IMG/VR virus record: IMGVR_UViG_3300006147_000008
Span: 19,905-83,904 of that record
Reading direction: 5' to 3' (one strand)
Source of the DNA: a virus
Taxonomy: Duplodnaviria; Heunggongvirae; Uroviricota; Caudoviricetes
Length of the DNA: 64,000 bases
The position numbers were made by a program, and so were the translations under genes. Each line of letters opens with the position of its first letter. The stretch's first letter is position 1. Below are positions 1 through 64,000 of this stretch, piece by piece. The notes under the pieces were generated by a model, which searched no databases, was not told the origin of the DNA, and was given only the letters and a program-made list of their open reading frames with translations.

Positions 1-146
1 ACTGCTGACAATCGATCCGACCGTGACACCATACTTCTTACCACGTACAGTATCACAGGCCACACGTGTGCCGGGGAGCAGCTGGGGGCCGATTTGGTCA
101 GGGACTTCAAACCAGTACGCCTTACCACAGCTCCCGTGTTTTACCA
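1..146 (-). CDS. hypothetical protein, N-terminal fragment (gene continues beyond window start)
   Basis: ATG at 146 preceded by GGAGGTG RBS; reads MNVVMVKHGSCGKAYWFEVPDQIGPQLLPG... off the window edge; type-2 leader box at 176-194 upstream. Confidence 0.4.
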
Positions 147-635
147 TTACAACATTCATTGTAGGCACCTCCGAAATAAGATTTTGTTGCAGGCTATAAA
201 TATAAGATAACACGGATTTCCAACTTTGTCAAGAGGAAATCCGTGATTTTGTTTCGCTTTATTTTGAAATGTACGGTTCGATGTGGAGGAGCACCGCCAT
301 GGGGTCGTTGCAATCTTTCAATGTGTTCTTGTAGTGCTGTTTCCACCAGTCGTGCAATAGTTCGGCATTCTTTATGGGGAGGTACTCTTTCATAAGCAGC
401 TGAGGATCATTCTGGGATGCGTAGTCCAATCCCATGAGGTGTAAATCGTCTTCGTCGAACTCTGATAGGGGCTTCACAAAAGTCTTCGTAACGAGCGCAT
501 ACCGGCGAATGGCAAAGTCAGGCATCTGCCTGGTGGCACTTCGTTTTACCGCTTCCGCAAATTTTGTTGCATCCAAAGCGAGAGATGTTTCTGGTACACA
601 CAACTTATCATCAGAGCAGTACCTAGATGGTGTCG

Positions 636-1004
636 TCAATAAACGAGGAGCCAAATGGCAATACAACGAATTTGGACAGCAGCGACGAAGGAAGCGACAT
701 TTTTGGCGTAGCGCGTAGCAATGCCGCGCCAGCGCTTGAGAAGAAGAAAAGCGTTCTCAACGAGATGGCGAAGTTTGTAAAGATATTCGTCGTATTCACG
801 TAATTCTTTGCGGTTTTTCTTTGGAGGGATAACTGGCGTCATTCCCTCGTCAGCAGCTTTGAGAATGATTGCGTCTGTATCATAGCCCCGATCTGCCAGA
901 AGATATTCCGCTTGGAAGCCCTCGATCAACTGCGCTGCAATTGTGCAATCCGCTGTGGTACCAGAAGTGACAAAGAATCGCACCGGCATACCATGCGCAT
1001 CCAC
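636..1004 (-). CDS. IS5-family transposase OrfB (DDE catalytic part), overlaps OrfA (likely programmed frameshift)
   Basis: DDE_Tnp_1-like sequence (LLADRGYDTD...KLRHLVENAF..LK.WRGIATRY); 79-nt overlap with OrfA in different frame. Confidence 0.8.
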   Translation of the reverse strand: MDAHGMPVRFFVTSGTTADCTIAAQLIEGFQAEYLLADRGYDTDAIILKAADEGMTPVIPPKKNRKELREYDEYLYKLRHLVENAFLLLKRWRGIATRYAKNVASFVAAVQIRCIAIWLLVY

Positions 1005-1399
1005 GGCCAGATGTATTTTGGTGTTGAGCCCCCTTTTGTACGGCCCATTGCCTGGTTTCCACCTCGAGCGCCAGTGGCGTCAGGATGTACTTTGACATGG
1101 CTGGCATCGATCATCAGCCACTCAAAGTCGGTGTCATCCACCAGCGCTTCCAGAATCTTTTCCCAAATCCCCTTGTCGCGCCACCGGCAGAACCGCCGGT
1201 GTACATTCTTCCAATTTCCATATGTTTCCGGCAAATCCCGCCAGGGTGCTCCGGTGCGTAAGATCCAGAATACACCGTTGATAAACTGCCGTGTATCTCG
1301 GGCATTGCCTCCGCGCGTCCCCTTTTCGCCTATCGTGTATGGTCTTATTTTCTCCCAAGCTCTGTCGCTTATATCATGTCGATGCTGTTCTCTTGCCAT
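926..1399 (-). CDS. IS5-family transposase OrfA (N-terminal HTH/DUF4096-like part)
   Basis: Protein contains GAPWRDLPE..YG.W..V..RF..W motif typical of IS5 family N-terminal domain. Confidence 0.8.
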   Translation of the reverse strand: MAREQHRHDISDRAWEKIRPYTIGEKGTRGGNARDTRQFINGVFWILRTGAPWRDLPETYGNWKNVHRRFCRWRDKGIWEKILEALVDDTDFEWLMIDASHVKVHPDATGARGGNQAMGRTKGGSTPKYIWPWMRMVCRCDSLSLLVPQRIAQLQRS

Positions 1400-1638
1400 T
1401 TTTCTGCCCCCCGCTTCTTTTGGGGACTATTATAACACACCTTTATTGACGACACCATCTAATAGCCACGAGAACCTTTTGAGATTTTTCTTCGCCCTCT
1501 TTGGTGGTGATTGCTTCGGTCATGGTGATCCTTTTGAACGGCTCTTTGATACAGAGCACGTCGCCGGCCTGTACTACGTCATCAGGGTCGCACGGGACGG
1601 CGAATGCGGGGAGAGTACCGTGCTCCCACCTATGCAGA

Positions 1639-2511
1639 TCAAGCAGGTTCATGTTGAGATACATTGATTGCCTCCAATCTCTGCTGGGCAACTTCCGCCC
1701 AAGGCAGTCCATAAAAATGGCTTTTCTTCTTATCACAGATGCCATTGTCAATACCGATGTACTGCCGCCCTTCCAGCTTGGCGGCAATCAACGTAGCGCC
1801 AGTGCCACAGCAGTTGTCCAACACCAGAGCGCCGGGGTTGGTATAGGTGCGTATGATATAGCGAAGTAGCTCCACAGGTTTTTCAGTGGCATGAAGCGCA
1901 ACAGATGGGTGTGGCTTGGGGAAGCTCCAAATTGACGCTGGGTACTTCATATCGCTGTCGGAAGACTGGACAAGAGTGTAGTTACCATAGCTCCTATTGG
2001 AGTGGATGTCCTCAGCCTGTTTACCAACCGCCCGCCCCTTACTGTGGTTTTTCTCACCCTTCACCATCTGAGGGTTATAGGGTGGTGGAGATTTGTAAAA
2101 CACCATGATATCCTCGTGTTCTCGAAGGGGCATCTTTTTTGCGTTTAGAAAACCGCTTTTGAGTACCTTATCCCAAATAATGTTGTAGCGGTGGAGCTTT
2201 GGGTTAGAAAGCATCATGGTGGCGGTGAACTTGTCTTGCCCGAAGAGAAGGATTGCACCGTTCGGCTTGATGATCCGTTCGTACTGCTCCCAGAGTGGGA
2301 CGGGTGATATCACCACGTCCCACTTATTCTGGGTCGCTCCGTAGGGTAAGTCGCAGAGAATCAAATCTATGCTCTCGGTGTCAATCTCTTTCATTACTTC
2401 CAGGCAGTCACCATTGATGACGGTGTTGGAAGCGATACTCATTACAGCTCCTCCTCGTCTTTGGTCATGGTAAATGCCACAACGGGTGCGTTGAAGGTTT
2501 CTGCCGCCCAT
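1639..2511 (-). CDS. DNA methyltransferase (N6-adenine/N4-cytosine, beta-class, DPPY motif)
   Basis: LCDLPYG (motif IV) near N-terminus and CCGTGAT (motif I) near C-terminus. Confidence 0.75.
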   Translation of the reverse strand: MGGRNLQRTRCGIYHDQRRGGAVMSIASNTVINGDCLEVMKEIDTESIDLILCDLPYGATQNKWDVVISPVPLWEQYERIIKPNGAILLFGQDKFTATMMLSNPKLHRYNIIWDKVLKSGFLNAKKMPLREHEDIMVFYKSPPPYNPQMVKGEKNHSKGRAVGKQAEDIHSNRSYGNYTLVQSSDSDMKYPASIWSFPKPHPSVALHATEKPVELLRYIIRTYTNPGALVLDNCCGTGATLIAAKLEGRQYIGIDNGICDKKKSHFYGLPWAEVAQQRLEAINVSQHEPA

Positions 2512-2744
2512 TGACGTAGCACATCCTGAGCTTCGTCAATCAGAACACCAGGCAGCTTCAATCCCCGTGTCTGGCTTTTCACCGAAATGGGTTCAGGGAT
2601 GCTCACACCCAGCGCCATAGCCTTTTCCATGATGACCCTCTTTTTGCACTCTGTCCCTACAATGATAGGGTATCCAGTGCAGGCCGACGTGTAAATCAGT
2701 GCCGTGGCCTTTCCTTGACCACGCTTCATGAACAGACCCTTCAT
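2442..2744 (-). CDS. hypothetical protein
   Basis: 100-aa ORF co-oriented, overlaps MTase start region; no recognised motif. Confidence 0.3.
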   Translation of the reverse strand: MKGLFMKRGQGKATALIYTSACTGYPIIVGTECKKRVIMEKAMALGVSIPEPISVKSQTRGLKLPGVLIDEAQDVLRQWAAETFNAPVVAFTMTKDEEEL

Positions 2745-2793
2745 AGTTACACCTCTTTATCAAAAAGTAGTTTCATTCAGACTTTTAGCTTAT

Positions 2794-3645
2794 TTATCCG
2801 TTCTCTTCCAGATACGCTTTCACACGTTCACAGTCCCAGTAGGCGGAGAAGGTGCCCAAGGCCATGTCAATCAGGTAGAACTTTTTATCGCCAGCCTCCA
2901 TGAGATCGACAGACCAAATTCCTTTCAGCCCGGTAACGTTTGCCAAAGCCTTTTCTACCAGCTCTACAGCAAATTGGGAAACTTCCTGGAAGCGGCTGAC
3001 CAGCTGTGGATACACAGCCTCATAGACAATTTTGTCTGAGGGGTTACGACTTATGGCCTCGTGGCAGTAGTCCCAATCCCAGTAGTTTTTCGCATAGACG
3101 GCTTGATGCCGGTCAAAGTCATAGAATACACGGATTTCACAACGTAGCGGCATCCCAGAGTAGATAGTGACAACATTCCATGGCGTGCCAATAAACTCGC
3201 GGGCAATCAGCTCTGTGTTACCTCCGGTTTCAAAACACAGGGACTGATAGTTGATATTGACAATACTGCTGGTCAGTGCCATCAAATCACTGCTCTGGCA
3301 CATACATTGTCTGAACTCAAACTTATTGGAAAAGGAGCCGTTCTTAATAAACCACAGCGGCCCATCGAGATCCTTCCGAACAGCGGGGTAGAACGTGTCT
3401 CTGACCCACTTGTAAATCTCCTCCATAATCTGAATTTGTGTCATGCCACGCTTCTCCATGAAGAACAGCTCCATGATTTCAGGCGGAACGGACTGGATTA
3501 CAGTTTTAGGGATCAAAAGGTTATCACCATTTCCAACATCCTTGATTTTGGGGAACCAGAAAGACAGGTTATTGGGGCTTCCGGCCAGATCCTTGTAGTA
3601 GTCCATAAAGCCCGGAGTTATTGTTGTAGTGATTTTCTTCTCCAT
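2794..3645 (-). CDS. hypothetical protein (283 aa)
   Basis: Long intact ORF in operon context; no confident family assignment. Confidence 0.5.
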   Translation of the reverse strand: MEKKITTTITPGFMDYYKDLAGSPNNLSFWFPKIKDVGNGDNLLIPKTVIQSVPPEIMELFFMEKRGMTQIQIMEEIYKWVRDTFYPAVRKDLDGPLWFIKNGSFSNKFEFRQCMCQSSDLMALTSSIVNINYQSLCFETGGNTELIAREFIGTPWNVVTIYSGMPLRCEIRVFYDFDRHQAVYAKNYWDWDYCHEAISRNPSDKIVYEAVYPQLVSRFQEVSQFAVELVEKALANVTGLKGIWSVDLMEAGDKKFYLIDMALGTFSAYWDCERVKAYLEENG

Positions 3646-3651
3646 TGGTAA

Positions 3652-3990
3652 TCACTTCCTTTCCGTGCGTTGCTGCTCTGCAAGCTGATTATTAACGTAG
3701 TCACAGACCTCGCAGTATTCCCGAATAGCGTGAGATAGTTTTTCCTGTTTATCCCTTGGGAGAGTTTCGGCGGTCTTGCCCAAGAGCATCGTCATGTGGT
3801 CAAGAGGGACGGTCATATCCCCCGTAAGTGTAGACAAAGTAGTTTTCGGAAACCACTTGTCATGCGGTTCATTCATCCACCTGTGTACCCATTCCTCCCG
3901 CTCAGGGTTGATGGGAAAACCCATCAACCCCAGCAAGGTAGTTTCAAATAGCGGCTGAGGCATGGTTTGAAGGTACTGAAATACTGTCAT
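3652..3990 (-). CDS. hypothetical protein
   Basis: 112-aa ORF, tight spacing to neighbours. Confidence 0.45.
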   Translation of the reverse strand: MTVFQYLQTMPQPLFETTLLGLMGFPINPEREEWVHRWMNEPHDKWFPKTTLSTLTGDMTVPLDHMTMLLGKTAETLPRDKQEKLSHAIREYCEVCDYVNNQLAEQQRTERK

Positions 3991-3999
3991 GTTAGCCCC

Positions 4000-4305
4000 C
4001 TAAATCTTTTGTCCTTCTACCTGGTAGCCCAAGCGAACCCTTTTCCATTCGCTTTTGAGAAGAGCTTTCAGCTCAGTTGCAACACCCTTGCACATTCGGG
4101 CGGTCTGTCCTGTCACTTCGTATTCACAGAGATAGGTGCCATCCTCCGACGTTCCAAAGCCTACATAGATGTTAAGGCGGTTTGCCCAGTCAATAACCTC
4201 ATCAACTTTCGCCTTGTGTTGTTCATAGTAGGCGCTGACATCTTCCACATTCTCTTCCAGAAGCCAAGACCCACGCACAAACTTCTCTTTTGCCATGCCG
4301 CTCAC
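4000..4305 (-). CDS. hypothetical protein
   Basis: 101-aa ORF, 4-nt overlap with downstream gene. Confidence 0.45.
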
Positions 4306-5315
4306 CGTTTTCCTGTGGTGCCGAACCCGCCACGGTCAGCGTTGCCCAGCGAAGTCACTGCCTCAAAATGAAGCTGGGGCTGGTGCTTATCAATGCGGAA
4401 CTGGCAAATGCGGTCGCCGACGTGGATTTCAGTATCACGCATGGCGATGGCCGGGAAGTGCCACTGATCATTGTCACCACAATAGCTTTCGTCGATCATG
4501 CCAATGTGGTTGGCCTGGATGATGCCAAAGTTTTTGAAGGTAGAGCTACGGGGGATCATGTACGCCTCATAACCCTTGGGGAGCTGCATAGCAATACCCA
4601 ATGGGATCAACTTGTAGTCCCCCTTCTTCATGGTGGCGTCCTCGGCAGCATAGAGGTCGATCCAGTCAGACTTGCCGTCGATATAGCTCAGAGGCGGGAT
4701 GTCCGGGGAAAGATAGCGTACCTTAATGGTCTGGGTACTCGAAGTGCGTCGCAGCATCTCAGCCGCCGCCTTGTCGTTCAGGATCTCCAGAACATGGCTC
4801 ACCAGTGTGTCATACCCAGCGAAGTCCCCGTTGATATGGCAGCAGTCAACGTTGTGGGCTTCCAAAAACCGCAGCAGATCCTCACTGAGTTTGTCGCTCT
4901 CAGCTTCAGTCTGGAAGCGCCCTGCCTCATTGTAGGGCTTTACTCGATGGACATACACGTTTACACTGTCATAGTGGTTGAACACTTTGAGGGTGAGGTC
5001 GTTGAACTCCTTGCCCAGCACCTGATCGTTTTTGCCATAAAAGGCGGAGAGAAGGATGGGCGAGTCAGTAATCGCCACGTCCACTTTGCCAACAAGCCGG
5101 CTGATGCGGAAATACTGTTTACCGAAGATGTACGCCTGGTTCTCAAAGACAGCTTTTGTCTCCTCCCAGACCTTATCTTTGGCGAACTCTGTGACAAGTT
5201 CGGCGTTGATGCCAGCAGCTTTTAGCTGGGAGAAAACATAGGCCGCTCCAGTGGACTTACCCGCACCGGGAGCACCAAACAGATTGATGATCAACATTTT
5301 CAGAAACCTCCTCAT
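4302..5315 (-). CDS. P-loop NTPase (kinase-like) fused to trimeric dUTPase
   Basis: N-term GAPGAGKST Walker A; C-term dUTPase motifs [10 protein letters not shown] (motif 3) and RGGFGTTG (motif 5). Confidence 0.7.
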
Positions 5316-5839
5316 TGTTTCTCGTAAAGAATGATTTTGCCTTGCTTGATAGTTTTCTGCACGTCAATCACACGTTGATTGGCGGAACCGCGCCAATTCA
5401 AAGCACGGTCGGCCTGTGCCTCAATAAAGGGGCCATCAATCACCACGTCACAACGCATCAGAAGCTCCTGCTTCATAATGCCAATGTTACTGTAATGGTT
5501 GTTATTGAAGAGATCTTCCCATAAGAAGCCTGTCCAAAGCCATACCGTCTTGTCCATACATTTGGTGATCTTGCACAGTTCGTTCAGGTAAAAGATGCCA
5601 TGGGGATTTTGACACATTGGGTCGCCGCCCAGTATACTTAACCCACTAACGGTGGGTTCCTTCAGCATCGTGCTCAACTCAAAAAGGGTGTCTGTGGTAA
5701 AGAGCTTGCCATACTCAAAGTCCTGCGCCTCTGGGTTGAAGCAACCAGGACAGTGGTTGGTACATCCGCTCACGAAGAGGGAGGTGCGGACTCCCTCTCC
5801 GTTTGCGATGTCGTGATTACGAATTGCGGCGTAATTCAT
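5312..5839 (-). CDS. nrdG: anaerobic ribonucleotide reductase activating protein (radical SAM)
   Basis: [12 protein letters not shown] CxxxCxxC cluster; immediately downstream of nrdD. Confidence 0.8.
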
Positions 5840-6066
5840 TTGCCATTCTCCAAATTCCCAAGTTCATGTTGTGCCCACATTGAAATTCCTTTTGGAATAT
5901 TTGCCTGGTAGTATTCTGTTCCATTGAAATTTTTACAGCCTTTACACCCAACAAGGGTACAAGAGATTTCATTCTTCCAATGTTCGGATGCCGGTTCTTC
6001 ACACATTGCCCCACATGGCAGGCAGATAACATCCGCCATATTACTCTTCACCTCCGAGGTGGACAT
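5836..6066 (-). CDS. small Cys-rich hypothetical protein between nrdD and nrdG
   Basis: 76-aa ORF with CxxC...CxxC pattern; overlaps nrdD end by about 26 nt. Confidence 0.35.
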   Translation of the reverse strand: MSTSEVKSNMADVICLPCGAMCEEPASEHWKNEISCTLVGCKGCKNFNGTEYYQANIPKGISMWAQHELGNLENGK

Positions 6067-8353
6067 ACCGTTCCTTGATTTCCTCTGTCCGTCCCTGGTT
6101 CCAGTCGTTCAGACCGATGTAACCACAGGTACGGCGGGCAATGTTCATTTTGGTCTTGTCAGTGTTCCCACAGTTGGGGCAGCGCCACACCAGTTTGTCA
6201 CGTTCATCTTCCACGATTTCGATTTCCTTATCCCAGCCGCACACTTGGCAGTAATCGGATTTCGTGTTGATTTCCGCGTACATGATGTTTTCGTAAATGT
6301 ACTTCAACACTGTCATGACTGCGGGAATGTTGTCGGTGAGGTTCGCCACCTCAATGTAGCTGATTGCCCCACCGGGAGACAGCCTCTGGAACTGAGACTC
6401 AAACTTGAGCTTGTCAAAAGCGTCGATATGCTCCGTAACATGAACGTGGTAGCTGTTTGTGATATACCCCTTGTCGGTAATACCCTCGATCACACCAAAG
6501 CGCTGCTGAAGGCATTTGGCGAATTTGTAGGTAGTGCTCTCAATGGGTGTCCCATAAAGGGAATAGTCGATATCCTCCGCAGCTTTCCACTCAGCACACT
6601 TGTCGTTCATGCGCTGCATGACCTGCAACGCGAAAGTCTCACCACCAGGATCGGTATGGCTTACGCCAGTCATAGCCTTAACACACTCATACAAGCCGGC
6701 GTACCCCAAAGAGATAGTAGAGTAGCCACCATAGAGGAGCTTATCAATCTTTTCTCCTTTTTTGAGACGGGCCAAAGCGCCATACTGCCAATGGATGGGA
6801 GATGCGTCAGATATGGTGCCCAACAACCGCTCGTGACGAATACGAAGGGCACGGTGACACAGCTCCAGCCGCTCATCAAAAATCTCCCAGAAGGTTTCAA
6901 ATAGGGCTTTCAGATCGTCATGATCCTCAAGTGCCTGCCAAGTGTGCAAAGCACTCAAAGCTACGTCAGGAAGATTGATGGTGACAACACCTTGATTGAA
7001 GCGCCCATAGTATTTGGGCTTTCCAGGCTGATAGTTGCCAGCGTTGGCGATATTGTTCCAGCCGTTGCCAGAACGGTCAGGCGTGAGGAAAGAGCGACAG
7101 CCCATGCAGGTGTATACGTCGCCGTTACCCTCAGTCTCGCCCAGTGACAGCTTGTATTCCCTCATTTTCTTTGCGGAAATGTAGTCAGGAACAAGCCGTT
7201 TGGCGGAGCAACCCGCGCACATCACGGATAGATAGTAGTAGGGTGAACCCTCAAAAACGTTATCTTTATCCAGCACATAGATGAGCTTGGGGAATGCTGG
7301 TGTAATCCACACACCCTTCTCGTTCTTGACTCCCTGCCGACGCTGCCGTACAACCTCTTCAATGACCATAGCAAGGTCTTTTTTGCCTTGCGGATCGTCA
7401 ACCTCGCCCAAGTTCATGTAGACGGTGATAAATGGAGCCTGCCCATTTGTGGTCATGAGGGTGATAACCTGATATTGAATGGTTTGGACTCCACGTTTGA
7501 CTTCATCGCGGACACGGCGTTCGGTTACACGTTGGGCATACCTCTCATAGTGGTTTGAGCCAATGGTCATGGCGATTTCGCCGTTTTCGATGCCCTCATT
7601 CAATTCTTCATAGACCTGTTGCCGGATTTTCTGGCGACTGATCTCCACAAAGGGCGAAAGATGGGCCAAAGAAATAGACTGTCCGCCATATTGATTGGAT
7701 GCCACCTGTGCAATGATCTGTGTGGCGACATTACACGCCGTAGAAAAAGAGTGCGGCTTCTCAATTAACGTGCCAGAGATAACGGTGCCATTTTGTAGCA
7801 TATCTTCCAGGTTGATGAGACAGCAATTCATCATGTGTTGGACAAAGTAATCACTGTCGTGGAAATGAATGATACCCTCGTCGTGTGCCTGCCGAATCTC
7901 GTCAGGGAGCAACTGACGGTTGGTTACATCGCGGCTTACCTCGCCGGCGATGTAGTCCCGCTGCACGGAAAGAATGGTGGGGTTTTTGTTGCTGTTTTCT
8001 TGGATCACCGTTTCGTTGATGCCATCCGCAATGGAAAGGATCTTGCCATCAAGAGTAGAGGCGTTGCGCAGCAGTTCATGCTCATAGCGGTACTTGATAT
8101 ACGCTTTGGCAAGGTCAAACCGCCCCTCTTTCATCAGCTCTGTCTCCACATCGTCTTGGATCTCCTCGACGGAAATCGTGCGGTTGCGGCGCTTATACCG
8201 AGAATAGAGCCGTTCGGTAATCCGCTTGGAAAGCTCATCCTTGTCCTTAATGGGGTGGATTTTGTCAACCTCGTCTGCCGCCCGGTGGACGGCATTGTAA
8301 ATTTTGCTCTTGTTGAAAACGACCTCGCGGCCATCACGCTTGATTACTACCAT
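6041..8353 (-). CDS. nrdD: anaerobic ribonucleoside-triphosphate reductase (class III)
   Basis: 770 aa; C-terminal glycyl-radical motif RRTCGYIGL; Cys-rich zinc ribbon (CQVCG...CPNCG) before it. Confidence 0.9.
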   Translation of the reverse strand: MVVIKRDGREVVFNKSKIYNAVHRAADEVDKIHPIKDKDELSKRITERLYSRYKRRNRTISVEEIQDDVETELMKEGRFDLAKAYIKYRYEHELLRNASTLDGKILSIADGINETVIQENSNKNPTILSVQRDYIAGEVSRDVTNRQLLPDEIRQAHDEGIIHFHDSDYFVQHMMNCCLINLEDMLQNGTVISGTLIEKPHSFSTACNVATQIIAQVASNQYGGQSISLAHLSPFVEISRQKIRQQVYEELNEGIENGEIAMTIGSNHYERYAQRVTERRVRDEVKRGVQTIQYQVITLMTTNGQAPFITVYMNLGEVDDPQGKKDLAMVIEEVVRQRRQGVKNEKGVWITPAFPKLIYVLDKDNVFEGSPYYYLSVMCAGCSAKRLVPDYISAKKMREYKLSLGETEGNGDVYTCMGCRSFLTPDRSGNGWNNIANAGNYQPGKPKYYGRFNQGVVTINLPDVALSALHTWQALEDHDDLKALFETFWEIFDERLELCHRALRIRHERLLGTISDASPIHWQYGALARLKKGEKIDKLLYGGYSTISLGYAGLYECVKAMTGVSHTDPGGETFALQVMQRMNDKCAEWKAAEDIDYSLYGTPIESTTYKFAKCLQQRFGVIEGITDKGYITNSYHVHVTEHIDAFDKLKFESQFQRLSPGGAISYIEVANLTDNIPAVMTVLKYIYENIMYAEINTKSDYCQVCGWDKEIEIVEDERDKLVWRCPNCGNTDKTKMNIARRTCGYIGLNDWNQGRTEEIKERYVHLGGEE

Positions 8354-8927
8354 CTAAACTCTCCTTCCACTTCATGAAGTCGATACGGCGGCGGATGATA
8401 CGCTCAACATCATCCCAGGTCTGAACACGGGCGATACCATGAGCCGCATTGTCGAAGCCGTGGTTATGAGGACGGTCGAACAAAATAGGTACATATTCAC
8501 CGTCAATCAGGTTGTGCGGAGCGTCGTCAATCAGGAAGTCCCCCTTCACCAGTTGCTTGTTTGCGGTGATGATAACGTGGTTCCAGTCCAGGAAGGGGAA
8601 TAGCTGTAAGATACGCTCCATTTTGGCCTTACAGGTCTGGTAGCCCGTAGCAGTGACCATGTAGAGCTGATGCCCCTCGTTGTAGAGCCTTTGCAGCACT
8701 TCCAGACTGCCAGGGACACGTTCAAGCCTATGAAACAGCTCATCCTCGTTGAGCACACCAAAAACCTGTTCCCTGGTCAGTGTTGGAAATGCCAAGGCGA
8801 TATCCCAATCGGTTACATCCTCAATCCTAACCGACGTGCCGTAGCGCTCATTGAGGAGCGCTATCCAGCAGTCGCACAGGTTCTCCACGGTGTCGTCGGC
8901 GTCAAATAAGATTGTCAGCGGCTTCAT
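8334..8927 (-). CDS. HAD-family 5'(3')-deoxyribonucleotidase
   Basis: ILFDADDTV (DxDxT) motif; probable start MKPLTIL at about 8927 (ATGA overlap with upstream gene). Confidence 0.65.
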   Translation of the reverse strand: MKPLTILFDADDTVENLCDCWIALLNERYGTSVRIEDVTDWDIALAFPTLTREQVFGVLNEDELFHRLERVPGSLEVLQRLYNEGHQLYMVTATGYQTCKAKMERILQLFPFLDWNHVIITANKQLVKGDFLIDDAPHNLIDGEYVPILFDRPHNHGFDNAAHGIARVQTWDDVERIIRRRIDFMKWKESLDGSNQA

Positions 8928-9490
8928 TCTTTGCGCCTCCTGATAGTGATACCCGTCCAATCAAGCAATCCACGCTGGATCAAGCCAGCCACCATCGTCT
9001 GTAAATCTTCCAAGGTGCCGTCATTGATGATGTGGAGATCGTAATGGTAGTTATCCAAAGCTGTCTCAGATGGGTGCATCTGCTGTTTGTCGGTCAACGG
9101 AGAGACAAAATTGGGACGCTCCACACGGAGCAAAGAGGCATCCATACCATAGTTTTTGAAGATCTCAAACTCATTGGGGAAACGGGTATCGGGGATGAGC
9201 ACGTAGTCCCACTCATCGGGAAACATGGACAGAATGCCTACGATGAAGTCCACCCAATAATCTGGGGACTGTGCCCGAATCTTATCAGTGCCGACGTACT
9301 GCAAAAGCGTCCGCCCCTTTTCATCCTTCTTACCGTCCCAACCGAAGAACTTGGTACAGACGTACTTGACCAGATCCCCGAAATGAGCAATCAGGACTTT
9401 CTTCCCCTGGGCGGTCAATTCATCCGCCATGAATTGTGCCGTGGTGTCTTTGCCGTTCTGTGCTTTACCCGAAATGCAGATAATCTTCAT
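8924..9490 (-). CDS. deoxynucleoside monophosphate kinase (P-loop)
   Basis: ISGKAQNGKDT Walker A at N-terminus; 188 aa typical of phage dNMP kinases. Confidence 0.65.
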   Translation of the reverse strand: MKIICISGKAQNGKDTTAQFMADELTAQGKKVLIAHFGDLVKYVCTKFFGWDGKKDEKGRTLLQYVGTDKIRAQSPDYWVDFIVGILSMFPDEWDYVLIPDTRFPNEFEIFKNYGMDASLLRVERPNFVSPLTDKQQMHPSETALDNYHYDLHIINDGTLEDLQTMVAGLIQRGLLDWTGITIRRRKE

Positions 9491-10116
9491 GCTGCCACCT
9501 CAATATCGTCAAAAACCACGGGGATGAGCTGCTTCAACCCTTCCAGCAAAGGAATCGCCACCTCACGCATCTGGGGATGAGCAGCGGGCGCACAGCGGAG
9601 CTTAAAGAAATGTCGCCATTCACGGATGTTGGCCGTCATAACCACCTCAGTTTTGAGGCTATTGGGAAGGACGCTACGGGCTTCTTGGGCAGAACAGCCG
9701 AGATCCAACATCCTAAAATAGGAGAACTCAGCATTCTTCATGGCGGACTCCCATGCTGCCCACTGCGGAGTGTCATGCACCAAGAAGCAAGGCTCAATAA
9801 CGGTGATTTCACTGCCGAAACTGTTCTTAGAGTAGTTGCAGTAGCGAGTGCTCTCCTGGCAGTACGCCGCAAGGCGATGCCGGACAATCTCGTGGCTGAC
9901 CCCACGATCCACAATGAATTTCACCGTAATGGACTGGTGCTCCAATACGGCCTCGTGGCCGCGCTTGATAATACCGGCCACAAATTTTGTGGCGCTGTCT
10001 TCGGTAATTTTGTCCTCAGACTTGTAGCAAACACGGCCAGCCTGCTCGATTGACTTCAAGATTTCCATGCTATTGATAGGCGTCACAACCTCAAAGCCTG
10101 CTTTGATAATTTTCAT
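9487..10116 (-). CDS. thyX: flavin-dependent thymidylate synthase
   Basis: ThyX signature EIVRHRLAAYCQESTRY (RHRxxxxxS); 209 aa. Confidence 0.85.
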   Translation of the reverse strand: MKIIKAGFEVVTPINSMEILKSIEQAGRVCYKSEDKITEDSATKFVAGIIKRGHEAVLEHQSITVKFIVDRGVSHEIVRHRLAAYCQESTRYCNYSKNSFGSEITVIEPCFLVHDTPQWAAWESAMKNAEFSYFRMLDLGCSAQEARSVLPNSLKTEVVMTANIREWRHFFKLRCAPAAHPQMREVAIPLLEGLKQLIPVVFDDIEVAA

Positions 10117-10148
10117 AGTAGTACCTCCATGAGAGATTTTGTTGTATG

Positions 10149-10748
10149 CTATGAATAAGTACGAAAGACGTGTGCGCCAATCGTCTTATAATAGCTGCCG
10201 TAACGGAGACTGCCTGTGGAGAAAAACACAACATCCGTATTCAAATCAAGCGCTGGGTGTCCCATAAGCGCCGCTTCTACCGCTTCCTCCTGCGCCTCAG
10301 TATACGTGTTGCCTACACAAAACTGGTTTGGCTGAAACAACACCGATTCCACATCGCTGGGGAATTTCTCGTGCATTAGGCGGTTCAACGCCACCTGTAC
10401 GACCGCAACTTGCCCGTCAAACTCCTGATTGCCTGCCTCACTGTAAGCCATACAGCATAACCACACACGTTCCTGATCGGTTAGTGTAATCCCAGCATAG
10501 GGATTAAGGTTCTCCTGTGGGGGTTCTGGCTCAGGTGTGGGTATCACCATTGGAGAAGGTGTAGCAGACGGCGAAGGTACAGTAGCGGGAAGGTTCACAG
10601 CGGCCCTCAAAGTGGAGGCAGGTTCGCTTTGCGTGGGGGGGATAGCATCATTGCTGAACGCAGCCAACACACTAATTCCAACCAACACCACCATCAAAAC
10701 GACAATGTAAATCGGCCCAAACATCTTGATTTTCTCTTTGGTCATCAT
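10149..10748 (-). CDS. membrane-anchored SleB-like cell wall hydrolase
   Basis: N-terminal TM helix, Pro-rich linker, Hydrolase_2-like AYSEAGNQ...VAVVQVALNR; start at RBS-preceded MMTKEK. Confidence 0.6.
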   Translation of the reverse strand: MMTKEKIKMFGPIYIVVLMVVLVGISVLAAFSNDAIPPTQSEPASTLRAAVNLPATVPSPSATPSPMVIPTPEPEPPQENLNPYAGITLTDQERVWLCCMAYSEAGNQEFDGQVAVVQVALNRLMHEKFPSDVESVLFQPNQFCVGNTYTEAQEEAVEAALMGHPALDLNTDVVFFSTGSLRYGSYYKTIGAHVFRTYS

Positions 10749-10759
10749 ATCAAATCTCC

Positions 10760-13700
10760 TTAGATAACATAGTCGTAACAATCCAGATACAGGTAGCCTC
10801 TTTCCTCATGCCAACCCGATTTCGGGACTTCAATTACATCGAGTTTTTTGACGGGCTTCTTGTCAAAATACCGACTTCGCACCGTCCAGCGGTTGTGTTT
10901 TCCACTCCCGATGGAGCGCACCTGAAGCGCATAACCCCAGACACTTCCATCCCGCTTGCTCTTCAGCGGAAATACATCGAGAATGATTAGCTTTCGCAAA
11001 TCCTCTTTTTTGTTGGTGGTCAGGTCGATGTATCCCAGGCATTCCAACTGGTCGTTCATCTTACTTTTCAAGTCGAAATCCTGAATGTTCATCTCTCTAA
11101 CCATTCGTTCCAAGTGAAGAAGGAAACCCAACATATCAGTGAAGGTGTAGCTCTTAGCTGGTGTTCCATTCTTGGATACGTCGGTCGCATACTGGGCAAC
11201 AATGGCCTGCATTTCCGGCGTCAATTTTTCTTTGAGGATCTTCTTCATAGAGCCGTTTTTGAAGAATGCGAAAAGCTGAACCATTTTCAAAAGTTCTTTG
11301 GCGTTACCGTACTCAGAAAAATAGTCAATCCTCACCAAGATATCCCGCTGGCGAGTGTCCAAATGAGTTTTCGTATCACACAAGGTCAGTAGCTCCATAA
11401 AGGACTTTGGCTTACCCTCCGCCGCCAATTCGTACAGCTCGTTTGCAACATCAGCATTCATATACTTAACTGACGTGATACCCTTGGCGATGACCTTCTC
11501 CTCTTTGTTGAGTAGGTACTTATCCTTGGACAGTCCAAAACGAGGTGGCACGATTTTGATACCATAGAGCTTTGCCAGTTCGTTGCCGGCCTTTACATCA
11601 TCCTCACCGTTAGCGTTATTGAGGTAGGCTGTAATGAACTCAAAGGGGTGGTAATACCGCAGGTAGGCACAGAGATAGCCAATCATGCAGTATCCAACCG
11701 AGTGATTGTACCCGAACATATAGCTGGAAGCGTCGCTGATGATCTGCAAAAACTCTTTTGCCTCCTGCTCCGCAACCTCTTGGGGCTGGGGAGACTTTTC
11801 ACAGTAGCCCTTCAAAATGTCCGGCAAAATCTTTTCAAGATCTTCTGGCTTCTTTCGGGCGATGGTGCGCCGCGCATTGTCGGCGTCTGACCCACTAAAC
11901 CCACAGATTTGTTGGAGGAACTTGATTACATCCTCCTGGTACACCAGATATCCGTAGTTGTCCTTCAACAGCTCGTCGATAAGGGCTGAGGGGTTTTTGT
12001 GGGGCTTGTGCTGCATGAGGTCATCCCGGTAGGACGCCCCAGAGGGCCGCAATGCCGCCGTAACCAGGCTCATGTCAAAGATGCTGTGCGGCTCGTACTG
12101 CTTGAGCATCTGGAATGCGAAATCACCTTCAAACTGGAAGATACCCACCGGAGAGCGGAGCATATCTTTCCACACCTCTTGATCGTCCCAGTTGATCTCG
12201 TGGGATTTGGGATAGGTTCTGCCCATCAACTCGTAGGCATCCTTGATGATTTCGATGTTCTTCAAGCCCAAGATATCGTACTTCACCAGACTTACATCAT
12301 GAACGCAATCCATGTCGATTTGCAGAATCTCTTTGCCCTCCGAGATAAAGGTGCCGTAATTGTCCCGCAAGGTGAGGGGGCTTGCAACAATACCCGCAGG
12401 GTGCATAGACTGGGAAATCGCCACATCCAGCAGGCCATCATAGTAGTAAAAGACATCCGAATACTTTTTGCGAACTTCGGCAGTCTCTCTTTCAATGATT
12501 TTCTTAGCTTCCTCTTTGCTTTTACCCTCTGTCAAACTAAGTGCTCGTTGTTCTGCAGCGCCATATTCACTTTTGATGACAGCGCTGACTTTTCCAGCCC
12601 AGGGGTTTTGGGCAAAAATACGCTCGTTTTCCTCTTTAATCCGACTGTATTCTTTGGTGAACTCCTTGATCAGCTCAGCACGGGATGCACCTTGTAAATC
12701 CTTACTGAGGATGAGATTCCCTTTCTCGTCAAAAAGATACGCACCGTTACCGTCACGGGCATCACCAAACTTCACCTCTACACCGTTGTCTTTCAGAGCA
12801 GCCAGCACTTTGCGAAACGCTTTCTCATCGTGCTGGTGTTCTTTGTTCCACTGAATGGACAGGGCACGGCAAATTTCGTCGATACACCCCTTACTCTTAA
12901 TCGTGCCGATAGCGAGGATGAATGCCGTCTTTTCCTGCCCGAACCGATTGATGATGTAGTCATAAACCAGGTCACGCTGAGAGGGAGACACATCAATGTC
13001 AATGTCACCGATCTCTTTTCGATCCTCATTACAGAACCGACTGAACACCGTATGCCATGTCTCAGGGTTGAGGTCGGTAGTATCGGATACATAGGCCACA
13101 CGAGAACCACCACAAGAGCCACGGTTGAAACCAATGGGGATACCATTTCCCTTGCACCACGTCACCATCTCGCTCATAAAGAGCATAAAGCCAGACATAT
13201 CAATCTTGTCGAAAACCCGGCACTCCTCGGCAATGGCCTCTCTAAACGGATCAACTTGCTCCGCAGTGATAGCGCCCTCGGTGATTTTTGCTTCCAGATT
13301 GTCGTGTAGAACCTGGTGCAGCACCTCTCGGTCACGATCACCGTAGAGAGGCGGATACTTAAAGGAGGTATCCAACTCAAAGGGTTCTACACTGTCAGCC
13401 ATACGGTTGGTATTTTCGATTGCCTCCAAATAGAGCTTTGGAGGGATGGCATCTTGCTGGGCAAACATATTAACCAGCTCGTCATAGGACTTGTACGTTA
13501 GGTCGAAGGTATCCTCATCGGCGAACTCAATGTGCTTGGACAGCTGCATGATCGTCCGACACTCGGCCTTATACCCGTCGAGGCTGTGTGTGTCGGTGCC
13601 AGCGATGAGCGGGATATGGTAGCGCTGAGACATCTCTGCCAGATGGCGGTTGTAGGCCACCTGCTCTGGGCAGTTGTGCGCTTGGATCTCCAAGTAATCG

Positions 13701-14440
13701 TAGTGCCTCAGTAGCCACTCATACATGGGATGGGTCATGCCCATCTTGTTCAGTGGCGAGGCAAGGCAAGCACTGATTTTGATGACGTTCTGCGAAAGAC
13801 TAAGGAACTCCTCGAAAGTAATGCGGGGTTTGTAATAGAAATGGTCTTCTTGAGAGGAGCGGCTGATCAGCTCGTTCATTTCCTGCAAGCCGGCGTAGTT
13901 TCGAGCAATCAAGATGGTATGGAAATTATCACGAACCTTGTGCATCCCCGCCTTGGTCAACTCTTCGGTGCGCCAGCTAATATAGCTTGCAGCATCGAAA
14001 GGCTGTTGTTCTCCGGCCTCACTTCTATGCAAAGCATCCAAATCATCACAAAAGCGGTCATAGTACGCCCTGCCGTCCGGTGTTCTTTGTAGCGTTTCCA
14101 AATATGCCTCGAACTTTTTCGGGGCTTTCCGCAGCTCGTCGTACTCCTTCTCGCGCTGCCACACCTCCTCCATGACCTGCCGGCGTACCTCGCTGGGGTC
14201 GGGCGGCATCAAAAGTGCCTCAGTCAGATAAATCTCACAGCCATGAAGATATTTCAACCCGGCCTCGTCACAGGCGATTTTCTTTGCCACCCATTGATAG
14301 ATGTTGCCATGCTCCGTGAAAGCAAGTGCGGTCTGCCCAAGCTCCATAGCACGGTCAATGTAGTCTTGGAACTTCGTCACACTGTCCTGCAAGGACAACT
14401 CGGTGTGTAGATGGTATACGGTGTAATTTTTCTCACTCAT
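10760..14440 (-). CDS. dnaE: DNA polymerase III alpha subunit (DnaE-type replicative polymerase, PHP domain)
   Basis: About 1227 aa from RBS-preceded MSEKNYTVYHLHTE (PHP motif HxH) through polymerase core and OB region. Confidence 0.9.
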   Translation of the reverse strand: MSEKNYTVYHLHTELSLQDSVTKFQDYIDRAMELGQTALAFTEHGNIYQWVAKKIACDEAGLKYLHGCEIYLTEALLMPPDPSEVRRQVMEEVWQREKEYDELRKAPKKFEAYLETLQRTPDGRAYYDRFCDDLDALHRSEAGEQQPFDAASYISWRTEELTKAGMHKVRDNFHTILIARNYAGLQEMNELISRSSQEDHFYYKPRITFEEFLSLSQNVIKISACLASPLNKMGMTHPMYEWLLRHYDYLEIQAHNCPEQVAYNRHLAEMSQRYHIPLIAGTDTHSLDGYKAECRTIMQLSKHIEFADEDTFDLTYKSYDELVNMFAQQDAIPPKLYLEAIENTNRMADSVEPFELDTSFKYPPLYGDRDREVLHQVLHDNLEAKITEGAITAEQVDPFREAIAEECRVFDKIDMSGFMLFMSEMVTWCKGNGIPIGFNRGSCGGSRVAYVSDTTDLNPETWHTVFSRFCNEDRKEIGDIDIDVSPSQRDLVYDYIINRFGQEKTAFILAIGTIKSKGCIDEICRALSIQWNKEHQHDEKAFRKVLAALKDNGVEVKFGDARDGNGAYLFDEKGNLILSKDLQGASRAELIKEFTKEYSRIKEENERIFAQNPWAGKVSAVIKSEYGAAEQRALSLTEGKSKEEAKKIIERETAEVRKKYSDVFYYYDGLLDVAISQSMHPAGIVASPLTLRDNYGTFISEGKEILQIDMDCVHDVSLVKYDILGLKNIEIIKDAYELMGRTYPKSHEINWDDQEVWKDMLRSPVGIFQFEGDFAFQMLKQYEPHSIFDMSLVTAALRPSGASYRDDLMQHKPHKNPSALIDELLKDNYGYLVYQEDVIKFLQQICGFSGSDADNARRTIARKKPEDLEKILPDILKGYCEKSPQPQEVAEQEAKEFLQIISDASSYMFGYNHSVGYCMIGYLCAYLRYYHPFEFITAYLNNANGEDDVKAGNELAKLYGIKIVPPRFGLSKDKYLLNKEEKVIAKGITSVKYMNADVANELYELAAEGKPKSFMELLTLCDTKTHLDTRQRDILVRIDYFSEYGNAKELLKMVQLFAFFKNGSMKKILKEKLTPEMQAIVAQYATDVSKNGTPAKSYTFTDMLGFLLHLERMVREMNIQDFDLKSKMNDQLECLGYIDLTTNKKEDLRKLIILDVFPLKSKRDGSVWGYALQVRSIGSGKHNRWTVRSRYFDKKPVKKLDVIEVPKSGWHEERGYLYLDCYDYVI

Positions 14441-14444
14441 AGCA

Positions 14445-14640
14445 TCAGCTCCTATACCACGGGCCATCAAAGGTGTCGTCAACGGCGTAATTGCGCAGAC
14501 ATTCCTCACAAACGAGGTGGGAAACAGCGTGGCGCTTTCGTCCTGTTTGGCACATAATTCCATGCTGCACAACTGTTTCCTCCTCAGTGAAGAAAATAGG
14601 ATGGAGTGTGCCACCACACTCACATTGACCGTAATGCTTA
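14445..14640 (-). CDS. possible small zinc-ribbon protein between primase and dnaE
   Basis: Frame encodes ...CECGG...CEEC...; start codon uncertain. Confidence 0.2.
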
Positions 14641-16620
14641 TTATCCACTGTCAATCCCTCCAAACGCACCGGCCTCCGCATCATCCTCCATAAGCTGTGC
14701 TGGAGGAAACGGCAGCGGGGTACTGTATCGTTTCCTGTCCCAACTGTATTGGAAGTCCAGTTCGGCCTCACTGGTGAAGAAGCGCCGGGACGGTCGGTCA
14801 TAAAAGACCTCGATACCTCTACCCTCATAGCCTGTGAGACGATCTTTCAGAATGTCAATCAAGACATCTGCCTTGATGGGTTTGACCTTCCACCCGTTGC
14901 CGTTCAGCTTCGGTTCGCCCTGGTGGTCTTTCTCCTGCACACGGTAGAGACTGATAATACGGTGGGCGAGGTCAATCAGAGCGGATAGACCTTGAATGTC
15001 CATCTTGTTCAGCCTGCGCATCATGTCCAACTTGTGCGGATGGATCACGAGAACTACCACCACGTTGAACTTCACCGCAAAGGCAATGAGTTTGATGATA
15101 AAGTCGGCCTGTTTCTCATATTTGTTGTTGTCGTTCGCTTCTACGTTGATGGCGGTCAAATTGTCCAACACCAACAGTTTTGTTCCGTACTTTCGCACGG
15201 AGTCTTCCATTGACTGCATCAGATCTGTGACCTTGTTAGACTCTCCGTCAGCTCGGATATACAGCCTACCGCGATAGTGTTCGCTGATGGCTTTTTTAGC
15301 CTCCGGTGTTACCTTATAGAAGGTTGAGTCGTTATATCGGCACTCACTAACGTTGCGCTGGCCGGCAAAGATGTAGTTGATCCAGTTTTTTGTTTGGAAG
15401 TTGGGTAGCTCTCCTGAGAATAGGTAGGCGTTGTCACCACGTTCCAAGGCTTGGCAAATTACCTGGTTGAGGAATGAAGACTTGCCGCTGCCATTGATAC
15501 CTGTCACGATGTTCAGTGTTCCGAAGAACAGCTTCATAAGATAACGGTCGAGGGTGGGCAATCCGGTGGGAATGCCATCCATGGCGTCCAGGTCGAGGTC
15601 TTCAATGTCGGCGAAGTCAACCACACCGGGAACGGGAGAGTCCTTAGCGTCCAGAATAATCTCCAAGACCTTTTCCCTGCCAAAGAAGTACAGCACCTCA
15701 TTCAAATCGTTGATGGGGCGTTTGACCCTGTTTTGCTCATCCACGTAGTAACGGGGAATTTCAACTACCTTCGTGCGCCAGCTGCCCAGACGGTAAATGC
15801 ACTCTTTCTGCATTTTGAGGCCAGCTTCGTCGTTGTCGGAGCAGACGATGATATTATCAAACTGCTCCAACCACTCCCAGTTCTCCTCCATCCAGTGGAA
15901 GTTGGTGCTGCCCAAAGGCACAGAGACTGCGTTGGTGAACCCAGCCTCTATCGCCGTTAGACAGTCAGGTTCACCCTCACAAATCAAAAGGGTGGATTTC
16001 CCATCCACCATAGGCTGGGTGGTGATGCGGTTCATGTTGAAAAGGAGGGGCGTAGTGTCTGCGCCCTTTTGACACCACGACTTGTTTTCCCCTTTTCTGA
16101 CTTTACGGGCAGGACGGTACTTCACCATCGTAAGCACGTCGTTCGTGTCGTAGTAGTTGAAAACTACATTGCCCTCACTGTCTTGGCGCACATCCGCATA
16201 GTCGATTGTCTTGGGGCTGATTTTGCGCCGCTGGAAATACTCATACACCTTGGACTTGTCCTCACACACCACTTCTTTGGGATAGTGGTACTGCCGACGT
16301 GTCTTCACACCCAATTCTCCGAAGGAGTAGGGCATATCAGCCAGCTCGAAGAGCTTCCGGCACGCCTCAGCGTAAGTCATGCCCTTGTACATCAACACAT
16401 CCAAGATATCATAGCTGCGGGAACAAGCTCCAAAACAGCGGAAGTTGAATGCTTTTTTATTGTAGATGAACGAAGCGTGATCCTCCTGATGAAACGGGCA
16501 GCAACACTTCATGTCGCGCTCGTTATAGTCGGTAATGCCAAGCTCCTCTACGATAATTCGGGCGTTGTCATCGCCCAGCTTTTCCTTGGCCTGCATGATT
16601 GCTTCACGGTCGATTTGCAC
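14641..16620 (-). CDS. primase-helicase (CHC2 zinc finger + TOPRIM + DnaB-like P-loop helicase)
   Basis: CCCPFHQEDHASF..C Zn finger; LICEGEPDCLTAIEAG TOPRIM; GINGSGKSSF Walker A. Confidence 0.85.
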   Translation of the reverse strand: MQIDREAIMQAKEKLGDDNARIIVEELGITDYNERDMKCCCPFHQEDHASFIYNKKAFNFRCFGACSRSYDILDVLMYKGMTYAEACRKLFELADMPYSFGELGVKTRRQYHYPKEVVCEDKSKVYEYFQRRKISPKTIDYADVRQDSEGNVVFNYYDTNDVLTMVKYRPARKVRKGENKSWCQKGADTTPLLFNMNRITTQPMVDGKSTLLICEGEPDCLTAIEAGFTNAVSVPLGSTNFHWMEENWEWLEQFDNIIVCSDNDEAGLKMQKECIYRLGSWRTKVVEIPRYYVDEQNRVKRPINDLNEVLYFFGREKVLEIILDAKDSPVPGVVDFADIEDLDLDAMDGIPTGLPTLDRYLMKLFFGTLNIVTGINGSGKSSFLNQVICQALERGDNAYLFSGELPNFQTKNWINYIFAGQRNVSECRYNDSTFYKVTPEAKKAISEHYRGRLYIRADGESNKVTDLMQSMEDSVRKYGTKLLVLDNLTAINVEANDNNKYEKQADFIIKLIAFAVKFNVVVVLVIHPHKLDMMRRLNKMDIQGLSALIDLAHRIISLYRVQEKDHQGEPKLNGNGWKVKPIKADVLIDILKDRLTGYEGRGIEVFYDRPSRRFFTSEAELDFQYSWDRKRYSTPLPFPPAQLMEDDAEAGAFGGIDSG

Positions 16621-16637
16621 AGGTTAGATCACCTCGC

Positions 16638-17414
16638 TCAGTCAAAATACTCACAGTCGGCTTGCACGTCGCATAGGTGCTTGCAGAACCAAAAGCTGAA
16701 ATTGGCGTACCAGTCGTCCGTCGCCGTGATTTTTTCAATAAGCCGCGCCGCCCACGCTTCAACCTCGACCATGCGTTCATACTGAAACGGTTCGCAAATC
16801 CATGTTCGTGTTCGGAAGCAGTTAAACTCCAGGAAGTCAGGGTATCGTCCATAAAGTTGACTGACGGCACTGGCATAGATGTAGAGCTGGCGAAGGTACT
16901 GATCCAGCTCACGATCAGATTGTGTGGGCTTTACTCGGTGAGAGCGGGGCTTCAAGGCTCTGGACTTGTGGTCAGTGATATACAGCTTGCCACTGTCGTC
17001 CTCACTAAGTACATCCAAAAAGCCAATAAAAGGGTGCCCCGCAAATTCAAACCTCATCTCATCCTCTACCTTGAGTATCTTCCGGGCAGGGAACGACAGT
17101 GTTTTGAGATACTGCCGTCCCTGCTCCAGATAGTCCAGATAGATTTTGCGGGATGGGGCTTTCTCCGTAATGTCGGAGATAAAGTGTGACACGTAGTAGG
17201 CAACGAGCGATTTTTGGGGCAGTACGCCGGTCAGATATTGCTGGAGGATGGAGTGCATGAGGCTCCCATATTGGGCAAAGAACTTGGATTGGGGGACGAT
17301 ACTGTACTCATCCCGCAAGATATACCGCATCAACCACATATATGGGCAGTCTTCAAAAGCAGTCAGCCGTGAATAGCTCCACTCCATCGGCTCAATCGAC
17401 AGGTCGTATCTCAT
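16638..17414 (-). CDS. PD-(D/E)XK nuclease (Cas4/RecB-like exonuclease) with C-terminal Cys cluster
   Basis: 258 aa; C-terminal CKHLCDVQADCEYFD 4Cys. Confidence 0.7.
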   Translation of the reverse strand: MRYDLSIEPMEWSYSRLTAFEDCPYMWLMRYILRDEYSIVPQSKFFAQYGSLMHSILQQYLTGVLPQKSLVAYYVSHFISDITEKAPSRKIYLDYLEQGRQYLKTLSFPARKILKVEDEMRFEFAGHPFIGFLDVLSEDDSGKLYITDHKSRALKPRSHRVKPTQSDRELDQYLRQLYIYASAVSQLYGRYPDFLEFNCFRTRTWICEPFQYERMVEVEAWAARLIEKITATDDWYANFSFWFCKHLCDVQADCEYFD

Positions 17415-17423
17415 TGCCCCTCC

Positions 17424-17858
17424 TTAGAACGGGAGATCGCCGTCTTCTTCTCCCCCGTCGTCATTCGCTGTGGGCGGGGGAGGTGCGCTCTTGCCGCTCT
17501 TCTTGTTGGCAGTTTTGGCAGACGCATCATCAGAGTTCCCGTCACCCTGACCCTTACTGTCGCAGAACTCCACACGGTCAGCCTTGATCTCCCAGGCGGT
17601 ACGGTTGTTACCCTCCTTGTCGGTGTACTTCCGGCTCTGCATCTCACCCTCAACCAGGATCTTGCGGCCCTTAGCGAAATACTTGGCAACGAACTCGGCG
17701 GTCTGCCGCCAGCACACGACGGTGAAGAAGTCCACCTCCTTCTCCTTGGAGTAGATACGATCTACGGCCACATTGAATGAGCACACTGGGGTATCGTTCT
17801 GCGTACGCTTCAGTTCAGGGTCGGCCACCAGCCGGCCAGTGATTTTGATACTGTTCAT
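17424..17858 (-). CDS. ssb: single-stranded DNA-binding protein
   Basis: OB-fold SSB sequence with acidic C-terminal tail ...EEDGDLPF. Confidence 0.8.
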   Translation of the reverse strand: MNSIKITGRLVADPELKRTQNDTPVCSFNVAVDRIYSKEKEVDFFTVVCWRQTAEFVAKYFAKGRKILVEGEMQSRKYTDKEGNNRTAWEIKADRVEFCDSKGQGDGNSDDASAKTANKKSGKSAPPPPTANDDGGEEDGDLPF

Positions 17859-18610
17859 TCTGCCTCTCCTTCCACGAATTGTTTCACTGCATTCAGCAGC
17901 TCGGTAGCGGTTTTCAGATTGTTGACCTTACGATAGTCGCCGGTGGGCTTGCCCTTGGCGTCCTTCACATACTTTTTGACCAGAACGGTCATCTTATCGC
18001 GGGCCTCCTTGGTGGCAGCTTCGGAATCAGTGAAACGCTCCAAATAGCCGGACACCAACTCCTGAACCTCCGCAATGGCGGCGGCGATCAGCTCGTTTTC
18101 TTCCCGCTCGGCGGTTTCCTGCTTCTTACTCCGCCAGTTGTCGGGATCGTCATCGGGCGTTGCGATCTGGAACATCTTCAGCAGGAAGTAACGGTTTAGA
18201 TAGCTCAAACCGCTACCCACCGCTTGGCTGGCGTCGGCCTGCTGGCCCACAATCAACCAGGGCACCTCAAGACGATCCTCCGGGTTATCCAGGTTCACCC
18301 ACGTGTACACCATGTCAGCCTTGACCAGTACCTCATTGACTGTCTCCTCCAGCCTCTTGCCATCCTTGGTATTCTTGGTCTTGGTGTAGCTGTACGGGGT
18401 GATCTCGGCAGTCTGGGGCACAATGCTGGGATACAGCAGAACGTGGTACTTGTCCATGCCGGCAGTCACACGCGCCAGGATCTCATCCTCAGACACGTAC
18501 TTGTAGTTGTAACCGGACTTGTTTTTGCGGATGACCTCGACCATGCTGCGGATACCCGCCAGCTTTTCCACGAGGGTCATCGTCTCAATGGGTTTCTTGC
18601 TCATTGACAT
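17855..18610 (-). CDS. ERF-family single-strand annealing protein
   Basis: 251 aa with ERF-like core (KYVSEDEIL...); sits between SSB and small genes. Confidence 0.65.
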   Translation of the reverse strand: MSMSKKPIETMTLVEKLAGIRSMVEVIRKNKSGYNYKYVSEDEILARVTAGMDKYHVLLYPSIVPQTAEITPYSYTKTKNTKDGKRLEETVNEVLVKADMVYTWVNLDNPEDRLEVPWLIVGQQADASQAVGSGLSYLNRYFLLKMFQIATPDDDPDNWRSKKQETAEREENELIAAAIAEVQELVSGYLERFTDSEAATKEARDKMTVLVKKYVKDAKGKPTGDYRKVNNLKTATELLNAVKQFVEGEAE

Positions 18611-18654
18611 TCAAAACTACCTCCAAGAGAGATTTTGTTGCACGTTATCGACAT

Positions 18655-18939
18655 CTATTCGCCGAAATTTTTGACCAAATAGCAGGACTCACAGAAATGC
18701 TCCCCGCTGGGCAAAATCTTGACGTATTCCCCGGTTATCGGCTTTCCGCAGCCATCACAGATAATGGTGTTTGCATACGCACCTCCGCAAAGAGGACAGC
18801 CGGTGAATGTTTCGTAAGGCGGTGTTTCAAGCCCGTGCCGCTCCGTATATTTCTGTGGGGTGTCAAAGGATGCCCCACATTCCAAGCAGGTATATCCAGG
18901 CGTCAATGTCAAACCACCTTCCAAATTGAGGTTTTCCAT
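18655..18939 (-). CDS. zinc-ribbon hypothetical protein
   Basis: CLECG...CPLCG...CDGCG three CxxC pairs. Confidence 0.4.
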   Translation of the reverse strand: MENLNLEGGLTLTPGYTCLECGASFDTPQKYTERHGLETPPYETFTGCPLCGGAYANTIICDGCGKPITGEYVKILPSGEHFCESCYLVKNFGE

Positions 18940-19199
18940 TTTGTGTTGGGGTTCTTACGCTTATCCACCACAGCAACCTCGCCCAATTTTTTCATCTCAG
19001 ATAGACGAGGCTTGATATAGCGACTGTCAGGTTTGGGGATCTCCCCACGCTTATAGAGCGCAGCAGCTATATCGTCGGCGGTCATGCCCCCAGGATCGCC
19101 GCAGGCCAGCACCTCAAGGATCATGGTCTTGCGGTTTTTCTTGCGGGGCTTTACCGGACGGCTTTTCAGTTCGATGCTCAATGTTATCACCCCTTTCAA
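18909..19199 (-). CDS. hypothetical basic protein
   Basis: 96-aa ORF, Lys/Arg-rich. Confidence 0.35.
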   Translation of the reverse strand: MKGVITLSIELKSRPVKPRKKNRKTMILEVLACGDPGGMTADDIAAALYKRGEIPKPDSRYIKPRLSEMKKLGEVAVVDKRKNPNTKWKTSIWKVV

Positions 19200-19335
19200 T
19201 CCGGCAAACTCCGGTTTCTATTGCCGTTATGGTCGGGCAAATCAAACCACCCTCCTGAACACGACCTCTGCGAGTTTTGCTGGAAGGGTAAGAGAGGTCT
19301 GCTACCCCCCCACAACACACTCAATGAAGCCCTGT

Positions 19336-20974
19336 TTAGTCGCTTGCTTTATCCAGACTGTTTTCATCCACCGTCAGCCTCCACTGTGTACCAGCCGGTC
19401 TTTGCTCCGCCCCCCCCGCTTCGGCTTTCAAAACACGCGCTACCGTATCACCATCATAGACGCGGTTGGCGTCGCCGTTATAGTTGTTGATGTAACCAAC
19501 CTGCCTCAGTTCGTCGCTCTTAGGAGGCTGGTCATCGTCACACTGGCGACATTGTGTGTCGAAGGTAGTGAGCGCTTTTTCAAACGCTCCGATACCGGAA
19601 AAGAAGGAACCAATCTCCATATCCTCAAAGAGATACGGCATGGCTTGGTACAGCTCTCCCATGATAGCGCAAAGCACATCCACCACAATGGAATTGCCCG
19701 CCTGCTTGTAGAGTTGAGAACCGCTGCGGTCGTTACCGCCGTACAGGTTCTGGTTCATCGCGGCCTGCGCCTTGTAGAAATCTTCGTCCTCAAAGCCCAT
19801 AAGCCGCCATGCTTCCAGTTGGGTCAGCTTCCGAACACGATAGCTCGGATTTTGAGTAGCACACGGTTTCTCCAAAACAAGTTGCCTCCTTTTCTTTGTA
19901 AGATATTGCTGAACTGTTGTGCCCTTATAGTAATTCGCATCAATACAATACGATATGGGTGGGGTAGCCAATGGAGATAGGTCTTCGTTGACTTCAATCA
20001 CTCTTTTGTCCCCCCCCCCGTCAATGGTGCGAATGGTGCCGCATACATTATCCTTGAAGAAACGGACACCTTCGTCACATCGCCGCTCACATACGATTTT
20101 CATGTCGTTCCACAACTCCTGTCATCTGTTGATTTCCGAACCCTTTATAGTCACGGGCCAACAAGGTTAGCGCCGTATCACAGTACCCATCAAATTGGGT
20201 GCCCTTCTTACTCAGCTTTGCGCTGGCAAGTGAGCAAGTCCCAGCAGTGACGGTCTGTTGAACCTCTTCCGCTTGTGCGGATGGTGTTACTGATCTGTCG
20301 TAGCGGGGGGGGGTGATCATAGCCGCTACCTTGTCGTCAGACAGATAGTAGCGCTCGTCTACATGGTCATCCAACATATCCACCAACACCCTTTTCAGCG
20401 GGATGGGTGCGGGAAATTGGAACTTCCCGTTGTCCAAGTCCTTACGGATGATGACGCAATACACACGCTCCCGATTTTACGGAATACCATAGTTCTTGGC
20501 ATTCAACACTTTCCAGTAAACGTTGTAGCCATAGTCCTCCAGCTCTTTGACAAAGAGGTCAAAAGTGGTGCGGAAACGAGATCCGGTGATGTTCTTGACA
20601 TTCTCATAGATGGCGAAACGGGGCTTCTTCTCTCTCAGGAAACGAAGCCACTCAACCAAGAGCGAAGAGCGGGTCTTCTCAATCTCTGTGTGCCCACATT
20701 TGGGGCAGTGGTCGCGCTGTGTAAAGTGGGCTTCCAGGGGGTTGTAGGTGTGGCCGCAGTGTTTACAAGTCCACGCAGCCCCTCCCTGCTTACCACTGAT
20801 ACTGAAATCCTGACACGGGGAGCCGCCGAACATCACGTTGAAGTCGGGGACGCTCTTCTCGTCGGCCTTGGTGATATCGCCGATGTTGAGCGCTGGGTTA
20901 GTCCCATGCACAGCACAGTAACTTTCTGCGGCGTACTTATCAAACTCGCAGAAAAGGGCAGTTTTGTAATTCAA
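19336..20974 (-). pseudogene. DNA (cytosine-5) methyltransferase, disrupted (in-frame TAA at conserved Gln plus frameshift)
   Basis: Three ORF fragments. Motifs II-IV (PCQ) and VI (ENV) in 20477..20974. Expected QNRER (motif VIII) reads TAA-NRER at about 20477. Frames shift again at about 20087-20115. Motifs IX/X (GNS) in 19336..20115 are followed by a motif-I-like FSGIGAF. Confidence 0.6.
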
Positions 20975-21050
20975 AAGAGGTTCCTCCTATCAAATAGTAT
21001 AGCACATACTGCTGCTCAAGTCAAGAGATTTTGTTGCACTGTATGACCAG

Positions 21051-21588
21051 TCAGACCTTTTTTATTTCCTCAAAGACAATTTGCTTGGGCAGCATTCCCA
21101 TACAAACATAGACACTGCTAAACGGCGGGTTCAAAGAGGGCTTCTGTTCCTCATAGCTCTTGAAGTAAGCGATACGCTTGTTGAGATACATAATCTCAAA
21201 GTCGTGGTCACGGAACATGGCAAATCGCTTTTGGCTCTCGAATAGCCCCACCACACCAACCAGCATGGCAAACGGAATGCCCAGCTCGAACAACCGCTCA
21301 AACACTTGCCCTTTAAGGGAGTAAGGCGGATTGCTAATGATGTAATCGCACTTGGGCAGTTCCATCGCAAAGAAATCTTGTCCATTTACGATATGGGTGG
21401 CAATGACCGTGTAGCCACGCTGCCGGAAGAGCTTTACGAACAGACTGTCCTCAGTGTCGAATGGGCACCAAATCGTTGCGGGGGGGGGGTACAAGGTACT
21501 TATACAACGGAATAATGGCGTACTCTGGTGTGTAGAACTCGTCGTTGCCACTACCGGCAACCTTATCCATTTTCATGTCGATCACTCC
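21051..21588 (-). CDS. phage Dam-like N6-adenine DNA methyltransferase, frameshifted at a G10 homopolymer
   Basis: RBS + MKMDKVAGSGNDEFYTPEYAIIPLYKYLVPPP reads into the G10 tract, then stops. With 9 G it is in frame with 21051..21560 (NPPY at ISNPPYS). Confidence 0.65.
21480..21489. repeat. G10 homopolymeric tract inside MTase gene (candidate slipped-strand phase-variation site)
   Basis: Run of 10 G on plus strand encodes PPP; causes +1 frame break. Confidence 0.8.
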
Positions 21589-22881
21589 TTATCCATAGCT
21601 AATATCGTTTTTGTCCATCCTCAGTGTGACGAAAATGGGGAACTGCAGGCTTTCAGCGCCGGTCTTCTTATCGTAGGAAATCTCCTTGTACTTGACCTCA
21701 CACAAAACGCCCAGCAAATCCTCTTTATGCTTCCAGAGCTGTGCCCGCTGCTCATCAGTGAAGCCAGACCCTACACTAACGGTAGACCCCTTAAAAGATA
21801 CGACCAGCGCACCCAAAGTACCAGCTAACCTACCTGTGCCCTCCTCAAAGTTGATGATGGGCAAGTCCATAGTATAAAACCGCTTAACCTTCAAAATGCC
21901 ACGGTGCCGCTTGCGCTGGTAGGGCACATCAAGGTTGACCATCAGCCCTTCTTTATCCTCAGCCACCATCTGATCCAGTAGCTCGTCGATCTTAGCTTGG
22001 TCAGTACCCATATAGAGTGTCGGTAACACACGGATATGGCAATCGCTCGGCAATAGCCCACCAACTGCGTCCAACGCCGTCCGACGTGCTTTGTAAGTCA
22101 TGACACACTTGTCAGACTCGAACTCTGGTGTGTTGATCACGTCGAAAATAGTGTAGCAAATTGCAGTTTTATCCACGTCATCAGAGTTGATAATGCCAGT
22201 AGCCTTGCGGAATGCCTCATTGTCACTCAGGTCGCCCTTGTCTATCAGTGTCAGCTCTCCGTCGAACACCAGGCCAGAAAACGTTTTGTTGCTGGACAGA
22301 ATATCCGTGATGTGGTCAAGTCCCTCATAAGGGACGCCACTACGGGCATAGAGCTTACCTTTGTAGAAAGTGGCCCGAACACCATTGAGCTTCTGAGTAA
22401 GGGCGAACCACGTCCCCTCTTTGAGCGGGTACTTGTCAATGGGATATGCTTGCTGGACTTCCCACTCTGGGATCAGACCCAGAATGACTTTATTCACGGT
22501 CTTGGCAGTAACACCCAGGCGAAGTGTCTTTGCCAGCAGCTTCGTGTAAAACTCCTTTACACCAGTTGGGCACACTTGAAGGAATGCGCACACCTGATAG
22601 ACTGTAACATCGTCCAAGGCTTTCTTGGCTGATAAGGTATCGCAAATTGTGTAGATGTCGCACAGCGTTAGAGTGATAGCCGGATCATATTTAACTGGAC
22701 GGCTCATCGTCTGTTCCGAAATCTTGTAAGTAAGCATGGGGTTAAGTGCATAGTAAAGGAGCTTGCGAAAATGCTCATTATCCTTGTACCGCCGCAACAT
22801 CTCCTGCTTTTTCAATGTGCTGGACTCCTGCTGGAGCGTACACAACGCTGTGATAGCGTCAAACATGACAGTATTCATCAT
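21589..22881 (-). CDS. ATP-dependent DNA ligase
   Basis: KLNG adenylation motif (motif I KxDG-type), 430 aa, ligase/OB architecture. Confidence 0.8.
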   Translation of the reverse strand: MMNTVMFDAITALCTLQQESSTLKKQEMLRRYKDNEHFRKLLYYALNPMLTYKISEQTMSRPVKYDPAITLTLCDIYTICDTLSAKKALDDVTVYQVCAFLQVCPTGVKEFYTKLLAKTLRLGVTAKTVNKVILGLIPEWEVQQAYPIDKYPLKEGTWFALTQKLNGVRATFYKGKLYARSGVPYEGLDHITDILSSNKTFSGLVFDGELTLIDKGDLSDNEAFRKATGIINSDDVDKTAICYTIFDVINTPEFESDKCVMTYKARRTALDAVGGLLPSDCHIRVLPTLYMGTDQAKIDELLDQMVAEDKEGLMVNLDVPYQRKRHRGILKVKRFYTMDLPIINFEEGTGRLAGTLGALVVSFKGSTVSVGSGFTDEQRAQLWKHKEDLLGVLCEVKYKEISYDKKTGAESLQFPIFVTLRMDKNDISYG

Positions 22882-23617
22882 AAGGGTTGAAGGATGGCAT
22901 GGGACTCAACTTGTGGAGATTATGAGCGTGAAGGGTAGCAATTTTGGTATCGGTAGCCTCGTTGCCAGAGGTGCCGGTAAGGATATACCTATCGAGGTCG
23001 TCATAGGAAAAACCCAGATTATCCTCATCGGTTTTCCCACAAAGACCATCAGAGGGCACCTTGTTTACCAGCTCGGCAGGCAGACCCAATGCGTGACCAA
23101 GCTGAATGACCTCATGTACCATCAAATTGGCAAGAGGACTGAAATCGCCAGCACTATCACCAAATTTGGTGGAGTACCCCACAAAATCCTCAGAGCGGTT
23201 GCAGGTGTTGGCGACACGCCCACCATTGGGAAGGGACTGGGCGATAGCGTAGAGTGTGGTCATGCGGATGCGGGCAGGCAGGTTCGTCTTCGTTTGCTCA
23301 CTGACTTCCATCTTGATGCGAACCCTAAACAAAATGGAATCAACAGGGCTTTGGATATTTACCTGATACGACCGGATGCCAAGATGCTCCACGATTCGCT
23401 TACTGTCCTCGATATCAGCCTGCTCTCCACACGGCATAAGGACACCAACAACTCTTTCCTTTCCCAGGGCTTCAACACAGAGGGCGGCGACGACACTCGA
23501 ATCTTTGCCGCCAGAAATGCCGACCACAGCGTCACATTTGGGGCCGTTCATATTGAAGTAGTCACGAACCCACTGGACAATCTCATCCTTGGCCTGTTTA
23601 GGATCAGACAGCATCAA
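22859..23617 (-). CDS. nadE: NH3-dependent NAD+ synthetase
   Basis: GISGGKDSSV PP-loop motif, 252 aa. Confidence 0.85.
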   Translation of the reverse strand: MMLSDPKQAKDEIVQWVRDYFNMNGPKCDAVVGISGGKDSSVVAALCVEALGKERVVGVLMPCGEQADIEDSKRIVEHLGIRSYQVNIQSPVDSILFRVRIKMEVSEQTKTNLPARIRMTTLYAIAQSLPNGGRVANTCNRSEDFVGYSTKFGDSAGDFSPLANLMVHEVIQLGHALGLPAELVNKVPSDGLCGKTDEDNLGFSYDDLDRYILTGTSGNEATDTKIATLHAHNLHKLSPMPSFNPYDEYCHV

Positions 23618-25149
23618 AACTCACCTCCATGAAGATTTTTGCGTACCTCGTCCAAGGTGAAAACCTTGAGCATCTGGCCGTTTTTGAACACAACTCTCAG
23701 CTCGTTATCTTCCTGCGCCTGTTCCCAGGTAAGGCCGTCCATGTAACAATAGTTGCCGCTGGGAAGGCTCCTGGTGACACGGCAACACCCACGCTGGGAC
23801 TTTTTGAAATTGCCGCTGTCGGTCTTGGGGTTTTTGTAAATCATGATAGGATTGCCGTTATAATCCTCAGCATAGGTAGCCTTGACAGCAATACCGAAGG
23901 TATCACGGGTATAGGGTGCATAAGCCTTGCTGTCGCCGTCTGTTGTCTCCAGACACTGCATGGAGAAGGAACCGACACCCAAAGAGACGTTGTTGATAGC
24001 AAACCCACGCTCCATAAGAATCTGGTAGATCGCCTTGCAGCGCTGCGGAGTAATGCTGTCGCCATAGAGTGCCTTAACGTGCGGGTCAAGAACCTTGTAG
24101 CCCTTGCTGTTCACGGTGCCGCCGAAGATATCCCACAACTTGAATACGGTCTTGGTTACAACCTCTACGGGGTCGCCGCTATCTCCACGAATAGCAAGGC
24201 ACCCATCATGTGCCAGAACGTCGTCCTTGATCTGAGGGAGAATGTTGTCTACCAGGTTCCAGTAGTCATAGCTGTCACTGACCATAGAGAAGTTCTGGTG
24301 CGGGTAAACCTCTTTCAACAGACGCTTGATGTGTGTTACCTCATCACCGTCCACAGCGTAGTTGGAACACATGACACTATGCTCAGTGGACAGAGCACCA
24401 TAAGCCACAGGTTCATTCTCAACACGGCAGGCATAATTCTTTTCCAGCCAGAGGATGGCCGGCACAGTGGCCGTATTCAAAAAGCTCAGGCAGAATGCAG
24501 CAGAACTCTTGGTGGCGCTCTCAACACTTTCCTGACCACGCATAGAAAAGTCGCCCAGGAGCTTTGCCCGCACCACGCTGTCGTCGCAGGTGATATCAGC
24601 AAACTCGTTGACAATCTGCCGATAACGGTATCCCACCTCAGCTGAGATCTGAGTGTGCCACATGGAGCAGGACAGCATAGTTTCAATGCTGTTGACCAAC
24701 CAGACAAAGTGGGGGTTGGTATTCGAGATTTCGATTTGCGGGACATGGATGTCGGTGCGAGTACCCTCCGGCACAGCACGAATCATAAGGGGCAGGTAGC
24801 CCAACTCGTGAAGCGCTTTCACACGACCATAGCCAACACCAACTGTGCCAATGGTACAGCCCAGAATCCGAACGTACTCTTTCATAACCTCGCCGAGAGG
24901 ACGGTTGAAAAAGTAGGTGTTGAACGCCTCAATCAGGTATTCCTGAATAAACGCCTGCAAACCAAACATCGTGATCTTATTCACGTCAGGCAGGCGGGTC
25001 ATACGGGGCGTGTAGTAGGATACCATTTTGGTCAGCGTTTCAGGATACTGCTCCGCGTGCGCTGTCTTATAGAAGTCCAGGCACAGCAAAGGATTGTATG
25101 AAATCATTGTTTGATACCCTCTTTCAGTCAATGATGGAGATTTTTTCAT
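23614..25149 (-). CDS. nicotinamide phosphoribosyltransferase family (Nampt/NadV, or NARP1 Namat-like)
   Basis: 511 aa with Nampt-family sequence; overlaps upstream prs-like gene by 26 nt. Confidence 0.8.
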   Translation of the reverse strand: MKKSPSLTERGYQTMISYNPLLCLDFYKTAHAEQYPETLTKMVSYYTPRMTRLPDVNKITMFGLQAFIQEYLIEAFNTYFFNRPLGEVMKEYVRILGCTIGTVGVGYGRVKALHELGYLPLMIRAVPEGTRTDIHVPQIEISNTNPHFVWLVNSIETMLSCSMWHTQISAEVGYRYRQIVNEFADITCDDSVVRAKLLGDFSMRGQESVESATKSSAAFCLSFLNTATVPAILWLEKNYACRVENEPVAYGALSTEHSVMCSNYAVDGDEVTHIKRLLKEVYPHQNFSMVSDSYDYWNLVDNILPQIKDDVLAHDGCLAIRGDSGDPVEVVTKTVFKLWDIFGGTVNSKGYKVLDPHVKALYGDSITPQRCKAIYQILMERGFAINNVSLGVGSFSMQCLETTDGDSKAYAPYTRDTFGIAVKATYAEDYNGNPIMIYKNPKTDSGNFKKSQRGCCRVTRSLPSGNYCYMDGLTWEQAQEDNELRVVFKNGQMLKVFTLDEVRKNLHGGEF

Positions 25150-25942
25150 GGGAAGCGCGAAGGATACTACTGGTAGTGAACACGCGGGAGATCATGCCGT
25201 CTGTCAGCACATCACCTTGCAAAATGGTGTTTTCACAATGGCTGACATAAAGGAAGATTTCTTTTGCCCCAGCCTCTTTCAAAGCCTTAGCGGTATGGGT
25301 GAACGTACCGCCACGAGAGCAAATATCATCTACGATCAAAACGTTCTGCCCAACAACCTTCCATGAGTCAGTCAGCTCCAAACGCTCAATTTTGCCGGTA
25401 CGCCAATCGCGGTGCTTGATACAGAACACATAGTCCATCTGGAACATAGCAGAGTACCGCTTGGCTGCACCCTCGTCGGGGTAGCACAGCAAAACATTCA
25501 TGTTGCGCTTGCCGTTCAGTTCGTCGATCACCGACTCAATACAGTCATGGGCTGCAATAGTCTCGACATGGTTAATCAAAGCCTCAGAGACATTAGAATG
25601 GGGATCAAATACTTGGACATAGGAGAAATGCAGGCTGTTGATAAACTCCGCAAACCATTTGAGGGTGAAAACCTCATCGCAGTTTTTCACACGATCCATA
25701 CGCGCATTGGGCACATATGGCATATACAGCCCGATTGGAGTATTCTCCCCATTGTTGGCCCGGATATGATGAACAAGGTTCCAAAGCAACATACACTCGT
25801 GGTCGCCATCATACTTCCAGTCAATCTTGTAAGCGTCGTCTCTTGCGTAAAGCCGCAAAGAGCAGGTTTTGTCTGGGAAGGATGTAGGGGAGAGCTTTTC
25901 ACCATTTACCGTAAACATCTCAGCCCTCCCAGTTCTCCACAT
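25124..25942 (-). CDS. ribose-phosphate pyrophosphokinase family (Prs, or NARP1 Adps-like)
   Basis: PRPP-binding loop VLIVDDICSRGGTFTHTAKAL; 272 aa. Confidence 0.75.
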   Translation of the reverse strand: MWRTGRAEMFTVNGEKLSPTSFPDKTCSLRLYARDDAYKIDWKYDGDHECMLLWNLVHHIRANNGENTPIGLYMPYVPNARMDRVKNCDEVFTLKWFAEFINSLHFSYVQVFDPHSNVSEALINHVETIAAHDCIESVIDELNGKRNMNVLLCYPDEGAAKRYSAMFQMDYVFCIKHRDWRTGKIERLELTDSWKVVGQNVLIVDDICSRGGTFTHTAKALKEAGAKEIFLYVSHCENTILQGDVLTDGMISRVFTTSSILRASHEKISIID

Positions 25943-26477
25943 TGATCTGGCACACCTTCATAGCGACCAAAGCATTGGCATGGCTTTCAGGGGTTACACC
26001 AGCACAGCAGGCAGCATCAACAGTGATCTTCACCTCTGGCAGAAACGCTTTGATAAGCAAAGCGTTGGAAATAACACAGATATCGGTGCAGAGGCCAATC
26101 ACAACCACCTCATCTACACGCTGCCGCTGAGAAAGAGTATCCAGGCACTCGCCCAGATCAACAGAGGCGAAAGTGTCCTTCTGGAATACCGACACACCTT
26201 TGTGAAAGTCAATAGCCGCATGGCTGACAGCCGTAGCCACAGCATCGTGGAGTCTCCATCCCGCCGTCTCCTCAATACAGTGCTCAACAGGGAGCAACTT
26301 GCCCTCCTGAGTCTCCAGATAATTGCGCTGGTGCGTATCCTTGGTAATGTAGATTGCGTCGCCATCAAACTGGTCGATTTTCTTAACGACGTTATCAACA
26401 ATAGCCTGTGCTGCCGGCGTCCCAAGGGCACCATCAATGAAATCGTTCTGCATATCTACGATCACAAGAACTTTCAT
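25920..26477 (-). CDS. isochorismatase-family hydrolase (nicotinamidase PncA-like)
   Basis: Start at RBS-preceded MKVLVIVDMQNDF, a characteristic nicotinamidase N-terminus; conserved Cys present. Confidence 0.7.
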   Translation of the reverse strand: MKVLVIVDMQNDFIDGALGTPAAQAIVDNVVKKIDQFDGDAIYITKDTHQRNYLETQEGKLLPVEHCIEETAGWRLHDAVATAVSHAAIDFHKGVSVFQKDTFASVDLGECLDTLSQRQRVDEVVVIGLCTDICVISNALLIKAFLPEVKITVDAACCAGVTPESHANALVAMKVCQINVENWEG

Positions 26478-26490
26478 CGTAATCACTCCT

Positions 26491-27318
26491 TCAGAATGAG
26501 CACTCACACGGTAGGTTATCATCATCTTTAATGAGCTTCCGTGCGACTGCCCAGAATTTTTGAGGTTTGGTTTTTTCAGTGGGCGGCAACGCCTTTTCTT
26601 TGAGCTTGGCAAATTCCGCCTCAAATTCTGAAAGAAAACCTTGCTTTAGAATACTGTACCCGATTGCATCCTCAGCTTGCTTTGCCTTTGCCCATATCTC
26701 AGGGTAGAGGCAATACACAATAAACCAGTGTTGTTTACCAGCTTTTAGGCAACCGGTACAATTTGCATGGTTGAAAATGCTGTAAGGTTTTGGACGATCA
26801 ATCCCAACCTCTTCAATCTCATAGATCGTTCTCGTTTCCCAAGTCAACGGATACTCAGTCTGATAACCCATAGCAGCCATGATGCCGACTCTACGCCGGA
26901 TGCGGTGCTGCTCATTGGCATCAAAACCGTATACCAAGGAAATGTCGTCTCGGATTTCTGGAGGATTTGCGGGATAATGCTCAGCAAGCCATTTATGGAA
27001 TGGCTCAGTTTTCAGCCTATTGGTGCAGAGAGCGGTAGACTGTGCGCCGCACTTGAACGCTTTGATCTCCATGCACACATCAAACTGATCTTTGGTTTCC
27101 CATCCGGGCATATTGGCGTATGTGATGGATACACCCAAATAGTCCGAAACCTCTTGTTTGAAACGTTTGATATCTGCGTCTTCGGTGCGAGGGCAGAGAT
27201 CGTGATTGAGTAAAATGACGTTCTCTGCTCCGTACCGTCTGACTACTTCCACGGCGGCTATCGCAGATGAATGACCGCCAGAAAAACATACGATGTGCTT
27301 CATACCGACCACAACCAT
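26491..27318 (-). CDS. PAPS reductase-like PP-loop protein
   Basis: CFSGGHSS PP-loop variant, Cys-rich C-terminus. Confidence 0.55.
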   Translation of the reverse strand: MVVVGMKHIVCFSGGHSSAIAAVEVVRRYGAENVILLNHDLCPRTEDADIKRFKQEVSDYLGVSITYANMPGWETKDQFDVCMEIKAFKCGAQSTALCTNRLKTEPFHKWLAEHYPANPPEIRDDISLVYGFDANEQHRIRRRVGIMAAMGYQTEYPLTWETRTIYEIEEVGIDRPKPYSIFNHANCTGCLKAGKQHWFIVYCLYPEIWAKAKQAEDAIGYSILKQGFLSEFEAEFAKLKEKALPPTEKTKPQKFWAVARKLIKDDDNLPCECSF

Positions 27319-27459
27319 ATCTGGCTGAGGTCAACTGCCTAATCCTCCCAAGCTACTTTCCACAAACTCAAAGTTCGTGTTGAACGATTTCACGCTGTAA
27401 CAGGCAGCTTTACCATGCACTTAGCAATCTTACATGAACCTGGTTTACCAGGATTGGTA

Positions 27460-27747
27460 TTAGCTCCTTCCATTATTATTGTTGTTTGTTTGAGAACTCT
27501 TAAAATACTTGCCGATAGTGGCGAGGGTCGCACAGGCCAAAGGAATAAAGTCAGGGGTAAAACGAGTCGTGTCGAACAGCAGATTCATACCGCCTGCAAT
27601 CGCATCGCCAACCACCAGCTTTAAGATCCATCCACCCAAATAAGCGAACCCAAAGGTGATCACTGGACTAAACACCAGCAGACCGACAAATCCAGCAATC
27701 ACGGTAATCACGCCGATAGATTCAAGTTTACTTCTCATAGCTAACAC
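27460..27747 (-). CDS. small membrane protein (2-3 TM)
   Basis: Hydrophobic segments VITVIAGFVGLLVFSPVITFGFAYLGGWIL; poly-Asn tail. Confidence 0.4.
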   Translation of the reverse strand: MLAMRSKLESIGVITVIAGFVGLLVFSPVITFGFAYLGGWILKLVVGDAIAGGMNLLFDTTRFTPDFIPLACATLATIGKYFKSSQTNNNNNGRS

Positions 27748-27943
27748 CTCCTCGTATAATAAGATTTGCAGATAATTTTAAGTGCATCTGTTTAGTACAC
27801 TCCACTTTGTCAGCAGGCTTAGAGATACCCGTGATAGAATAGCTGTAGGACAGCAGGGTCAGGTTCTCCACCTCCTGGTTGAGCCGCAAGGCTGCTTCAT
27901 GGAAAGTCCGTCCCCCTGAGCCGGAAGTTAGCTGCAAACTCAT

Positions 27944-29460
27944 TAGCTGTTTGCCGGAAGCGGAGCCGCCCTTTTAGCAGTGAGGGCTATCGCATTGGCC
28001 CGACCCGGAATGATTCTGATACGCGAGGTTGCGGATGCTCCGGATATCATGGGTATCTCAAAGCCTGCTGGCCTGAAATCCCATCACAGGGGAGGTGAAA
28101 ATATGAATCCACTATTTGTAGGCATTGACGTGAGCAGCAAAAACAATGTGACCTACCTGATGAAGCCGGACGGAAGCAAGTACAGCAGTTTTTCCGTGCA
28201 AAACAACCTGGGTGGTGCTAAACTGATGTCAGAGAAGATCGTGTCAGCGCTGGAGGCCATGCAGCTCAGTGATGTGGTGATTGGCCTGGAGGCCACGTCC
28301 ATCTACGGGGATGGCCTGGTCTGCGCCCTCCGGGAAGACGGGCGGCTGGGACATTACCAGAGGAAGATCCATGTGCTCAATCCCAAGCAGGTCAAGAAGT
28401 TCAAGGACTCCTATCCCGACCTGCCCAAGAATGACTGGGTGGACGCCTTTGTCATCGCCGACCATCTCCGCTTCGGCAGGATCGGCAAGGAGGTCTACAT
28501 GGACGATTACCGCTATAAATCCCTGCAAACCCTCGCCAGGGCCAGATTTGACGTTGTGCAGAACCTGACGCGGGAGAAGCAGCACTTCGCCAATTACCTG
28601 TTCCTCAAGTGCTCCGGCATGGCCCAGGACAAGGACATTGCCAATTCCAGCGCCACCACCATCGCCCTCATGGAGCGGTTTGAAACGGTGGACGAGCTGG
28701 CCTACGCTGATCTGGATGAACTGACCAGGTTCATTGATGAAACCGGGCGCAACTTCGCAGACCCAGCGGCAAAAGCAAAGGCCATCCAAGCCGCTGCCAG
28801 AAACTCCTATCGCCTGCCTGTTACGGTAAACAGCTCTGTAAACCAGGCGATGGCCGTTTCTATTGCCACAATGAGGGCACTGGAAAAGCAAATTAAAGTG
28901 TTGGACAAGGCCATTGAGCAGCAGTTTCAGATCATCCCCAACACGCTTACCTCCATCCCCGGTATCGGCAAGGTCTACTCCGCTGGTATCATTGCCGAAA
29001 TCGGCGATGTCCACCGTTTTAACTCTCAGGCGTCCGTTGCCAAATACGCCGGCCTTGTCTGGACACAGCACCAGTCCGGCGACTTTGAGGCTCAGCATAC
29101 CAAGCTCATCAAGTCCGGTAACCGCTATCTACGTTACTACCTGCTGGAAGCCGCCAACTCCGTGAGAAGATGCGACTCCGAGTTCCGGCGCTACTATGAC
29201 CTTAAATTCAAAGAGGTCAATCAGTTCCAGCATAAACGCGCACTCGCTTTAACTGCCAGAAAGCTGGTTCGGTTGGTCTATCGGCTGCTGATGGACAACC
29301 GCCTGTATATCCCGCCAGAGAGCTGAGCAAGTCGCTCACTGCTCTGACGAACAGGCCCTGTTTCAAAAATTTGCAGGGACAGGGCTTGGGTTGGTGTTGC
29401 CTTTTTACGGCTCCTATGGCCCCTTTTGGCCGATTCTTCTCAAATTTTCCTTGCATCACC
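27944..29460 (+). mobile_element. IS110-family insertion sequence (boundaries approximate)
   Basis: Single plus-strand transposase gene among minus-strand phage genes; IS110 elements lack terminal IRs so ends not determinable by eye. Confidence 0.5.
28103..29326 (+). CDS. IS110-family transposase
   Basis: RBS GGAGGTG + MNPLFVGIDVSSK N-terminus (DEDD_Tnp_IS110) and C-terminal Transposase_20-like segment ...GLVWTQHQSGDF... Confidence 0.85.
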   Translation: MNPLFVGIDVSSKNNVTYLMKPDGSKYSSFSVQNNLGGAKLMSEKIVSALEAMQLSDVVIGLEATSIYGDGLVCALREDGRLGHYQRKIHVLNPKQVKKFKDSYPDLPKNDWVDAFVIADHLRFGRIGKEVYMDDYRYKSLQTLARARFDVVQNLTREKQHFANYLFLKCSGMAQDKDIANSSATTIALMERFETVDELAYADLDELTRFIDETGRNFADPAAKAKAIQAAARNSYRLPVTVNSSVNQAMAVSIATMRALEKQIKVLDKAIEQQFQIIPNTLTSIPGIGKVYSAGIIAEIGDVHRFNSQASVAKYAGLVWTQHQSGDFEAQHTKLIKSGNRYLRYYLLEAANSVRRCDSEFRRYYDLKFKEVNQFQHKRALALTARKLVRLVYRLLMDNRLYIPPES

Positions 29461-29560
29461 TACTTGACTTTATACCATTAGACTTCCTGTTTCAATTACA
29501 AACAGACAGCCACACTTGCTAACCCCAAGGCTCTATTTTATTGGAGCGCCAGTGATTTTC

Positions 29561-29974
29561 TTATTCCAGATAGGGAAGCTCCTGTCGAATGTCATTTGGA
29601 ACGTTGCCACTCCAAACATAGGAGTTTTCCAGGATGAAATTGTTGTAAGTAGCAGCTGTTTTGTTCGCTCTCATTTTTGCCTGCTCTGCCCAGCCCTGCT
29701 TCTCCTCATTGTCACTGGCCTTATACTGCTCATAGGTGAGTCGGTCAGCTTCATAGGAAGCGACCATAGAGCGGCAGGTGTCCTCCACCTCTTTCTTAGT
29801 ATGGTAGTTGGTGGCGTCGTCAGCTTTCTGAACTGCGCCCCAATACGTGTTCCAGCTGGCGCGTCCCATAGGTGTGCAGCCGGAAAGGAAGCCTGCAACA
29901 ATAATAATCAGTGCCAGAGCAATGACTGCGAGTGACACAATTTGGATGGCACCATAGCGTTGTCTGTGTTTCAT
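29561..29974 (-). CDS. lipoprotein (hypothetical)
   Basis: Signal peptide with lipobox FLSGC. Confidence 0.5.
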   Translation of the reverse strand: MKHRQRYGAIQIVSLAVIALALIIIVAGFLSGCTPMGRASWNTYWGAVQKADDATNYHTKKEVEDTCRSMVASYEADRLTYEQYKASDNEEKQGWAEQAKMRANKTAATYNNFILENSYVWSGNVPNDIRQELPYLE

Positions 29975-30552
29975 TGGTTATCCTCCTGGATCAGCACTGT
30001 CGGCGTGCCCAGCTCGAAGGGGATGTCAGAATAGAGGTAGATACCCGTCCACTCAATATACTTACCATCTGGTGTGAAGAAAAAGATACCGTTGTCATTT
30101 TCGCCGTATGATCCGTCTACATCAGCCAGCTCAGTAGTAATGGTGTAATACCCGGCAGATGAATTTCCACCGCCTCTTGTCTCAACGTAGTCGGGGCTGA
30201 GAAAACTGTTGAGGCTGGATACTTTTCCATCTACAACGAACCGGCCCACAACGCCGCCCGCCTCCGTAAACAAAACGATGTAGCCCAAGGGCTTTTCTAC
30301 GGCACACGTAAGGGTGTTCGCCCGTTCCCGCTGCCCGTTGACCCAGTAAGCACGGCGTATCAGGTTGTACCGTTCCAGAGAGTAGTCGATATCAGTGGGT
30401 GTTTGTTGGGAATGTGTTAGCTTATCCGTAACGTTTTTGGTGTCGTCAATGTTCTGCTGGGTGCCAGAAGCAGTGTACGCACTCGGATCACCGCAGGCGC
30501 ACAGCGAAAGTGTCATCAGAGCGGCAAGGATAATTGCAATAATCTTCTTCAT
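29971..30552 (-). CDS. lipoprotein (hypothetical)
   Basis: MKKIIAIILAALMTLSLCAC lipobox; 193 aa. Confidence 0.5.
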   Translation of the reverse strand: MKKIIAIILAALMTLSLCACGDPSAYTASGTQQNIDDTKNVTDKLTHSQQTPTDIDYSLERYNLIRRAYWVNGQRERANTLTCAVEKPLGYIVLFTEAGGVVGRFVVDGKVSSLNSFLSPDYVETRGGGNSSAGYYTITTELADVDGSYGENDNGIFFFTPDGKYIEWTGIYLYSDIPFELGTPTVLIQEDNQ

Positions 30553-30670
30553 AAAATGTTCCTCCTTTAGTCACATGAGACGCCAATGTATTCCAGAACA
30601 CGGCGCATACCCAGCCCATGTTCTTCCCACGGCCTCATGCAGTAATCCCAAAGTTTGGGGTGGGTAATTT

Positions 30671-31504
30671 TCAGACGTTGGAAACGGTTTGGAGCCTTTT
30701 CCAAATGAGCGCCAAAGGCACAAAAGACACAGCCTGTACGATGCTCTCCTGTTGTTGTCCACCCCCCCCGTTAGTTCTGACGATATCGCCATAGACAGAT
30801 GCGTAAGGAATCTGATAGGTATACAGGTACTCAAGTACATCGCTTTCAGTCCAGAAGGACATGGGCTGAGAACTGGGATTTTTCCCGGAGAAAGCGTTAC
30901 AGCCCTGGTGTAGCCACGTACTGCGACGTAATCTGCTTTCTTCCGCCATGGTTGCGATGATGGGGTGCCGACCTGTCTCCTTTTTATACTTCTTCATGGG
31001 CCGCTTTTTCATGATATTGCAGCATCGAGCAGAAACCTTAAAGGGGGCGTCCAGCAGATAGCACCACTTTTCACAGTTGAACTCTGAAGGAGTACCATTG
31101 CTCCGCATAATCTCTCCGTGAAGCTCTTTCCACCGAAAAGAGCCAGGCTTGTGCCCATATTCCACAGTGTCGGCCACTCGTTTAGAAACAACTGGGTAGC
31201 CATACCGCTCAATGATTTTGCGGAAATTCATCTCTGGACGAACAACAGTGACATTTTCACAGCTTCTGGCAAACTGCCTAACCTCTGGGAACTCCAGCCC
31301 TGTGTCTGAAAACACTGCCGGCACATCAGGGTAGATGCGCCGTACAATGTCAAGGAGCACCGTAGAATCCTTGCCCCCAGAAAAAGCCACGTAAACTTGG
31401 CCGTCGTAGTGCTGATACCACTCAATGATCCGAGCGGTCGTAATTTGGATTTTGCGTTGAAGTGGAAGCCTCTGTAGCTCTTCCAGCTGTTCCCTACTAT
31501 GCAA
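30671..31504 (-). CDS. PP-loop ATP pyrophosphatase (PAPS reductase / TtcA-like)
   Basis: VAFSGGKDSTVLLD PP-loop; Cys cluster CEKWC...CC; TTG start with RBS; contains in-frame C8 tract at about 30756. Confidence 0.6.
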   Translation of the reverse strand: MHSREQLEELQRLPLQRKIQITTARIIEWYQHYDGQVYVAFSGGKDSTVLLDIVRRIYPDVPAVFSDTGLEFPEVRQFARSCENVTVVRPEMNFRKIIERYGYPVVSKRVADTVEYGHKPGSFRWKELHGEIMRSNGTPSEFNCEKWCYLLDAPFKVSARCCNIMKKRPMKKYKKETGRHPIIATMAEESRLRRSTWLHQGCNAFSGKNPSSQPMSFWTESDVLEYLYTYQIPYASVYGDIVRTNGGGGQQQESIVQAVSFVPLALIWKRLQTVSNV

Positions 31505-31607
31505 ATCTCATACCTCCGGGACGTGGCCCACCTCCATCGCCTCCTCCGCTGATAAAATAGAGGAGGACGAGGAGGGCCACCAGAATGAGTGTGACGCCGC
31601 CCATAGC

Positions 31608-32081
31608 TTACTCCGTGGCTTCAGCAATAGGCGTCTCTGCACAGTCAGGGGCCGGCAGAGCAGAGATAACAGACGGCTTGTACTGGCCGGTGCGCTTCAG
31701 CCACTCGTTGATGACACGATTGAAGGTGTTGTCGTTGCCCATGTACTTCTTGAGCATGGCAGTGGTCAGGCCGGCCTCAGCACTGAACACATCTCCGGGC
31801 TGGCACTTCACCACCGTCTTGGTGCCGTCGCTCCAGTACACAATGGTAGCCGGATCGTTGAAAATCACGTTCGTGGGCAGCGGCAAAGGAGCGGATGCGG
31901 GTGGGTTGTTCTTCATGTGCCGCATAGCGGCGTTCCAGCCACGGACAAAAGGATCGTCTGGAACAGCGGCGTTGACTGCGGCAATAGCTGCACCCCCAAA
32001 CAGATCACCCAGAATATCGGGCAGTGTGACAGGCTTCCAAGGTTCAACGACGGGACGAGCAAAAATTTGATTCGGGTTCAT
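31608..32081 (-). CDS. hypothetical protein
   Basis: Start at RBS-preceded MNPNQIFA; 157 aa. Confidence 0.45.
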   Translation of the reverse strand: MNPNQIFARPVVEPWKPVTLPDILGDLFGGAAIAAVNAAVPDDPFVRGWNAAMRHMKNNPPASAPLPLPTNVIFNDPATIVYWSDGTKTVVKCQPGDVFSAEAGLTTAMLKKYMGNDNTFNRVINEWLKRTGQYKPSVISALPAPDCAETPIAEATE

Positions 32082-32100
32082 AATTGATTTCCTCCTATTT

Positions 32101-33033
32101 TTAATGTGCGTGTAGGTCACAATCGTTGATGATTTTGACCCGTTTCCAGATATCCTTACCGAGCATACGTTTGAACTTTTGTTCTGTCTTGCTCGGATTA
32201 TCTGAGTGGTTTATTGCAAACGGAACCATGTGCCAGCGGATCAAAAGAGCAGAGGCCAGCTGGTCATCCATGTGAAGGTCATAGTTACAGGCAAAGCTGT
32301 CGTATGCCCCCACACGCTCGTGATTGTAGAAGTGGGCGATCTCCGTGGGTTCGCCCTTGCTGTTGTGGAAAGCCTTAGTCTGCTCTTTGCCGATATCGTG
32401 GAGCAGAATAGAGCGGCTCAGGACGATATCTTGAGCCATATCACCGTAGTGACTGACGAAGTAGTTGTGGGCTGTCAGCATATGCTGACCAACTGTCAGT
32501 TGATGGTGCGGGTTGTCATGCTCTAAGGCCGAGAGGCGGATCAAGGTCTTGTTGATGATATCCTCGCTCGGCTCTACACCACGCACGATGATGTCATCCC
32601 AGCCCTCCAAATACATGGGAACATCAAATTTGTGGTACATCCGGGTGATTACACTGTCTGGGACACTGCGTTCATGCTCATGATTTTGTTGCAAGCAACG
32701 CTCATAAGAAACAGCCATGAACACACAGGTAATTTGCAAATCCCGGATACGAAGCGCCTGCACACGATCTACGAACTGCTTGCGCTGTTTGTAATTGATG
32801 TTTGTGGCGTCGTAAACCACATTCTTCCCCGCCCGCAAATCAGAGAATACGCGCTCGTGGAGGGTGCTGAACACTAAGGCTTGCTGTGTCTGGTCGTTCT
32901 CATCACCCAGCAACTCACGTCGGATCTCATCACTGGAATGTACCACCGCACCAGGACTGACACTGAGCACATTCCGAGCGAAGGTAGACTTGCCGCTACC
33001 CGGCAGTCCCACCATCATAAAGAAATTTTGCAC
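32101..33033 (-). CDS. polynucleotide kinase (P-loop) fused to HD-domain phosphoesterase (RNA end-healing enzyme)
   Basis: MVGLPGSGKSTFARN Walker A and ...YDATNINYKQRKQ kinase region like T4 Pnk; C-terminal HD motif LLHDIGK..H. Confidence 0.65.
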   Translation of the reverse strand: MQNFFMMVGLPGSGKSTFARNVLSVSPGAVVHSSDEIRRELLGDENDQTQQALVFSTLHERVFSDLRAGKNVVYDATNINYKQRKQFVDRVQALRIRDLQITCVFMAVSYERCLQQNHEHERSVPDSVITRMYHKFDVPMYLEGWDDIIVRGVEPSEDIINKTLIRLSALEHDNPHHQLTVGQHMLTAHNYFVSHYGDMAQDIVLSRSILLHDIGKEQTKAFHNSKGEPTEIAHFYNHERVGAYDSFACNYDLHMDDQLASALLIRWHMVPFAINHSDNPSKTEQKFKRMLGKDIWKRVKIINDCDLHAH

Positions 33034-33045
33034 GTCACTTCCTCC

Positions 33046-33372
33046 TCACCCCAGAAGTACCCCCAAAAGCAGGTACGTTCCGAGTTTTTTGATGTCTGGG
33101 TCATCCGGTGCGTCTGTCTCGCACTTACTTGAATTGCAGTGGAATAGTAGGTGTGCGGCACTCTCGCCATTTACCACCTTGCAAACCTTCATGATGTCGT
33201 CCGGCTCGGTCACATACTCGACCTTCCACTCAAAGCCATCCGACTTCAACTGCGGAATTGCATTGAAGAACTCCGAGGCCATTTTCCCAGCCTTTTCGAG
33301 CATCACTTCCAAAGAGTCTTCATCCTTGATCCCAGAGAGAAACTTGAGGGCGTTGAGCTGGCCGTCATTCAT
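33046..33372 (-). CDS. hypothetical protein
   Basis: Start MNDGQ with GGGAGGTG RBS overlapping NTase stop. Confidence 0.4.
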   Translation of the reverse strand: MNDGQLNALKFLSGIKDEDSLEVMLEKAGKMASEFFNAIPQLKSDGFEWKVEYVTEPDDIMKVCKVVNGESAAHLLFHCNSSKCETDAPDDPDIKKLGTYLLLGVLLG

Positions 33373-34186
33373 CCTTGTCACCTCCCTGGAGTTCTGTCAG
33401 GAAGCACCGCTTGAGAATTTCAACCGTAGCGGTGCGGAGCACTGCGTCAGCGTGCCCGTTGACTTGTACCGGCACCGCATCCATATACTGCTGCTTGTCG
33501 GCTTTCATAAAAGCAATAGTGGCGTTCATCATAGCGCGGGCCTGTTCCAATGGATAGTCACCCCGTTTGACCTCCATCAGAAAATCACGGTCGTTGCTGA
33601 CCAAGCACTCTGCGTAAGGCTCACCAGCCATATAGCGGGTCATAAACTCCCTCATGCGCAAAGCGTGGTGAAGCTGTTTGGGGTCATATCCAAACGCCTC
33701 GATTTTGTCCATAGTGCCCGGATAAGGGTGCTCCATGGCCTTTTGCTTTTCCAAAGCCATACCCATCAGACAGTTCATACCGGCGTAGTTGTTATAGCGG
33801 GCAATCTCCTCACGGGCGTCCAACACCGACTGGAACAAATCGGCGTATTTGGGATTGAGAATGCGATAACGAGTGAACAGGATCTCCACGAAGTTCACAT
33901 TCTGCTTTTTGATGCACTCGAACATCAACCGGATATCCTTGAAGTCAACGTGCTCGTTGTTCTCCATAATGTGAGTGGTACTGATGGGCTTAGAACACAG
34001 CACGAAATCGGAGAAGTTGGGCAACAGGATGGCCTTGGTGTCAATGTCACTGCCCGCATAGTCCAACTCGTAATTCTGGGAGCCTTGGAGAAAAATGCCC
34101 ACCCATTCCCGCCCAGTGGCCCGCACCGCATCGAGGTGTTGATGGATGCGGGCCATGATCTTGTTTTTCTTCTCTGCTACGTTCAT
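33365..34186 (-). CDS. minimal nucleotidyltransferase (Pol-beta superfamily)
   Basis: GSQNYELDYAGSDIDTKAIL = GS-x10-DxD NTase signature. Confidence 0.55.
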   Translation of the reverse strand: MNVAEKKNKIMARIHQHLDAVRATGREWVGIFLQGSQNYELDYAGSDIDTKAILLPNFSDFVLCSKPISTTHIMENNEHVDFKDIRLMFECIKKQNVNFVEILFTRYRILNPKYADLFQSVLDAREEIARYNNYAGMNCLMGMALEKQKAMEHPYPGTMDKIEAFGYDPKQLHHALRMREFMTRYMAGEPYAECLVSNDRDFLMEVKRGDYPLEQARAMMNATIAFMKADKQQYMDAVPVQVNGHADAVLRTATVEILKRCFLTELQGGDKDE

Positions 34187-34199
34187 CCTGCGCCTCCTT

Positions 34200-34340
34200 A
34201 GATGGGTTCGGGCAGGTTGGGGTTGTACCGGCCAACATACTTGCCGTCCTCAAAGATCAGCCGGTAGCCATCGGGCAGTTCCAGGTAGTTGCGGTCGTCC
34301 CCACAGGGGATTTTCTTCATGCCCTCAATGCAGACGTTCA
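34200..34340 (-). CDS. small hypothetical protein (47 aa)
   Basis: ATG-initiated MNVCIEGMKKIPCGDDRNYLELPDGYRLIFEDGKYVGRYNPNLPEPI between NTase and ligase. Confidence 0.25.
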
Positions 34341-35849
34341 TCCCTCATCTCCTCCTCTCTCAATTTCTTGGGCTTCCTCCATATCAGGTGCGGCGGCGGT
34401 GTCCTTAATCAGCCCCTCCAGTACCTTGAAATAGAAGTTTTTATGCTTGTAAGCAGTGAACTTGGGGCGGTTGACGATCCGACAGACAACACCTTCGCGG
34501 ATGTGGGACTTGCCCACAGGATCAGGGCCGTCGTAAAACTGTTCTGCCACAGACTTTACATACTCGCCAGCGTTCACAGCATGGGGAGATCCCACATTGT
34601 CGGAAAGCTGAACCATGTCGGGAATGAAGCCGCGCCAGAACAGCGGCACATACTTGACACCCATCTGTTCACAGCGATAGCGCATAAAGTCGGGTGAATA
34701 CTCCACCACATCACCGTCCTCATTGGTCATGGTCATACGGTAGACATAGAGGTCGGACTTGGGGCAGTCCACAGGATTAAGCGGTTGATTCACGAAGTCG
34801 GAAACTTCAATCTCCGGCCCGCCGTCTGTGGATACTTTACCGGGGCCGAAGTGGATAGCATCAGCCATCTTCTTGCCAGTAGGATCACAACCATAACTAA
34901 ATACGGTCATCTTGCCATACTGCTTGGCAAACTCCTTGTCATTCACCTTGGCATTACTACCAGGAGACATGATAGGTGTTCCGTCGTTGGTGAAGCCCAC
35001 CACCTCGTAGTAGACCGTCTCGCCCTTGCGGAGCTTCCCTTCAAAAACCTTGGCGTGCTGCTCACGGAAAGCATTGCTACCGTAGTAGCCTCCATTCTCA
35101 AAGTCATCCAGTACCACGCGGCGAGTGCCAGTCACATAGCCCCAGTCGTACACCGGCGTCCGCTTGATCCGGTTGCGAAGCCAAAGCGGAGTATGCTTGC
35201 CCTCGGAGAAAAACTTCCCCATGCGACTTTGGTACTTGTACCCTTGGAGAACAGGAAGGTAGCCGGTACGCTGAGAAGTACCGTGCATTTTCAGTGTGAT
35301 CTCCACCAAATCGCCCGGACGGAAAGCAGAGAGGTTGTAGGCCAGCTGCTCGGTATCGGCGTGCTCCTGGAACAGCGGGGAGATAGGGTCAGAGCGTTTA
35401 CGAACATGGTTGCCCTTATCCCCGCCGCCATATCTCTGAGATTTCCGCTTGGGGATATACTTTTCACAGATGGTCACACCGTTCAGCACGGTGATGGTGT
35501 CGCCCTCGGAGAGCTTGGAGACATCGGTAAACCCGTCCAAGCAGGACAGCGGCATGAACAGCCCGTCGCTCTGTTCACCACGGAGCTTCAGTGCCTTGAT
35601 ATTCCGCTTCTCAGGGTCGAGATATCCACCTGCGGGGTTGCCATTCTCATCCTTCCGCCGCAAAAGGTCGTGCTTCTGGGAAAACTCAAGACCGAGCCTG
35701 CCGTCCACTGGGAAATAAACACCCAGCTGGTCAGGCTGCGTCCCCAGATCCACAATTACGGTGTTGCCAAAACACTCGCCACAGAGAAGTCGGTCGGCGT
35801 TGCTGTGCTTCCGCAGATTGCGTATCCGAGTAACATACGCACAGTACAT
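34338..35849 (-). CDS. RNA ligase (Rnl2-like KxHGxN motif) with N-terminal tRNA-binding (Myf/EMAP-like OB) domain
   Basis: N-term ...HSNADRLLCGECFG..VIVDLG...LRGEQSDGLFMPLSCL matches tRNA_bind domain; ITLKMHGTSQR = nucleotidyltransferase motif I as in T4 Rnl2 KIHGTN. Confidence 0.6.
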   Translation of the reverse strand: MYCAYVTRIRNLRKHSNADRLLCGECFGNTVIVDLGTQPDQLGVYFPVDGRLGLEFSQKHDLLRRKDENGNPAGGYLDPEKRNIKALKLRGEQSDGLFMPLSCLDGFTDVSKLSEGDTITVLNGVTICEKYIPKRKSQRYGGGDKGNHVRKRSDPISPLFQEHADTEQLAYNLSAFRPGDLVEITLKMHGTSQRTGYLPVLQGYKYQSRMGKFFSEGKHTPLWLRNRIKRTPVYDWGYVTGTRRVVLDDFENGGYYGSNAFREQHAKVFEGKLRKGETVYYEVVGFTNDGTPIMSPGSNAKVNDKEFAKQYGKMTVFSYGCDPTGKKMADAIHFGPGKVSTDGGPEIEVSDFVNQPLNPVDCPKSDLYVYRMTMTNEDGDVVEYSPDFMRYRCEQMGVKYVPLFWRGFIPDMVQLSDNVGSPHAVNAGEYVKSVAEQFYDGPDPVGKSHIREGVVCRIVNRPKFTAYKHKNFYFKVLEGLIKDTAAAPDMEEAQEIERGGDEG

Positions 35850-35908
35850 TGTTTATCACTCCTTCAAGAGATTTTGTTGCACCAAAAGCAAAAAAGGTAC
35901 AAAAAAAA

Positions 35909-37066
35909 TTAGGGATACATAGTTTTCAACCGATGTACAGCCTCAGCGATAGCCTGGGCCGTATCCACCATGTCGTTTGCCGTATTGTCATACCCCAGTG
36001 AGATACGGACTGTTGACGCTGCGTCTTCATCTGACAGCCCAATTCCTTTTAGAACATGGGACGGTACAGAGTCGGATGCGCTGCAAGCAGAGCCGGCAGA
36101 AAGATAAATTTCCTTTTGATCCAGCAAAAGAAGCAGTGCTTCACTGTTCACACCTGGAATTGTTATGCTGATGATGTTATGGGTTCGCAAATCGGCGGCG
36201 TTCTGCCGATACTCTCCAGGCATTACCTTATCCAGCTCTTTCAACAGAACATATTCCTGACTGTTCCACTTTTGAATTTGCCGAGGAAGCCGATGAATGA
36301 TAATCTCAGCAGCTTTGCCAAGACCTACGATGCCGGGCACATTGTATGTTCCCGCTCTCATGCCGTGCTCCTGTCCGCCACCACCGATTAGCGCCCTCTT
36401 GGAAACTCCATTGCGTACATAGAGCACTCCAACACCAGGAGGTGCGCCGAACTTATGCCCGGACATCGAGAGGAAATCCATACCACACTTCTTAACGTCG
36501 ATGGGAATGTGGCCCGCCGCCTGCACAGCATCCACATGGAAAGACAATCTATTCTTTTTACAAAGCATTGCAATTTCCTCAATGGGATTGATCGTGCCAA
36601 GCTCGTTGTTTACCCACATCACAGACACAGCTTGATAACAGCTGGAATCAAGGAGGTGTCTTAGATCGTCCATATCCACACTTCCGTCTGACAGGTTCTT
36701 CACATAGGTGACTTCATGTGCCCACTCTTCCAGTGGATGAGGCACGGAATGATGTTCAAGTCTGGTTGTGATAACTCGCTCACCCATAACATATCGGGCA
36801 AATGTGTTGTTGGACTCCGTACCACCGGAGGTAAAGAAAATCTCCGATGTATCAGCGTTGATCATTTTGGCAACCTGTTCACGAGCGTTCTCTATGGCCT
36901 GCGATGCGTTCACGCCCTGCGTGTGAATACTGCTGGCGTTACCTACATGATCCGGCTGAAACCAAGGAAGCATGGCTTCCAAAACCTCTGGGAATACGGC
37001 TGTGGTCGCTGCATGGTCGAGATAAATCACTGGTATCACCTCTTTCTGAAAAAGAGGCTCAGACAA
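35909..37066 (-). CDS. cysteine desulfurase (class V aminotransferase, NifS/IscS-like)
   Basis: PLP-lysine motif SMSGHKFGAPPGVGVLYV; 385 aa. Confidence 0.85.
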   Translation of the reverse strand: MSEPLFQKEVIPVIYLDHAATTAVFPEVLEAMLPWFQPDHVGNASSIHTQGVNASQAIENAREQVAKMINADTSEIFFTSGGTESNNTFARYVMGERVITTRLEHHSVPHPLEEWAHEVTYVKNLSDGSVDMDDLRHLLDSSCYQAVSVMWVNNELGTINPIEEIAMLCKKNRLSFHVDAVQAAGHIPIDVKKCGMDFLSMSGHKFGAPPGVGVLYVRNGVSKRALIGGGGQEHGMRAGTYNVPGIVGLGKAAEIIIHRLPRQIQKWNSQEYVLLKELDKVMPGEYRQNAADLRTHNIISITIPGVNSEALLLLLDQKEIYLSAGSACSASDSVPSHVLKGIGLSDEDAASTVRISLGYDNTANDMVDTAQAIAEAVHRLKTMYP

Positions 37067-37134
37067 GATATCCGTGGGTATTGGAAAATTCGCCTGAGCC
37101 TCCTTTGAGAGATTTTATTGCTTGCTATTCGGTT

Positions 37135-38688
37135 TTAAGAGAAGCGCAGAGCATCCTCGACGGGCTGATAGCGATCCACATTGATGGCTTCCAGCAAACA
37201 CTCGTAGGGGTCGAGCTTGCCGCTCATAACCATCTTGGCGATGTTCACAGAGAAACCACTGACCAAGGCAACGCCCATATCGTTCTCCTTGACGGGGATG
37301 GTGCCCGTGCGAGAGGCCACATTCCAGAACACCAACCGAGGCATCTTGTAGCCCGCTGCCTCATACCGCTTGGCAATCTCCTTGAACAAGTTGGCGTTGG
37401 GACGGCCAGAAGAGTAGGAAGACCAGCCGGTGCCCCACACCGTACCCGCCGTCGTGCAGGAGTCAAACTCCATATCGGAGATGATGAGGATATTGGTAGG
37501 CAGCTCATCCTGCTCCATATGGTTGGCCTTGGCCGTCTCCAGAATCAGGTCGAAAACCGCCTCCACATTGGTGTTGGCACCGGCGTGGTGATCGTGGGTG
37601 ATGCGCAGCTTCTCATAGAGGTTCTTACCGTTACGCAGGCTGATGAGCTGGGGCCGATCAGAAAAGCTCATATACTGATCCTTGAACTGACCAGAGGAAC
37701 GCTCGGCGAAATAGATCGCCAAGGCGTTCGCCACCTCCAAGGGGCGGGCAGTGCTGCCGGGCAGGTTCACCCATTCCATGCTCCCACTGTCATCCATGAC
37801 CACCATCGTGTTACCACATCCACTCACGGTATCGGGCAGGTTGCTCCACAGCGCCTCCAGCGTGTCGTCCACGTTATACGCACTGCGATACTTGTTGACG
37901 ATCTCATGCGGGAAAAGAGCGCCAGCATTGATGTGGCTCTCACCCTTCTTCACGCTTTCCAAGAAAGCGCGGCGGCGATCCTCGTCATGGCGGAGGAAAG
38001 CCTTGTTGTACACCAGATTGGCACGGGAGGGGACACGGGGGTACTCGATCTCGTCCCACTGCTGGGCGGACATCTGCTGCTCCACGACCTTGAGGTAGTT
38101 GCAGAGGATAGCCAGCGTGGACTGGTATTCACTCTCGGTCATGTGCAGTCCCTTCCGCATGGTCTGGCCGTAGCTTCTCGTCCGCTTGGAAGATGTCTTG
38201 CAGCGGGGCATCCACTTGGCGAGAAGGGATACGGGCTTCTTCGCCATACGGTTTTCTGTGTCCTCCATGAGCTGCTGGCGCACCAGGCTGATCACGTCCT
38301 CCTTGAGGGGCGTATCCAGTAGGCACCACAGGTCGTCCCAACGGCCATATTCTGGCACCAGCGGGATGATGGGCTTGATATACTGCGGCATGGTTTTCGC
38401 CATGTCAAGCAACACAGCCCGGAACAGCCGCCGCTCACCCAGACCGCCACGCACATCACGTGCGTAAAACAGCCATTTCATAGCCGTCAGCTTGTCATCG
38501 AAGAACGCCTTGGAGAAACGCTTGGCAATCTCCGTCTCCGGCGTTTTCCGTAGGGAGGCCACGGCAAAGCTCAGATCCAACAAATTCTTTCCCGTGGTGC
38601 GGTAGCCCACTGCGCCGTTCTCGGTGATAGAAACGTTGTGGTTGTCCCCGTTCAGCGTGTCCTTCATGCTGTTCATAAAGTCACCCAT
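37135..38688 (-). CDS. vWA-domain protein with large N-terminal domain (DUF2828-like; possible TROVE/Ro60-like RNA-binding protein)
   Basis: C-terminal MIDAS TMVVMDDSGSMEW (DxSxS) vWA; 517 aa; first gene downstream of tRNA-like array. Confidence 0.55.
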   Translation of the reverse strand: MGDFMNSMKDTLNGDNHNVSITENGAVGYRTTGKNLLDLSFAVASLRKTPETEIAKRFSKAFFDDKLTAMKWLFYARDVRGGLGERRLFRAVLLDMAKTMPQYIKPIIPLVPEYGRWDDLWCLLDTPLKEDVISLVRQQLMEDTENRMAKKPVSLLAKWMPRCKTSSKRTRSYGQTMRKGLHMTESEYQSTLAILCNYLKVVEQQMSAQQWDEIEYPRVPSRANLVYNKAFLRHDEDRRRAFLESVKKGESHINAGALFPHEIVNKYRSAYNVDDTLEALWSNLPDTVSGCGNTMVVMDDSGSMEWVNLPGSTARPLEVANALAIYFAERSSGQFKDQYMSFSDRPQLISLRNGKNLYEKLRITHDHHAGANTNVEAVFDLILETAKANHMEQDELPTNILIISDMEFDSCTTAGTVWGTGWSSYSSGRPNANLFKEIAKRYEAAGYKMPRLVFWNVASRTGTIPVKENDMGVALVSGFSVNIAKMVMSGKLDPYECLLEAINVDRYQPVEDALRFS

Positions 38689-38784
38689 TTTCTCTTACCT
38701 CCTTGATTTTGAGATACTCGGAACACATAGGGATTTTTGTTGTTCGTGTTCAGAGATGTACCCGTCTTTCCGGGTTGTCTAAGG

Positions 38785-38907
38785 TACGGCGGGTAGGATT
38801 TGAACCTACGAATGGCAGCTTGGCTTCCTTTTTACATTGCTGTTAGTGAAACTGGGGTGTTCCACATTTTATAGGGCTGCTGTGTTAAACCACTTCACCA
38901 CCGCCGT
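38785..38907 (-). ncRNA. tRNA-like RNA A (about 123 nt): canonical arms plus about 56-nt insert between anticodon-stem strands
   Basis: 7-bp acceptor ACGGCGG/CCGCCGT, D-arm GGTG..CACA, T-arm GTAGG-TTCAAAT-CCTAC; GCAGC...GCTGC encloses an insert with hairpin GTGGAAC-N6-GTTTCAC and ACAGCAA box. Confidence 0.55.
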
Positions 38908-38912
38908 GTAGG

Positions 38913-39030
38913 TGCCAGGGGTTGGATTTGAACCAACGACCTTCGGCTCCTGGCCGACGCTCTATCCAGATAAACTTGCTGTTCACGCCTCTTAAAAGAC
39001 GCACGTTTTTTTTGACTGAGCTACCCTGAC
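38913..39030 (-). ncRNA. tRNA-like RNA B (about 118 nt): about 44-nt insert in D-loop
   Basis: Acceptor GTCAGGG/CCCTGGC, TAGCTCAGTC...TGGATAGAGC D-arm split by insert (hairpin CGTCTT-TTAA-GAGGCG + ACAGCAA), T-arm GTTGG-TTCAAAT-CCAAC; anticodon loop non-canonical. Confidence 0.55.
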
Positions 39031-39036
39031 ATATGT

Positions 39037-39156
39037 TGCGGCAGGCAGGACTCGAACCTACAGTGTAGCGGTTCCCATTAGCATACCTTGCTGTCAGTGA
39101 AACCAGACGTTTCACATTTTGCATTACCGCCGTGTCTACCATTCCACCACTGCCGC
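39037..39156 (-). ncRNA. tRNA-like RNA C (about 120 nt): about 53-nt insert in anticodon region
   Basis: Acceptor GCGGCAG/CTGCCGC, D-arm GGTGGAATGGTAGACAC, stem GCGGT/ACCGC around insert (GTGAAAC-GTCTG-GTTTCAC hairpin + ACAGCAA), T-arm GTAGG-TTCGAGT-CCTGC. Confidence 0.55.
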
Positions 39157-39280
39157 ATAAATGCTCGTCTTTCCAAGCTGCCATCGGTTCTCCACTTTTC
39201 GTTGTCTGAACCGAAAACTTGGCCCACGCTGGTTCAAATTCTATCTGGAGAGAATGGAACCAGAAACTAAATACTCCTTG

Positions 39281-39397
39281 TGCCAGGGGTGGGACTCGAA
39301 CCCACGACCACGGGATTAAAAAGTCCTTTTGAAAATTGCTGTGCGCGTTTCCTTGAATACGCATTGATACGTGCTCTATCCGCTGAGCTACCCTGGC
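39281..39397 (-). ncRNA. tRNA-like RNA D (about 117 nt): insert after a canonical D-arm
   Basis: Acceptor GCCAGGG/CCCTGGC, D-arm GCTC-AGCGGATA-GAGC, T-arm GTGGG-TTCGAGT-CCCAC; insert with hairpin TGCGT..ACGCG + CACAGCAA. Confidence 0.55.
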
Positions 39398-39985
39398 TTA
39401 TCATATGTGTGGGTGAGGATTTCCACCTCACAAAGCGTCTTCTACCGTTCGTGTGCGCACACTCTGGGCGGTTCTCACGCCTGAACCACTTGCGTCTACA
39501 TATTCCGCCACCACACATATAATCCTGGCTCTCACAGGTGGGAGCGGTACGTTCTCCCAGATGTTCCGATTTGCACGGTCACTACACTTATTTTACGTCC
39601 GTTGCTGATCACCATTAGACGGCGTTCTCTGTACCAGAGCAATCGCATTGTGCGAACGCATTTTGTTTCCCCAAATTTACGGATGATTTGCTGTTAGCGT
39701 CCATTGTTATCATTTTTCAAAAATCGCACTGAAAGCGGTGAATGTGTTGCTACTCAGGATTGGATTAGGGCTTGTCTCGTGCTTTATTCATTGCAGATCC
39801 TCCTTAGCTGCTTCCCTGAAAATTCCGCACTTATGTGGGCGGCTCACATTTTGAGATCACATTGGGGCAACCGCCCCGCACATTTTCGCAGCCGATTTAC
39901 ATTTTTCAAAGTAGGGCTTAAACGGTCTGGTCACGTGCTCTATTCATGGCACGAACCTCCTTTCTAAGACTCTTATGACGGCTTT

Positions 39986-40100
39986 AGGGGAGCTGCGGAG
40001 TTGAACCGCAAGCAAAAGATTTCCATTCTTTTTTTTGGTAAGATTGCTGTAAGTGTCCGCCGTTGATTACACTTTTATGTGCTGCCACCGGACGCTCCCC
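39986..40100 (-). ncRNA. tRNA-like RNA F (about 115 nt): D region replaced by structured insert; candidate anticodon GGA
   Basis: Acceptor GGGGAGC/GCTCCCC, T-arm TGCGG-TTCAACT-CCGCA, anticodon arm AAAGA-ATGGAAA-TCTTT; insert contains TTACAGCAAT box. Confidence 0.4.
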
Positions 40101-40176
40101 GTATTGCCCGTCTTTCCAGGCTGTCAGTGGTCTTTCCCACCGTCAGAAAGGGGGTCGCCGCCCACCACAGCGGCGA

Positions 40177-40267
40177 TGGCGAAGGGAGCGGGACTCGAAC
40201 CCACACGTCCTTGCGGGCTACTGCTGGTTTAGCAAACCAGTGCCTTACCAGTTAGGCTTATCCCTCC
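40177..40267 (-). tRNA. tRNA-Ser (anticodon GCU), type II with long variable arm, encoded CCA
   Basis: Acceptor GGAGGGA/TCCCTTC, anticodon stem CTGGT/ACCAG with loop TTGCTAA, 19-nt variable arm, T-arm GTGGG-TTCGAGT-CCCGC, 3' GCCA; promoter-like ACAGCAAT box 68 nt upstream (about 40335-40346). Confidence 0.7.
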
Positions 40268-40499
40268 ATGTGCAGCCTGGGCCGCAACGAGACGCATTAA
40301 ACGTGACGAATTAGCAGTTCGTTGTTTTTTTGATTGCTGTTAGCGTCTCACTACTCACATCGTCAGGCTGTGTTCCAACCCGGCGATTGCTCGGCTCATG
40401 CCGGCGATCCGTCCACGCAGAGAGTCTATCGTCTGCTGTATCTCCTCCTTGTCGTGGGAGACAGGCACACTCTTCTTTCCGAATGCCATAGCGCCCTCC

Positions 40500-41399
40500 T
40501 CAGTTCATGCCGTCGATGGAGACGATGGACGTTCCACCAGACACCTTGGGCATCTGCCCGTTCCACTGCTCATACTTGATCTTCTCAATCAGCTCAGGAG
40601 TGAGAGAGGCGGCAATCACACGGTTGGCCTCCGCCTCCGCTTCAGCGGCAATCCGCACCACATCAGCTTCGGCGTTCGCCTTAACAACGGCTGTCTCGGC
40701 TTGGATCTCGGCGACTTCCTTTTCCTTGTTGGCCTGAATCTTGGCGGTCTGTGCCTCAATGTTTGCCAGCTCCAGCTCCTGCTGGGCTGTGACTTTCTTC
40801 TGAATTGCCGCCGCCGTCTCAGCGTCCACGGAAATGTCTGTAAAGTTCACGGTGTCAATGATGATGCCGTATCCGTCGAACTTCTCTTTGAGGTAGGTGT
40901 CCAGCTCGGTATTGATGGCGGTACGCTGATCGCCGAAGATGTCCGTAACGGGGTAGTTGGCACTGACCTCCTGCGTCCAAGCGATAATCTTGGGCTTGAT
41001 GAACGTATCCTTGATTTCCTCGCCAGACTTGCCCTTAAAGGTAACAAATGTCTGTGCTACTCGTGCCTCGTCAAACCGATAAGAGAACTCCAGGTTGACA
41101 CGAACCGTCTTGCCGTCTGAGGTGGGAACGTTGAAGCTCTCGTCACTGGAGGAGTCACCCTTATCATCCGCCGTCAGGTAGGACTGCTCGATGCCGATGG
41201 AGTAGGTTGTGACCTTCTTGGTGGGCGCTACCAGGTGCCAGCCCTGGGTCAGCACCTCGCCGTCCACGCCGCCGTTCATGTTGTACACCACACCCACATA
41301 GCCTGCCGGCACGCGGCTGGTGCAGAGCAGCGCAAGGATCACCACGCCAAAGATGATGACCGCCAAAGCGATTGCGCCAACAAAACCCTTTTTCTTCAT
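40500..41399 (-). CDS. SPFH/band-7 (prohibitin/HflK-like) membrane protein
   Basis: N-terminal TM, SPFH core, long coiled-coil Ala/Glu-rich region. Confidence 0.8.
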   Translation of the reverse strand: MKKKGFVGAIALAVIIFGVVILALLCTSRVPAGYVGVVYNMNGGVDGEVLTQGWHLVAPTKKVTTYSIGIEQSYLTADDKGDSSSDESFNVPTSDGKTVRVNLEFSYRFDEARVAQTFVTFKGKSGEEIKDTFIKPKIIAWTQEVSANYPVTDIFGDQRTAINTELDTYLKEKFDGYGIIIDTVNFTDISVDAETAAAIQKKVTAQQELELANIEAQTAKIQANKEKEVAEIQAETAVVKANAEADVVRIAAEAEAEANRVIAASLTPELIEKIKYEQWNGQMPKVSGGTSIVSIDGMN

Positions 41400-41419
41400 G
41401 TTGTCGTTACCTCCGTTTT

Positions 41420-41602
41420 TTAATAGTCTGCTGTGTCGTTCTCTGCTGGGATATCCGGGTCTTCCTCATCCTCCTCGTTCATGGCGTCCTTGGCGTCTCC
41501 CCAGATTTGACTGATTAGGTCGCCCAACGACCAGTACGAGGATGAAAGCAGCAACCACAGCAAAGCCGCTGCCAGAAAGACCAGAAAGATAAATACAGGC
41601 AA
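41420..41602 (-). CDS. small membrane protein upstream of SPFH gene (NfeD/YqiJ-like partner?)
   Basis: TTG start after GGGGGGGAGAAC; hydrophobic N-terminus then acidic tail. Confidence 0.4.
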   Translation of the reverse strand: MPVFIFLVFLAAALLWLLLSSSYWSLGDLISQIWGDAKDAMNEEDEEDPDIPAENDTADY

Positions 41603-41691
41603 GTTCTCCCCCCCTATGCTAATTTTGAGAGATTTTGTTGCTTGCTATTGAGTTCTTAAAACGGCGTAAGCCGTTTTAAGAGTTATAGCCT

Positions 41692-42627
41692 TTAGTAGAA
41701 TAACCGCTTGTAAAGCGTGTAGTCGTTCATACGCTGCCGGTATATGCGCTGCACATCCGTCTTGGCCTTTGGATTGACAAAATCCTCACAGAACACCTTG
41801 GAGGCAAAGGCCAGGTCGTCCAAATTGAACTTTGTGCTCTCGCATTCCAGCATATACGCCCGGTAGAATATTCCCGACAACCGCACCACCTCAAACCGAA
41901 GTGCTCCGATGTGATCCAGTATCTTGTCCATACGGCTCAAACTGCGCCGCATATGGAAGACGGTCATTTGAGATGAAGCAAGTGTCCGTATCAGGTTGGG
42001 CGACTCAGCGTAGCGCATGAAAGTAAGACCCTTGGACTGCTTGTAGTAGCCGTCCGCGTCCCGCAGGCGGGCCAGGATTTCGGTCACAAAACTTGGCATG
42101 GAAATCATCTGACCGTTCAGCATCACACCTTCATTTGTTACGGCGTCCTTCGGGAGATTGATGATTTCCTCCTCTGTCAAGCCAAACCAGGCCAGATAAA
42201 GGATCGAAACTGGCACATCAAAAACCATATCGTCCGCACGCGCCGCAGCGTCTATGGTGCTCTGGATCATCTCACGCAACATGGACAAATTCTTGTAGTA
42301 GCGGATGCGTCCATCTTCCGACTTGATACTCAGCTCCTCCGGCTTGATGGAAAAGATGATCTGCTCATGTTCCTCTGGCATAACCTGATGGGAAATCATA
42401 TACCGGACGTAGTGCATAACGACTTTCCTATCGTTGAGAAAGGTGCCGGTCTTTTGCACCAGGAGGGAACTGAACAGCTTGATGTACTCCTCTCTGGTGT
42501 ATCCCTCGTCCAGCGTCTTACCGAAGCTCTCCTCGAACTTCAAGACCTTGTTCCATGTCCTTTGGAACTGTGCGGCCTGCGGGTATGAGGAACTGCCCTC
42601 CGGGTCGTCGAAATATTTCTTGCGGTT
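41692..42627 (-). CDS. hypothetical protein (312 aa)
   Basis: Start MNRKKYF placed downstream of leader box at 42651-42680 with GGAGAAACGGAGG RBS. Confidence 0.45.
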   Translation of the reverse strand, partial: NRKKYFDDPEGSSSYPQAAQFQRTWNKVLKFEESFGKTLDEGYTREEYIKLFSSLLVQKTGTFLNDRKVVMHYVRYMISHQVMPEEHEQIIFSIKPEELSIKSEDGRIRYYKNLSMLREMIQSTIDAAARADDMVFDVPVSILYLAWFGLTEEEIINLPKDAVTNEGVMLNGQMISMPSFVTEILARLRDADGYYKQSKGLTFMRYAESPNLIRTLASSQMTVFHMRRSLSRMDKILDHIGALRFEVVRLSGIFYRAYMLECESTKFNLDDLAFASKVFCEDFVNPKAKTDVQRIYRQRMNDYTLYKRLFY

Positions 42628-42748
42628 CATGGCGTCCTCCGTTTCTCCACAAAAGATTTTGTGTAATGCTATCTTAGCACTTCTTGACGGGTTTGTCAAT
42701 AGGGTGAAACAAAATTGCAGAGATTTTTTTTGGAGGTCGCCTTGGCTA

Positions 42749-43225
42749 TTACTCTTCCAGCCGACGATGCAGCCAGTTCTTTTGCTGAGGGGTCAGACGG
42801 TCAACCATCTTGCCCAGCCACTTGAAATCTGTCGCAAGCAACCGCCAGTTGAAATAGTTGGCTTCCTCAAAACCCAGCTGCCGGCTGTCCAGGCCAGTGT
42901 CTTGGGCAAAGAACTTGTCCAGCAGACCCATGATCTGCTCATTGGTGGCCTCCAAGGGGCGGCGCATCTGCTTCCCACCGTTCAGATCAGCGACCAGCGC
43001 ACACTTCACTCCCTGAACGGGCTGGGCGGTTATCTGGATGTACGCGCTGGACACCGAGGACATCTGCTTGGGAAGCGGGCCGCGATAAGGAAGCATGATG
43101 TTCTCCTTTTTTGCGCTGTGAAGCTCCACCGCGCTGGTGTCCAGCTCAAAGCCTCCGAAATCTTCTACCGGATTGTTCCGCAGTTGCATTTTCCTACCTC
43201 CGTTCATTTTTTGGTTGACGTTCAT
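42749..43225 (-). CDS. hypothetical protein
   Basis: 158-aa ORF; divergent to HTH gene. Confidence 0.4.
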   Translation of the reverse strand: MNVNQKMNGGRKMQLRNNPVEDFGGFELDTSAVELHSAKKENIMLPYRGPLPKQMSSVSSAYIQITAQPVQGVKCALVADLNGGKQMRRPLEATNEQIMGLLDKFFAQDTGLDSRQLGFEEANYFNWRLLATDFKWLGKMVDRLTPQQKNWLHRRLEE

Positions 43226-43365
43226 TGAAATATGTGATATAATTTTCTCGAAACACGAAAGTTATCGTGTCTGTTGCCTACTATACCATCAAACTTTCGT
43301 GCTGTCAAGTGGTTTTCACGAAAATCTGCGTGACTTTTTCAAAATTTCTACTGGGAGGTCATGTT

Positions 43366-43731
43366 ATGGAGTCCATCATCTTTACAAGGATCAAGGAACT
43401 GTGTGTTGAAAACGACATCACAGTCAATAAACTTGAGTCCGAGTTGGGTATGAGCCAATATTCCATTGGGAGATGGAAAAACGCCACATCACCCACTATT
43501 GACAAGGTTTCCAAGATCGCTAAATATTTCAATGTCTCCATAGACTACTTGGTAGGCGCTACAGACATCCGCACACCCATGGATACCATGATGAAGGATC
43601 AGGACTTCATCTCTATCCAGCGGGCGCGGGAGCAAATGAGCGACAGAGATCGGCAGCGCATGATGATTATGCTAAAGGCCGGCTTTGACTTTGCTTTTTC
43701 CGACGACAAGTCCCGTTTATCGGACACTTGA
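43366..43731 (+). CDS. XRE-family HTH transcriptional regulator (CI/ImmR-like repressor)
   Basis: HTH_3 ...ITVNKLESELGMSQYSIGRWKNA...; RBS GGGAGG before MESIIF. Confidence 0.8.
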   Translation: MESIIFTRIKELCVENDITVNKLESELGMSQYSIGRWKNATSPTIDKVSKIAKYFNVSIDYLVGATDIRTPMDTMMKDQDFISIQRAREQMSDRDRQRMMIMLKAGFDFAFSDDKSRLSDT

Positions 43732-43773
43732 TATGATATACTTGTTTCCCAACGGTTCCGAAAGGAGGCAGAA

Positions 43774-44373
43774 ATGGTCAGGACTGTCTATGTCCAACGT
43801 AAAGTGCTGGAGATATACCAACGGATGGATACTATCATCTATCCCATCCAACCCTTAACGGTAATTCCATGCCTTACCCAGCATTGTCGAGCGCTTACCT
43901 ATCAGGATATGGCAAAGCTCAACCAATGCAACATCAAAGATGTAGCTGTCATGTGTAAAAGCAATTCCGGTGCAACCCACTACGATACTGAACAGAACCG
44001 TTACCTCATCCTTTACAACGACGCTATGAACCAAGGAAGGGTTCGATGGACAATCAGCCATGAAATCGGCCACATCTGCATTGGGCACCTGGAAATGATT
44101 GAGGAAGCAGAGATTGCTTGCTCCGAATGGCGGGAACCATACAATCAGTTCGAGGGTGAAGCTGACTATTTTGCTTGGAACCTCATCGCTCCACTCCCTA
44201 TCATGCGTGAAATGGGCATCCGTACTGCAAATCAGATACAAACCGTGTACGGCCTGTCATCCCAAGCCGCCGCTCTCCACTATGACAGATACCTCAAGTG
44301 GTGCCGCAGCCATATCAAAACCGCTTGGGAAAACAATATGCTCCGAGAGTTCCGCTGTAAATTCCAGAAGTGA
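43774..44373 (+). CDS. ImmA/IrrE-family zinc metallopeptidase
   Basis: HEIGHICIGH zinc-binding motif; directly downstream of XRE regulator. Confidence 0.8.
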   Translation: MVRTVYVQRKVLEIYQRMDTIIYPIQPLTVIPCLTQHCRALTYQDMAKLNQCNIKDVAVMCKSNSGATHYDTEQNRYLILYNDAMNQGRVRWTISHEIGHICIGHLEMIEEAEIACSEWREPYNQFEGEADYFAWNLIAPLPIMREMGIRTANQIQTVYGLSSQAAALHYDRYLKWCRSHIKTAWENNMLREFRCKFQK

Positions 44374-44375
44374 CT

Positions 44376-44406
44376 TTTGGGGATACCGCCCTCTTGCGAG
44401 GGCGGT
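44376..44406 (+). terminator. rho-independent terminator after immA-like gene
   Basis: CCGCCCTCTTGCGAGGGCGG hairpin followed by T9. Confidence 0.8.
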
Positions 44407-44413
44407 ATTTTTT

Positions 44414-47400
44414 TTACTCAATCACCTGTTTGCCCCAGGAAAGATAGGACAATCCCTTGTCATCCACCTTGCGAGACATCAGCAGACTCATAAGGTCATA
44501 GTCCACGCCGAAGCGGTTATACACCTCATCCAAGTCCACATCCTGCCCCTTCATAAACAGGTTCAACTTCTCCTTTGCAAGAACCATCTGCATTTGGTTA
44601 GACTCAATGCTTCCAGAGTAGGTAACAAAGTAGATGTCCTTCCAGTCTGTAGAGGTGAAGCGGACAAACCTCATATAGAACTGGCTCATCCGGGCATTAT
44701 TATAGTGCAGCTCTGGGATAACCACCTTGTTTACAAACTCGAAGTTGACCGAAGATGGGAGGCATTGCTGAGTACAGACCATAATGCCATTGCCGCTTTC
44801 CTTCAGAGACTTTTTCAGCTTCCGCCGTCCGGCCAAGGTCGTGGTGCTGCCAGTGACGGTAAACAGCTTACGCTTAGGGAAACGCTGCCGAATTGCCTCA
44901 GTGTATGCCTCCACAACGTTTTTATGGCGGACACCGATTACCACGACCTCATCATTCCACTCTGCCACCATATCGCAGACCTTCCTGATCTTGACTGGCA
45001 AATCCGCACTGTCGTATTCCTCCACAGTGTTGGGGGCGGCAGAAATACGCAGGAGCAGGGTGATTTGCTGGATCAGAGCCATCATGCTATCCTTTCGGCT
45101 GTTTCCGGTGAGGGCAAAATACCGCTGACGCAACGCAAAAAACTCCTCAACCGCTTTCCGATACACCTCGCGTTCCACGGAGGAGAACGACACAGGAACC
45201 TGGTGGATGCGACGGATCTCCTTGCCCGTGATTTCCGCGAACGTTCTGGTAATGACAGCGTAAGACAACATCCTGTTCAGCGCGTCCGCATTGTAGATAT
45301 CCTGGGTCTTTTTACCAACACCAAACACGGTGATCTTCTCCGGCAAATGAGACTCAGCAAACAAACGGTATCCAGGCTTGTAGGCGGGGATGGGCTTGCC
45401 ATAGAAGGGGTTGTTAGTGCTGCCCAGCCAGCTACCGTCCTCGTCTTTTTCATACTGATACAAGCACTCCGCCCAAGAAATCATATTGTAAGAGTTGTTA
45501 TAAAGCAGTTCCAGCTGTGGCGCACTCTCCGAGATGTTGTTCCGAGTGACGGTGCCAGTCATTTCCAGCTTAAACCGAACCTTTCTGAAGCAATCCAGTA
45601 CAGCCTTGGTGCGTTTGCTATCTGGGTTGGTCATCTCATCGCTCTCGTCAAATACCAAATCCACGTTCCGCTGCCGCATCTTGATGTGGCGCTTGATCTG
45701 CTTGCGGTACTTGGAGAGCATATTCAGGGTGATGATGACAAACTCACCATCCCTTACCCCATCCAGGTCGGAGAGGGTGCGGATCATCCGATAGTTGGTC
45801 ATACCATAGTTTTTGAACACCAGATCCCAGTTATTTTTGATGGAGATAGCTGTGGACACAACCCAGACGTTCCGAGCACCCTGCCGCTCCATACGATACC
45901 TACCCGTAGCGATACCTGCCAGCGTCTTGCCGCCGCCCTGCTCCCACTGTAGGAGATGGTAACGCTTCTGTAAGATCAGGTTGAGGTTATGCTTCTGAGT
46001 GTCGTTAAGGTGTATCCACTCCTCATTCTCATTATCATAGACGGTAAACTCGTCCAAGAACCGAGCAATCTTAGCGTCCAGCTCCATCTCTTCAAAGGGT
46101 TTTGTCTCTCGGTCATAGTCACGCTGCTTGCGGCGAATGAGACGGGCATACTGCTCTAAACCCGTGCCGTCCATCTGCCCCGAAACGAGAGCGTAAAACG
46201 GGACAAACTGCTTCATTTCCAACGTCATGGACTGCCGTACCTTTTTACTATACCCTTTGTAAATCAGTCCGCCGTCCTGCTTGACCAACCGGATCACATC
46301 GCGGCTGGGCTTCTTGTGCTGGGACTTGACCACACGCCGAAGATAGGCCAGCACCTTAGCTTCTGTAATGCGGATTTTTGCCCACTCCTCGTATTTCATA
46401 TCGGCGGGCTGAACCTGGTGCTGGAACTTATACAGATACTCCTGGCACTTGGCGTACTTGTCGGCCAGCTTGGGGTTTTTCTTAATGTGAAACAACATCT
46501 TCTGCACTTGGTAGTCAAACTCACTGCAATTATCACTGCGTCCAAGCAGCTCGGCACGAGCGCGATTTTGTTGCTTCAGCATTTTGGCAGGAGCCACGAT
46601 TTTCTCCTTGGTGTAACGCAGTAGATCGGCGGTGTCATCCAGGCTGAACATTTGAGCGTCGCAATCCAAACGGTAAACGCCGGAGACTTCCTCACCGTCC
46701 ATTCGTTTCTGCCAGAACATCACCTTTGTAAGATAGTTGGTTACACCCAGATATCTGAACGCGCCGCCCATAATCTCAATCTGTCCCATAAAGGAAAAGT
46801 GCTTTTCCATCTCTGCAATTTTTTGTTTATCCATATAATCATCAGAGAGGAATTGTGCTGGCACCACGATAGCCATGATACCCAGGGGCTTGAGAAGCTG
46901 CGCTGCCTTGAGACAGTAGTACATCTGAGAAATATACTCTGTATCATCCACCTGCCATTTCAGATTGAAGGGCGGATTGCCCACCACAAAATCGAAGTGC
47001 ATATCCGGCTCATAGAAACGAATGTCCTTATGCTCCAAATTGGCGGCAGGGTAGAGATAGTGAGCAACCTTATGGGATTTGATATCCAGCTCACAGCCAT
47101 AGAAGTTGGCCTCCACCGGCATGAAGTTGGCAAAGTGCGCCATCCCGGAGGTAAGGTCGGCTACGGTGTCGGTCATCCCTACATCCAGTGCCTCCATGAT
47201 GAACTGGCACAGGGCAGGCGGAGTGAAGAACTGCCCGTTCTCGATCTCCTTCTTAGCCTCGCCGTACTCGTGGTAGTTGGCAAAATCCGACCGTTTCAGG
47301 CCGTGCAGTCCGCCGTCGCCGGTGTAAGCGTTGAAGATATCCTCACGGGTGATGCCCTCCTGCTCCGCTATATCCTGATCGACGATATAGAGGATCTTGT

Positions 47401-47458
47401 CGTTCAGCTCACGACGGGCCTCCTGGGGGATAATCTCATTGTGAAATGTGTATTTCAT
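44414..47458 (-). CDS. DarB-like N6-adenine DNA methyltransferase fused to SNF2/DEAD-type helicase (1014 aa)
   Basis: N-term MTase motif VVGNPPFNLKW; central/C-term helicase motifs (GGGKT-like Walker A region, DESDEMTNP DExx box). Confidence 0.8.
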   Translation of the reverse strand: MKYTFHNEIIPQEARRELNDKILYIVDQDIAEQEGITREDIFNAYTGDGGLHGLKRSDFANYHEYGEAKKEIENGQFFTPPALCQFIMEALDVGMTDTVADLTSGMAHFANFMPVEANFYGCELDIKSHKVAHYLYPAANLEHKDIRFYEPDMHFDFVVGNPPFNLKWQVDDTEYISQMYYCLKAAQLLKPLGIMAIVVPAQFLSDDYMDKQKIAEMEKHFSFMGQIEIMGGAFRYLGVTNYLTKVMFWQKRMDGEEVSGVYRLDCDAQMFSLDDTADLLRYTKEKIVAPAKMLKQQNRARAELLGRSDNCSEFDYQVQKMLFHIKKNPKLADKYAKCQEYLYKFQHQVQPADMKYEEWAKIRITEAKVLAYLRRVVKSQHKKPSRDVIRLVKQDGGLIYKGYSKKVRQSMTLEMKQFVPFYALVSGQMDGTGLEQYARLIRRKQRDYDRETKPFEEMELDAKIARFLDEFTVYDNENEEWIHLNDTQKHNLNLILQKRYHLLQWEQGGGKTLAGIATGRYRMERQGARNVWVVSTAISIKNNWDLVFKNYGMTNYRMIRTLSDLDGVRDGEFVIITLNMLSKYRKQIKRHIKMRQRNVDLVFDESDEMTNPDSKRTKAVLDCFRKVRFKLEMTGTVTRNNISESAPQLELLYNNSYNMISWAECLYQYEKDEDGSWLGSTNNPFYGKPIPAYKPGYRLFAESHLPEKITVFGVGKKTQDIYNADALNRMLSYAVITRTFAEITGKEIRRIHQVPVSFSSVEREVYRKAVEEFFALRQRYFALTGNSRKDSMMALIQQITLLLRISAAPNTVEEYDSADLPVKIRKVCDMVAEWNDEVVVIGVRHKNVVEAYTEAIRQRFPKRKLFTVTGSTTTLAGRRKLKKSLKESGNGIMVCTQQCLPSSVNFEFVNKVVIPELHYNNARMSQFYMRFVRFTSTDWKDIYFVTYSGSIESNQMQMVLAKEKLNLFMKGQDVDLDEVYNRFGVDYDLMSLLMSRKVDDKGLSYLSWGKQVIE

Positions 47459-47469
47459 GCAGTCACCGC

Positions 47470-47504
47470 CTCAATTTATTGAGAGATTTTGTTGCTTGCT
47501 AAGG
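47470..47504 (-). promoter_or_regulatory. promoter cassette P1 (drives MTase-helicase gene); also carries leader box
   Basis: minus strand: TTAGCAAGCAACAAAATCTCTCAATAAATTGAGG. Confidence 0.5.
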
Positions 47505-47590
47505 ATAAAGTGGATGGAGGCTTTTGTATGGAGTCCTCCAAGAACCACACCCTCCATCACTATTACAAAGAGAAAGAGGGATTTGCTAAC

Positions 47591-47899
47591 CTAAGCACGA
47601 TATCCTATACCGTCTTTGGTCGGGGCCATCTCCCGATATGCCTCCTGCACAGCCTCCCATATCTGATCCTCTGTGCAATATTTCAAGTATTCGTTGTGGA
47701 TGTACTCACGGCGGGCATCACGATCCAATACCCGGTATTCGTATCTGTCACGTATCTGTGCCGCCAAACTGATCGGCTTCCGCTTTCGGTAGGGTGTGAT
47801 GCAGACATCCTCAATACGATACTGGCACTCGCCGCCATAGTTCAGAATCGTCCTTACAACGATCTCAACCCTGTCCCTATTTTCGTTTACAAATATCAT
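47591..47899 (-). CDS. hypothetical protein
   Basis: 102-aa ORF in small-gene array. Confidence 0.45.
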   Translation of the reverse strand: MIFVNENRDRVEIVVRTILNYGGECQYRIEDVCITPYRKRKPISLAAQIRDRYEYRVLDRDARREYIHNEYLKYCTEDQIWEAVQEAYREMAPTKDGIGYRA

Positions 47900-47935
47900 G
47901 TTGACACCTCCATACTTTCCCGCAAAAGGACTGTT

Positions 47936-48142
47936 TTATATCTCACGAACAACAAAATTGTATCCAACTTTGTTGAGGCGGGCCACAGTATCAGCAGCCT
48001 CCTGATACGACTCGAACTTTTTGGCACATTCCTTGATAGTTATATTGATTAGACTGTAATATTTTGGGTTTGGCCCACCATAAAAGCCAGTCGAAATCAG
48101 CTTTCCAGAATCATTTGCGGCCATCCATTCCAACACATACAT
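47936..48142 (-). CDS. hypothetical protein
   Basis: 68-aa ORF. Confidence 0.35.
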   Translation of the reverse strand: MYVLEWMAANDSGKLISTGFYGGPNPKYYSLINITIKECAKKFESYQEAADTVARLNKVGYNFVVREI

Positions 48143-48171
48143 ATCTCTGCCTCCATAAAAGAATTATTTGT

Positions 48172-49017
48172 TTAGCTAAGGTAGTCTTTGGTTGTAACCG
48201 CTACACGATCCAAGAACTGTTCCCAATCTGTATTCTGCTCATAAGACGGCCAGTTGTGGTATTCTCGAATCATGGGCCAGACCTTCTTGGCAATTTGCGG
48301 AGCGTTCAGAATTTTTACCATGGGGACAAAGTTGGTGATCCGCAGCCACGCTTTATTTTGTAGTACGATGTCGCCCCAGCAGTCCGCATAGCAGAACTTC
48401 TCCGGTCTGGTAATCCCGAAATATTTTTTCAGGTAATACGTTGTCGGTTTCCCAAAGTCGTCAGCCGGTGGCCTCCACGACCGGCTGAAATAGTCGTGAT
48501 GATTGATGTAGAGATCGTCTCCTTTTAGAAAGAGCTGGCATTTGCATTTTCCAAAAGAGACAGATGCGAATTTCATGATGCCGCACAGCTCCTGCGGCTT
48601 CTTGTGATTCTTCCCGCTGGAAAGCACAGCGTACTCCGCCTGGGGAAACAGAAACTGTTTGCAAAAATCAGCGGGGTTTGTGAGGTTCCATCCAAAGGGC
48701 ACGACAACTGCGCCTGTTTTCCACAGCTGATACTTGCAGAAATCAAACCACACGTTATCCACACTGTCCTGCATAAGCTGGACTATGCAAGCGCCCACCG
48801 GCGTATCCACCTGCAGCACATGGACGATAGAACTGTTGTGTTCCACAGTCGTACAGCTTGTTGCAGCTTCCAGCATTTGCTGAATATACGCCACATGGGA
48901 CTGTCCAACATAGTCCTCTATTATGGCGTCCGGCCAATGCTCCTGAGCCTCGGCCTGGGTGCGGTAGTAGAGAAAAAGGGTATGGCCGTCTCCCGTCTGC
49001 ACCTTGAACCGCTTCAT
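48172..49017 (-). CDS. hypothetical protein (281 aa)
   Basis: Start MKRFKV with GGAGGTG RBS downstream of promoter at 49041-49077. Confidence 0.5.
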   Translation of the reverse strand: MKRFKVQTGDGHTLFLYYRTQAEAQEHWPDAIIEDYVGQSHVAYIQQMLEAATSCTTVEHNSSIVHVLQVDTPVGACIVQLMQDSVDNVWFDFCKYQLWKTGAVVVPFGWNLTNPADFCKQFLFPQAEYAVLSSGKNHKKPQELCGIMKFASVSFGKCKCQLFLKGDDLYINHHDYFSRSWRPPADDFGKPTTYYLKKYFGITRPEKFCYADCWGDIVLQNKAWLRITNFVPMVKILNAPQIAKKVWPMIREYHNWPSYEQNTDWEQFLDRVAVTTKDYLS

Positions 49018-49040
49018 CTGAACACCTCCAAAATTGTTTC

Positions 49041-49077
49041 TATTTGTATTACAGGCGGGGAACGGCATTTGCTAACC
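49041..49077 (-). promoter_or_regulatory. promoter cassette P2
   Basis: minus: GGTTAGCAAATGCCG...CCTGTAATACAAATAG. Confidence 0.55.
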
Positions 49078-49502
49078 TACAATTTCCCTTGTTTGACAAG
49101 CTCCTGCCGCCAAGCCTGGTATCGCTCTCCGTTCACACCCTGCCATTCCTCAGTGTCGTGCGTCCACTGGTAAAGATCGGCGTCTGCGGCCTCCACCGTC
49201 GCGGCAAAATAGCACCAGCACTCCCTGACAGACTCCGAATAGTCGGCGACACTGGTGTATGCCACAACCCTTTTGGCAAATCTTCCACAGGAGCAGAAAT
49301 TTCCCATCCAGTTGAGATGACTACGCATAAACCTTATGATGTCATCCTCAGTAACCATCCGGTCAAACTCAATCCAAAACATGGACATATTTGTTTTGTT
49401 GTGCCCCTGGCAAGACATATTGGTGGGTAGTCCGTTTTCATTGAAGAAACGGACAAGAGGAATTACCCTCTTGTCCAGCTTCGACTCCACATACTGACTC
49501 AT
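49077..49502 (-). CDS. hypothetical protein
   Basis: GGAGGTAAGG RBS + MSQYVESK. Confidence 0.5.
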   Translation of the reverse strand: MSQYVESKLDKRVIPLVRFFNENGLPTNMSCQGHNKTNMSMFWIEFDRMVTEDDIIRFMRSHLNWMGNFCSCGRFAKRVVAYTSVADYSESVRECWCYFAATVEAADADLYQWTHDTEEWQGVNGERYQAWRQELVKQGKL

Positions 49503-49515
49503 GGCCTTACCTCCG

Positions 49516-49902
49516 CTAACCTACAGTTACTTTCCCGCCCAAATCTATCTCACTTTGGGCCATCAGCTTATCCGTAAAGCCATTCGTGTACTGTCCAGAA
49601 TTGCTCCGTACTGTAACAAGCTGAAACATGGTACAGATGCGTTCTGATAAGCTGGGATCAGACAATGCGTATTGGTGAAAGAGACACCGAAGATCGAATC
49701 CGGGCTTATTCGCACTGTTAAGATAGTCAAACAGCGCTTCCTCCAAAATTGACTCCATCAGCCTGCCCTTATAGTCCTCTTTCGGGCAAGCGCACTCATG
49801 GCTCATGTATGCGGCAATGGCTTCCATGGGTGTTTCTCCCGCACCTTCCAACTGGCAATGGCCTTTGCAGCACATGATGATATTGCAGGTTCTTTGTTCC
49901 AT
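49516..49902 (-). CDS. Cys-rich hypothetical protein
   Basis: Start MEQRTCNIIMCC after GGAAAGGTG; multiple Cys/His. Confidence 0.45.
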   Translation of the reverse strand: MEQRTCNIIMCCKGHCQLEGAGETPMEAIAAYMSHECACPKEDYKGRLMESILEEALFDYLNSANKPGFDLRCLFHQYALSDPSLSERICTMFQLVTVRSNSGQYTNGFTDKLMAQSEIDLGGKVTVG

Positions 49903-49910
49903 ACTCGCTC

Positions 49911-50525
49911 TCACCTTTCCTCGTATCCCCAAATGAACCCACAGTAGGGCAGACCATCCTCCAAGGCACGCTGCACCGCCAAAACCGCATTGATGGAAGC
50001 GCGAATAATCTCCTCCTTATTTTTCTTTGACGGTTTGATAAAGTTTGTAACAGCATGAAACGCAGCCTTGTTGATGTCACGGAAATATGACTTTTTGTTC
50101 GTATCCAACCGTGTTGCTGTGATGTACTTGATCTTGACCTCTGGATGGTAGTTCCCTTTGGCGGCGTTACACTTTTCGCACATTGGCTGGAGATTTTCTA
50201 CGGTATCTTCTCCGCCCTTACTCTTGGGCAGAATGTGATCCTTGGTTATCAGTGTCCCGTCATCCGCGAACAAGTTGAAATGGCGGCGGGCGGTAGAGTC
50301 ATCTCCACACAGTTTGAAGTGTGTTCCAACCTTGCCACAGCAGACACAGGTGGTGCCCTTTTGATAAAAGGTCATATACCGCAGAGAGATAGGATGTACC
50401 TTGAAACCATCCACCTCAACATCCTTGGACTTCTTCAACCGGCTGTCACGGCGAAGCAGATCACCTTCTCCAATCAGCCCAAAAACTTCCGCGATCTCAT
50501 ATCGCTTTGGCTCTATGATTTGCAT
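49911..50525 (-). CDS. HNH endonuclease
   Basis: CVCCG...DHILPKSKGGEDTVENLQPMCEKCNAAK HNH core; start MQIIEPK after AAGGAGAAG RBS. Confidence 0.7.
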   Translation of the reverse strand: MQIIEPKRYEIAEVFGLIGEGDLLRRDSRLKKSKDVEVDGFKVHPISLRYMTFYQKGTTCVCCGKVGTHFKLCGDDSTARRHFNLFADDGTLITKDHILPKSKGGEDTVENLQPMCEKCNAAKGNYHPEVKIKYITATRLDTNKKSYFRDINKAAFHAVTNFIKPSKKNKEEIIRASINAVLAVQRALEDGLPYCGFIWGYEER

Positions 50526-50535
50526 ATTCTTCTCC

Positions 50536-51216
50536 TTAGCAGTAGATTGGCTTTTCTCCACGTTCCTCGGTTTCCCCCTGGAAACAGTGGCCGCAGTATT
50601 CCCAGATGCCGTTAGGCCATTCGCCGGCCACCTTGCGGAAGGTGGCATAGGTGTTTCGCCACTTACCTGTTCTGTCATCCAGCTTGGTATCATACGGCTC
50701 ACCCATTTGAGAGCAGCCCGACCTCATGCAGGCGGGCGGTAAGCAGTCCATCGCGTTGTCCACCACAGCTTGGGTTACAAAGTCGCCGGGCTTGGCGAGA
50801 TGGTATCTGAACGTGTCCTCATCCAGCACAGGCTTACCTTCCCAGAAGTTCATCCTGTCTACCCCTGCGGCGTTCGATTTCAGCAGATACACCTCATCCA
50901 AATCCGCCAGCAGAGCCGTCAGGTGCTCCAAATCATGGGCGATGCCCAGCCGTGCCCCAACGTTGCGGCTGTCCGAGGGGTCAAGATGAGAATGATAGCA
51001 GTGGTTGATCTGGGGGATGACTTTCAGGAAGTCCGCCATGGAGGACACGGCGTTCAGCATCTCCATGATTTCAGGCCAGGTCTTATCACAGCCGTCCGCA
51101 CCGGGGCCGAAGATGGTTCTCATTGCCGAAAAATCCTCCTTGTCTCCGTTATACTCCTCAGAGACGTACCAGGTGCTGTTGCTGTCGTTCCAAAACACAA
51201 TTTTTCTTCTGGTCAT
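50536..51216 (-). CDS. hypothetical protein (226 aa)
   Basis: Driven by promoter at 51281-51315 with about 75-nt leader; RBS AAGGAGGG. Confidence 0.5.
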   Translation of the reverse strand: MTRRKIVFWNDSNSTWYVSEEYNGDKEDFSAMRTIFGPGADGCDKTWPEIMEMLNAVSSMADFLKVIPQINHCYHSHLDPSDSRNVGARLGIAHDLEHLTALLADLDEVYLLKSNAAGVDRMNFWEGKPVLDEDTFRYHLAKPGDFVTQAVVDNAMDCLPPACMRSGCSQMGEPYDTKLDDRTGKWRNTYATFRKVAGEWPNGIWEYCGHCFQGETEERGEKPIYC

Positions 51217-51280
51217 GTCGAACCCTCCTTTTTATGCCCTCCACCCAACCGAGTGGAGGGCTGGTCATGATTGTCTCCAT

Positions 51281-51315
51281 TATCATTACAGGTGAAAAAT
51301 CCCAATCCGCTAACC
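51281..51315 (-). promoter_or_regulatory. promoter cassette P4
   Basis: minus: GGTTAGCGG-N16-TGTAATGATAATGGAG. Confidence 0.5.
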
Positions 51316-51320
51316 GCCTT

Positions 51321-51911
51321 TTACAAAATTCTCAGCGGAAGAACGTATCCGGTGATATGGTTGATATCGTCCATCCAGTTCTTGGGATACACCAGCAAAG
51401 AGCAGAAGCAGCTTTGCTTACCGTACCTGCCAATGTAAACCATGGCACCAGAGCCAACAGCCTCCACAGCATCAACCAAATAGCGGGGATCATAGTACCC
51501 TTCAACCATTTCGCCATCGTTGTTTTGCGCAGTCAGCTTTACAGGAACAGCGCCAGTCTTGTGAGTCTTTCCAGCTTTCCAATCCTTGGAGAGCTTCTTC
51601 CACTCGCTGACGTGGTTGGCAGTTACAGTTAAGGCCAGGAAGTGATCGGTATACTTGTCGGAGCACTCAACTTCCCGCCGCATAACGTCCCACAACCCGT
51701 CCATCCGTTCCGCCTCCGGTACTCCGTCCGGCTTTTCTTGGAAAATCACCGCCACCATACCGTCTGTTACGATGTGGTGTTCCCAACTGGGGTGGACACC
51801 GGCCTTTTTCTCTATGCCGGTGTCCGTCTTTTTGTTCTGCTTCTCCCACTCAATATGAGAAGCCTCACGGTCGATGATCCGCTGCAAAGCGGCTTGCTGT
51901 TTCTTTGTCAT
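51321..51911 (-). CDS. hypothetical protein
   Basis: GGAGGTAAACG RBS + MTKKQQ. Confidence 0.5.
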   Translation of the reverse strand: MTKKQQAALQRIIDREASHIEWEKQNKKTDTGIEKKAGVHPSWEHHIVTDGMVAVIFQEKPDGVPEAERMDGLWDVMRREVECSDKYTDHFLALTVTANHVSEWKKLSKDWKAGKTHKTGAVPVKLTAQNNDGEMVEGYYDPRYLVDAVEAVGSGAMVYIGRYGKQSCFCSLLVYPKNWMDDINHITGYVLPLRIL

Positions 51912-52912
51912 GCAGCGTTTACCTCCACATATCTCCGCAGGTAGTTCTCCACAAACTCCTGGGCGTAGGCCGCGCTGGAAAACTTGATATCCACACGACC
52001 ATTTTTGAACAGCTTGATGTTCTTGACCTTCTCCATGTTGTTGATAGGGAACACATTGTTCTTGGTATCATACCTGAACAGCTCAGGGAACCACAGGTGT
52101 CCCTCATTCATCCGCCCGCACTGGAAATAGGCGACGGCTTCCAGCACGTGCTTTAGCCCATCAGACGCAGACCACTCAGGATAGCTCCGCCAACTGTCAT
52201 CGCGGCAGTGGCACCAGTACCCGCTGTCCAGCAGCTTGAGGGTATCATTTTTGACCTCAAACTCCTCCTCAATCTTATCAGTGCGCCAGTCCTTTCTGTG
52301 CCCGGCTTTCCAGCACCGCGCCAGCATCTCGTTCATGGCCCGCTCCTGGAAGGAGAACCCACCCAACTGGGTGATGATCTCGTCCACGATCTGCTCATAA
52401 CGCAGGGGAAGGTGTCGGAGGAGGTTGGTATGCTGCGCCACCAACTCCTTATGCTTGGCACATTTCTTATTGAAATCTTCCCGCTCCTCCTCCGTCATGC
52501 TGTTCCAGCTGCGATAGCGGCGCACATCAACAAAGTCATCGTTGGGTTTCTCCGGGATGAGGTGCTTCTTGACATCGTAAACGCTCAGTTCCACGGAATA
52601 GGTACGGGCGAAATAGTTGACCACACGGTCAATGAACATTTCATTCCGTGCCTCCATAGCACGGCGGGCATCGTCCGAAGCGAAACGGAACCCGTCGGTG
52701 TGCATATAGGGATTGTAGAAATCCTTGGTATCCTCTCCAAGGATGCCGCGCTGTTCCGCATTCAGCGCATCATACAGATCGGCCAACTGCTCCAGCGCGG
52801 GGCCAGATTTGTCGAACGCCTCCTGCTCTCGCAGGCACACCGCCTTGTCCGCCTCAGAGATACGGGCGTCGGCTTTGATCTCCACATGAGAAAATTTGTT
52901 AAGCAGACTCAT
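51908..52912 (-). CDS. hypothetical protein (334 aa)
   Basis: AGGAGGATG RBS + MSLLNKF. Confidence 0.5.
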   Translation of the reverse strand: MSLLNKFSHVEIKADARISEADKAVCLREQEAFDKSGPALEQLADLYDALNAEQRGILGEDTKDFYNPYMHTDGFRFASDDARRAMEARNEMFIDRVVNYFARTYSVELSVYDVKKHLIPEKPNDDFVDVRRYRSWNSMTEEEREDFNKKCAKHKELVAQHTNLLRHLPLRYEQIVDEIITQLGGFSFQERAMNEMLARCWKAGHRKDWRTDKIEEEFEVKNDTLKLLDSGYWCHCRDDSWRSYPEWSASDGLKHVLEAVAYFQCGRMNEGHLWFPELFRYDTKNNVFPINNMEKVKNIKLFKNGRVDIKFSSAAYAQEFVENYLRRYVEVNAA

Positions 52913-52925
52913 TGATTACATCCTC

Positions 52926-53045
52926 CTTACTGTCGTGCCCAGCGCTGCCGGGCTTTTTCCTGTGCGTACCGTTCTGCCTTGCGCTCCTGATGGCGCTCAC
53001 AGACGAGGCCACCAATCAGAAAGAGCAATCCAAAGAAGATTTCCA
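52926..53045 (-). CDS. small hydrophobic peptide (39 aa)
   Basis: MEIFFGLLFLIGGLVCERHQERKAERYAQEKARQRWARQ, single TM. Confidence 0.3.
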
Positions 53046-53049
53046 TTCG

Positions 53050-53847
53050 TCACACCTCCCTGTGCTCCACATAGTATTTAGCAAAGTCAAACTCGGTCTT
53101 GCTAACCGTGTAACTGAAATTTTCCCTAACCAAGCGGTACTCCGTTCTGGGCTTGCCCTGCCTTGTCACACCGTCCCGCTGCTCTGGCATCCAGCCGTCC
53201 CTAACCGCCTGGACAACAAACTCACGACGAGTCATTACCTTGCCATCACAACGGACAAGAGAACCGAGAACAGCATCTACCCTGCCGAAGCGCATGGGGG
53301 ACATGGTGTCTACCCATCCGAAATACTTGGCCTTGGCAGCGTCCAGCTCTGCCTGCTGGCGGGCTTTCTCCGCTGCTTCCTGTTCTTCCAGCACACGGCG
53401 GCGCTCCCTCTCCGCTGCTTCTTTGCGGGCGTAGTAGTCCAGACGGTGCTGGGCATAGCGTTCGGCGGCGGCACAATCAAACTGACGGAAGAACTCAATA
53501 TCGGCAGCACCGATGAATTTGTCCTGTTCCATACGCTCGTTCAAACTCATGTACATATGAACGGCGCTGTCAATCTGGCAGCGGCGCATGGTATCCGCAA
53601 CCCGTTCCACGGTGTATCGCTCAGGGTAAGACATTCTCTCAAACATCAGGCCGTCCAACTTGTCGTCAAAGAAGATGACCAGGTTGAACAGGAGATCGCC
53701 CCGCTCGTTTTTCGTCTCCTTGGTTTTGTAGAGTGTCCCTATCACGTGCTGCACCTCATACCAGTGGCGCACAACCTTGTTTCCGTCAGCGCCGTACTCA
53801 ATTACCCTCCGGCGCTCAAAAGGGGTGGTCAGCTTGTCCAAAGTCAT
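53050..53847 (-). CDS. hypothetical coiled-coil protein
   Basis: 265 aa; ERERRRVLEEQEAAEKARQQAELDAAKAKY segment. Confidence 0.45.
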   Translation of the reverse strand: MTLDKLTTPFERRRVIEYGADGNKVVRHWYEVQHVIGTLYKTKETKNERGDLLFNLVIFFDDKLDGLMFERMSYPERYTVERVADTMRRCQIDSAVHMYMSLNERMEQDKFIGAADIEFFRQFDCAAAERYAQHRLDYYARKEAAERERRRVLEEQEAAEKARQQAELDAAKAKYFGWVDTMSPMRFGRVDAVLGSLVRCDGKVMTRREFVVQAVRDGWMPEQRDGVTRQGKPRTEYRLVRENFSYTVSKTEFDFAKYYVEHREV

Positions 53848-54068
53848 ACAGAAAACCCCATTTCTTTTTCAAATTCCGCATGACGGCGGGCTTCGATTTC
53901 TTCAACCTTATTGGGCAGAAGATTGTACATTTTTGCGTACTCCATTGCCTCAGACTTTTTCTTGGAGAAACTTCCTCCAACTGGGATATGGGGATACCCC
54001 CTCATATGGGCATACCACAGCCCACTCTTTACATCCTTGCTTACCGTGTAGCCGCGTTTCATATTCAC
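53844..54068 (-). CDS. hypothetical protein
   Basis: 74 aa; promoter 54138-54172 upstream. Confidence 0.4.
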   Translation of the reverse strand: MNMKRGYTVSKDVKSGLWYAHMRGYPHIPVGGSFSKKKSEAMEYAKMYNLLPNKVEEIEARRHAEFEKEMGFSV

Positions 54069-54137
54069 ACCTCTTTACTAAGTTGTATGGAATGGGGTGA
54101 GGCTTTGTTTTGCGGAGCCTCCCAGACCGCCCTCCAT

Positions 54138-54172
54138 TTCATATAGCAGAATGAAACTATTCTTTGCTAACC
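54138..54172 (-). promoter_or_regulatory. promoter cassette P5
   Basis: minus: GGTTAGCAAAG-N15-TATATGAAATGGAGG. Confidence 0.55.
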
Positions 54173-54408
54173 TATCTGATCGGTTTTTTGAACGGTTGGA
54201 TGTTATAAATCACCACGCTCCCACGATCATCAAAGATATTCCCGGTTGACAGCATACGGAAGAATTTTCTCCCGCGCTCCATATCACGCAGGATCGTCCA
54301 GCTCCCAATCTTTTCGGCCTCCGGCCTGGTCAACTCCTCAAACTTAATATCGCTTGACCATCCGTCCTTGACAAACGCAGCCTTGATCTGCTCCACCGTG
54401 TTATACAT
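54172..54408 (-). CDS. hypothetical protein
   Basis: Start MYNTVEQ after GGAGGAGG RBS. Confidence 0.4.
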   Translation of the reverse strand: MYNTVEQIKAAFVKDGWSSDIKFEELTRPEAEKIGSWTILRDMERGRKFFRMLSTGNIFDDRGSVVIYNIQPFKKPIR

Positions 54409-54410
54409 GG

Positions 54411-54707
54411 CTAAACCTCCTCCAATTTGAAATAGAACGGGATGCCGGCCTGGAAAGGATAGATTGTGAATTTGTCGTCTCCCCACACCCGCATAGCATG
54501 GCCGCTCGGCTTGTCCTTGCGAATGGTCTTGCGCTTTTTGCCGTTGAACATAGTTTTGATATGGTCATATCCATATCGGTTGTTATACTCCACCAGCTTG
54601 AACACATAGGACTTCTCCGTCTCTTTGACCTCCATCACAATTTTGTAGTGGGAGTGCCAACTGTCATTGTTCTCCGCCACATAGCGTCCAGGCTTCAACA
54701 TGGTCAA
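54411..54707 (-). CDS. hypothetical protein
   Basis: 98-aa ORF. Confidence 0.4.
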   Translation of the reverse strand: MTMLKPGRYVAENNDSWHSHYKIVMEVKETEKSYVFKLVEYNNRYGYDHIKTMFNGKKRKTIRKDKPSGHAMRVWGDDKFTIYPFQAGIPFYFKLEEV

Positions 54708-54997
54708 ATCTCCTCCCCGTCATAGCAGTAGTCCAGAAAGCCATAGTGCAGGCAGTTGTTGATATCGTCCCGCAGACCATTCTCGAAGTCCATCTTGAAC
54801 AGCTTCACCTGCTGAGAAATGGACAACTCGTCCCCTTTGTCATAGGTGAACGTCTTGTCGATGATTTTCCGAACGATGAAAGATTTCAGCTTGCGGACAG
54901 AGGTAGTAGCCATCATCAGCCTCATGCTGTTACGACTTTTCCACTGGTCACAGGCGAACACGGTAAAAATCTGTTTGCTCATTTTGCACACCTCCAT
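54704..54997 (-). CDS. hypothetical protein
   Basis: 97 aa; promoter/terminator hairpin 55011-55052 upstream. Confidence 0.4.
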   Translation of the reverse strand: MEVCKMSKQIFTVFACDQWKSRNSMRLMMATTSVRKLKSFIVRKIIDKTFTYDKGDELSISQQVKLFKMDFENGLRDDINNCLHYGFLDYCYDGEEI

Positions 54998-55010
54998 TTT
55001 TATTGCCTCA

Positions 55011-55052
55011 TTCCTATTACAAAAAGAGGGGAGAGGTTAGCAAACCTCTCCC
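55011..55052 (-). promoter_or_regulatory. promoter cassette P6; -35 box lies inside a terminator hairpin
   Basis: GGGGAGAGGTTAGCAAACCTCTCCCC palindrome; minus-strand TGTAATAGGAATGAGG follows. Confidence 0.5.
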
Positions 55053-55187
55053 CTGATACAATCCTTCCAATGCTTTGAGCGCATTCTTAATCTTGAACTC
55101 AAATTTATCCATGCTCACACCGATGCTTTGAACCACCGTGCAAATGCGGTCGATTATAAACTGCTCCATATTTGACCTCCTTGGTTG

Positions 55188-55580
55188 TCAACCTATTACA
55201 TTCCAGCTCCATGCGCCGTCCACCATAGGGCGCAGAAACTTGTCACAGATACATTGAGCGGCGGCGATCCCCTCGTCCATAGCGTCCATAAACTTGGCGA
55301 TCTCCTCCATAGTCAGGGCACCATAGGACGTGGTATCAACCCACATATCCACCCAACAGGCGTAGCCCTCGTTGTCGAAGCAGTTTTCGCTTAAAGTGGG
55401 AAGATACCGCGCATCGGGGATACCGCTACGCTTCCGTACCGTTATCCAGAGATGGTCGCCAGTAGACTTGCGCGGGCCACGCACGATTACATCATACTTG
55501 CCCACTTCATAGACCTGGCACATATCCCCATCATTCAGCGCACGCTCCTGTACAAGTATAGTCTTGATATCAGTGCTTTT
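55188..55580 (-). CDS. hypothetical protein
   Basis: Start MKSTDIK after AAGGAGGGAATG RBS. Confidence 0.45.
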   Translation of the reverse strand, partial: KSTDIKTILVQERALNDGDMCQVYEVGKYDVIVRGPRKSTGDHLWITVRKRSGIPDARYLPTLSENCFDNEGYACWVDMWVDTTSYGALTMEEIAKFMDAMDEGIAAAQCICDKFLRPMVDGAWSWNVIG

Positions 55581-55625
55581 CATTTTCGCATTCCCTCCTT
55601 GATGATGCTGAAACATATCTGCTTC

Positions 55626-55664
55626 CTATTATATTTCCAAACACAATACTGCTTTTGCTAACCT
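55626..55664 (-). promoter_or_regulatory. promoter cassette P7
   Basis: minus: GGTTAGCAAAAG-N14-AAATATAATAGGAAG. Confidence 0.55.
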
Positions 55665-55671
55665 CTGAAAT

Positions 55672-55703
55672 AAAAAAAGCGGTGGAGCGTTTAGCCCCAC
55701 CGC
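55672..55703 (-). terminator. intrinsic terminator
   Basis: GCGGTGG...CCACCGC hairpin + T7 on minus strand. Confidence 0.7.
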
Positions 55704-55713
55704 TTGATACGGG

Positions 55714-55953
55714 TCAATCATACACGAAATTTTCCCGCCCGATATATTCGCCGTTCGCATAGTCCTCATCAACGTAGCCGGAATACCAGACAAGCTCACC
55801 ATGCTGCTCCGTCAGATCATTCAGCTTTTCCATACAGTCACCTTCATCGTTGCCGCCGACCGTCACCTCAAAGTCATCTGCGAACCGTCCGCACATTCTA
55901 AACGGCTCCAAAATACGGCTGTCAATATCGGAAATGGTGTTATAATAAATCAT
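55714..55953 (-). CDS. hypothetical protein
   Basis: 79 aa; AGGAGGATG RBS; ends at terminator 55672-55703. Confidence 0.4.
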   Translation of the reverse strand: MIYYNTISDIDSRILEPFRMCGRFADDFEVTVGGNDEGDCMEKLNDLTEQHGELVWYSGYVDEDYANGEYIGRENFVYD

Positions 55954-55966
55954 CAGTTACATCCTC

Positions 55967-56260
55967 CTAAATTTCACTTCTGTAAACAGTGAAGTCGTAG
56001 CTGTTGTCCGTTACCTCCTCCACCCACAACTGGCAGGTGGCGTCGTTGCCGTACTTGTCCCAGGCGATGTGCTCCGCTTCCTCCTGACTGTCGGCCAACA
56101 CCACGCCGCAACGTTTTCCGATATGCTCATCAGTACGGCGGTGGCACACAGTCATACAGAAGAAGAAAATCTTTTTGCCGTCCATGTTGTATCCTTCCTC
56201 CCCGTATAGCCGATGGGACAGCTTTATTGTATCAAACATCCAGCTCATTTGCAAGGGCAT
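55967..56260 (-). CDS. hypothetical protein
   Basis: 97 aa; promoter 56266-56305. Confidence 0.4.
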   Translation of the reverse strand: MPLQMSWMFDTIKLSHRLYGEEGYNMDGKKIFFFCMTVCHRRTDEHIGKRCGVVLADSQEEAEHIAWDKYGNDATCQLWVEEVTDNSYDFTVYRSEI

Positions 56261-56265
56261 AGGCT

Positions 56266-56305
56266 CCTATTACATTTACAAACCGTTCTAAAATATTGCT
56301 AACTA
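56266..56305 (-). promoter_or_regulatory. promoter cassette P8
   Basis: minus: AGTTAGCAATA...GTAAATGTAATAGGAGCC. Confidence 0.5.
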
Positions 56306-56352
56306 AAAATTACAGGCGAGGCAGATTTCTCCACCTCGCCTGTTTTATTTTA
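56305..56352. terminator. bidirectional intrinsic terminator
   Basis: CAGGCGAGG...CCTCGCCTG hairpin flanked by A- and T-runs. Confidence 0.65.
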
Positions 56353-57291
56353 CTTTGCGCCCACCCCGGCCAGCAGGGAGGCCATCTTGTCCATCATGGC
56401 GTGTCCGTCCATGATACGGCCCCAGTTGTTCTCCCAGTAGTTGGCCGTCTGACGGCGGGGAGCGTTGTGGCCTACCATATCGCTCATGGCGTTCAAAGCG
56501 CCCCAGGCGGTGCCCTTGAACTTGGCGATGTCCGGGGCGAAGTAGCAGACCATGTACTCCGTGCGGGCTTTCTTCGCGTTCTGCTTCTCACGGTCGGTGC
56601 TATCCTCAGCGATGGGGAACATCTCATCCAGAATCTTGGCGATCTCCTCATCCTTGATGGTCTTGTTCGCCAGGTTGTCAGCGTACACGGCCAGCTTGTC
56701 CATGTACTTGTTTGCCATATCCAGACACATCCGCGCCTCGTGGAGCTTGGCCTGAATGTCTCCAGTATGCCGCACAGACCATGCCCGCTTTGCGCCGTTC
56801 AGGGCGATGTTCAGGGTGTTGTTGCAAACCACACGCACCGGCGTCATGCAGACACGGATAGCGCCACTCCCGTCGTGGGTGTTGGAGAAGCACAGATACG
56901 GCTCCGTCTTGTCGCCGACGATCTCCGTGTCGGGCAGCTTTGCCAACAGCCAAATCTTCCGGCCACCCCGAAGGGAACCCGCCGTGTCATACCGCACGGG
57001 AACGTCACCACCGATCAGGGCGTCGGTAAAAGCAAAGGCGTCCACGTTCTGAACGATCTTGTACTGGTCAGACACAACCCCCAGCACAGACCCGTCACTG
57101 CTCCGCACGTTGGCCTTGTAGTTGGGAATGACTGCGCCAGTGGGCAGGTGAACATCGTGCCGATCCACCGTCCAGTTCAGCCCAGCCAGCCGCAGCGCGT
57201 CGGCGCTGGTAGGCGCTTCCTCCACCCGTGTGCCCAGACCGTGCCAGGGCTTCTCACGAACATACATCATAGTCTCCACATTAGCAGCCAT
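56350..57291 (-). CDS. hypothetical protein (313 aa; phage/plasmid DUF932-like?)
   Basis: Start MAANVET after GGAGGAACAG RBS, downstream of promoter 57353-57387. Confidence 0.45.
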   Translation of the reverse strand: MAANVETMMYVREKPWHGLGTRVEEAPTSADALRLAGLNWTVDRHDVHLPTGAVIPNYKANVRSSDGSVLGVVSDQYKIVQNVDAFAFTDALIGGDVPVRYDTAGSLRGGRKIWLLAKLPDTEIVGDKTEPYLCFSNTHDGSGAIRVCMTPVRVVCNNTLNIALNGAKRAWSVRHTGDIQAKLHEARMCLDMANKYMDKLAVYADNLANKTIKDEEIAKILDEMFPIAEDSTDREKQNAKKARTEYMVCYFAPDIAKFKGTAWGALNAMSDMVGHNAPRRQTANYWENNWGRIMDGHAMMDKMASLLAGVGAK

Positions 57292-57352
57292 TTTTCTGTT
57301 CCTCCTCAAATTTGTTTGTGATTGGTGGGGGGGGGAGGAATGTCCCCTCCCC

Positions 57353-57387
57353 ATTGTACTTACAAGATGCAATAGGGTTTTGCTAAC
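57353..57387 (-). promoter_or_regulatory. promoter cassette P9
   Basis: minus: GGTTAGCAAAAC-N12-TGTAAGTACAATGGGGAGG. Confidence 0.55.
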
Positions 57388-57757
57388 CGTTGTTATAAAC
57401 TTTTTCCACAACGGGCAGGCAATCATGCCGCCAGGTATAGAAGTCCTCCACAGCGGCGATGGCGTCCTCCTTGGGCATATCGTCGGGGAAGTTGGAAAAG
57501 AAGTGCTCCAACCTCTCCACATCAGGACTGAACTCCTCCTCGTCGCACAGTGTCAGCACCTCGCCCAGCGTCAGATCGTTTTCCTTGCAGGCACGCCAGT
57601 CATCCTCCGTGAAGTCCAGCACGGAACCCATGGAGCCATGGTAGTCTTGGAGCGTCCAGGCCAGTGTCTCGCTCCAATATTCATCCCGTCCACCCTTTTC
57701 GTGGAACTCCGCCTTTGCCTCGGCGATCTTGTTTCTCAGCGTAAACTCTTTCGGCAT
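57383..57757 (-). CDS. hypothetical protein
   Basis: AGGAGGTGTC RBS + MPKEFTL. Confidence 0.4.
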   Translation of the reverse strand: MPKEFTLRNKIAEAKAEFHEKGGRDEYWSETLAWTLQDYHGSMGSVLDFTEDDWRACKENDLTLGEVLTLCDEEEFSPDVERLEHFFSNFPDDMPKEDAIAAVEDFYTWRHDCLPVVEKVYNNG

Positions 57758-57772
57758 AATTGACACCTCCTA

Positions 57773-57806
57773 TTTCATATACAGGGATAAAAGCTGTTTT
57801 GCTAAC
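57773..57806 (-). promoter_or_regulatory. promoter cassette P10
   Basis: minus: AGTTAGCAAAAC-N12-TGTATATGAAATAGGAGG. Confidence 0.55.
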
Positions 57807-58166
57807 TTACTCTATCCAGACTTTTTCTATCCCGAAGGAAATGCGGATGCCCCGGTCGCCGCCGCTCATCATGATGCGGTCAGCCTTGCCCATGATCGTG
57901 GTCAGCTTGTCCGTCTCCGCCTTATCAAAGATAGAGATCGACTTGATGTCCAGGAAAATCACCGCGTTCGGCTCATACTGGTTGGGCTTGCATTCGGATA
58001 GCTTCACCACATCATCACAGCCCTGCAGAAAGTCCACCAGATTGGCCTTAATCTCCTGATAAAGCGCCAGCTTGGAAAAGTCGGCGCGTTTACCATCGAA
58101 GTTTTCATTGTGGTCTACCATTTCCCCGAACTCCTCTGGGGTGATCTTGTCATAATTGTTGCTCAT
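57807..58166 (-). CDS. hypothetical protein
   Basis: AGGAGGAAGC RBS + MSNNYDK. Confidence 0.4.
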   Translation of the reverse strand: MSNNYDKITPEEFGEMVDHNENFDGKRADFSKLALYQEIKANLVDFLQGCDDVVKLSECKPNQYEPNAVIFLDIKSISIFDKAETDKLTTIMGKADRIMMSGGDRGIRISFGIEKVWIE

Positions 58167-58345
58167 CCCTGCTTCCTCCTAATGTCCATGTAATCCCTGT
58201 AGCTCATGCCGCAAAGGTCAGCGGCGTAGTGCAAAGCGGCTTTCTTATCCATCAGCGGGCCAGCGGGCGTCTTGGGAGTCCCCGTTTTGTGGGCATAGTA
58301 GCGGTTGCTGCCCTTCTGCTTGGACACGTCATAGGCGATGGTCAT
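58163..58345 (-). CDS. hypothetical protein
   Basis: 60 aa; GGGAGGAAAAG RBS. Confidence 0.35.
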   Translation of the reverse strand: MTIAYDVSKQKGSNRYYAHKTGTPKTPAGPLMDKKAALHYAADLCGMSYRDYMDIRRKQG

Positions 58346-58358
58346 ATCTTTTCCTCCC

Positions 58359-58547
58359 TCATAAAGTCCAGGCGATCTTTGCCGCCTGTGATTTTAATTC
58401 CTCATCGGAACCGCTCTCGAAGTCCTCCACGAATATCATAGGCAGGCGTCCGTATTTCTTGCGGAACAGAATGTCGAACACGGTGTTGACCACCGTGTTC
58501 ATTGACATCCCTATTTCCTTGAACGCCTTGGCGTCGCTAAAATCCAC
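58359..58547 (-). CDS. hypothetical protein
   Basis: 62 aa; probable GTG start. Confidence 0.3.
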   Translation of the reverse strand: MDFSDAKAFKEIGMSMNTVVNTVFDILFRKKYGRLPMIFVEDFESGSDEELKSQAAKIAWTL

Positions 58548-58559
58548 CTCAACGCCTCC

Positions 58560-58997
58560 TCACCATACGTTCCGCCAGCCAGGGGCCTTGACCCGCTCGT
58601 TCAGCTCGGCCTCTTTTTTGTCGGCCTCATCCTGTTCACCCTCATCGGGGAAGTCGGACACGTCCAAATCGTACACATCGGCGCTCACATCGGTGTTGGC
58701 GTAGATGTTCTGAACCATCCCACCTTTGACCTCCACGGCCAGCTCCACAGCCAGATCGTACTCATCAATGCGCCAGTGCATAGAGTCCATACCGTCACGG
58801 ATAACGGCGCTGTCCTCCTCGCAGTAGCACTCGTCCTCATCCTTGTGCTCCTTGGCGTTGTACTCCCATCCTTCAACGGACTCTTGCCAACCAGTCCGCA
58901 TAGCGGCCTGGGCGTCCTCCTTATGGAGAAAAGGGGATGCTTCTGCGCTGCACCCACAATCGGTGTCCTGTTCACAAACCAGGATGTAAATTTTCAT
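58560..58997 (-). CDS. acidic Cys-rich hypothetical protein
   Basis: Start MKIYILVCEQ after AAGGAGGAG RBS; promoter 59038-59083. Confidence 0.45.
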   Translation of the reverse strand: MKIYILVCEQDTDCGCSAEASPFLHKEDAQAAMRTGWQESVEGWEYNAKEHKDEDECYCEEDSAVIRDGMDSMHWRIDEYDLAVELAVEVKGGMVQNIYANTDVSADVYDLDVSDFPDEGEQDEADKKEAELNERVKAPGWRNVW

Positions 58998-59037
58998 TGT
59001 GCGCTCCTCCTTATCGGTGTTGTAAGGGATGCCCCTC

Positions 59038-59083
59038 ATTCTATTTACATGATGAAAGTATTATTTGCTAACCACTAAAGTGA
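59038..59083 (-). promoter_or_regulatory. promoter cassette P11
   Basis: minus: GGTTAGCAAATAA-N11-TGTAAATAGAATGAGG. Confidence 0.55.
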
Positions 59084-59109
59084 AAGCCCGCCGAAAACGG
59101 CGGGCTTTC
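59078..59109 (-). terminator. intrinsic terminator
   Basis: AAAGCCCGCCG-AAAA-CGGCGGGCTTT hairpin. Confidence 0.65.
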
Positions 59110-59112
59110 TTC

Positions 59113-59652
59113 TCAGGCGACAGCGGCCTTCAGGCGGGCGCGGGGATTAGAGGCCGGCTCAAACCACGCCTCCCCGTTGGAGAAACGAGCGGTACAAACC
59201 AACTCAGTGAAGCCCCATCTTTTGCCCAGCTCGGCCAGCTTGCGGTTGATCTTCCGCACCTCGACGGCGTACTTCCGATAGACCACACTCCGGCAGCAGT
59301 CGAAGTAGTAGTGACACTCATCGTTGTCATAGTCGTATGCGCCCAGATCGTGCTCGGCCTCAACTATGAACTGGATGCCGGAATAGTAGCCGCTCTGCAG
59401 CTTGACCTCATGGAACATCAATTCCCGATTGAAGTCGTTCAACAGGGTGGTGATCTCGTCCCACTCTTCATCGCGGGCCAGCTCATCCAGCTCATAGCCT
59501 TCTTCCAATTCCTCAGAGCCGCAGACCTCGCAGGTGTCGCTATCCAGGTCGTAATGAACCGCCCCACAGACGGGGCAACGCTTGACTTCCGAAACATAGT
59601 CCTTAGCATACAGGGGGAAGTCCCTCATCAATTCAAAGTTGGCAGTGCTCAT
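59113..59652 (-). CDS. zinc-ribbon hypothetical protein
   Basis: Start MSTANFE after AGGAGGTTGCGAT; CPVCG...CEVCG; promoter 59694-59728; ends at terminator 59084-59109. Confidence 0.45.
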   Translation of the reverse strand: MSTANFELMRDFPLYAKDYVSEVKRCPVCGAVHYDLDSDTCEVCGSEELEEGYELDELARDEEWDEITTLLNDFNRELMFHEVKLQSGYYSGIQFIVEAEHDLGAYDYDNDECHYYFDCCRSVVYRKYAVEVRKINRKLAELGKRWGFTELVCTARFSNGEAWFEPASNPRARLKAAVA

Positions 59653-59693
59653 ATCGCAACCTCCTAAAAAATTGTGTGTTGTAAACCCTTCAT

Positions 59694-59728
59694 TATCATT
59701 TACAGTCAGAAAACAAAATTTGCTAACC
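59694..59728 (-). promoter_or_regulatory. promoter cassette P12
   Basis: minus: GGTTAGCAAATT-N12-TGTAAATGATAATGAAGG. Confidence 0.55.
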
Positions 59729-59745
59729 GGAAAGAAAAGATTTGC

Positions 59746-59784
59746 AAAAAAATGAAAAGGGGACGGGTTTAGTCCCCGTCCCCA
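59746..59784 (-). terminator. intrinsic terminator overlapping stop codon of 59769..60011 gene
   Basis: GGGGACGGG-TTTAGT-CCCCGTCCCC + TTTTCATTTTTTT (minus). Confidence 0.7.
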
Positions 59785-60011
59785 AAACACTCGCTGTCAA
59801 TCTCGCGCCGCATATCAAAGACTTGGTGAACAGCACTTTCCGCCTCAGCGATTGACTTGGTGGCATAGGCACACTTCTCTTTCAGCGCATCCGCCTCGGC
59901 CTCCAGCAGCTCTTGAACAAATTCAAGCGCCTCATCAGCATCATCGTCCAGTATTAAAAGTGTGCTGTGCTTCCGCTTAATCTCATCAAACTTCTCTTTG
60001 GTCATGTACAT
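59769..60011 (-). CDS. hypothetical acidic protein
   Basis: 80 aa; stop codon embedded in terminator hairpin 59760-59784. Confidence 0.4.
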   Translation of the reverse strand: MYMTKEKFDEIKRKHSTLLILDDDADEALEFVQELLEAEADALKEKCAYATKSIAEAESAVHQVFDMRREIDSECFGDGD

Positions 60012-60030
60012 TTGATTTTCCCTCCCTCAG

Positions 60031-60270
60031 TTAAAAGTCCAGGCCGGTGATTGCCAGAAGCACATTGTAGAGCACCCGGTAGAAATCCTTGTTGTAAGGG
60101 TTTTGCGCAGCGGCCTTGATCTGGTACAGAGCCTCTTCCACGTCCTTGTACAGCGCGTCGGGATCTTCCACATTGGAGCGCAGATTTGACAGCTCGATCA
60201 GCTTTTCTGCGATGTCCCCGCTGTCGTAGCAAGCGGCCTCATTGTACTTTTTCAGTTCTTCCATCAGCAT
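60031..60270 (-). CDS. hypothetical protein
   Basis: 79 aa; GGAGGACAAG RBS. Confidence 0.4.
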   Translation of the reverse strand: MLMEELKKYNEAACYDSGDIAEKLIELSNLRSNVEDPDALYKDVEEALYQIKAAAQNPYNKDFYRVLYNVLLAITGLDF

Positions 60271-60300
60271 TTTCTTGTCCTCCTTTTTTGTTGAATGCTA

Positions 60301-60339
60301 CCTATTGTATTTACAATCCGTCATGTATCCATGCTAACC
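60301..60339 (-). promoter_or_regulatory. promoter cassette P13
   Basis: minus: GGTTAGCATGG-N13-TGTAAATACAATAGG. Confidence 0.55.
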
Positions 60340-60370
60340 AGCTGAAAAAAAATAAAGATAGGCGGGCCGG
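60337..60370 (-). terminator. intrinsic terminator
   Basis: AGGCGGGCCGGTGCCCGCCT + T-run (minus). Confidence 0.7.
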
Positions 60371-60390
60371 TGCCCGCCTACTCATCCAAA

Positions 60391-60675
60391 TCAAATTTCA
60401 AACCACCACTCCGGCGCGATAAATAAGCTCCCATCCACTTCTTTCAGTGCCCAGCCATCCAGCTCATCCCACGGCCACTTTATATAAATCTGTACCCATG
60501 CCTTATTTTCGTAGCCGTCGATTATCAGTACATCCAGTGTATCCCGTTTGAAACCCCAATTAGAAACCTCGACTTGAGCTATTTTCTGTGTCACTGTACC
60601 GTCCGTCAAGAAAACGGGACAGCCAGCGTCCAGCGCATTTTTGACCGCCGCACAGACCTCACTTGCGTTTGTCAT
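60391..60675 (-). CDS. hypothetical protein
   Basis: Start MTNASEV after TATAATGGAGGTG; promoter 60689-60724. Confidence 0.4.
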   Translation of the reverse strand: MTNASEVCAAVKNALDAGCPVFLTDGTVTQKIAQVEVSNWGFKRDTLDVLIIDGYENKAWVQIYIKWPWDELDGWALKEVDGSLFIAPEWWFEI

Positions 60676-60688
60676 ACTCAACACCTCC

Positions 60689-60724
60689 ATTATATATACA
60701 AACGCTTCTGAAATTCTGCTAACC
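60689..60724 (-). promoter_or_regulatory. promoter cassette P14
   Basis: minus: GGTTAGCAGAAT-N12-TGTATATATAATGGAGG. Confidence 0.55.
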
Positions 60725-60732
60725 ATAAACTG

Positions 60733-60757
60733 AAAAAGGGAGGGCTGCTGCCCTCCC
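60733..60757 (-). terminator. intrinsic terminator
   Basis: GGGAGGGCTGCTGCCCTCCC + TTTTTC (minus). Confidence 0.7.
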
Positions 60758-60765
60758 TCAAAATT

Positions 60766-61044
60766 TCATCTCGCCAGCGTTTTCAGTTCCACACTGTCAA
60801 ACCGCTTGTTGTACGGCTTGTTTCCACCGGAAAGCACCAGGCAGAAATTACGGAACACAACACCGTCGATCTCCTTCAGTTCTTCCTCAGAAATCCGATA
60901 GTAAAACTGCCCACGCTTTGGCGTCTCCTTGTAGTGCTTCAGCATGGCCTCGTGCGCCTGCTCCACCGTGTCAAAGTCGCCGACGTTTACCATCTTGCCG
61001 GTTTTGGTCGATCTCGTCACATGAAATACCCTCTTGTTTTCCAT
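60766..61044 (-). CDS. hypothetical protein
   Basis: 92 aa; AAGGAGGGTG RBS. Confidence 0.4.
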   Translation of the reverse strand: MENKRVFHVTRSTKTGKMVNVGDFDTVEQAHEAMLKHYKETPKRGQFYYRISEEELKEIDGVVFRNFCLVLSGGNKPYNKRFDSVELKTLAR

Positions 61045-61059
61045 AACGCACCCTCCTTA

Positions 61060-61233
61060 ATAAATCACAATTTCTTTTGTCAGCAGCATCCACAGCCCCA
61101 GCGGGGCCATCAGTACCACAGCTGCGGCGTCACGATCTTCTGGAGTTGTCCCAGTGGAACACAGCCACAGCACGACGGCGCAAATTAGCAGTAGGCCAAT
61201 CCCCATCAGCTTTTGTTCCGCTCGCTTGCTCAA
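61060..61233 (-). CDS. small membrane protein (about 57 aa)
   Basis: TTG start after GGGAGGAAAAG; two hydrophobic helices (coordinates approximate). Confidence 0.3.
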
Positions 61234-61248
61234 TTTCTTTTCCTCCCA

Positions 61249-61461
61249 TCAATACTTGATCTCGATACGCTTGCTACCGGCTTCCAGCGCCTTACCCAGC
61301 TTGCCAGCGATAGCCGTCATCTGCTCCGATCTCAGAGCCGCAAACGACGCTTCCATACCCGTCGCCTGGTGGGAATGCTCAGTGTAATATTCAGCCAGCT
61401 TGGTTGCCATTTCCTGCATCCAAACGATCTCATTTTTTGTGAACGATTGCATCATGTTCAC
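61249..61461 (-). CDS. hypothetical protein
   Basis: 70 aa; GGGAGGTGAAC RBS; promoter 61467-61503. Confidence 0.4.
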   Translation of the reverse strand: MNMMQSFTKNEIVWMQEMATKLAEYYTEHSHQATGMEASFAALRSEQMTAIAGKLGKALEAGSKRIEIKY

Positions 61462-61466
61462 CTCCC

Positions 61467-61503
61467 ATTATCTATTACACTGTAATTTTGTTGCTTGCTA
61501 ACC
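61467..61503 (-). promoter_or_regulatory. promoter cassette P15 (also contains leader box GCAACAAAAT)
   Basis: minus: GGTTAGCAAGCAACAAAATTACAG-TGTAATAGATAATGGGAGG. Confidence 0.55.
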
Positions 61504-61510
61504 ACAAAAT

Positions 61511-61542
61511 GAAAAAGAGGCGGGGAGAAAACTCCCCGCCTC
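61511..61542 (-). terminator. intrinsic terminator
   Basis: GAGGCGGGGAGAAAACTCCCCGCCTC + TTTTTC (minus). Confidence 0.7.
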
Positions 61543-61718
61543 CGGTCAATCCTCTACCTCAAACGTGACCATGTTCCGATTGTTGTCCGCCTCAAACTCC
61601 CCGGACTTCTCATCATATCCGGTGATACGGTTTACCGCCGTCAGCAGAGCGTCGCGGATGATCGTCTCATCCTGAATGCCGTCCTTCCCAGTGGGCATAC
61701 AAATTACGACCCGCATAG

Positions 61719-62081
61719 CTATCTCTCCTCCAGTTCTTTTCTGTTGTTGCTGCCGTGCTCGATCTCAAAGCTGTCTCCAACGCGATCTCCACCGGGGAAC
61801 CGATAAATCGGGATGCCCCTCGACTCCTCATACTGGAACCGGCCAATGTACTCACCGCACTTGATGTACAGCGGATACTTCTGTTTCACCAGCTCATAGC
61901 AGCGGGCCAGCTCTTTACCCAGAGGCTTTTCATATTCGATATAGCCCCATGCGTCGCAGTTGGCGTCGTAGCAGGGTGTCCGCTTGTCAAAGTTGACGAT
62001 CTCCAAAACTCGATTGCCGACCGGCTTCGGGAAACTCCCCGGCGTAACCGGGCGCTGAGACGAATAATAACGATAGCTCAT
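61719..62081 (-). CDS. hypothetical protein
   Basis: Start MSYRYY after AGGAGGTGCGATT; promoter 62092-62130. Confidence 0.4.
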   Translation of the reverse strand: MSYRYYSSQRPVTPGSFPKPVGNRVLEIVNFDKRTPCYDANCDAWGYIEYEKPLGKELARCYELVKQKYPLYIKCGEYIGRFQYEESRGIPIYRFPGGDRVGDSFEIEHGSNNRKELEER

Positions 62082-62091
62082 AATCGCACCT

Positions 62092-62130
62092 CCTATTCTT
62101 ATTACAACCACACCTTTCTATTTGCTAACC
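62092..62130 (-). promoter_or_regulatory. promoter cassette P16
   Basis: minus: GGTTAGCAAATAG-N11-TGTAATAAGAATAGGAGG. Confidence 0.55.
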
Positions 62131-62135
62131 GTCCT

Positions 62136-62175
62136 AAAAAATAAAAACGGGACGCCACAAACCAGCAGCGTCCCG
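62136..62175 (-). terminator. intrinsic terminator
   Basis: CGGGACGC...GCGTCCCG hairpin + TTTTTATTTTTT (minus). Confidence 0.65.
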
Positions 62176-62180
62176 CTCAA

Positions 62181-62390
62181 TCAGAAATTCAAGTCCGTGT
62201 TGCCCGTCCGTTTCTGGTGCTGATACCAGTTCAGCATCATTACAAAGTCCCCAGGGGAGATGGTATACTCGCTCTCGCAGTCCGTTGTCCCGTCGCCTCT
62301 CGGTGCCTCCCAGGTGGTAATACTCACAGAGCCGTCCGGCTCGGCCTGTTCCAGCTTGATCTTCCGCCCGTTGTTTACCTCAAATTCCAT
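62181..62390 (-). CDS. hypothetical protein
   Basis: Start MEFEVNNG; 69 aa. Confidence 0.35.
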   Translation of the reverse strand: MEFEVNNGRKIKLEQAEPDGSVSITTWEAPRGDGTTDCESEYTISPGDFVMMLNWYQHQKRTGNTDLNF

Positions 62391-62404
62391 GTCCTTGTCC
62401 TTCC

Positions 62405-62893
62405 TCAAACAATAATGTCGTCGTCCATGTAGACGAACCCGATGTGAATAGAATCCATACAGGCGATATTGCCCTCGCCCAGCTTGTCCATCAGTTTTTC
62501 CAGCGCCTGCCGCTTGTCCTCAGCGGAGATCAGGAATCCACGGCTCCCGCCGTTGGTAAACTGAACCACGATGGAGTATTGGGGGATGTAGTGATCTTCC
62601 TCCTCCTGACGCCGTTCCTCACGTGTTGTGCCATCCACGATGTCTTTGCCGCAGGAAGGGCAGGCGCAGAACGTATCGCCGCCGATCTCCTTCTCGTCGC
62701 TATGCAGCACATCGTTGGAGAACCACTCACCACAGGCTTCGCACTGGATGATCTTGTTGCGGTCAATGGCATGATCGTGGCAGCTTTCGCACTCCACGTA
62801 TTCCTTATCAGGGATGCCGGGGTTGACAGTAAAGGCCAACTCGCCCTCCTCATCATCCAGGATGAATTTCCCGCAGGTTTTGCAGATTTTCAT
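62405..62893 (-). CDS. multi-zinc-ribbon hypothetical protein
   Basis: MKICKTCGKF...CESC...CEACG...CACPSCGK; AGGAGGTG RBS; promoter 62911-62944. Confidence 0.45.
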   Translation of the reverse strand: MKICKTCGKFILDDEEGELAFTVNPGIPDKEYVECESCHDHAIDRNKIIQCEACGEWFSNDVLHSDEKEIGGDTFCACPSCGKDIVDGTTREERRQEEEDHYIPQYSIVVQFTNGGSRGFLISAEDKRQALEKLMDKLGEGNIACMDSIHIGFVYMDDDIIV

Positions 62894-62910
62894 TTTGAAA
62901 CACCTCCTAT

Positions 62911-62944
62911 TTCTATTACAGGGATACAACTGTATTTGCTAACC
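62911..62944 (-). promoter_or_regulatory. promoter cassette P17
   Basis: minus: GGTTAGCAAATAC-N12-TGTAATAGAAATAGGAGG. Confidence 0.55.
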
Positions 62945-62961
62945 GTTCAGAAAAATAATTT

Positions 62962-63008
62962 GAAAAAAAGCTGGGTGGGCCAGTGTCTCCACCAGCCCAC
63001 CCAGCTTT
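62962..63008 (-). terminator. intrinsic terminator
   Basis: AAGCTGGGTGGGC...GCCCACCCAGCTT long hairpin + T-run (minus). Confidence 0.65.
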
Positions 63009-63311
63009 TTATACCTCCAATCCACGATTGAATTTTTCTTGGTCAATCACACAGCAGATGGCGCTCATTGCGTCCATCAGCTCCATTGTCTCCTGAACAC
63101 AGCCCTCCTTGGCACGCGCCGTCTCAGACCAGCGCCCATACAGTATTACCACCATGTCCCGCACATTCTGAAGCTCAATGTCATTGCGGGATTTGATTTC
63201 CAGCGCAGCTTTAATCTGCTCCGCTTCAGTGTCGCTTACGATGCCGCGTCGCGCCGGCCTGTATACCTCTTTCAACTCCCTGATAGCGTGAAAATCAGTT
63301 TTCGTAACCAT
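63009..63311 (-). CDS. hypothetical protein
   Basis: 100 aa; GGGAGGAAG RBS. Confidence 0.4.
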   Translation of the reverse strand: MVTKTDFHAIRELKEVYRPARRGIVSDTEAEQIKAALEIKSRNDIELQNVRDMVVILYGRWSETARAKEGCVQETMELMDAMSAICCVIDQEKFNRGLEV

Positions 63312-63467
63312 TTATACTTCCTCCCACTCCATATTTTTGATCTCGTTGTTGACTTCCTTTTACTATTACAGGAGAAAATCACAATCCGCTACTGGTATCC
63401 AGACCAGAAATTTTATCCAGCCGGTTCATTTCTTCACGAATGATACTTGTGTCCATTTTGACACCTC

Positions 63468-63504
63468 CCATTGATATAACAGTCGGAATTATGTATTTGC
63501 TAAC
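63468..63504 (-). promoter_or_regulatory. promoter cassette P18 (drives 28-aa mini-ORF about 63380-63466)
   Basis: minus: AGTTAGCAAATAC-N11-TGTTATATCAATGGGAGG. Confidence 0.5.
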
Positions 63505-63512
63505 TGAAAAAG

Positions 63513-63544
63513 CAAAAACGGGGAGAAGGTTTACCCCTCTCCCC
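63513..63544 (-). terminator. intrinsic terminator
   Basis: GGGGAGAAGGTTTACCCCTCTCCCC + TTTTTGCTTTTT (minus). Confidence 0.65.
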
Positions 63545-63554
63545 GCTGTCTGCC

Positions 63555-63863
63555 CTACATCGCCGCCTGCGCCGCCTGCGCCTGCCGCCGCTTCCAGTTA
63601 TCCATACGCTCCCGCTCCATCTTCTGCGCCTCCCGGTGGGCCATCGCCGCACGCATGGCCCACCGCGCCGCACGCTTGGGGTTGCGGGCGCTGGCCTTGG
63701 CGTTGACCGTCTGCGCCTCTCCCCAGGACGGGATGCCAGCCACACGATGACGGCGATACTCCGCCTTGGTGATCTCCACCGCGCCGTCCAGGATGCTCAG
63801 GCGCTCCGCGTGGGCGACAAACTTCTGTCCGTTCTTCTCACCGATCATGTACTGCTTCTTCAT
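63555..63863 (-). CDS. hypothetical basic protein
   Basis: 102 aa; ACGGAGGAAT RBS; promoter 63905-63943. Confidence 0.4.
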   Translation of the reverse strand: MKKQYMIGEKNGQKFVAHAERLSILDGAVEITKAEYRRHRVAGIPSWGEAQTVNAKASARNPKRAARWAMRAAMAHREAQKMERERMDNWKRRQAQAAQAAM

Positions 63864-63904
63864 GCTGTATTCCTCCGTTTTGTTTTAGTTTGTTGGGATG
63901 CCTC

Positions 63905-63943
63905 CCATTCTTATTTACAGGAAAACACCCCCATCTGCTAACC
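63905..63943 (-). promoter_or_regulatory. promoter cassette P19
   Basis: minus: GGTTAGCAGATG-N12-TGTAAATAAGAATGGGAGG. Confidence 0.55.
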
Positions 63944-64000
63944 TTGTTTCATAAAAAAAAAGCGGGGGCCCACAGCGGCGCCACCGCCCTGATTTCGCTA

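Follow-up and report, generated by a model that had tools for sequence, protein, structure and literature searches.

A 45-nt element recurs ahead of small genes along one part of the 64,000-nt stretch of DNA analyzed here (the window), which belongs to a large SPbeta-like prophage of gut Oscillospiraceae. The question raised by this locus is what reads the element. The comparisons below make it probable that the repeat is a promoter class for a phage-encoded alternative sigma factor and organizes the early region of this prophage.

A two-box element on one strand

The core of the repeat consists of GGTTAGCAA, exactly 15 nt, and TGTAAT, followed by an A/T-rich stretch and a purine. In the window, GGTTAGCAA with at most one mismatch occurs 30 times (12.9 expected), and the bipartite pattern GTTAGCA-N16-TGNWA has 16 exact matches (0.04 expected), 16/16 on the minus strand. 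A 38-column weight matrix located 18 strong copies, which score 27-44 and lie without exception on the minus strand. The interval 47,470-63,943 contains 17 of them and the eighteenth is at 29,524; there are also two weak copies, at 63,394 and 51,315 (Table 1); no match on the plus strand of the window scored above 8. An earlier sequence-only reading of this DNA had described a repeated promoter-like element read on the minus strand, and both points are borne out. The variable spacer of 11-16 nt that it proposed is instead fixed, with 15 nt separating GGTTAGCAA from TG in 18/18 strong copies. The boxes also stand at a fixed distance from gene starts. Within the downstream half of the motif, conservation is highest in the block (T)CTGTAA at positions 23-29. 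Conservation across the 297 distinct sites pooled from relatives is partly circular, since the matrix used to pick them was built from this window.

Table 1. Copies of the element in the window, the genes that follow them, and the strong intrinsic-terminator-like hairpins with T-runs that end 8-15 nt before nine copies (all within 55677..63547, minus strand).
Feature	Coordinates	Strand	Score	Genes and remarks	Upstream hairpin
Copy, GGTTAGCAG-N15-TGTAAATAAGAATGGGAGG	63902..63943	-	33.7	44-nt leader, 102-aa gene 63555-63863	
Copy, AGTTAGCAA-N15-TGTTATATCAATGGGAGG	63464..63505	-	38.1	SD at 38-42, then 25-codon micro-ORF	63517-63547
Weak/degenerate copy, CAGTAGCGG..CCTGTAATAG	63353..63394	-	12.9	Upstream of 100-aa gene 63009-63311	
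Short-leader copy (GGAGG then ATG)	62903..62944	-	44.4	62405-62893, 62181-62390	
Short-leader copy	62089..62130	-	39.9	61719-62081 (DarA_C-like; precomputed Pfam DarA_C match on homologous gene), 61546-61716	62145-62178
Short-leader copy	61462..61503	-	29.2	61249-61455, 61057-61233, 60766-61044	61516-61543
Short-leader copy	60683..60724	-	32.4	60391-60675	60736-60759
Copy, 33-nt leader	60298..60339	-	34.2	60031-60270, 59769-60011	60358-60381
Copy, 40-nt leader	59687..59728	-	42.2	59113-59652	59759-59783
Copy, 40-nt leader	59032..59073	-	37.8	58560-58997, 58359-58547, 58163-58345, 57807-58166	~59083-59108 (GC-rich)
Short-leader copy	57766..57807	-	37.9	57383-57757; position 1 overlaps preceding gene's stop codon	
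Copy, 58-nt leader	57347..57388	-	38.5	56350-57294 (phrog_1221; precomputed Pfam DUF932 match on homologous gene); leader begins with GGGGAGGGG/CCTCCCC hairpin	
Copy	56263..56304	-	33.7	55967-56260, 55714-55953	56312-56343
Copy, 44-nt leader	55622..55663	-	40.4	Five genes down to 54172	55677-55705
Copy, 74-nt leader	54131..54172	-	34.9	53844-54062, 53050-53847; abuts preceding stop codon; pseudoknot-like fold in leader	
Copy	53066..53107	-	27.4	52927-53046, 51908-52912, 51321-51911; inside preceding gene's 3' end	
Weak copy, GGTTAGCGG, spacer +1 base, CTGTAATGATAATGGAG	51273..51315	-	11.6	50536-51216, 49911-50702 (HNH match), 49516-49914, 49077-49502	
Copy	49036..49077	-	36.9	48172-49017, 47936-48142, 47591-47899	
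Last copy of array, 97-nt structured leader with GCAACAAAATCTCT within	47550..47591	-	41.4	44414-47458, 1014-aa methylase-helicase (phrog_24008 and DarB-like match)	
Lone copy outside 47.5-64 kb array	29483..29524	-	35.8	Not a seed of first matrix	
IS110-family transposase gene	27980-29326	+		Pfam Transposase_20 and DEDD_Tnp_IS110; inserted between lone copy and its downstream genes	

Transcription units, leaders, and terminators

By gene calls, ~39 minus-strand genes (44414..63863) are served by 17 putative promoters at one to five genes per unit, and not all units are the monocistronic ones first proposed. Nor does every copy precede a small gene, as the last unit carries the large methylase-helicase. 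Most array genes have no family match in PHROGs or precomputed Pfam assignments, the exceptions being the DarB-like methylase-helicase, an HNH endonuclease, a DUF932 protein, and a DarA_C-like protein.

GGAGG at motif positions 38-42 with a start codon at ~49-52 is found in 6-7 of the 18 copies; the fixed ribosome-site distance held to be general applies to these, but not to the rest, which have leaders of 24-97 nt and their own Shine-Dalgarno sequence. Among relatives, the short-leader type accounts for 88 of the 297 distinct sites. As the fixed-distance Shine-Dalgarno is a minority feature, GGAGG does not belong to the promoter. Enrichment of GGAGG at 38-42 is confined to sites with a start codon at 49-52; this tie implies that GGAGG is transcribed, which would put the start no later than position 38.

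A terminator scan returned 34 hits (15.7 expected). The hairpins with T-runs noted in the sequence-only reading are present directly upstream of 11/17 copies (fold of -14 kcal/mol or better), but not of the remaining copies, and terminators precede about half to two-thirds of the units.

A sigma-like gene at the head of the array

The array does not stop at 63,943; it is cut by the window end and continues for ~5.5 kb beyond it, to a total of at least 27 copies. In contig L119, which is ~99% identical (67/6716 bases differ from the window), there are nine further copies and then a gene for a 281-aa protein with a TTGACA-N17-TAAAAT promoter ahead of it. This gene lies outside the window and is seen only in L119 and in relatives. 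The array begins directly after it, and its promoter is of the ordinary sigma-A type (TTGACA-N17-TAnAAT). A small integrase-fold gene adjoins the array head, an arrangement that distant relatives share.

On the basis of profile and fold comparisons, the 281-aa protein is identified as a divergent two-domain sigma factor (sigma2 and sigma4, ECF-like); the sequence-only reading had suggested seeking a sigma factor elsewhere in the genome. A profile of 78 relatives matched the solved sigma factors SigF (1l0o_C, E=4e-7), CnrH (6e-6), and SigB (5e-5), as well as SigW over its full length (E=1e-3). Comparison with E. coli RpoE by hhalign gave a probability of 84% (E=7e-6, 143 columns, region 2.2 to region 4.2). 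The fold of the protein (AlphaFold model, mean pLDDT 87.6) matches isolated sigmaE regions 2 and 4; a whole-chain Foldseek search yielded no significant match (best E=0.5). Two distant members of the family match PHROG sigma-factor families (1e-5 to 6e-4), and one member is labeled a sigma-24 family protein by JGI. None of the Pfam sigma models reached its curated cut-off (best Sigma70_r4_2, 0.0015, and Sigma70_ECF, 5e-4), and the shorter relatives were sub-threshold as well. At its N terminus the protein carries a further domain, made of three helices, that weakly resembles Pfam Phage_Gp111.

Linkage of gene and motif among relatives

Homologues of the gene are accompanied by the array. At 23 of 25 fetched IMG/VR loci with a homologue, 9-15 motif copies lie within 8 kb after the gene on the same strand; at the other two, the contig ends at the gene or holds only a gene fragment. 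The 8 kb upstream of the homologue is essentially free of copies across the 25 loci, apart from a partial copy located at the sigma promoter and a single match on the opposite strand. All listed multi-copy contigs recur among the homologue loci, except L102 and L118.

The motif changes between lineages. GGTTAGCAA is retained with homologues down to 53% identity in which the recognition helix is still ISNVAVHKRI, and homologues of ~40% identity head other arrays, namely GGTTAAATT-N14-TGGTAATAG (in short, GGTTAAATT..TGGTAAT), GGTTAGCGG-N16-GGTAGGTATAGT (GGTTAGCGG..GGTAGGTAT), and GGTTAGCAr-N15-GGnAGTA. Because the motif differs in arrays headed by distant homologues, specificity appears to travel with the phage and not the host; this covariation is based on four lineages.

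What reads the array

Comparative evidence from these sequences supports reading by a dedicated phage sigma factor, one of the interpretations offered at the outset, even though its details of spacer, ribosome site, and units did not hold. The array copies are most likely read by the divergent sigma factor encoded by the first gene of the block; the motif can be explained without the single-subunit RNA polymerase also suggested earlier. Once the prophage is induced or a cell infected, RNA polymerase with host sigma-A would read the ordinary promoter TTGACA-N17-TAAAAT, which heads the region ~5.5 kb past the end of the window, giving rise to the 281-aa protein with its sigma2, sigma4, and N-terminal three-helix domains, which would then bind host core polymerase. 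In this putative holoenzyme, sigma4 would read GGTTAGCAA at ~-36 to -28 and sigma2 would read (C)TGTAAT at ~-12 to -7, which at -11 has G instead of the A required by sigma-A, and transcription would begin at a conserved purine, position 37 or 38 of the motif. The one-strand promoters, at least 27 in number, would fire, each driving its small genes, which are probably for host takeover or anti-defence. Intrinsic terminators would insulate half to two-thirds of the units from the unit upstream. About one unit in three would yield a transcript whose 5' end is the Shine-Dalgarno sequence itself, and the rest would have a longer, sometimes structured leader.

Positions 31-36 form a TAtAAT-like hexamer (T 0.63, A 0.71, T 0.52, A 0.85, A/G 0.95, T 0.68) that could be the real -10 element. 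The start would then fall after GGAGG, and host sigma-A with an activator would fit better. Such a phage activator, either the 281-aa protein or another, would sit on GGTTAGCAA and replace the -35 contact, as a class II activator or in T4 MotA-type appropriation, with a start near 43. We consider this unlikely. The hexamer is a perfect GATATAAT in the more distant prophage L138, where one copy lies 7 nt ahead of the 5' end of a tRNA gene, and the C-terminal HTH of the 281-aa protein also resembles those of LuxR/GerE and AsnC-type activators; yet the protein also contains a sigma2-like domain, which matches isolated sigmaE region 2, and the block at 23-29 would be left unexplained. A start near 43 would also exclude GGAGG from the mRNA, whereas GGAGG is enriched 5-10 nt before start codons, and strong terminators lie upstream of many GGAGG units.

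Very strong host sigma-A promoters, an option raised by the sequence-only reading, or promoters of a host alternative sigma factor would dispense with any phage factor. The layout TTAGCA-N16-TGTAAT is indeed near TTGACA-N17-TATAAT, and early phage genes are usually read by host polymerase, but canonical TTGACA-N17-(TG)nTAnAAT promoters also occur in these phages, where they serve the sigma gene and other operons. The array copies carry G at -11 and are missed by a generic sigma-70 scan, which showed no excess within the array (20 found, 16.1 expected). The motif is confined to a single block starting right after the sigma-like gene, and different motifs occur in phages that share the sigma gene family and gene order, among them prophages from a single host family. 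We therefore judge this explanation very improbable.

Least probable of all, if by little, is that the repeat is mainly a prophage-repressor operator silencing all early units in the lysogen, with activity from overlapping ordinary promoters: the integrase-fold gene at the array head and the recombinase-fold repressor of SPbeta (PMC10516654) speak for it, but the two boxes have fixed promoter-like spacing, one orientation, and no dyad symmetry, and the array units show no separate sigma-A promoter. A better operator candidate is the dispersed element GCAACAAAATCTCT, which overlaps the promoter from which sigma-A would read the sigma gene.

Comparison with known systems

The promoter function deduced for the repeat from its sequence may be set beside four known systems. 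T4-type phages reportedly carry PeSL (promoter-early stem-loop) cassettes, described by Arbiol et al. in 2010. As there, repeated early-promoter and hairpin cassettes flank small variable genes, and homology boundaries between related phages pile up at them. PeSL promoters are host sigma-70 early promoters, whereas those of the array would be of a phage sigma class, and the evidence for shuffling here is solely breakpoint enrichment from non-independent pairs.

SPbeta has YonO as its late polymerase and, to our knowledge, no sigma-like first gene. Like the array phage, it is a Firmicutes phage that is large and temperate, encodes a Pol III alpha-type polymerase, and has a recombinase-fold gene near the early region and a short element repeated in many promoter regions; relatives L167-L169 have YonV_C genes, and L169 an RdRP/YonO-like polymerase gene. 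In SPbeta, the recombinase-fold repressor MrpR binds the repeated 15-bp SPBRE element in about ten promoters (PMC10516654). That repeat is a repressor operator in sigma-A promoters, whereas the one here has the anatomy of a phage-sigma promoter and a higher copy number (at least 27).

Like the ECF (group 4) sigma factors sigmaE and B. subtilis SigW, the 281-aa protein has two domains, sigma2 and sigma4, with profile similarity from region 2.2 to 4.2, and its presumed promoters have a highly specific -35 box starting with GG and a short -10 box. The E. coli sigmaE promoter is GGAACTT-N16-TCAAA. The protein differs from ECF factors in its additional N-terminal domain, in falling below the Pfam thresholds, and in that no anti-sigma partner was identified for it; its -10 box, TGTAAT, is nearer a one-change sigma-A hexamer than the CGT or GTC type.

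The array would be another case of a phage sigma cascade, a known kind of system. In the Bacillus phage SPO1, the cascade consists of gp28 and then gp33/gp34. SPO1 is described as switching from host sigma-A to phage sigmas (PMC13401047). Both would be Firmicutes phages in which a phage sigma factor, its own gene read by host sigma-A, redirects host core polymerase to promoters with non-sigma-A -35 and -10 boxes. No sequence relation between the SPO1 sigma proteins and the 281-aa protein was detectable in these searches. SPO1 is virulent and the array phage temperate. The SPO1 sigmas serve middle and late genes, and host sigma-A reads the dense cluster of early promoters and terminators in SPO1, whereas here the sigma factor is the first gene and its putative regulon is an array of small early genes.

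A two-box element repeated on the minus strand

The window holds 18 strong copies of a two-box element on the minus strand, mainly between 47,470 and 63,943, and none on the plus strand. The window has 16 matches to the pattern GTTAGCA-N16-TGNWA, where 0.04 would be expected, and every one is on the minus strand; the repeated element described in a sequence-only reading of this DNA is therefore real. When up to one mismatch is allowed, GGTTAGCAA is found at 30 places, with 12.9 expected by chance. The spacer, taken in that reading to vary in length, is fixed, the gap from GGTTAGCAA to TG being 15 nt in all 18 strong copies. A weight matrix built from 17 window copies recovered these 17 along with the copy at 29,524, which had no part in training, and two weak copies (63,394 and 51,315). 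No plus-strand position in the window scored above 8. An exact plus-strand GGTTAGCAA at 55,035, the sole such match, was ruled out as a copy; it forms the loop of a minus-strand terminator hairpin, whose loop and stem contain the reverse complement of GGTTAGCAA.

The 297 distinct sites pooled for comparison come from related sequence totalling 657 kb. Their conserved blocks are GGTTAGCA (positions 1–8) and (T)CTGTAA (23–29), followed by a weaker TAtAAT-like stretch (31–36) and then A37 G38. Columns of GGTTAGCA and of TGTAA (25–29) are conserved at 88–100%, most of them at 99% or above, and conservation in the pooled set is partly circular because the matrix that selected the sites was built from the window. 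Two conserved boxes at fixed spacing and in –35/–10 geometry are what an alternative-sigma promoter would present. The copies are oriented with the genes they serve and lie upstream of them, not on the opposite strand or in coding sequence at large, and a gene starts 8–97 nt past motif position 37 at every strong window copy.

Positions of features in the window and in two related contigs
Feature	Position	Strand
Window
C-5 cytosine methylase frames	20477-20974, 19336-20115	-
Unassigned frame between the methylase frames	20087-20464
NAD module	22859-26624
IS110-family transposase gene	27980-29326	+
Lone motif copy	29483-29524	-
Kinase/HD gene	32101-33033
RNA ligase gene	34338-35849
Ro/TROVE-like gene	37135-38688
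tRNA-like genes	38785-38907, 38913-39030, 39037-39156, 39281-39397	-
XRE-type regulator and ImmA/IrrE-like metalloprotease genes	43267-44373	+
Leaders with pseudoknot-like fold, behind copies 47591 and 54172	47470-47555, 54065-54135	-
Terminator hairpin containing the reverse complement of GGTTAGCAA	55027-55054	-
Canonical promoter, TTGACT-17-TATACT	near 21,000
Canonical promoter, TTGACA-17-TAAGAT	near 42,700
Consensus-scan match overlapping an array copy, TGGATA-N16-TACAAT	60331-60304
(A)TAGCAAGCAACAAAATCTCT copies ('+' coordinates)	177-190, 10132-10145, 18628-18641, 21024-21037, 35867-35880, 37108-37121, 41628-41641, 47482-47495	-
L119 (contig that extends the array)
GC-rich repetitive stretch	2416-3100
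(A)TAGCAAGCAACAAAATCTCT copies	3153-3166, ~3265-3280
L169 (contig with a distant homologue)
RdRP/YonO-type single-subunit polymerase gene	1-2082

Units, leaders and terminators

The array is not made up of single small genes, as had been proposed from the sequence. The 17 copies in the range serve ~39 genes, one to five per unit, and the last unit is a 1014-aa helicase. The accompanying idea of a Shine-Dalgarno sequence and start codon at fixed distance holds for six or seven copies (GGAGG at 38–42, start codon at ~49–52); the others have leaders of 24–97 nt with a ribosome-binding site of their own. Terminators, said to end many genes, are likewise found in part, with a stable hairpin and T-run preceding 11 of the 17 copies and the other six abutting or overlapping the stop codon of the preceding gene. 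In the relatives, such a hairpin with T-run lies immediately upstream of 47% of sites, against 1.7% of random positions.

Among the pooled sites, GGAGG at 38–42 is strong only in the 88 that have a start codon at 49–52, and decays to purine-rich AGAGG- or ACAAG-type sequence in the 209 others. We rejected GGAGG as a promoter part, since it is weak in 70% of copies, those with long leaders; judged by this distribution, it is a ribosome-binding site present where one is needed.

The leaders behind two window copies have a common pseudoknot-like fold, which also occurs in four related contigs (L126, L127, L129, and L135). Stem a co-varies (CGG/CCG, TGTGG/CCATA, and GTGG/CCAC), and in stem b GGAGGC pairs with GCCTC beyond an A-rich linker. 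These leaders match no Rfam family at E up to 1. When the whole array was compared with Rfam at a relaxed threshold, the only matches were chance ones resembling terminators, and none was to a known leader or riboswitch.

Most array genes lack a family match. Those with one encode a DarB-like methylase-helicase, an HNH endonuclease, a DUF932 protein, and a DarA_C-like protein, and a PemK-type toxin is encoded in the part past the window end. Such genes would fit an early block for host takeover or anti-defence.

When related arrays were compared, units were found to be inserted, lost, or permuted, with single units permuted or inserted between motif copies. Homology blocks start within 10 nt of a motif start in 19% of cases (3% for random positions), although the pairs are non-independent and intergenic boundaries are expected anyway; 58% start within –40 to +80 of a motif start (20% at random), again among non-independent pairs. 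This piling up of block edges at cassettes is suggestive of a PeSL-like role, given that mosaic joints are to be expected at gene boundaries. The lone motif copy at 29,524 has an inserted IS110-family transposase gene just downstream, which probably separates this promoter copy from the operon that it formerly served.

The head of the array

L119, a contig retrieved with the last complete gene of the window as query, has 67 differences from the window over 6716 positions. Upstream it contains eight further strong copies, and an odd one stands at the array head. Counting these nine, the array amounts to at least 27 copies in ~22 kb. No sigma factor or RNA polymerase gene was found within the window by PHROGs or Pfam. 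In this ~99%-identical contig, a gene encoding a 281-aa sigma-like protein heads the array ~5.5 kb past the window end, and the gene is present in all related contigs with a motif array. It is preceded by GGTTAGCAA and then by a TTGACA-17 nt-TAAAAT promoter. Upstream of this, the opposite strand carries a GC-rich repetitive stretch and the gene for a 274-aa integrase-family protein. Located between this integrase-fold gene and the sigma promoter, the stretch (GGTGCTGG and GGCGGG motifs) was annotated as a gene of 246 aa without family match and may be non-coding.

A canonical promoter lies upstream of the sigma-like gene in every lineage (TTGACA, TTGACG, or TTGCCA; 17 nt; TAAAAT, TAAGAT, TATAAT, or TACAAT), often with TG one base ahead of the hexamer, and canonical promoters also occur inside the window. 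The housekeeping specificity of the host is therefore ordinary, and the array motif forms a separate class. A scan for the sigma-A consensus (TTGACA-like, 16–18-nt spacer, TATAAT-like, A at –11, T at –7) showed no excess in the array, and only one of its 20 matches overlaps a copy.

A second dispersed element, (A)TAGCAAGCAACAAAATCTCT, matches at 21 places, as compared with 6.8 expected; the minus strand has 20 of these. The element stands directly before the Shine-Dalgarno sequence of first operon genes or overlaps the –35 box of a canonical promoter. The sigma gene has one copy on the –35 box and one ahead of the ribosome site, and both change together between phage lineages. The element could be a repressor operator or a leader RNA element.

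The sigma-like protein

Curated models recognize this protein poorly. The 281-aa protein has a weak C-terminal match to Sigma70_r4_2 (E=0.028), and 17 of 22 relatives have such matches (best E=0.0015). One relative matches Sigma70_ECF (5e-4), and the best r2 match has E=0.11. Every match to Sigma70_r2, Sigma70_r4, or Sigma70_ECF is below the gathering score; the JGI name of one relative is sigma-24 family protein. The protein has 420 relatives among the 1.8 billion representative proteins searched, many of them ~170–200 aa long and without the N-terminal domain.

A profile of 78 relatives matched solved sigma factors (SigF, E=4e-7; CnrH, 6e-6; SigB, 5e-5; and SigW end to end, 1e-3), as well as E. 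coli RpoE from region 2.2 to 4.2 (probability 84%, E=7e-6, 143 columns). The similarity needed this larger profile; one of 22 sequences, too low in diversity, gave helix-turn-helix matches only, both against solved structures and against RpoE and SigW. An AlphaFold model from the 78-relative alignment is confident, with a mean pLDDT of 87.6. A whole-chain Foldseek search with the protein against the PDB returned nothing significant, which is to be expected of two domains joined by a flexible linker but still counts as a negative result.

As in ECF-like sigma factors, the protein has a sigma2 domain (regions 2.1–2.4, predicted to bind the beta-prime clamp helices and the –10 element) and a sigma4 domain with a region 4.2 helix-turn-helix. 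Its N-terminal three-helix domain has weak similarity to Phage_Gp111. From the profile and the predicted structure, we conclude that the protein consists of a sigma2 domain, a sigma4 domain, and this extra N-terminal domain, with putative binding to RNA polymerase.

Linkage of gene and motif, and lineage specificity

Using an alignment of close relatives, we found 25 viral contigs encoding the sigma-like protein. At 23 of these loci, 9–15 motif copies follow in the next 8 kb, from the stop codon of the gene on and all on the same strand; the remaining two (L147 and L160) end at the gene or hold a fragment only. The 8 kb upstream of the gene contain essentially no copies, the exceptions being a partial copy at the sigma promoter (L141) and one opposite-strand match (L164). 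Contigs with multiple copies in an independent pattern scan largely coincide with those that carry the sigma gene (exceptions, L102 and L118).

More distantly, three homologues at ~40% identity, on long contigs, keep the order integrase-fold gene, sigma-like gene, and run of small genes. The arrays of these three have other repeats, which read GGTTAAATT-14 nt-TGGTAATAG (14 copies), GGTTAGCGG-16 nt-GGTAGGTATAGT, and GGTTAGCA(A/G)-15 nt-GGnAGTAnAAGT. A prophage of Clostridiales bacterium CCNA10 (helicase 61% identical) has GGTTAAGA or GGTTAATT, then GATATAAT. All homologues that keep the helix ISNVAVHKRI also keep GGTTAGCAA, down to 53% overall identity; in the three ~40%-identical homologues, Y, C, or G replaces the N of this helix. 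Two distant single queries of the sigma family gave no loci in viral contigs, and a further look-up yielded just one contig of 1.4 kb. Upstream regions of L167–L169 contain a gene for a YonV_C-domain protein, joined in L169 by a large RdRP/YonO-type single-subunit polymerase gene, which suggests SPbeta-like late transcription in this phage group.

Start site and recognition

Selection for GGAGG implies that it is transcribed, which would place the start at or before position 38 and make TGTAAT (25–30) the –10 element. The layout would then be TTAGCA-16 nt-TGTAAT, as compared with TTGACA-17 nt-TATAAT for sigma-A, and array copies would carry G at –11, where sigma-A requires A. The main rival reads the TAtAAT at 31–36 as the –10 element of host sigma-A and the phage protein as an activator at GGTTAGCAA, with the start near position 43, beyond the GGAGG. 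The motifs differ by lineage, which is difficult to explain if a host factor shared by these bacteria recognized them, the four lineages being a small sample. Recognition by a dedicated phage sigma factor, one of the possibilities raised by the sequence-only reading, is the probable explanation and is supported by the comparative and structural evidence.

A fuller picture, which we put forward tentatively and consider somewhat improbable as a whole, is that these phages carry self-contained, mutually orthogonal sigma/promoter pairs. Here, a compact sigma factor with an extra N-terminal domain would be made first and would have a recognition helix that co-varies with the ~45-nt cassette between phage lineages in one host family; cassette and terminator would form a recombination scaffold for swapped anti-defence or takeover genes; and transcription would start exactly at the Shine-Dalgarno sequence in a third of units.

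The phage and its host

The 64-kb window is a portion of a large phage, with nearly all genes on the minus strand. These encode a Pol III alpha-type DNA polymerase, a primase-helicase, an anaerobic ribonucleotide reductase, DNA and RNA ligases, nicotinamide phosphoribosyltransferase, ThyX thymidylate synthase, dUTPase, SSB, ERF recombinase, NAD synthase, and several methylases; the window also encodes the IS110 transposase. Deposited phages gave no nucleotide match to the 24 kb of the window searched, and the same collection gave no protein match to the sigma-like protein. For the 1014-aa methylase-helicase, the closest named phage is Clostridium phage D-1873 (42% identity). The same helicase occurs at 74–83% identity in Oscillospiraceae genomes (e.g., Dysosmobacter segnis, Hominicoprocola fusiformis, and Oscillospiraceae 50-58), and the element is therefore a prophage of Oscillospiraceae.

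Other features of the window were noted. Its NAD module encodes nicotinamide phosphoribosyltransferase, NAD synthase, a phosphoribosyltransferase-domain protein, and an isochorismatase/nicotinamidase-like protein, and resembles phage NAD-reconstitution gene sets used against NAD-depleting defences. An XRE-type helix-turn-helix regulator and an ImmA/IrrE-like metalloprotease, encoded just downstream of the helicase on the opposite strand, are a possible second lysogeny or induction switch. A C-5 cytosine methylase extends over at least two consecutive frames, with a zinc-ribbon-like insert; long plus-strand ORFs across this region look like shadows. Four tandem tRNA-like genes (117–123 nt each) match the whole Rfam tRNA model at 39–50 bits, and ARAGORN called none of them. 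Each has an insertion of ~44–52 nt, in the anticodon arm in three and apparently in the D-arm in one, consisting of a small hairpin and then ACAGCAA. They adjoin RNA ligase, kinase/HD, and Ro/TROVE-like genes, and may be phage tRNAs that contain introns and come with dedicated repair or splicing machinery.

Comparison with known systems

In SPbeta, a repeated element in promoter regions is the operator for the recombinase-fold repressor MrpR (PMC10516654). As compared with such an SPBRE-type operator, the anatomy of the present motif is promoter-like, and the integrase-fold gene is seen as a neighbour only. A literature search with the motif string returned unrelated primer sequences only, and another, on early promoters and on ECF sigma factors encoded by phages, gave no publication dealing with this system.

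Should this be confirmed, a widespread group of prophages in gut Oscillospiraceae would depend for its early programme on a sigma factor of the phage instead of the host's, unlike textbook layouts. The natural sigma/promoter pairs of differing specificity would be ready-made for gut anaerobes that are hard to engineer, and the cassette would provide a simple annotation rule for early, probably anti-defence, genes of these phages. Because the sigma family falls below the curated Pfam cut-offs, metagenomic phages probably encode more such regulators than their annotation shows.

Phages are well known to redirect the host polymerase with sigma factors of their own, such as SPO1 gp28 and gp33/34 and T4 gp55. 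The present system differs from these in that the phage is temperate, the putative sigma factor is the first early gene and stands behind a single ordinary promoter, and the protein family escapes curated models. Its predicted regulon differs as well, with at least 27 cassettes densely arrayed on one strand, in many cases insulated by terminators, and with a promoter specificity that changes between lineages.
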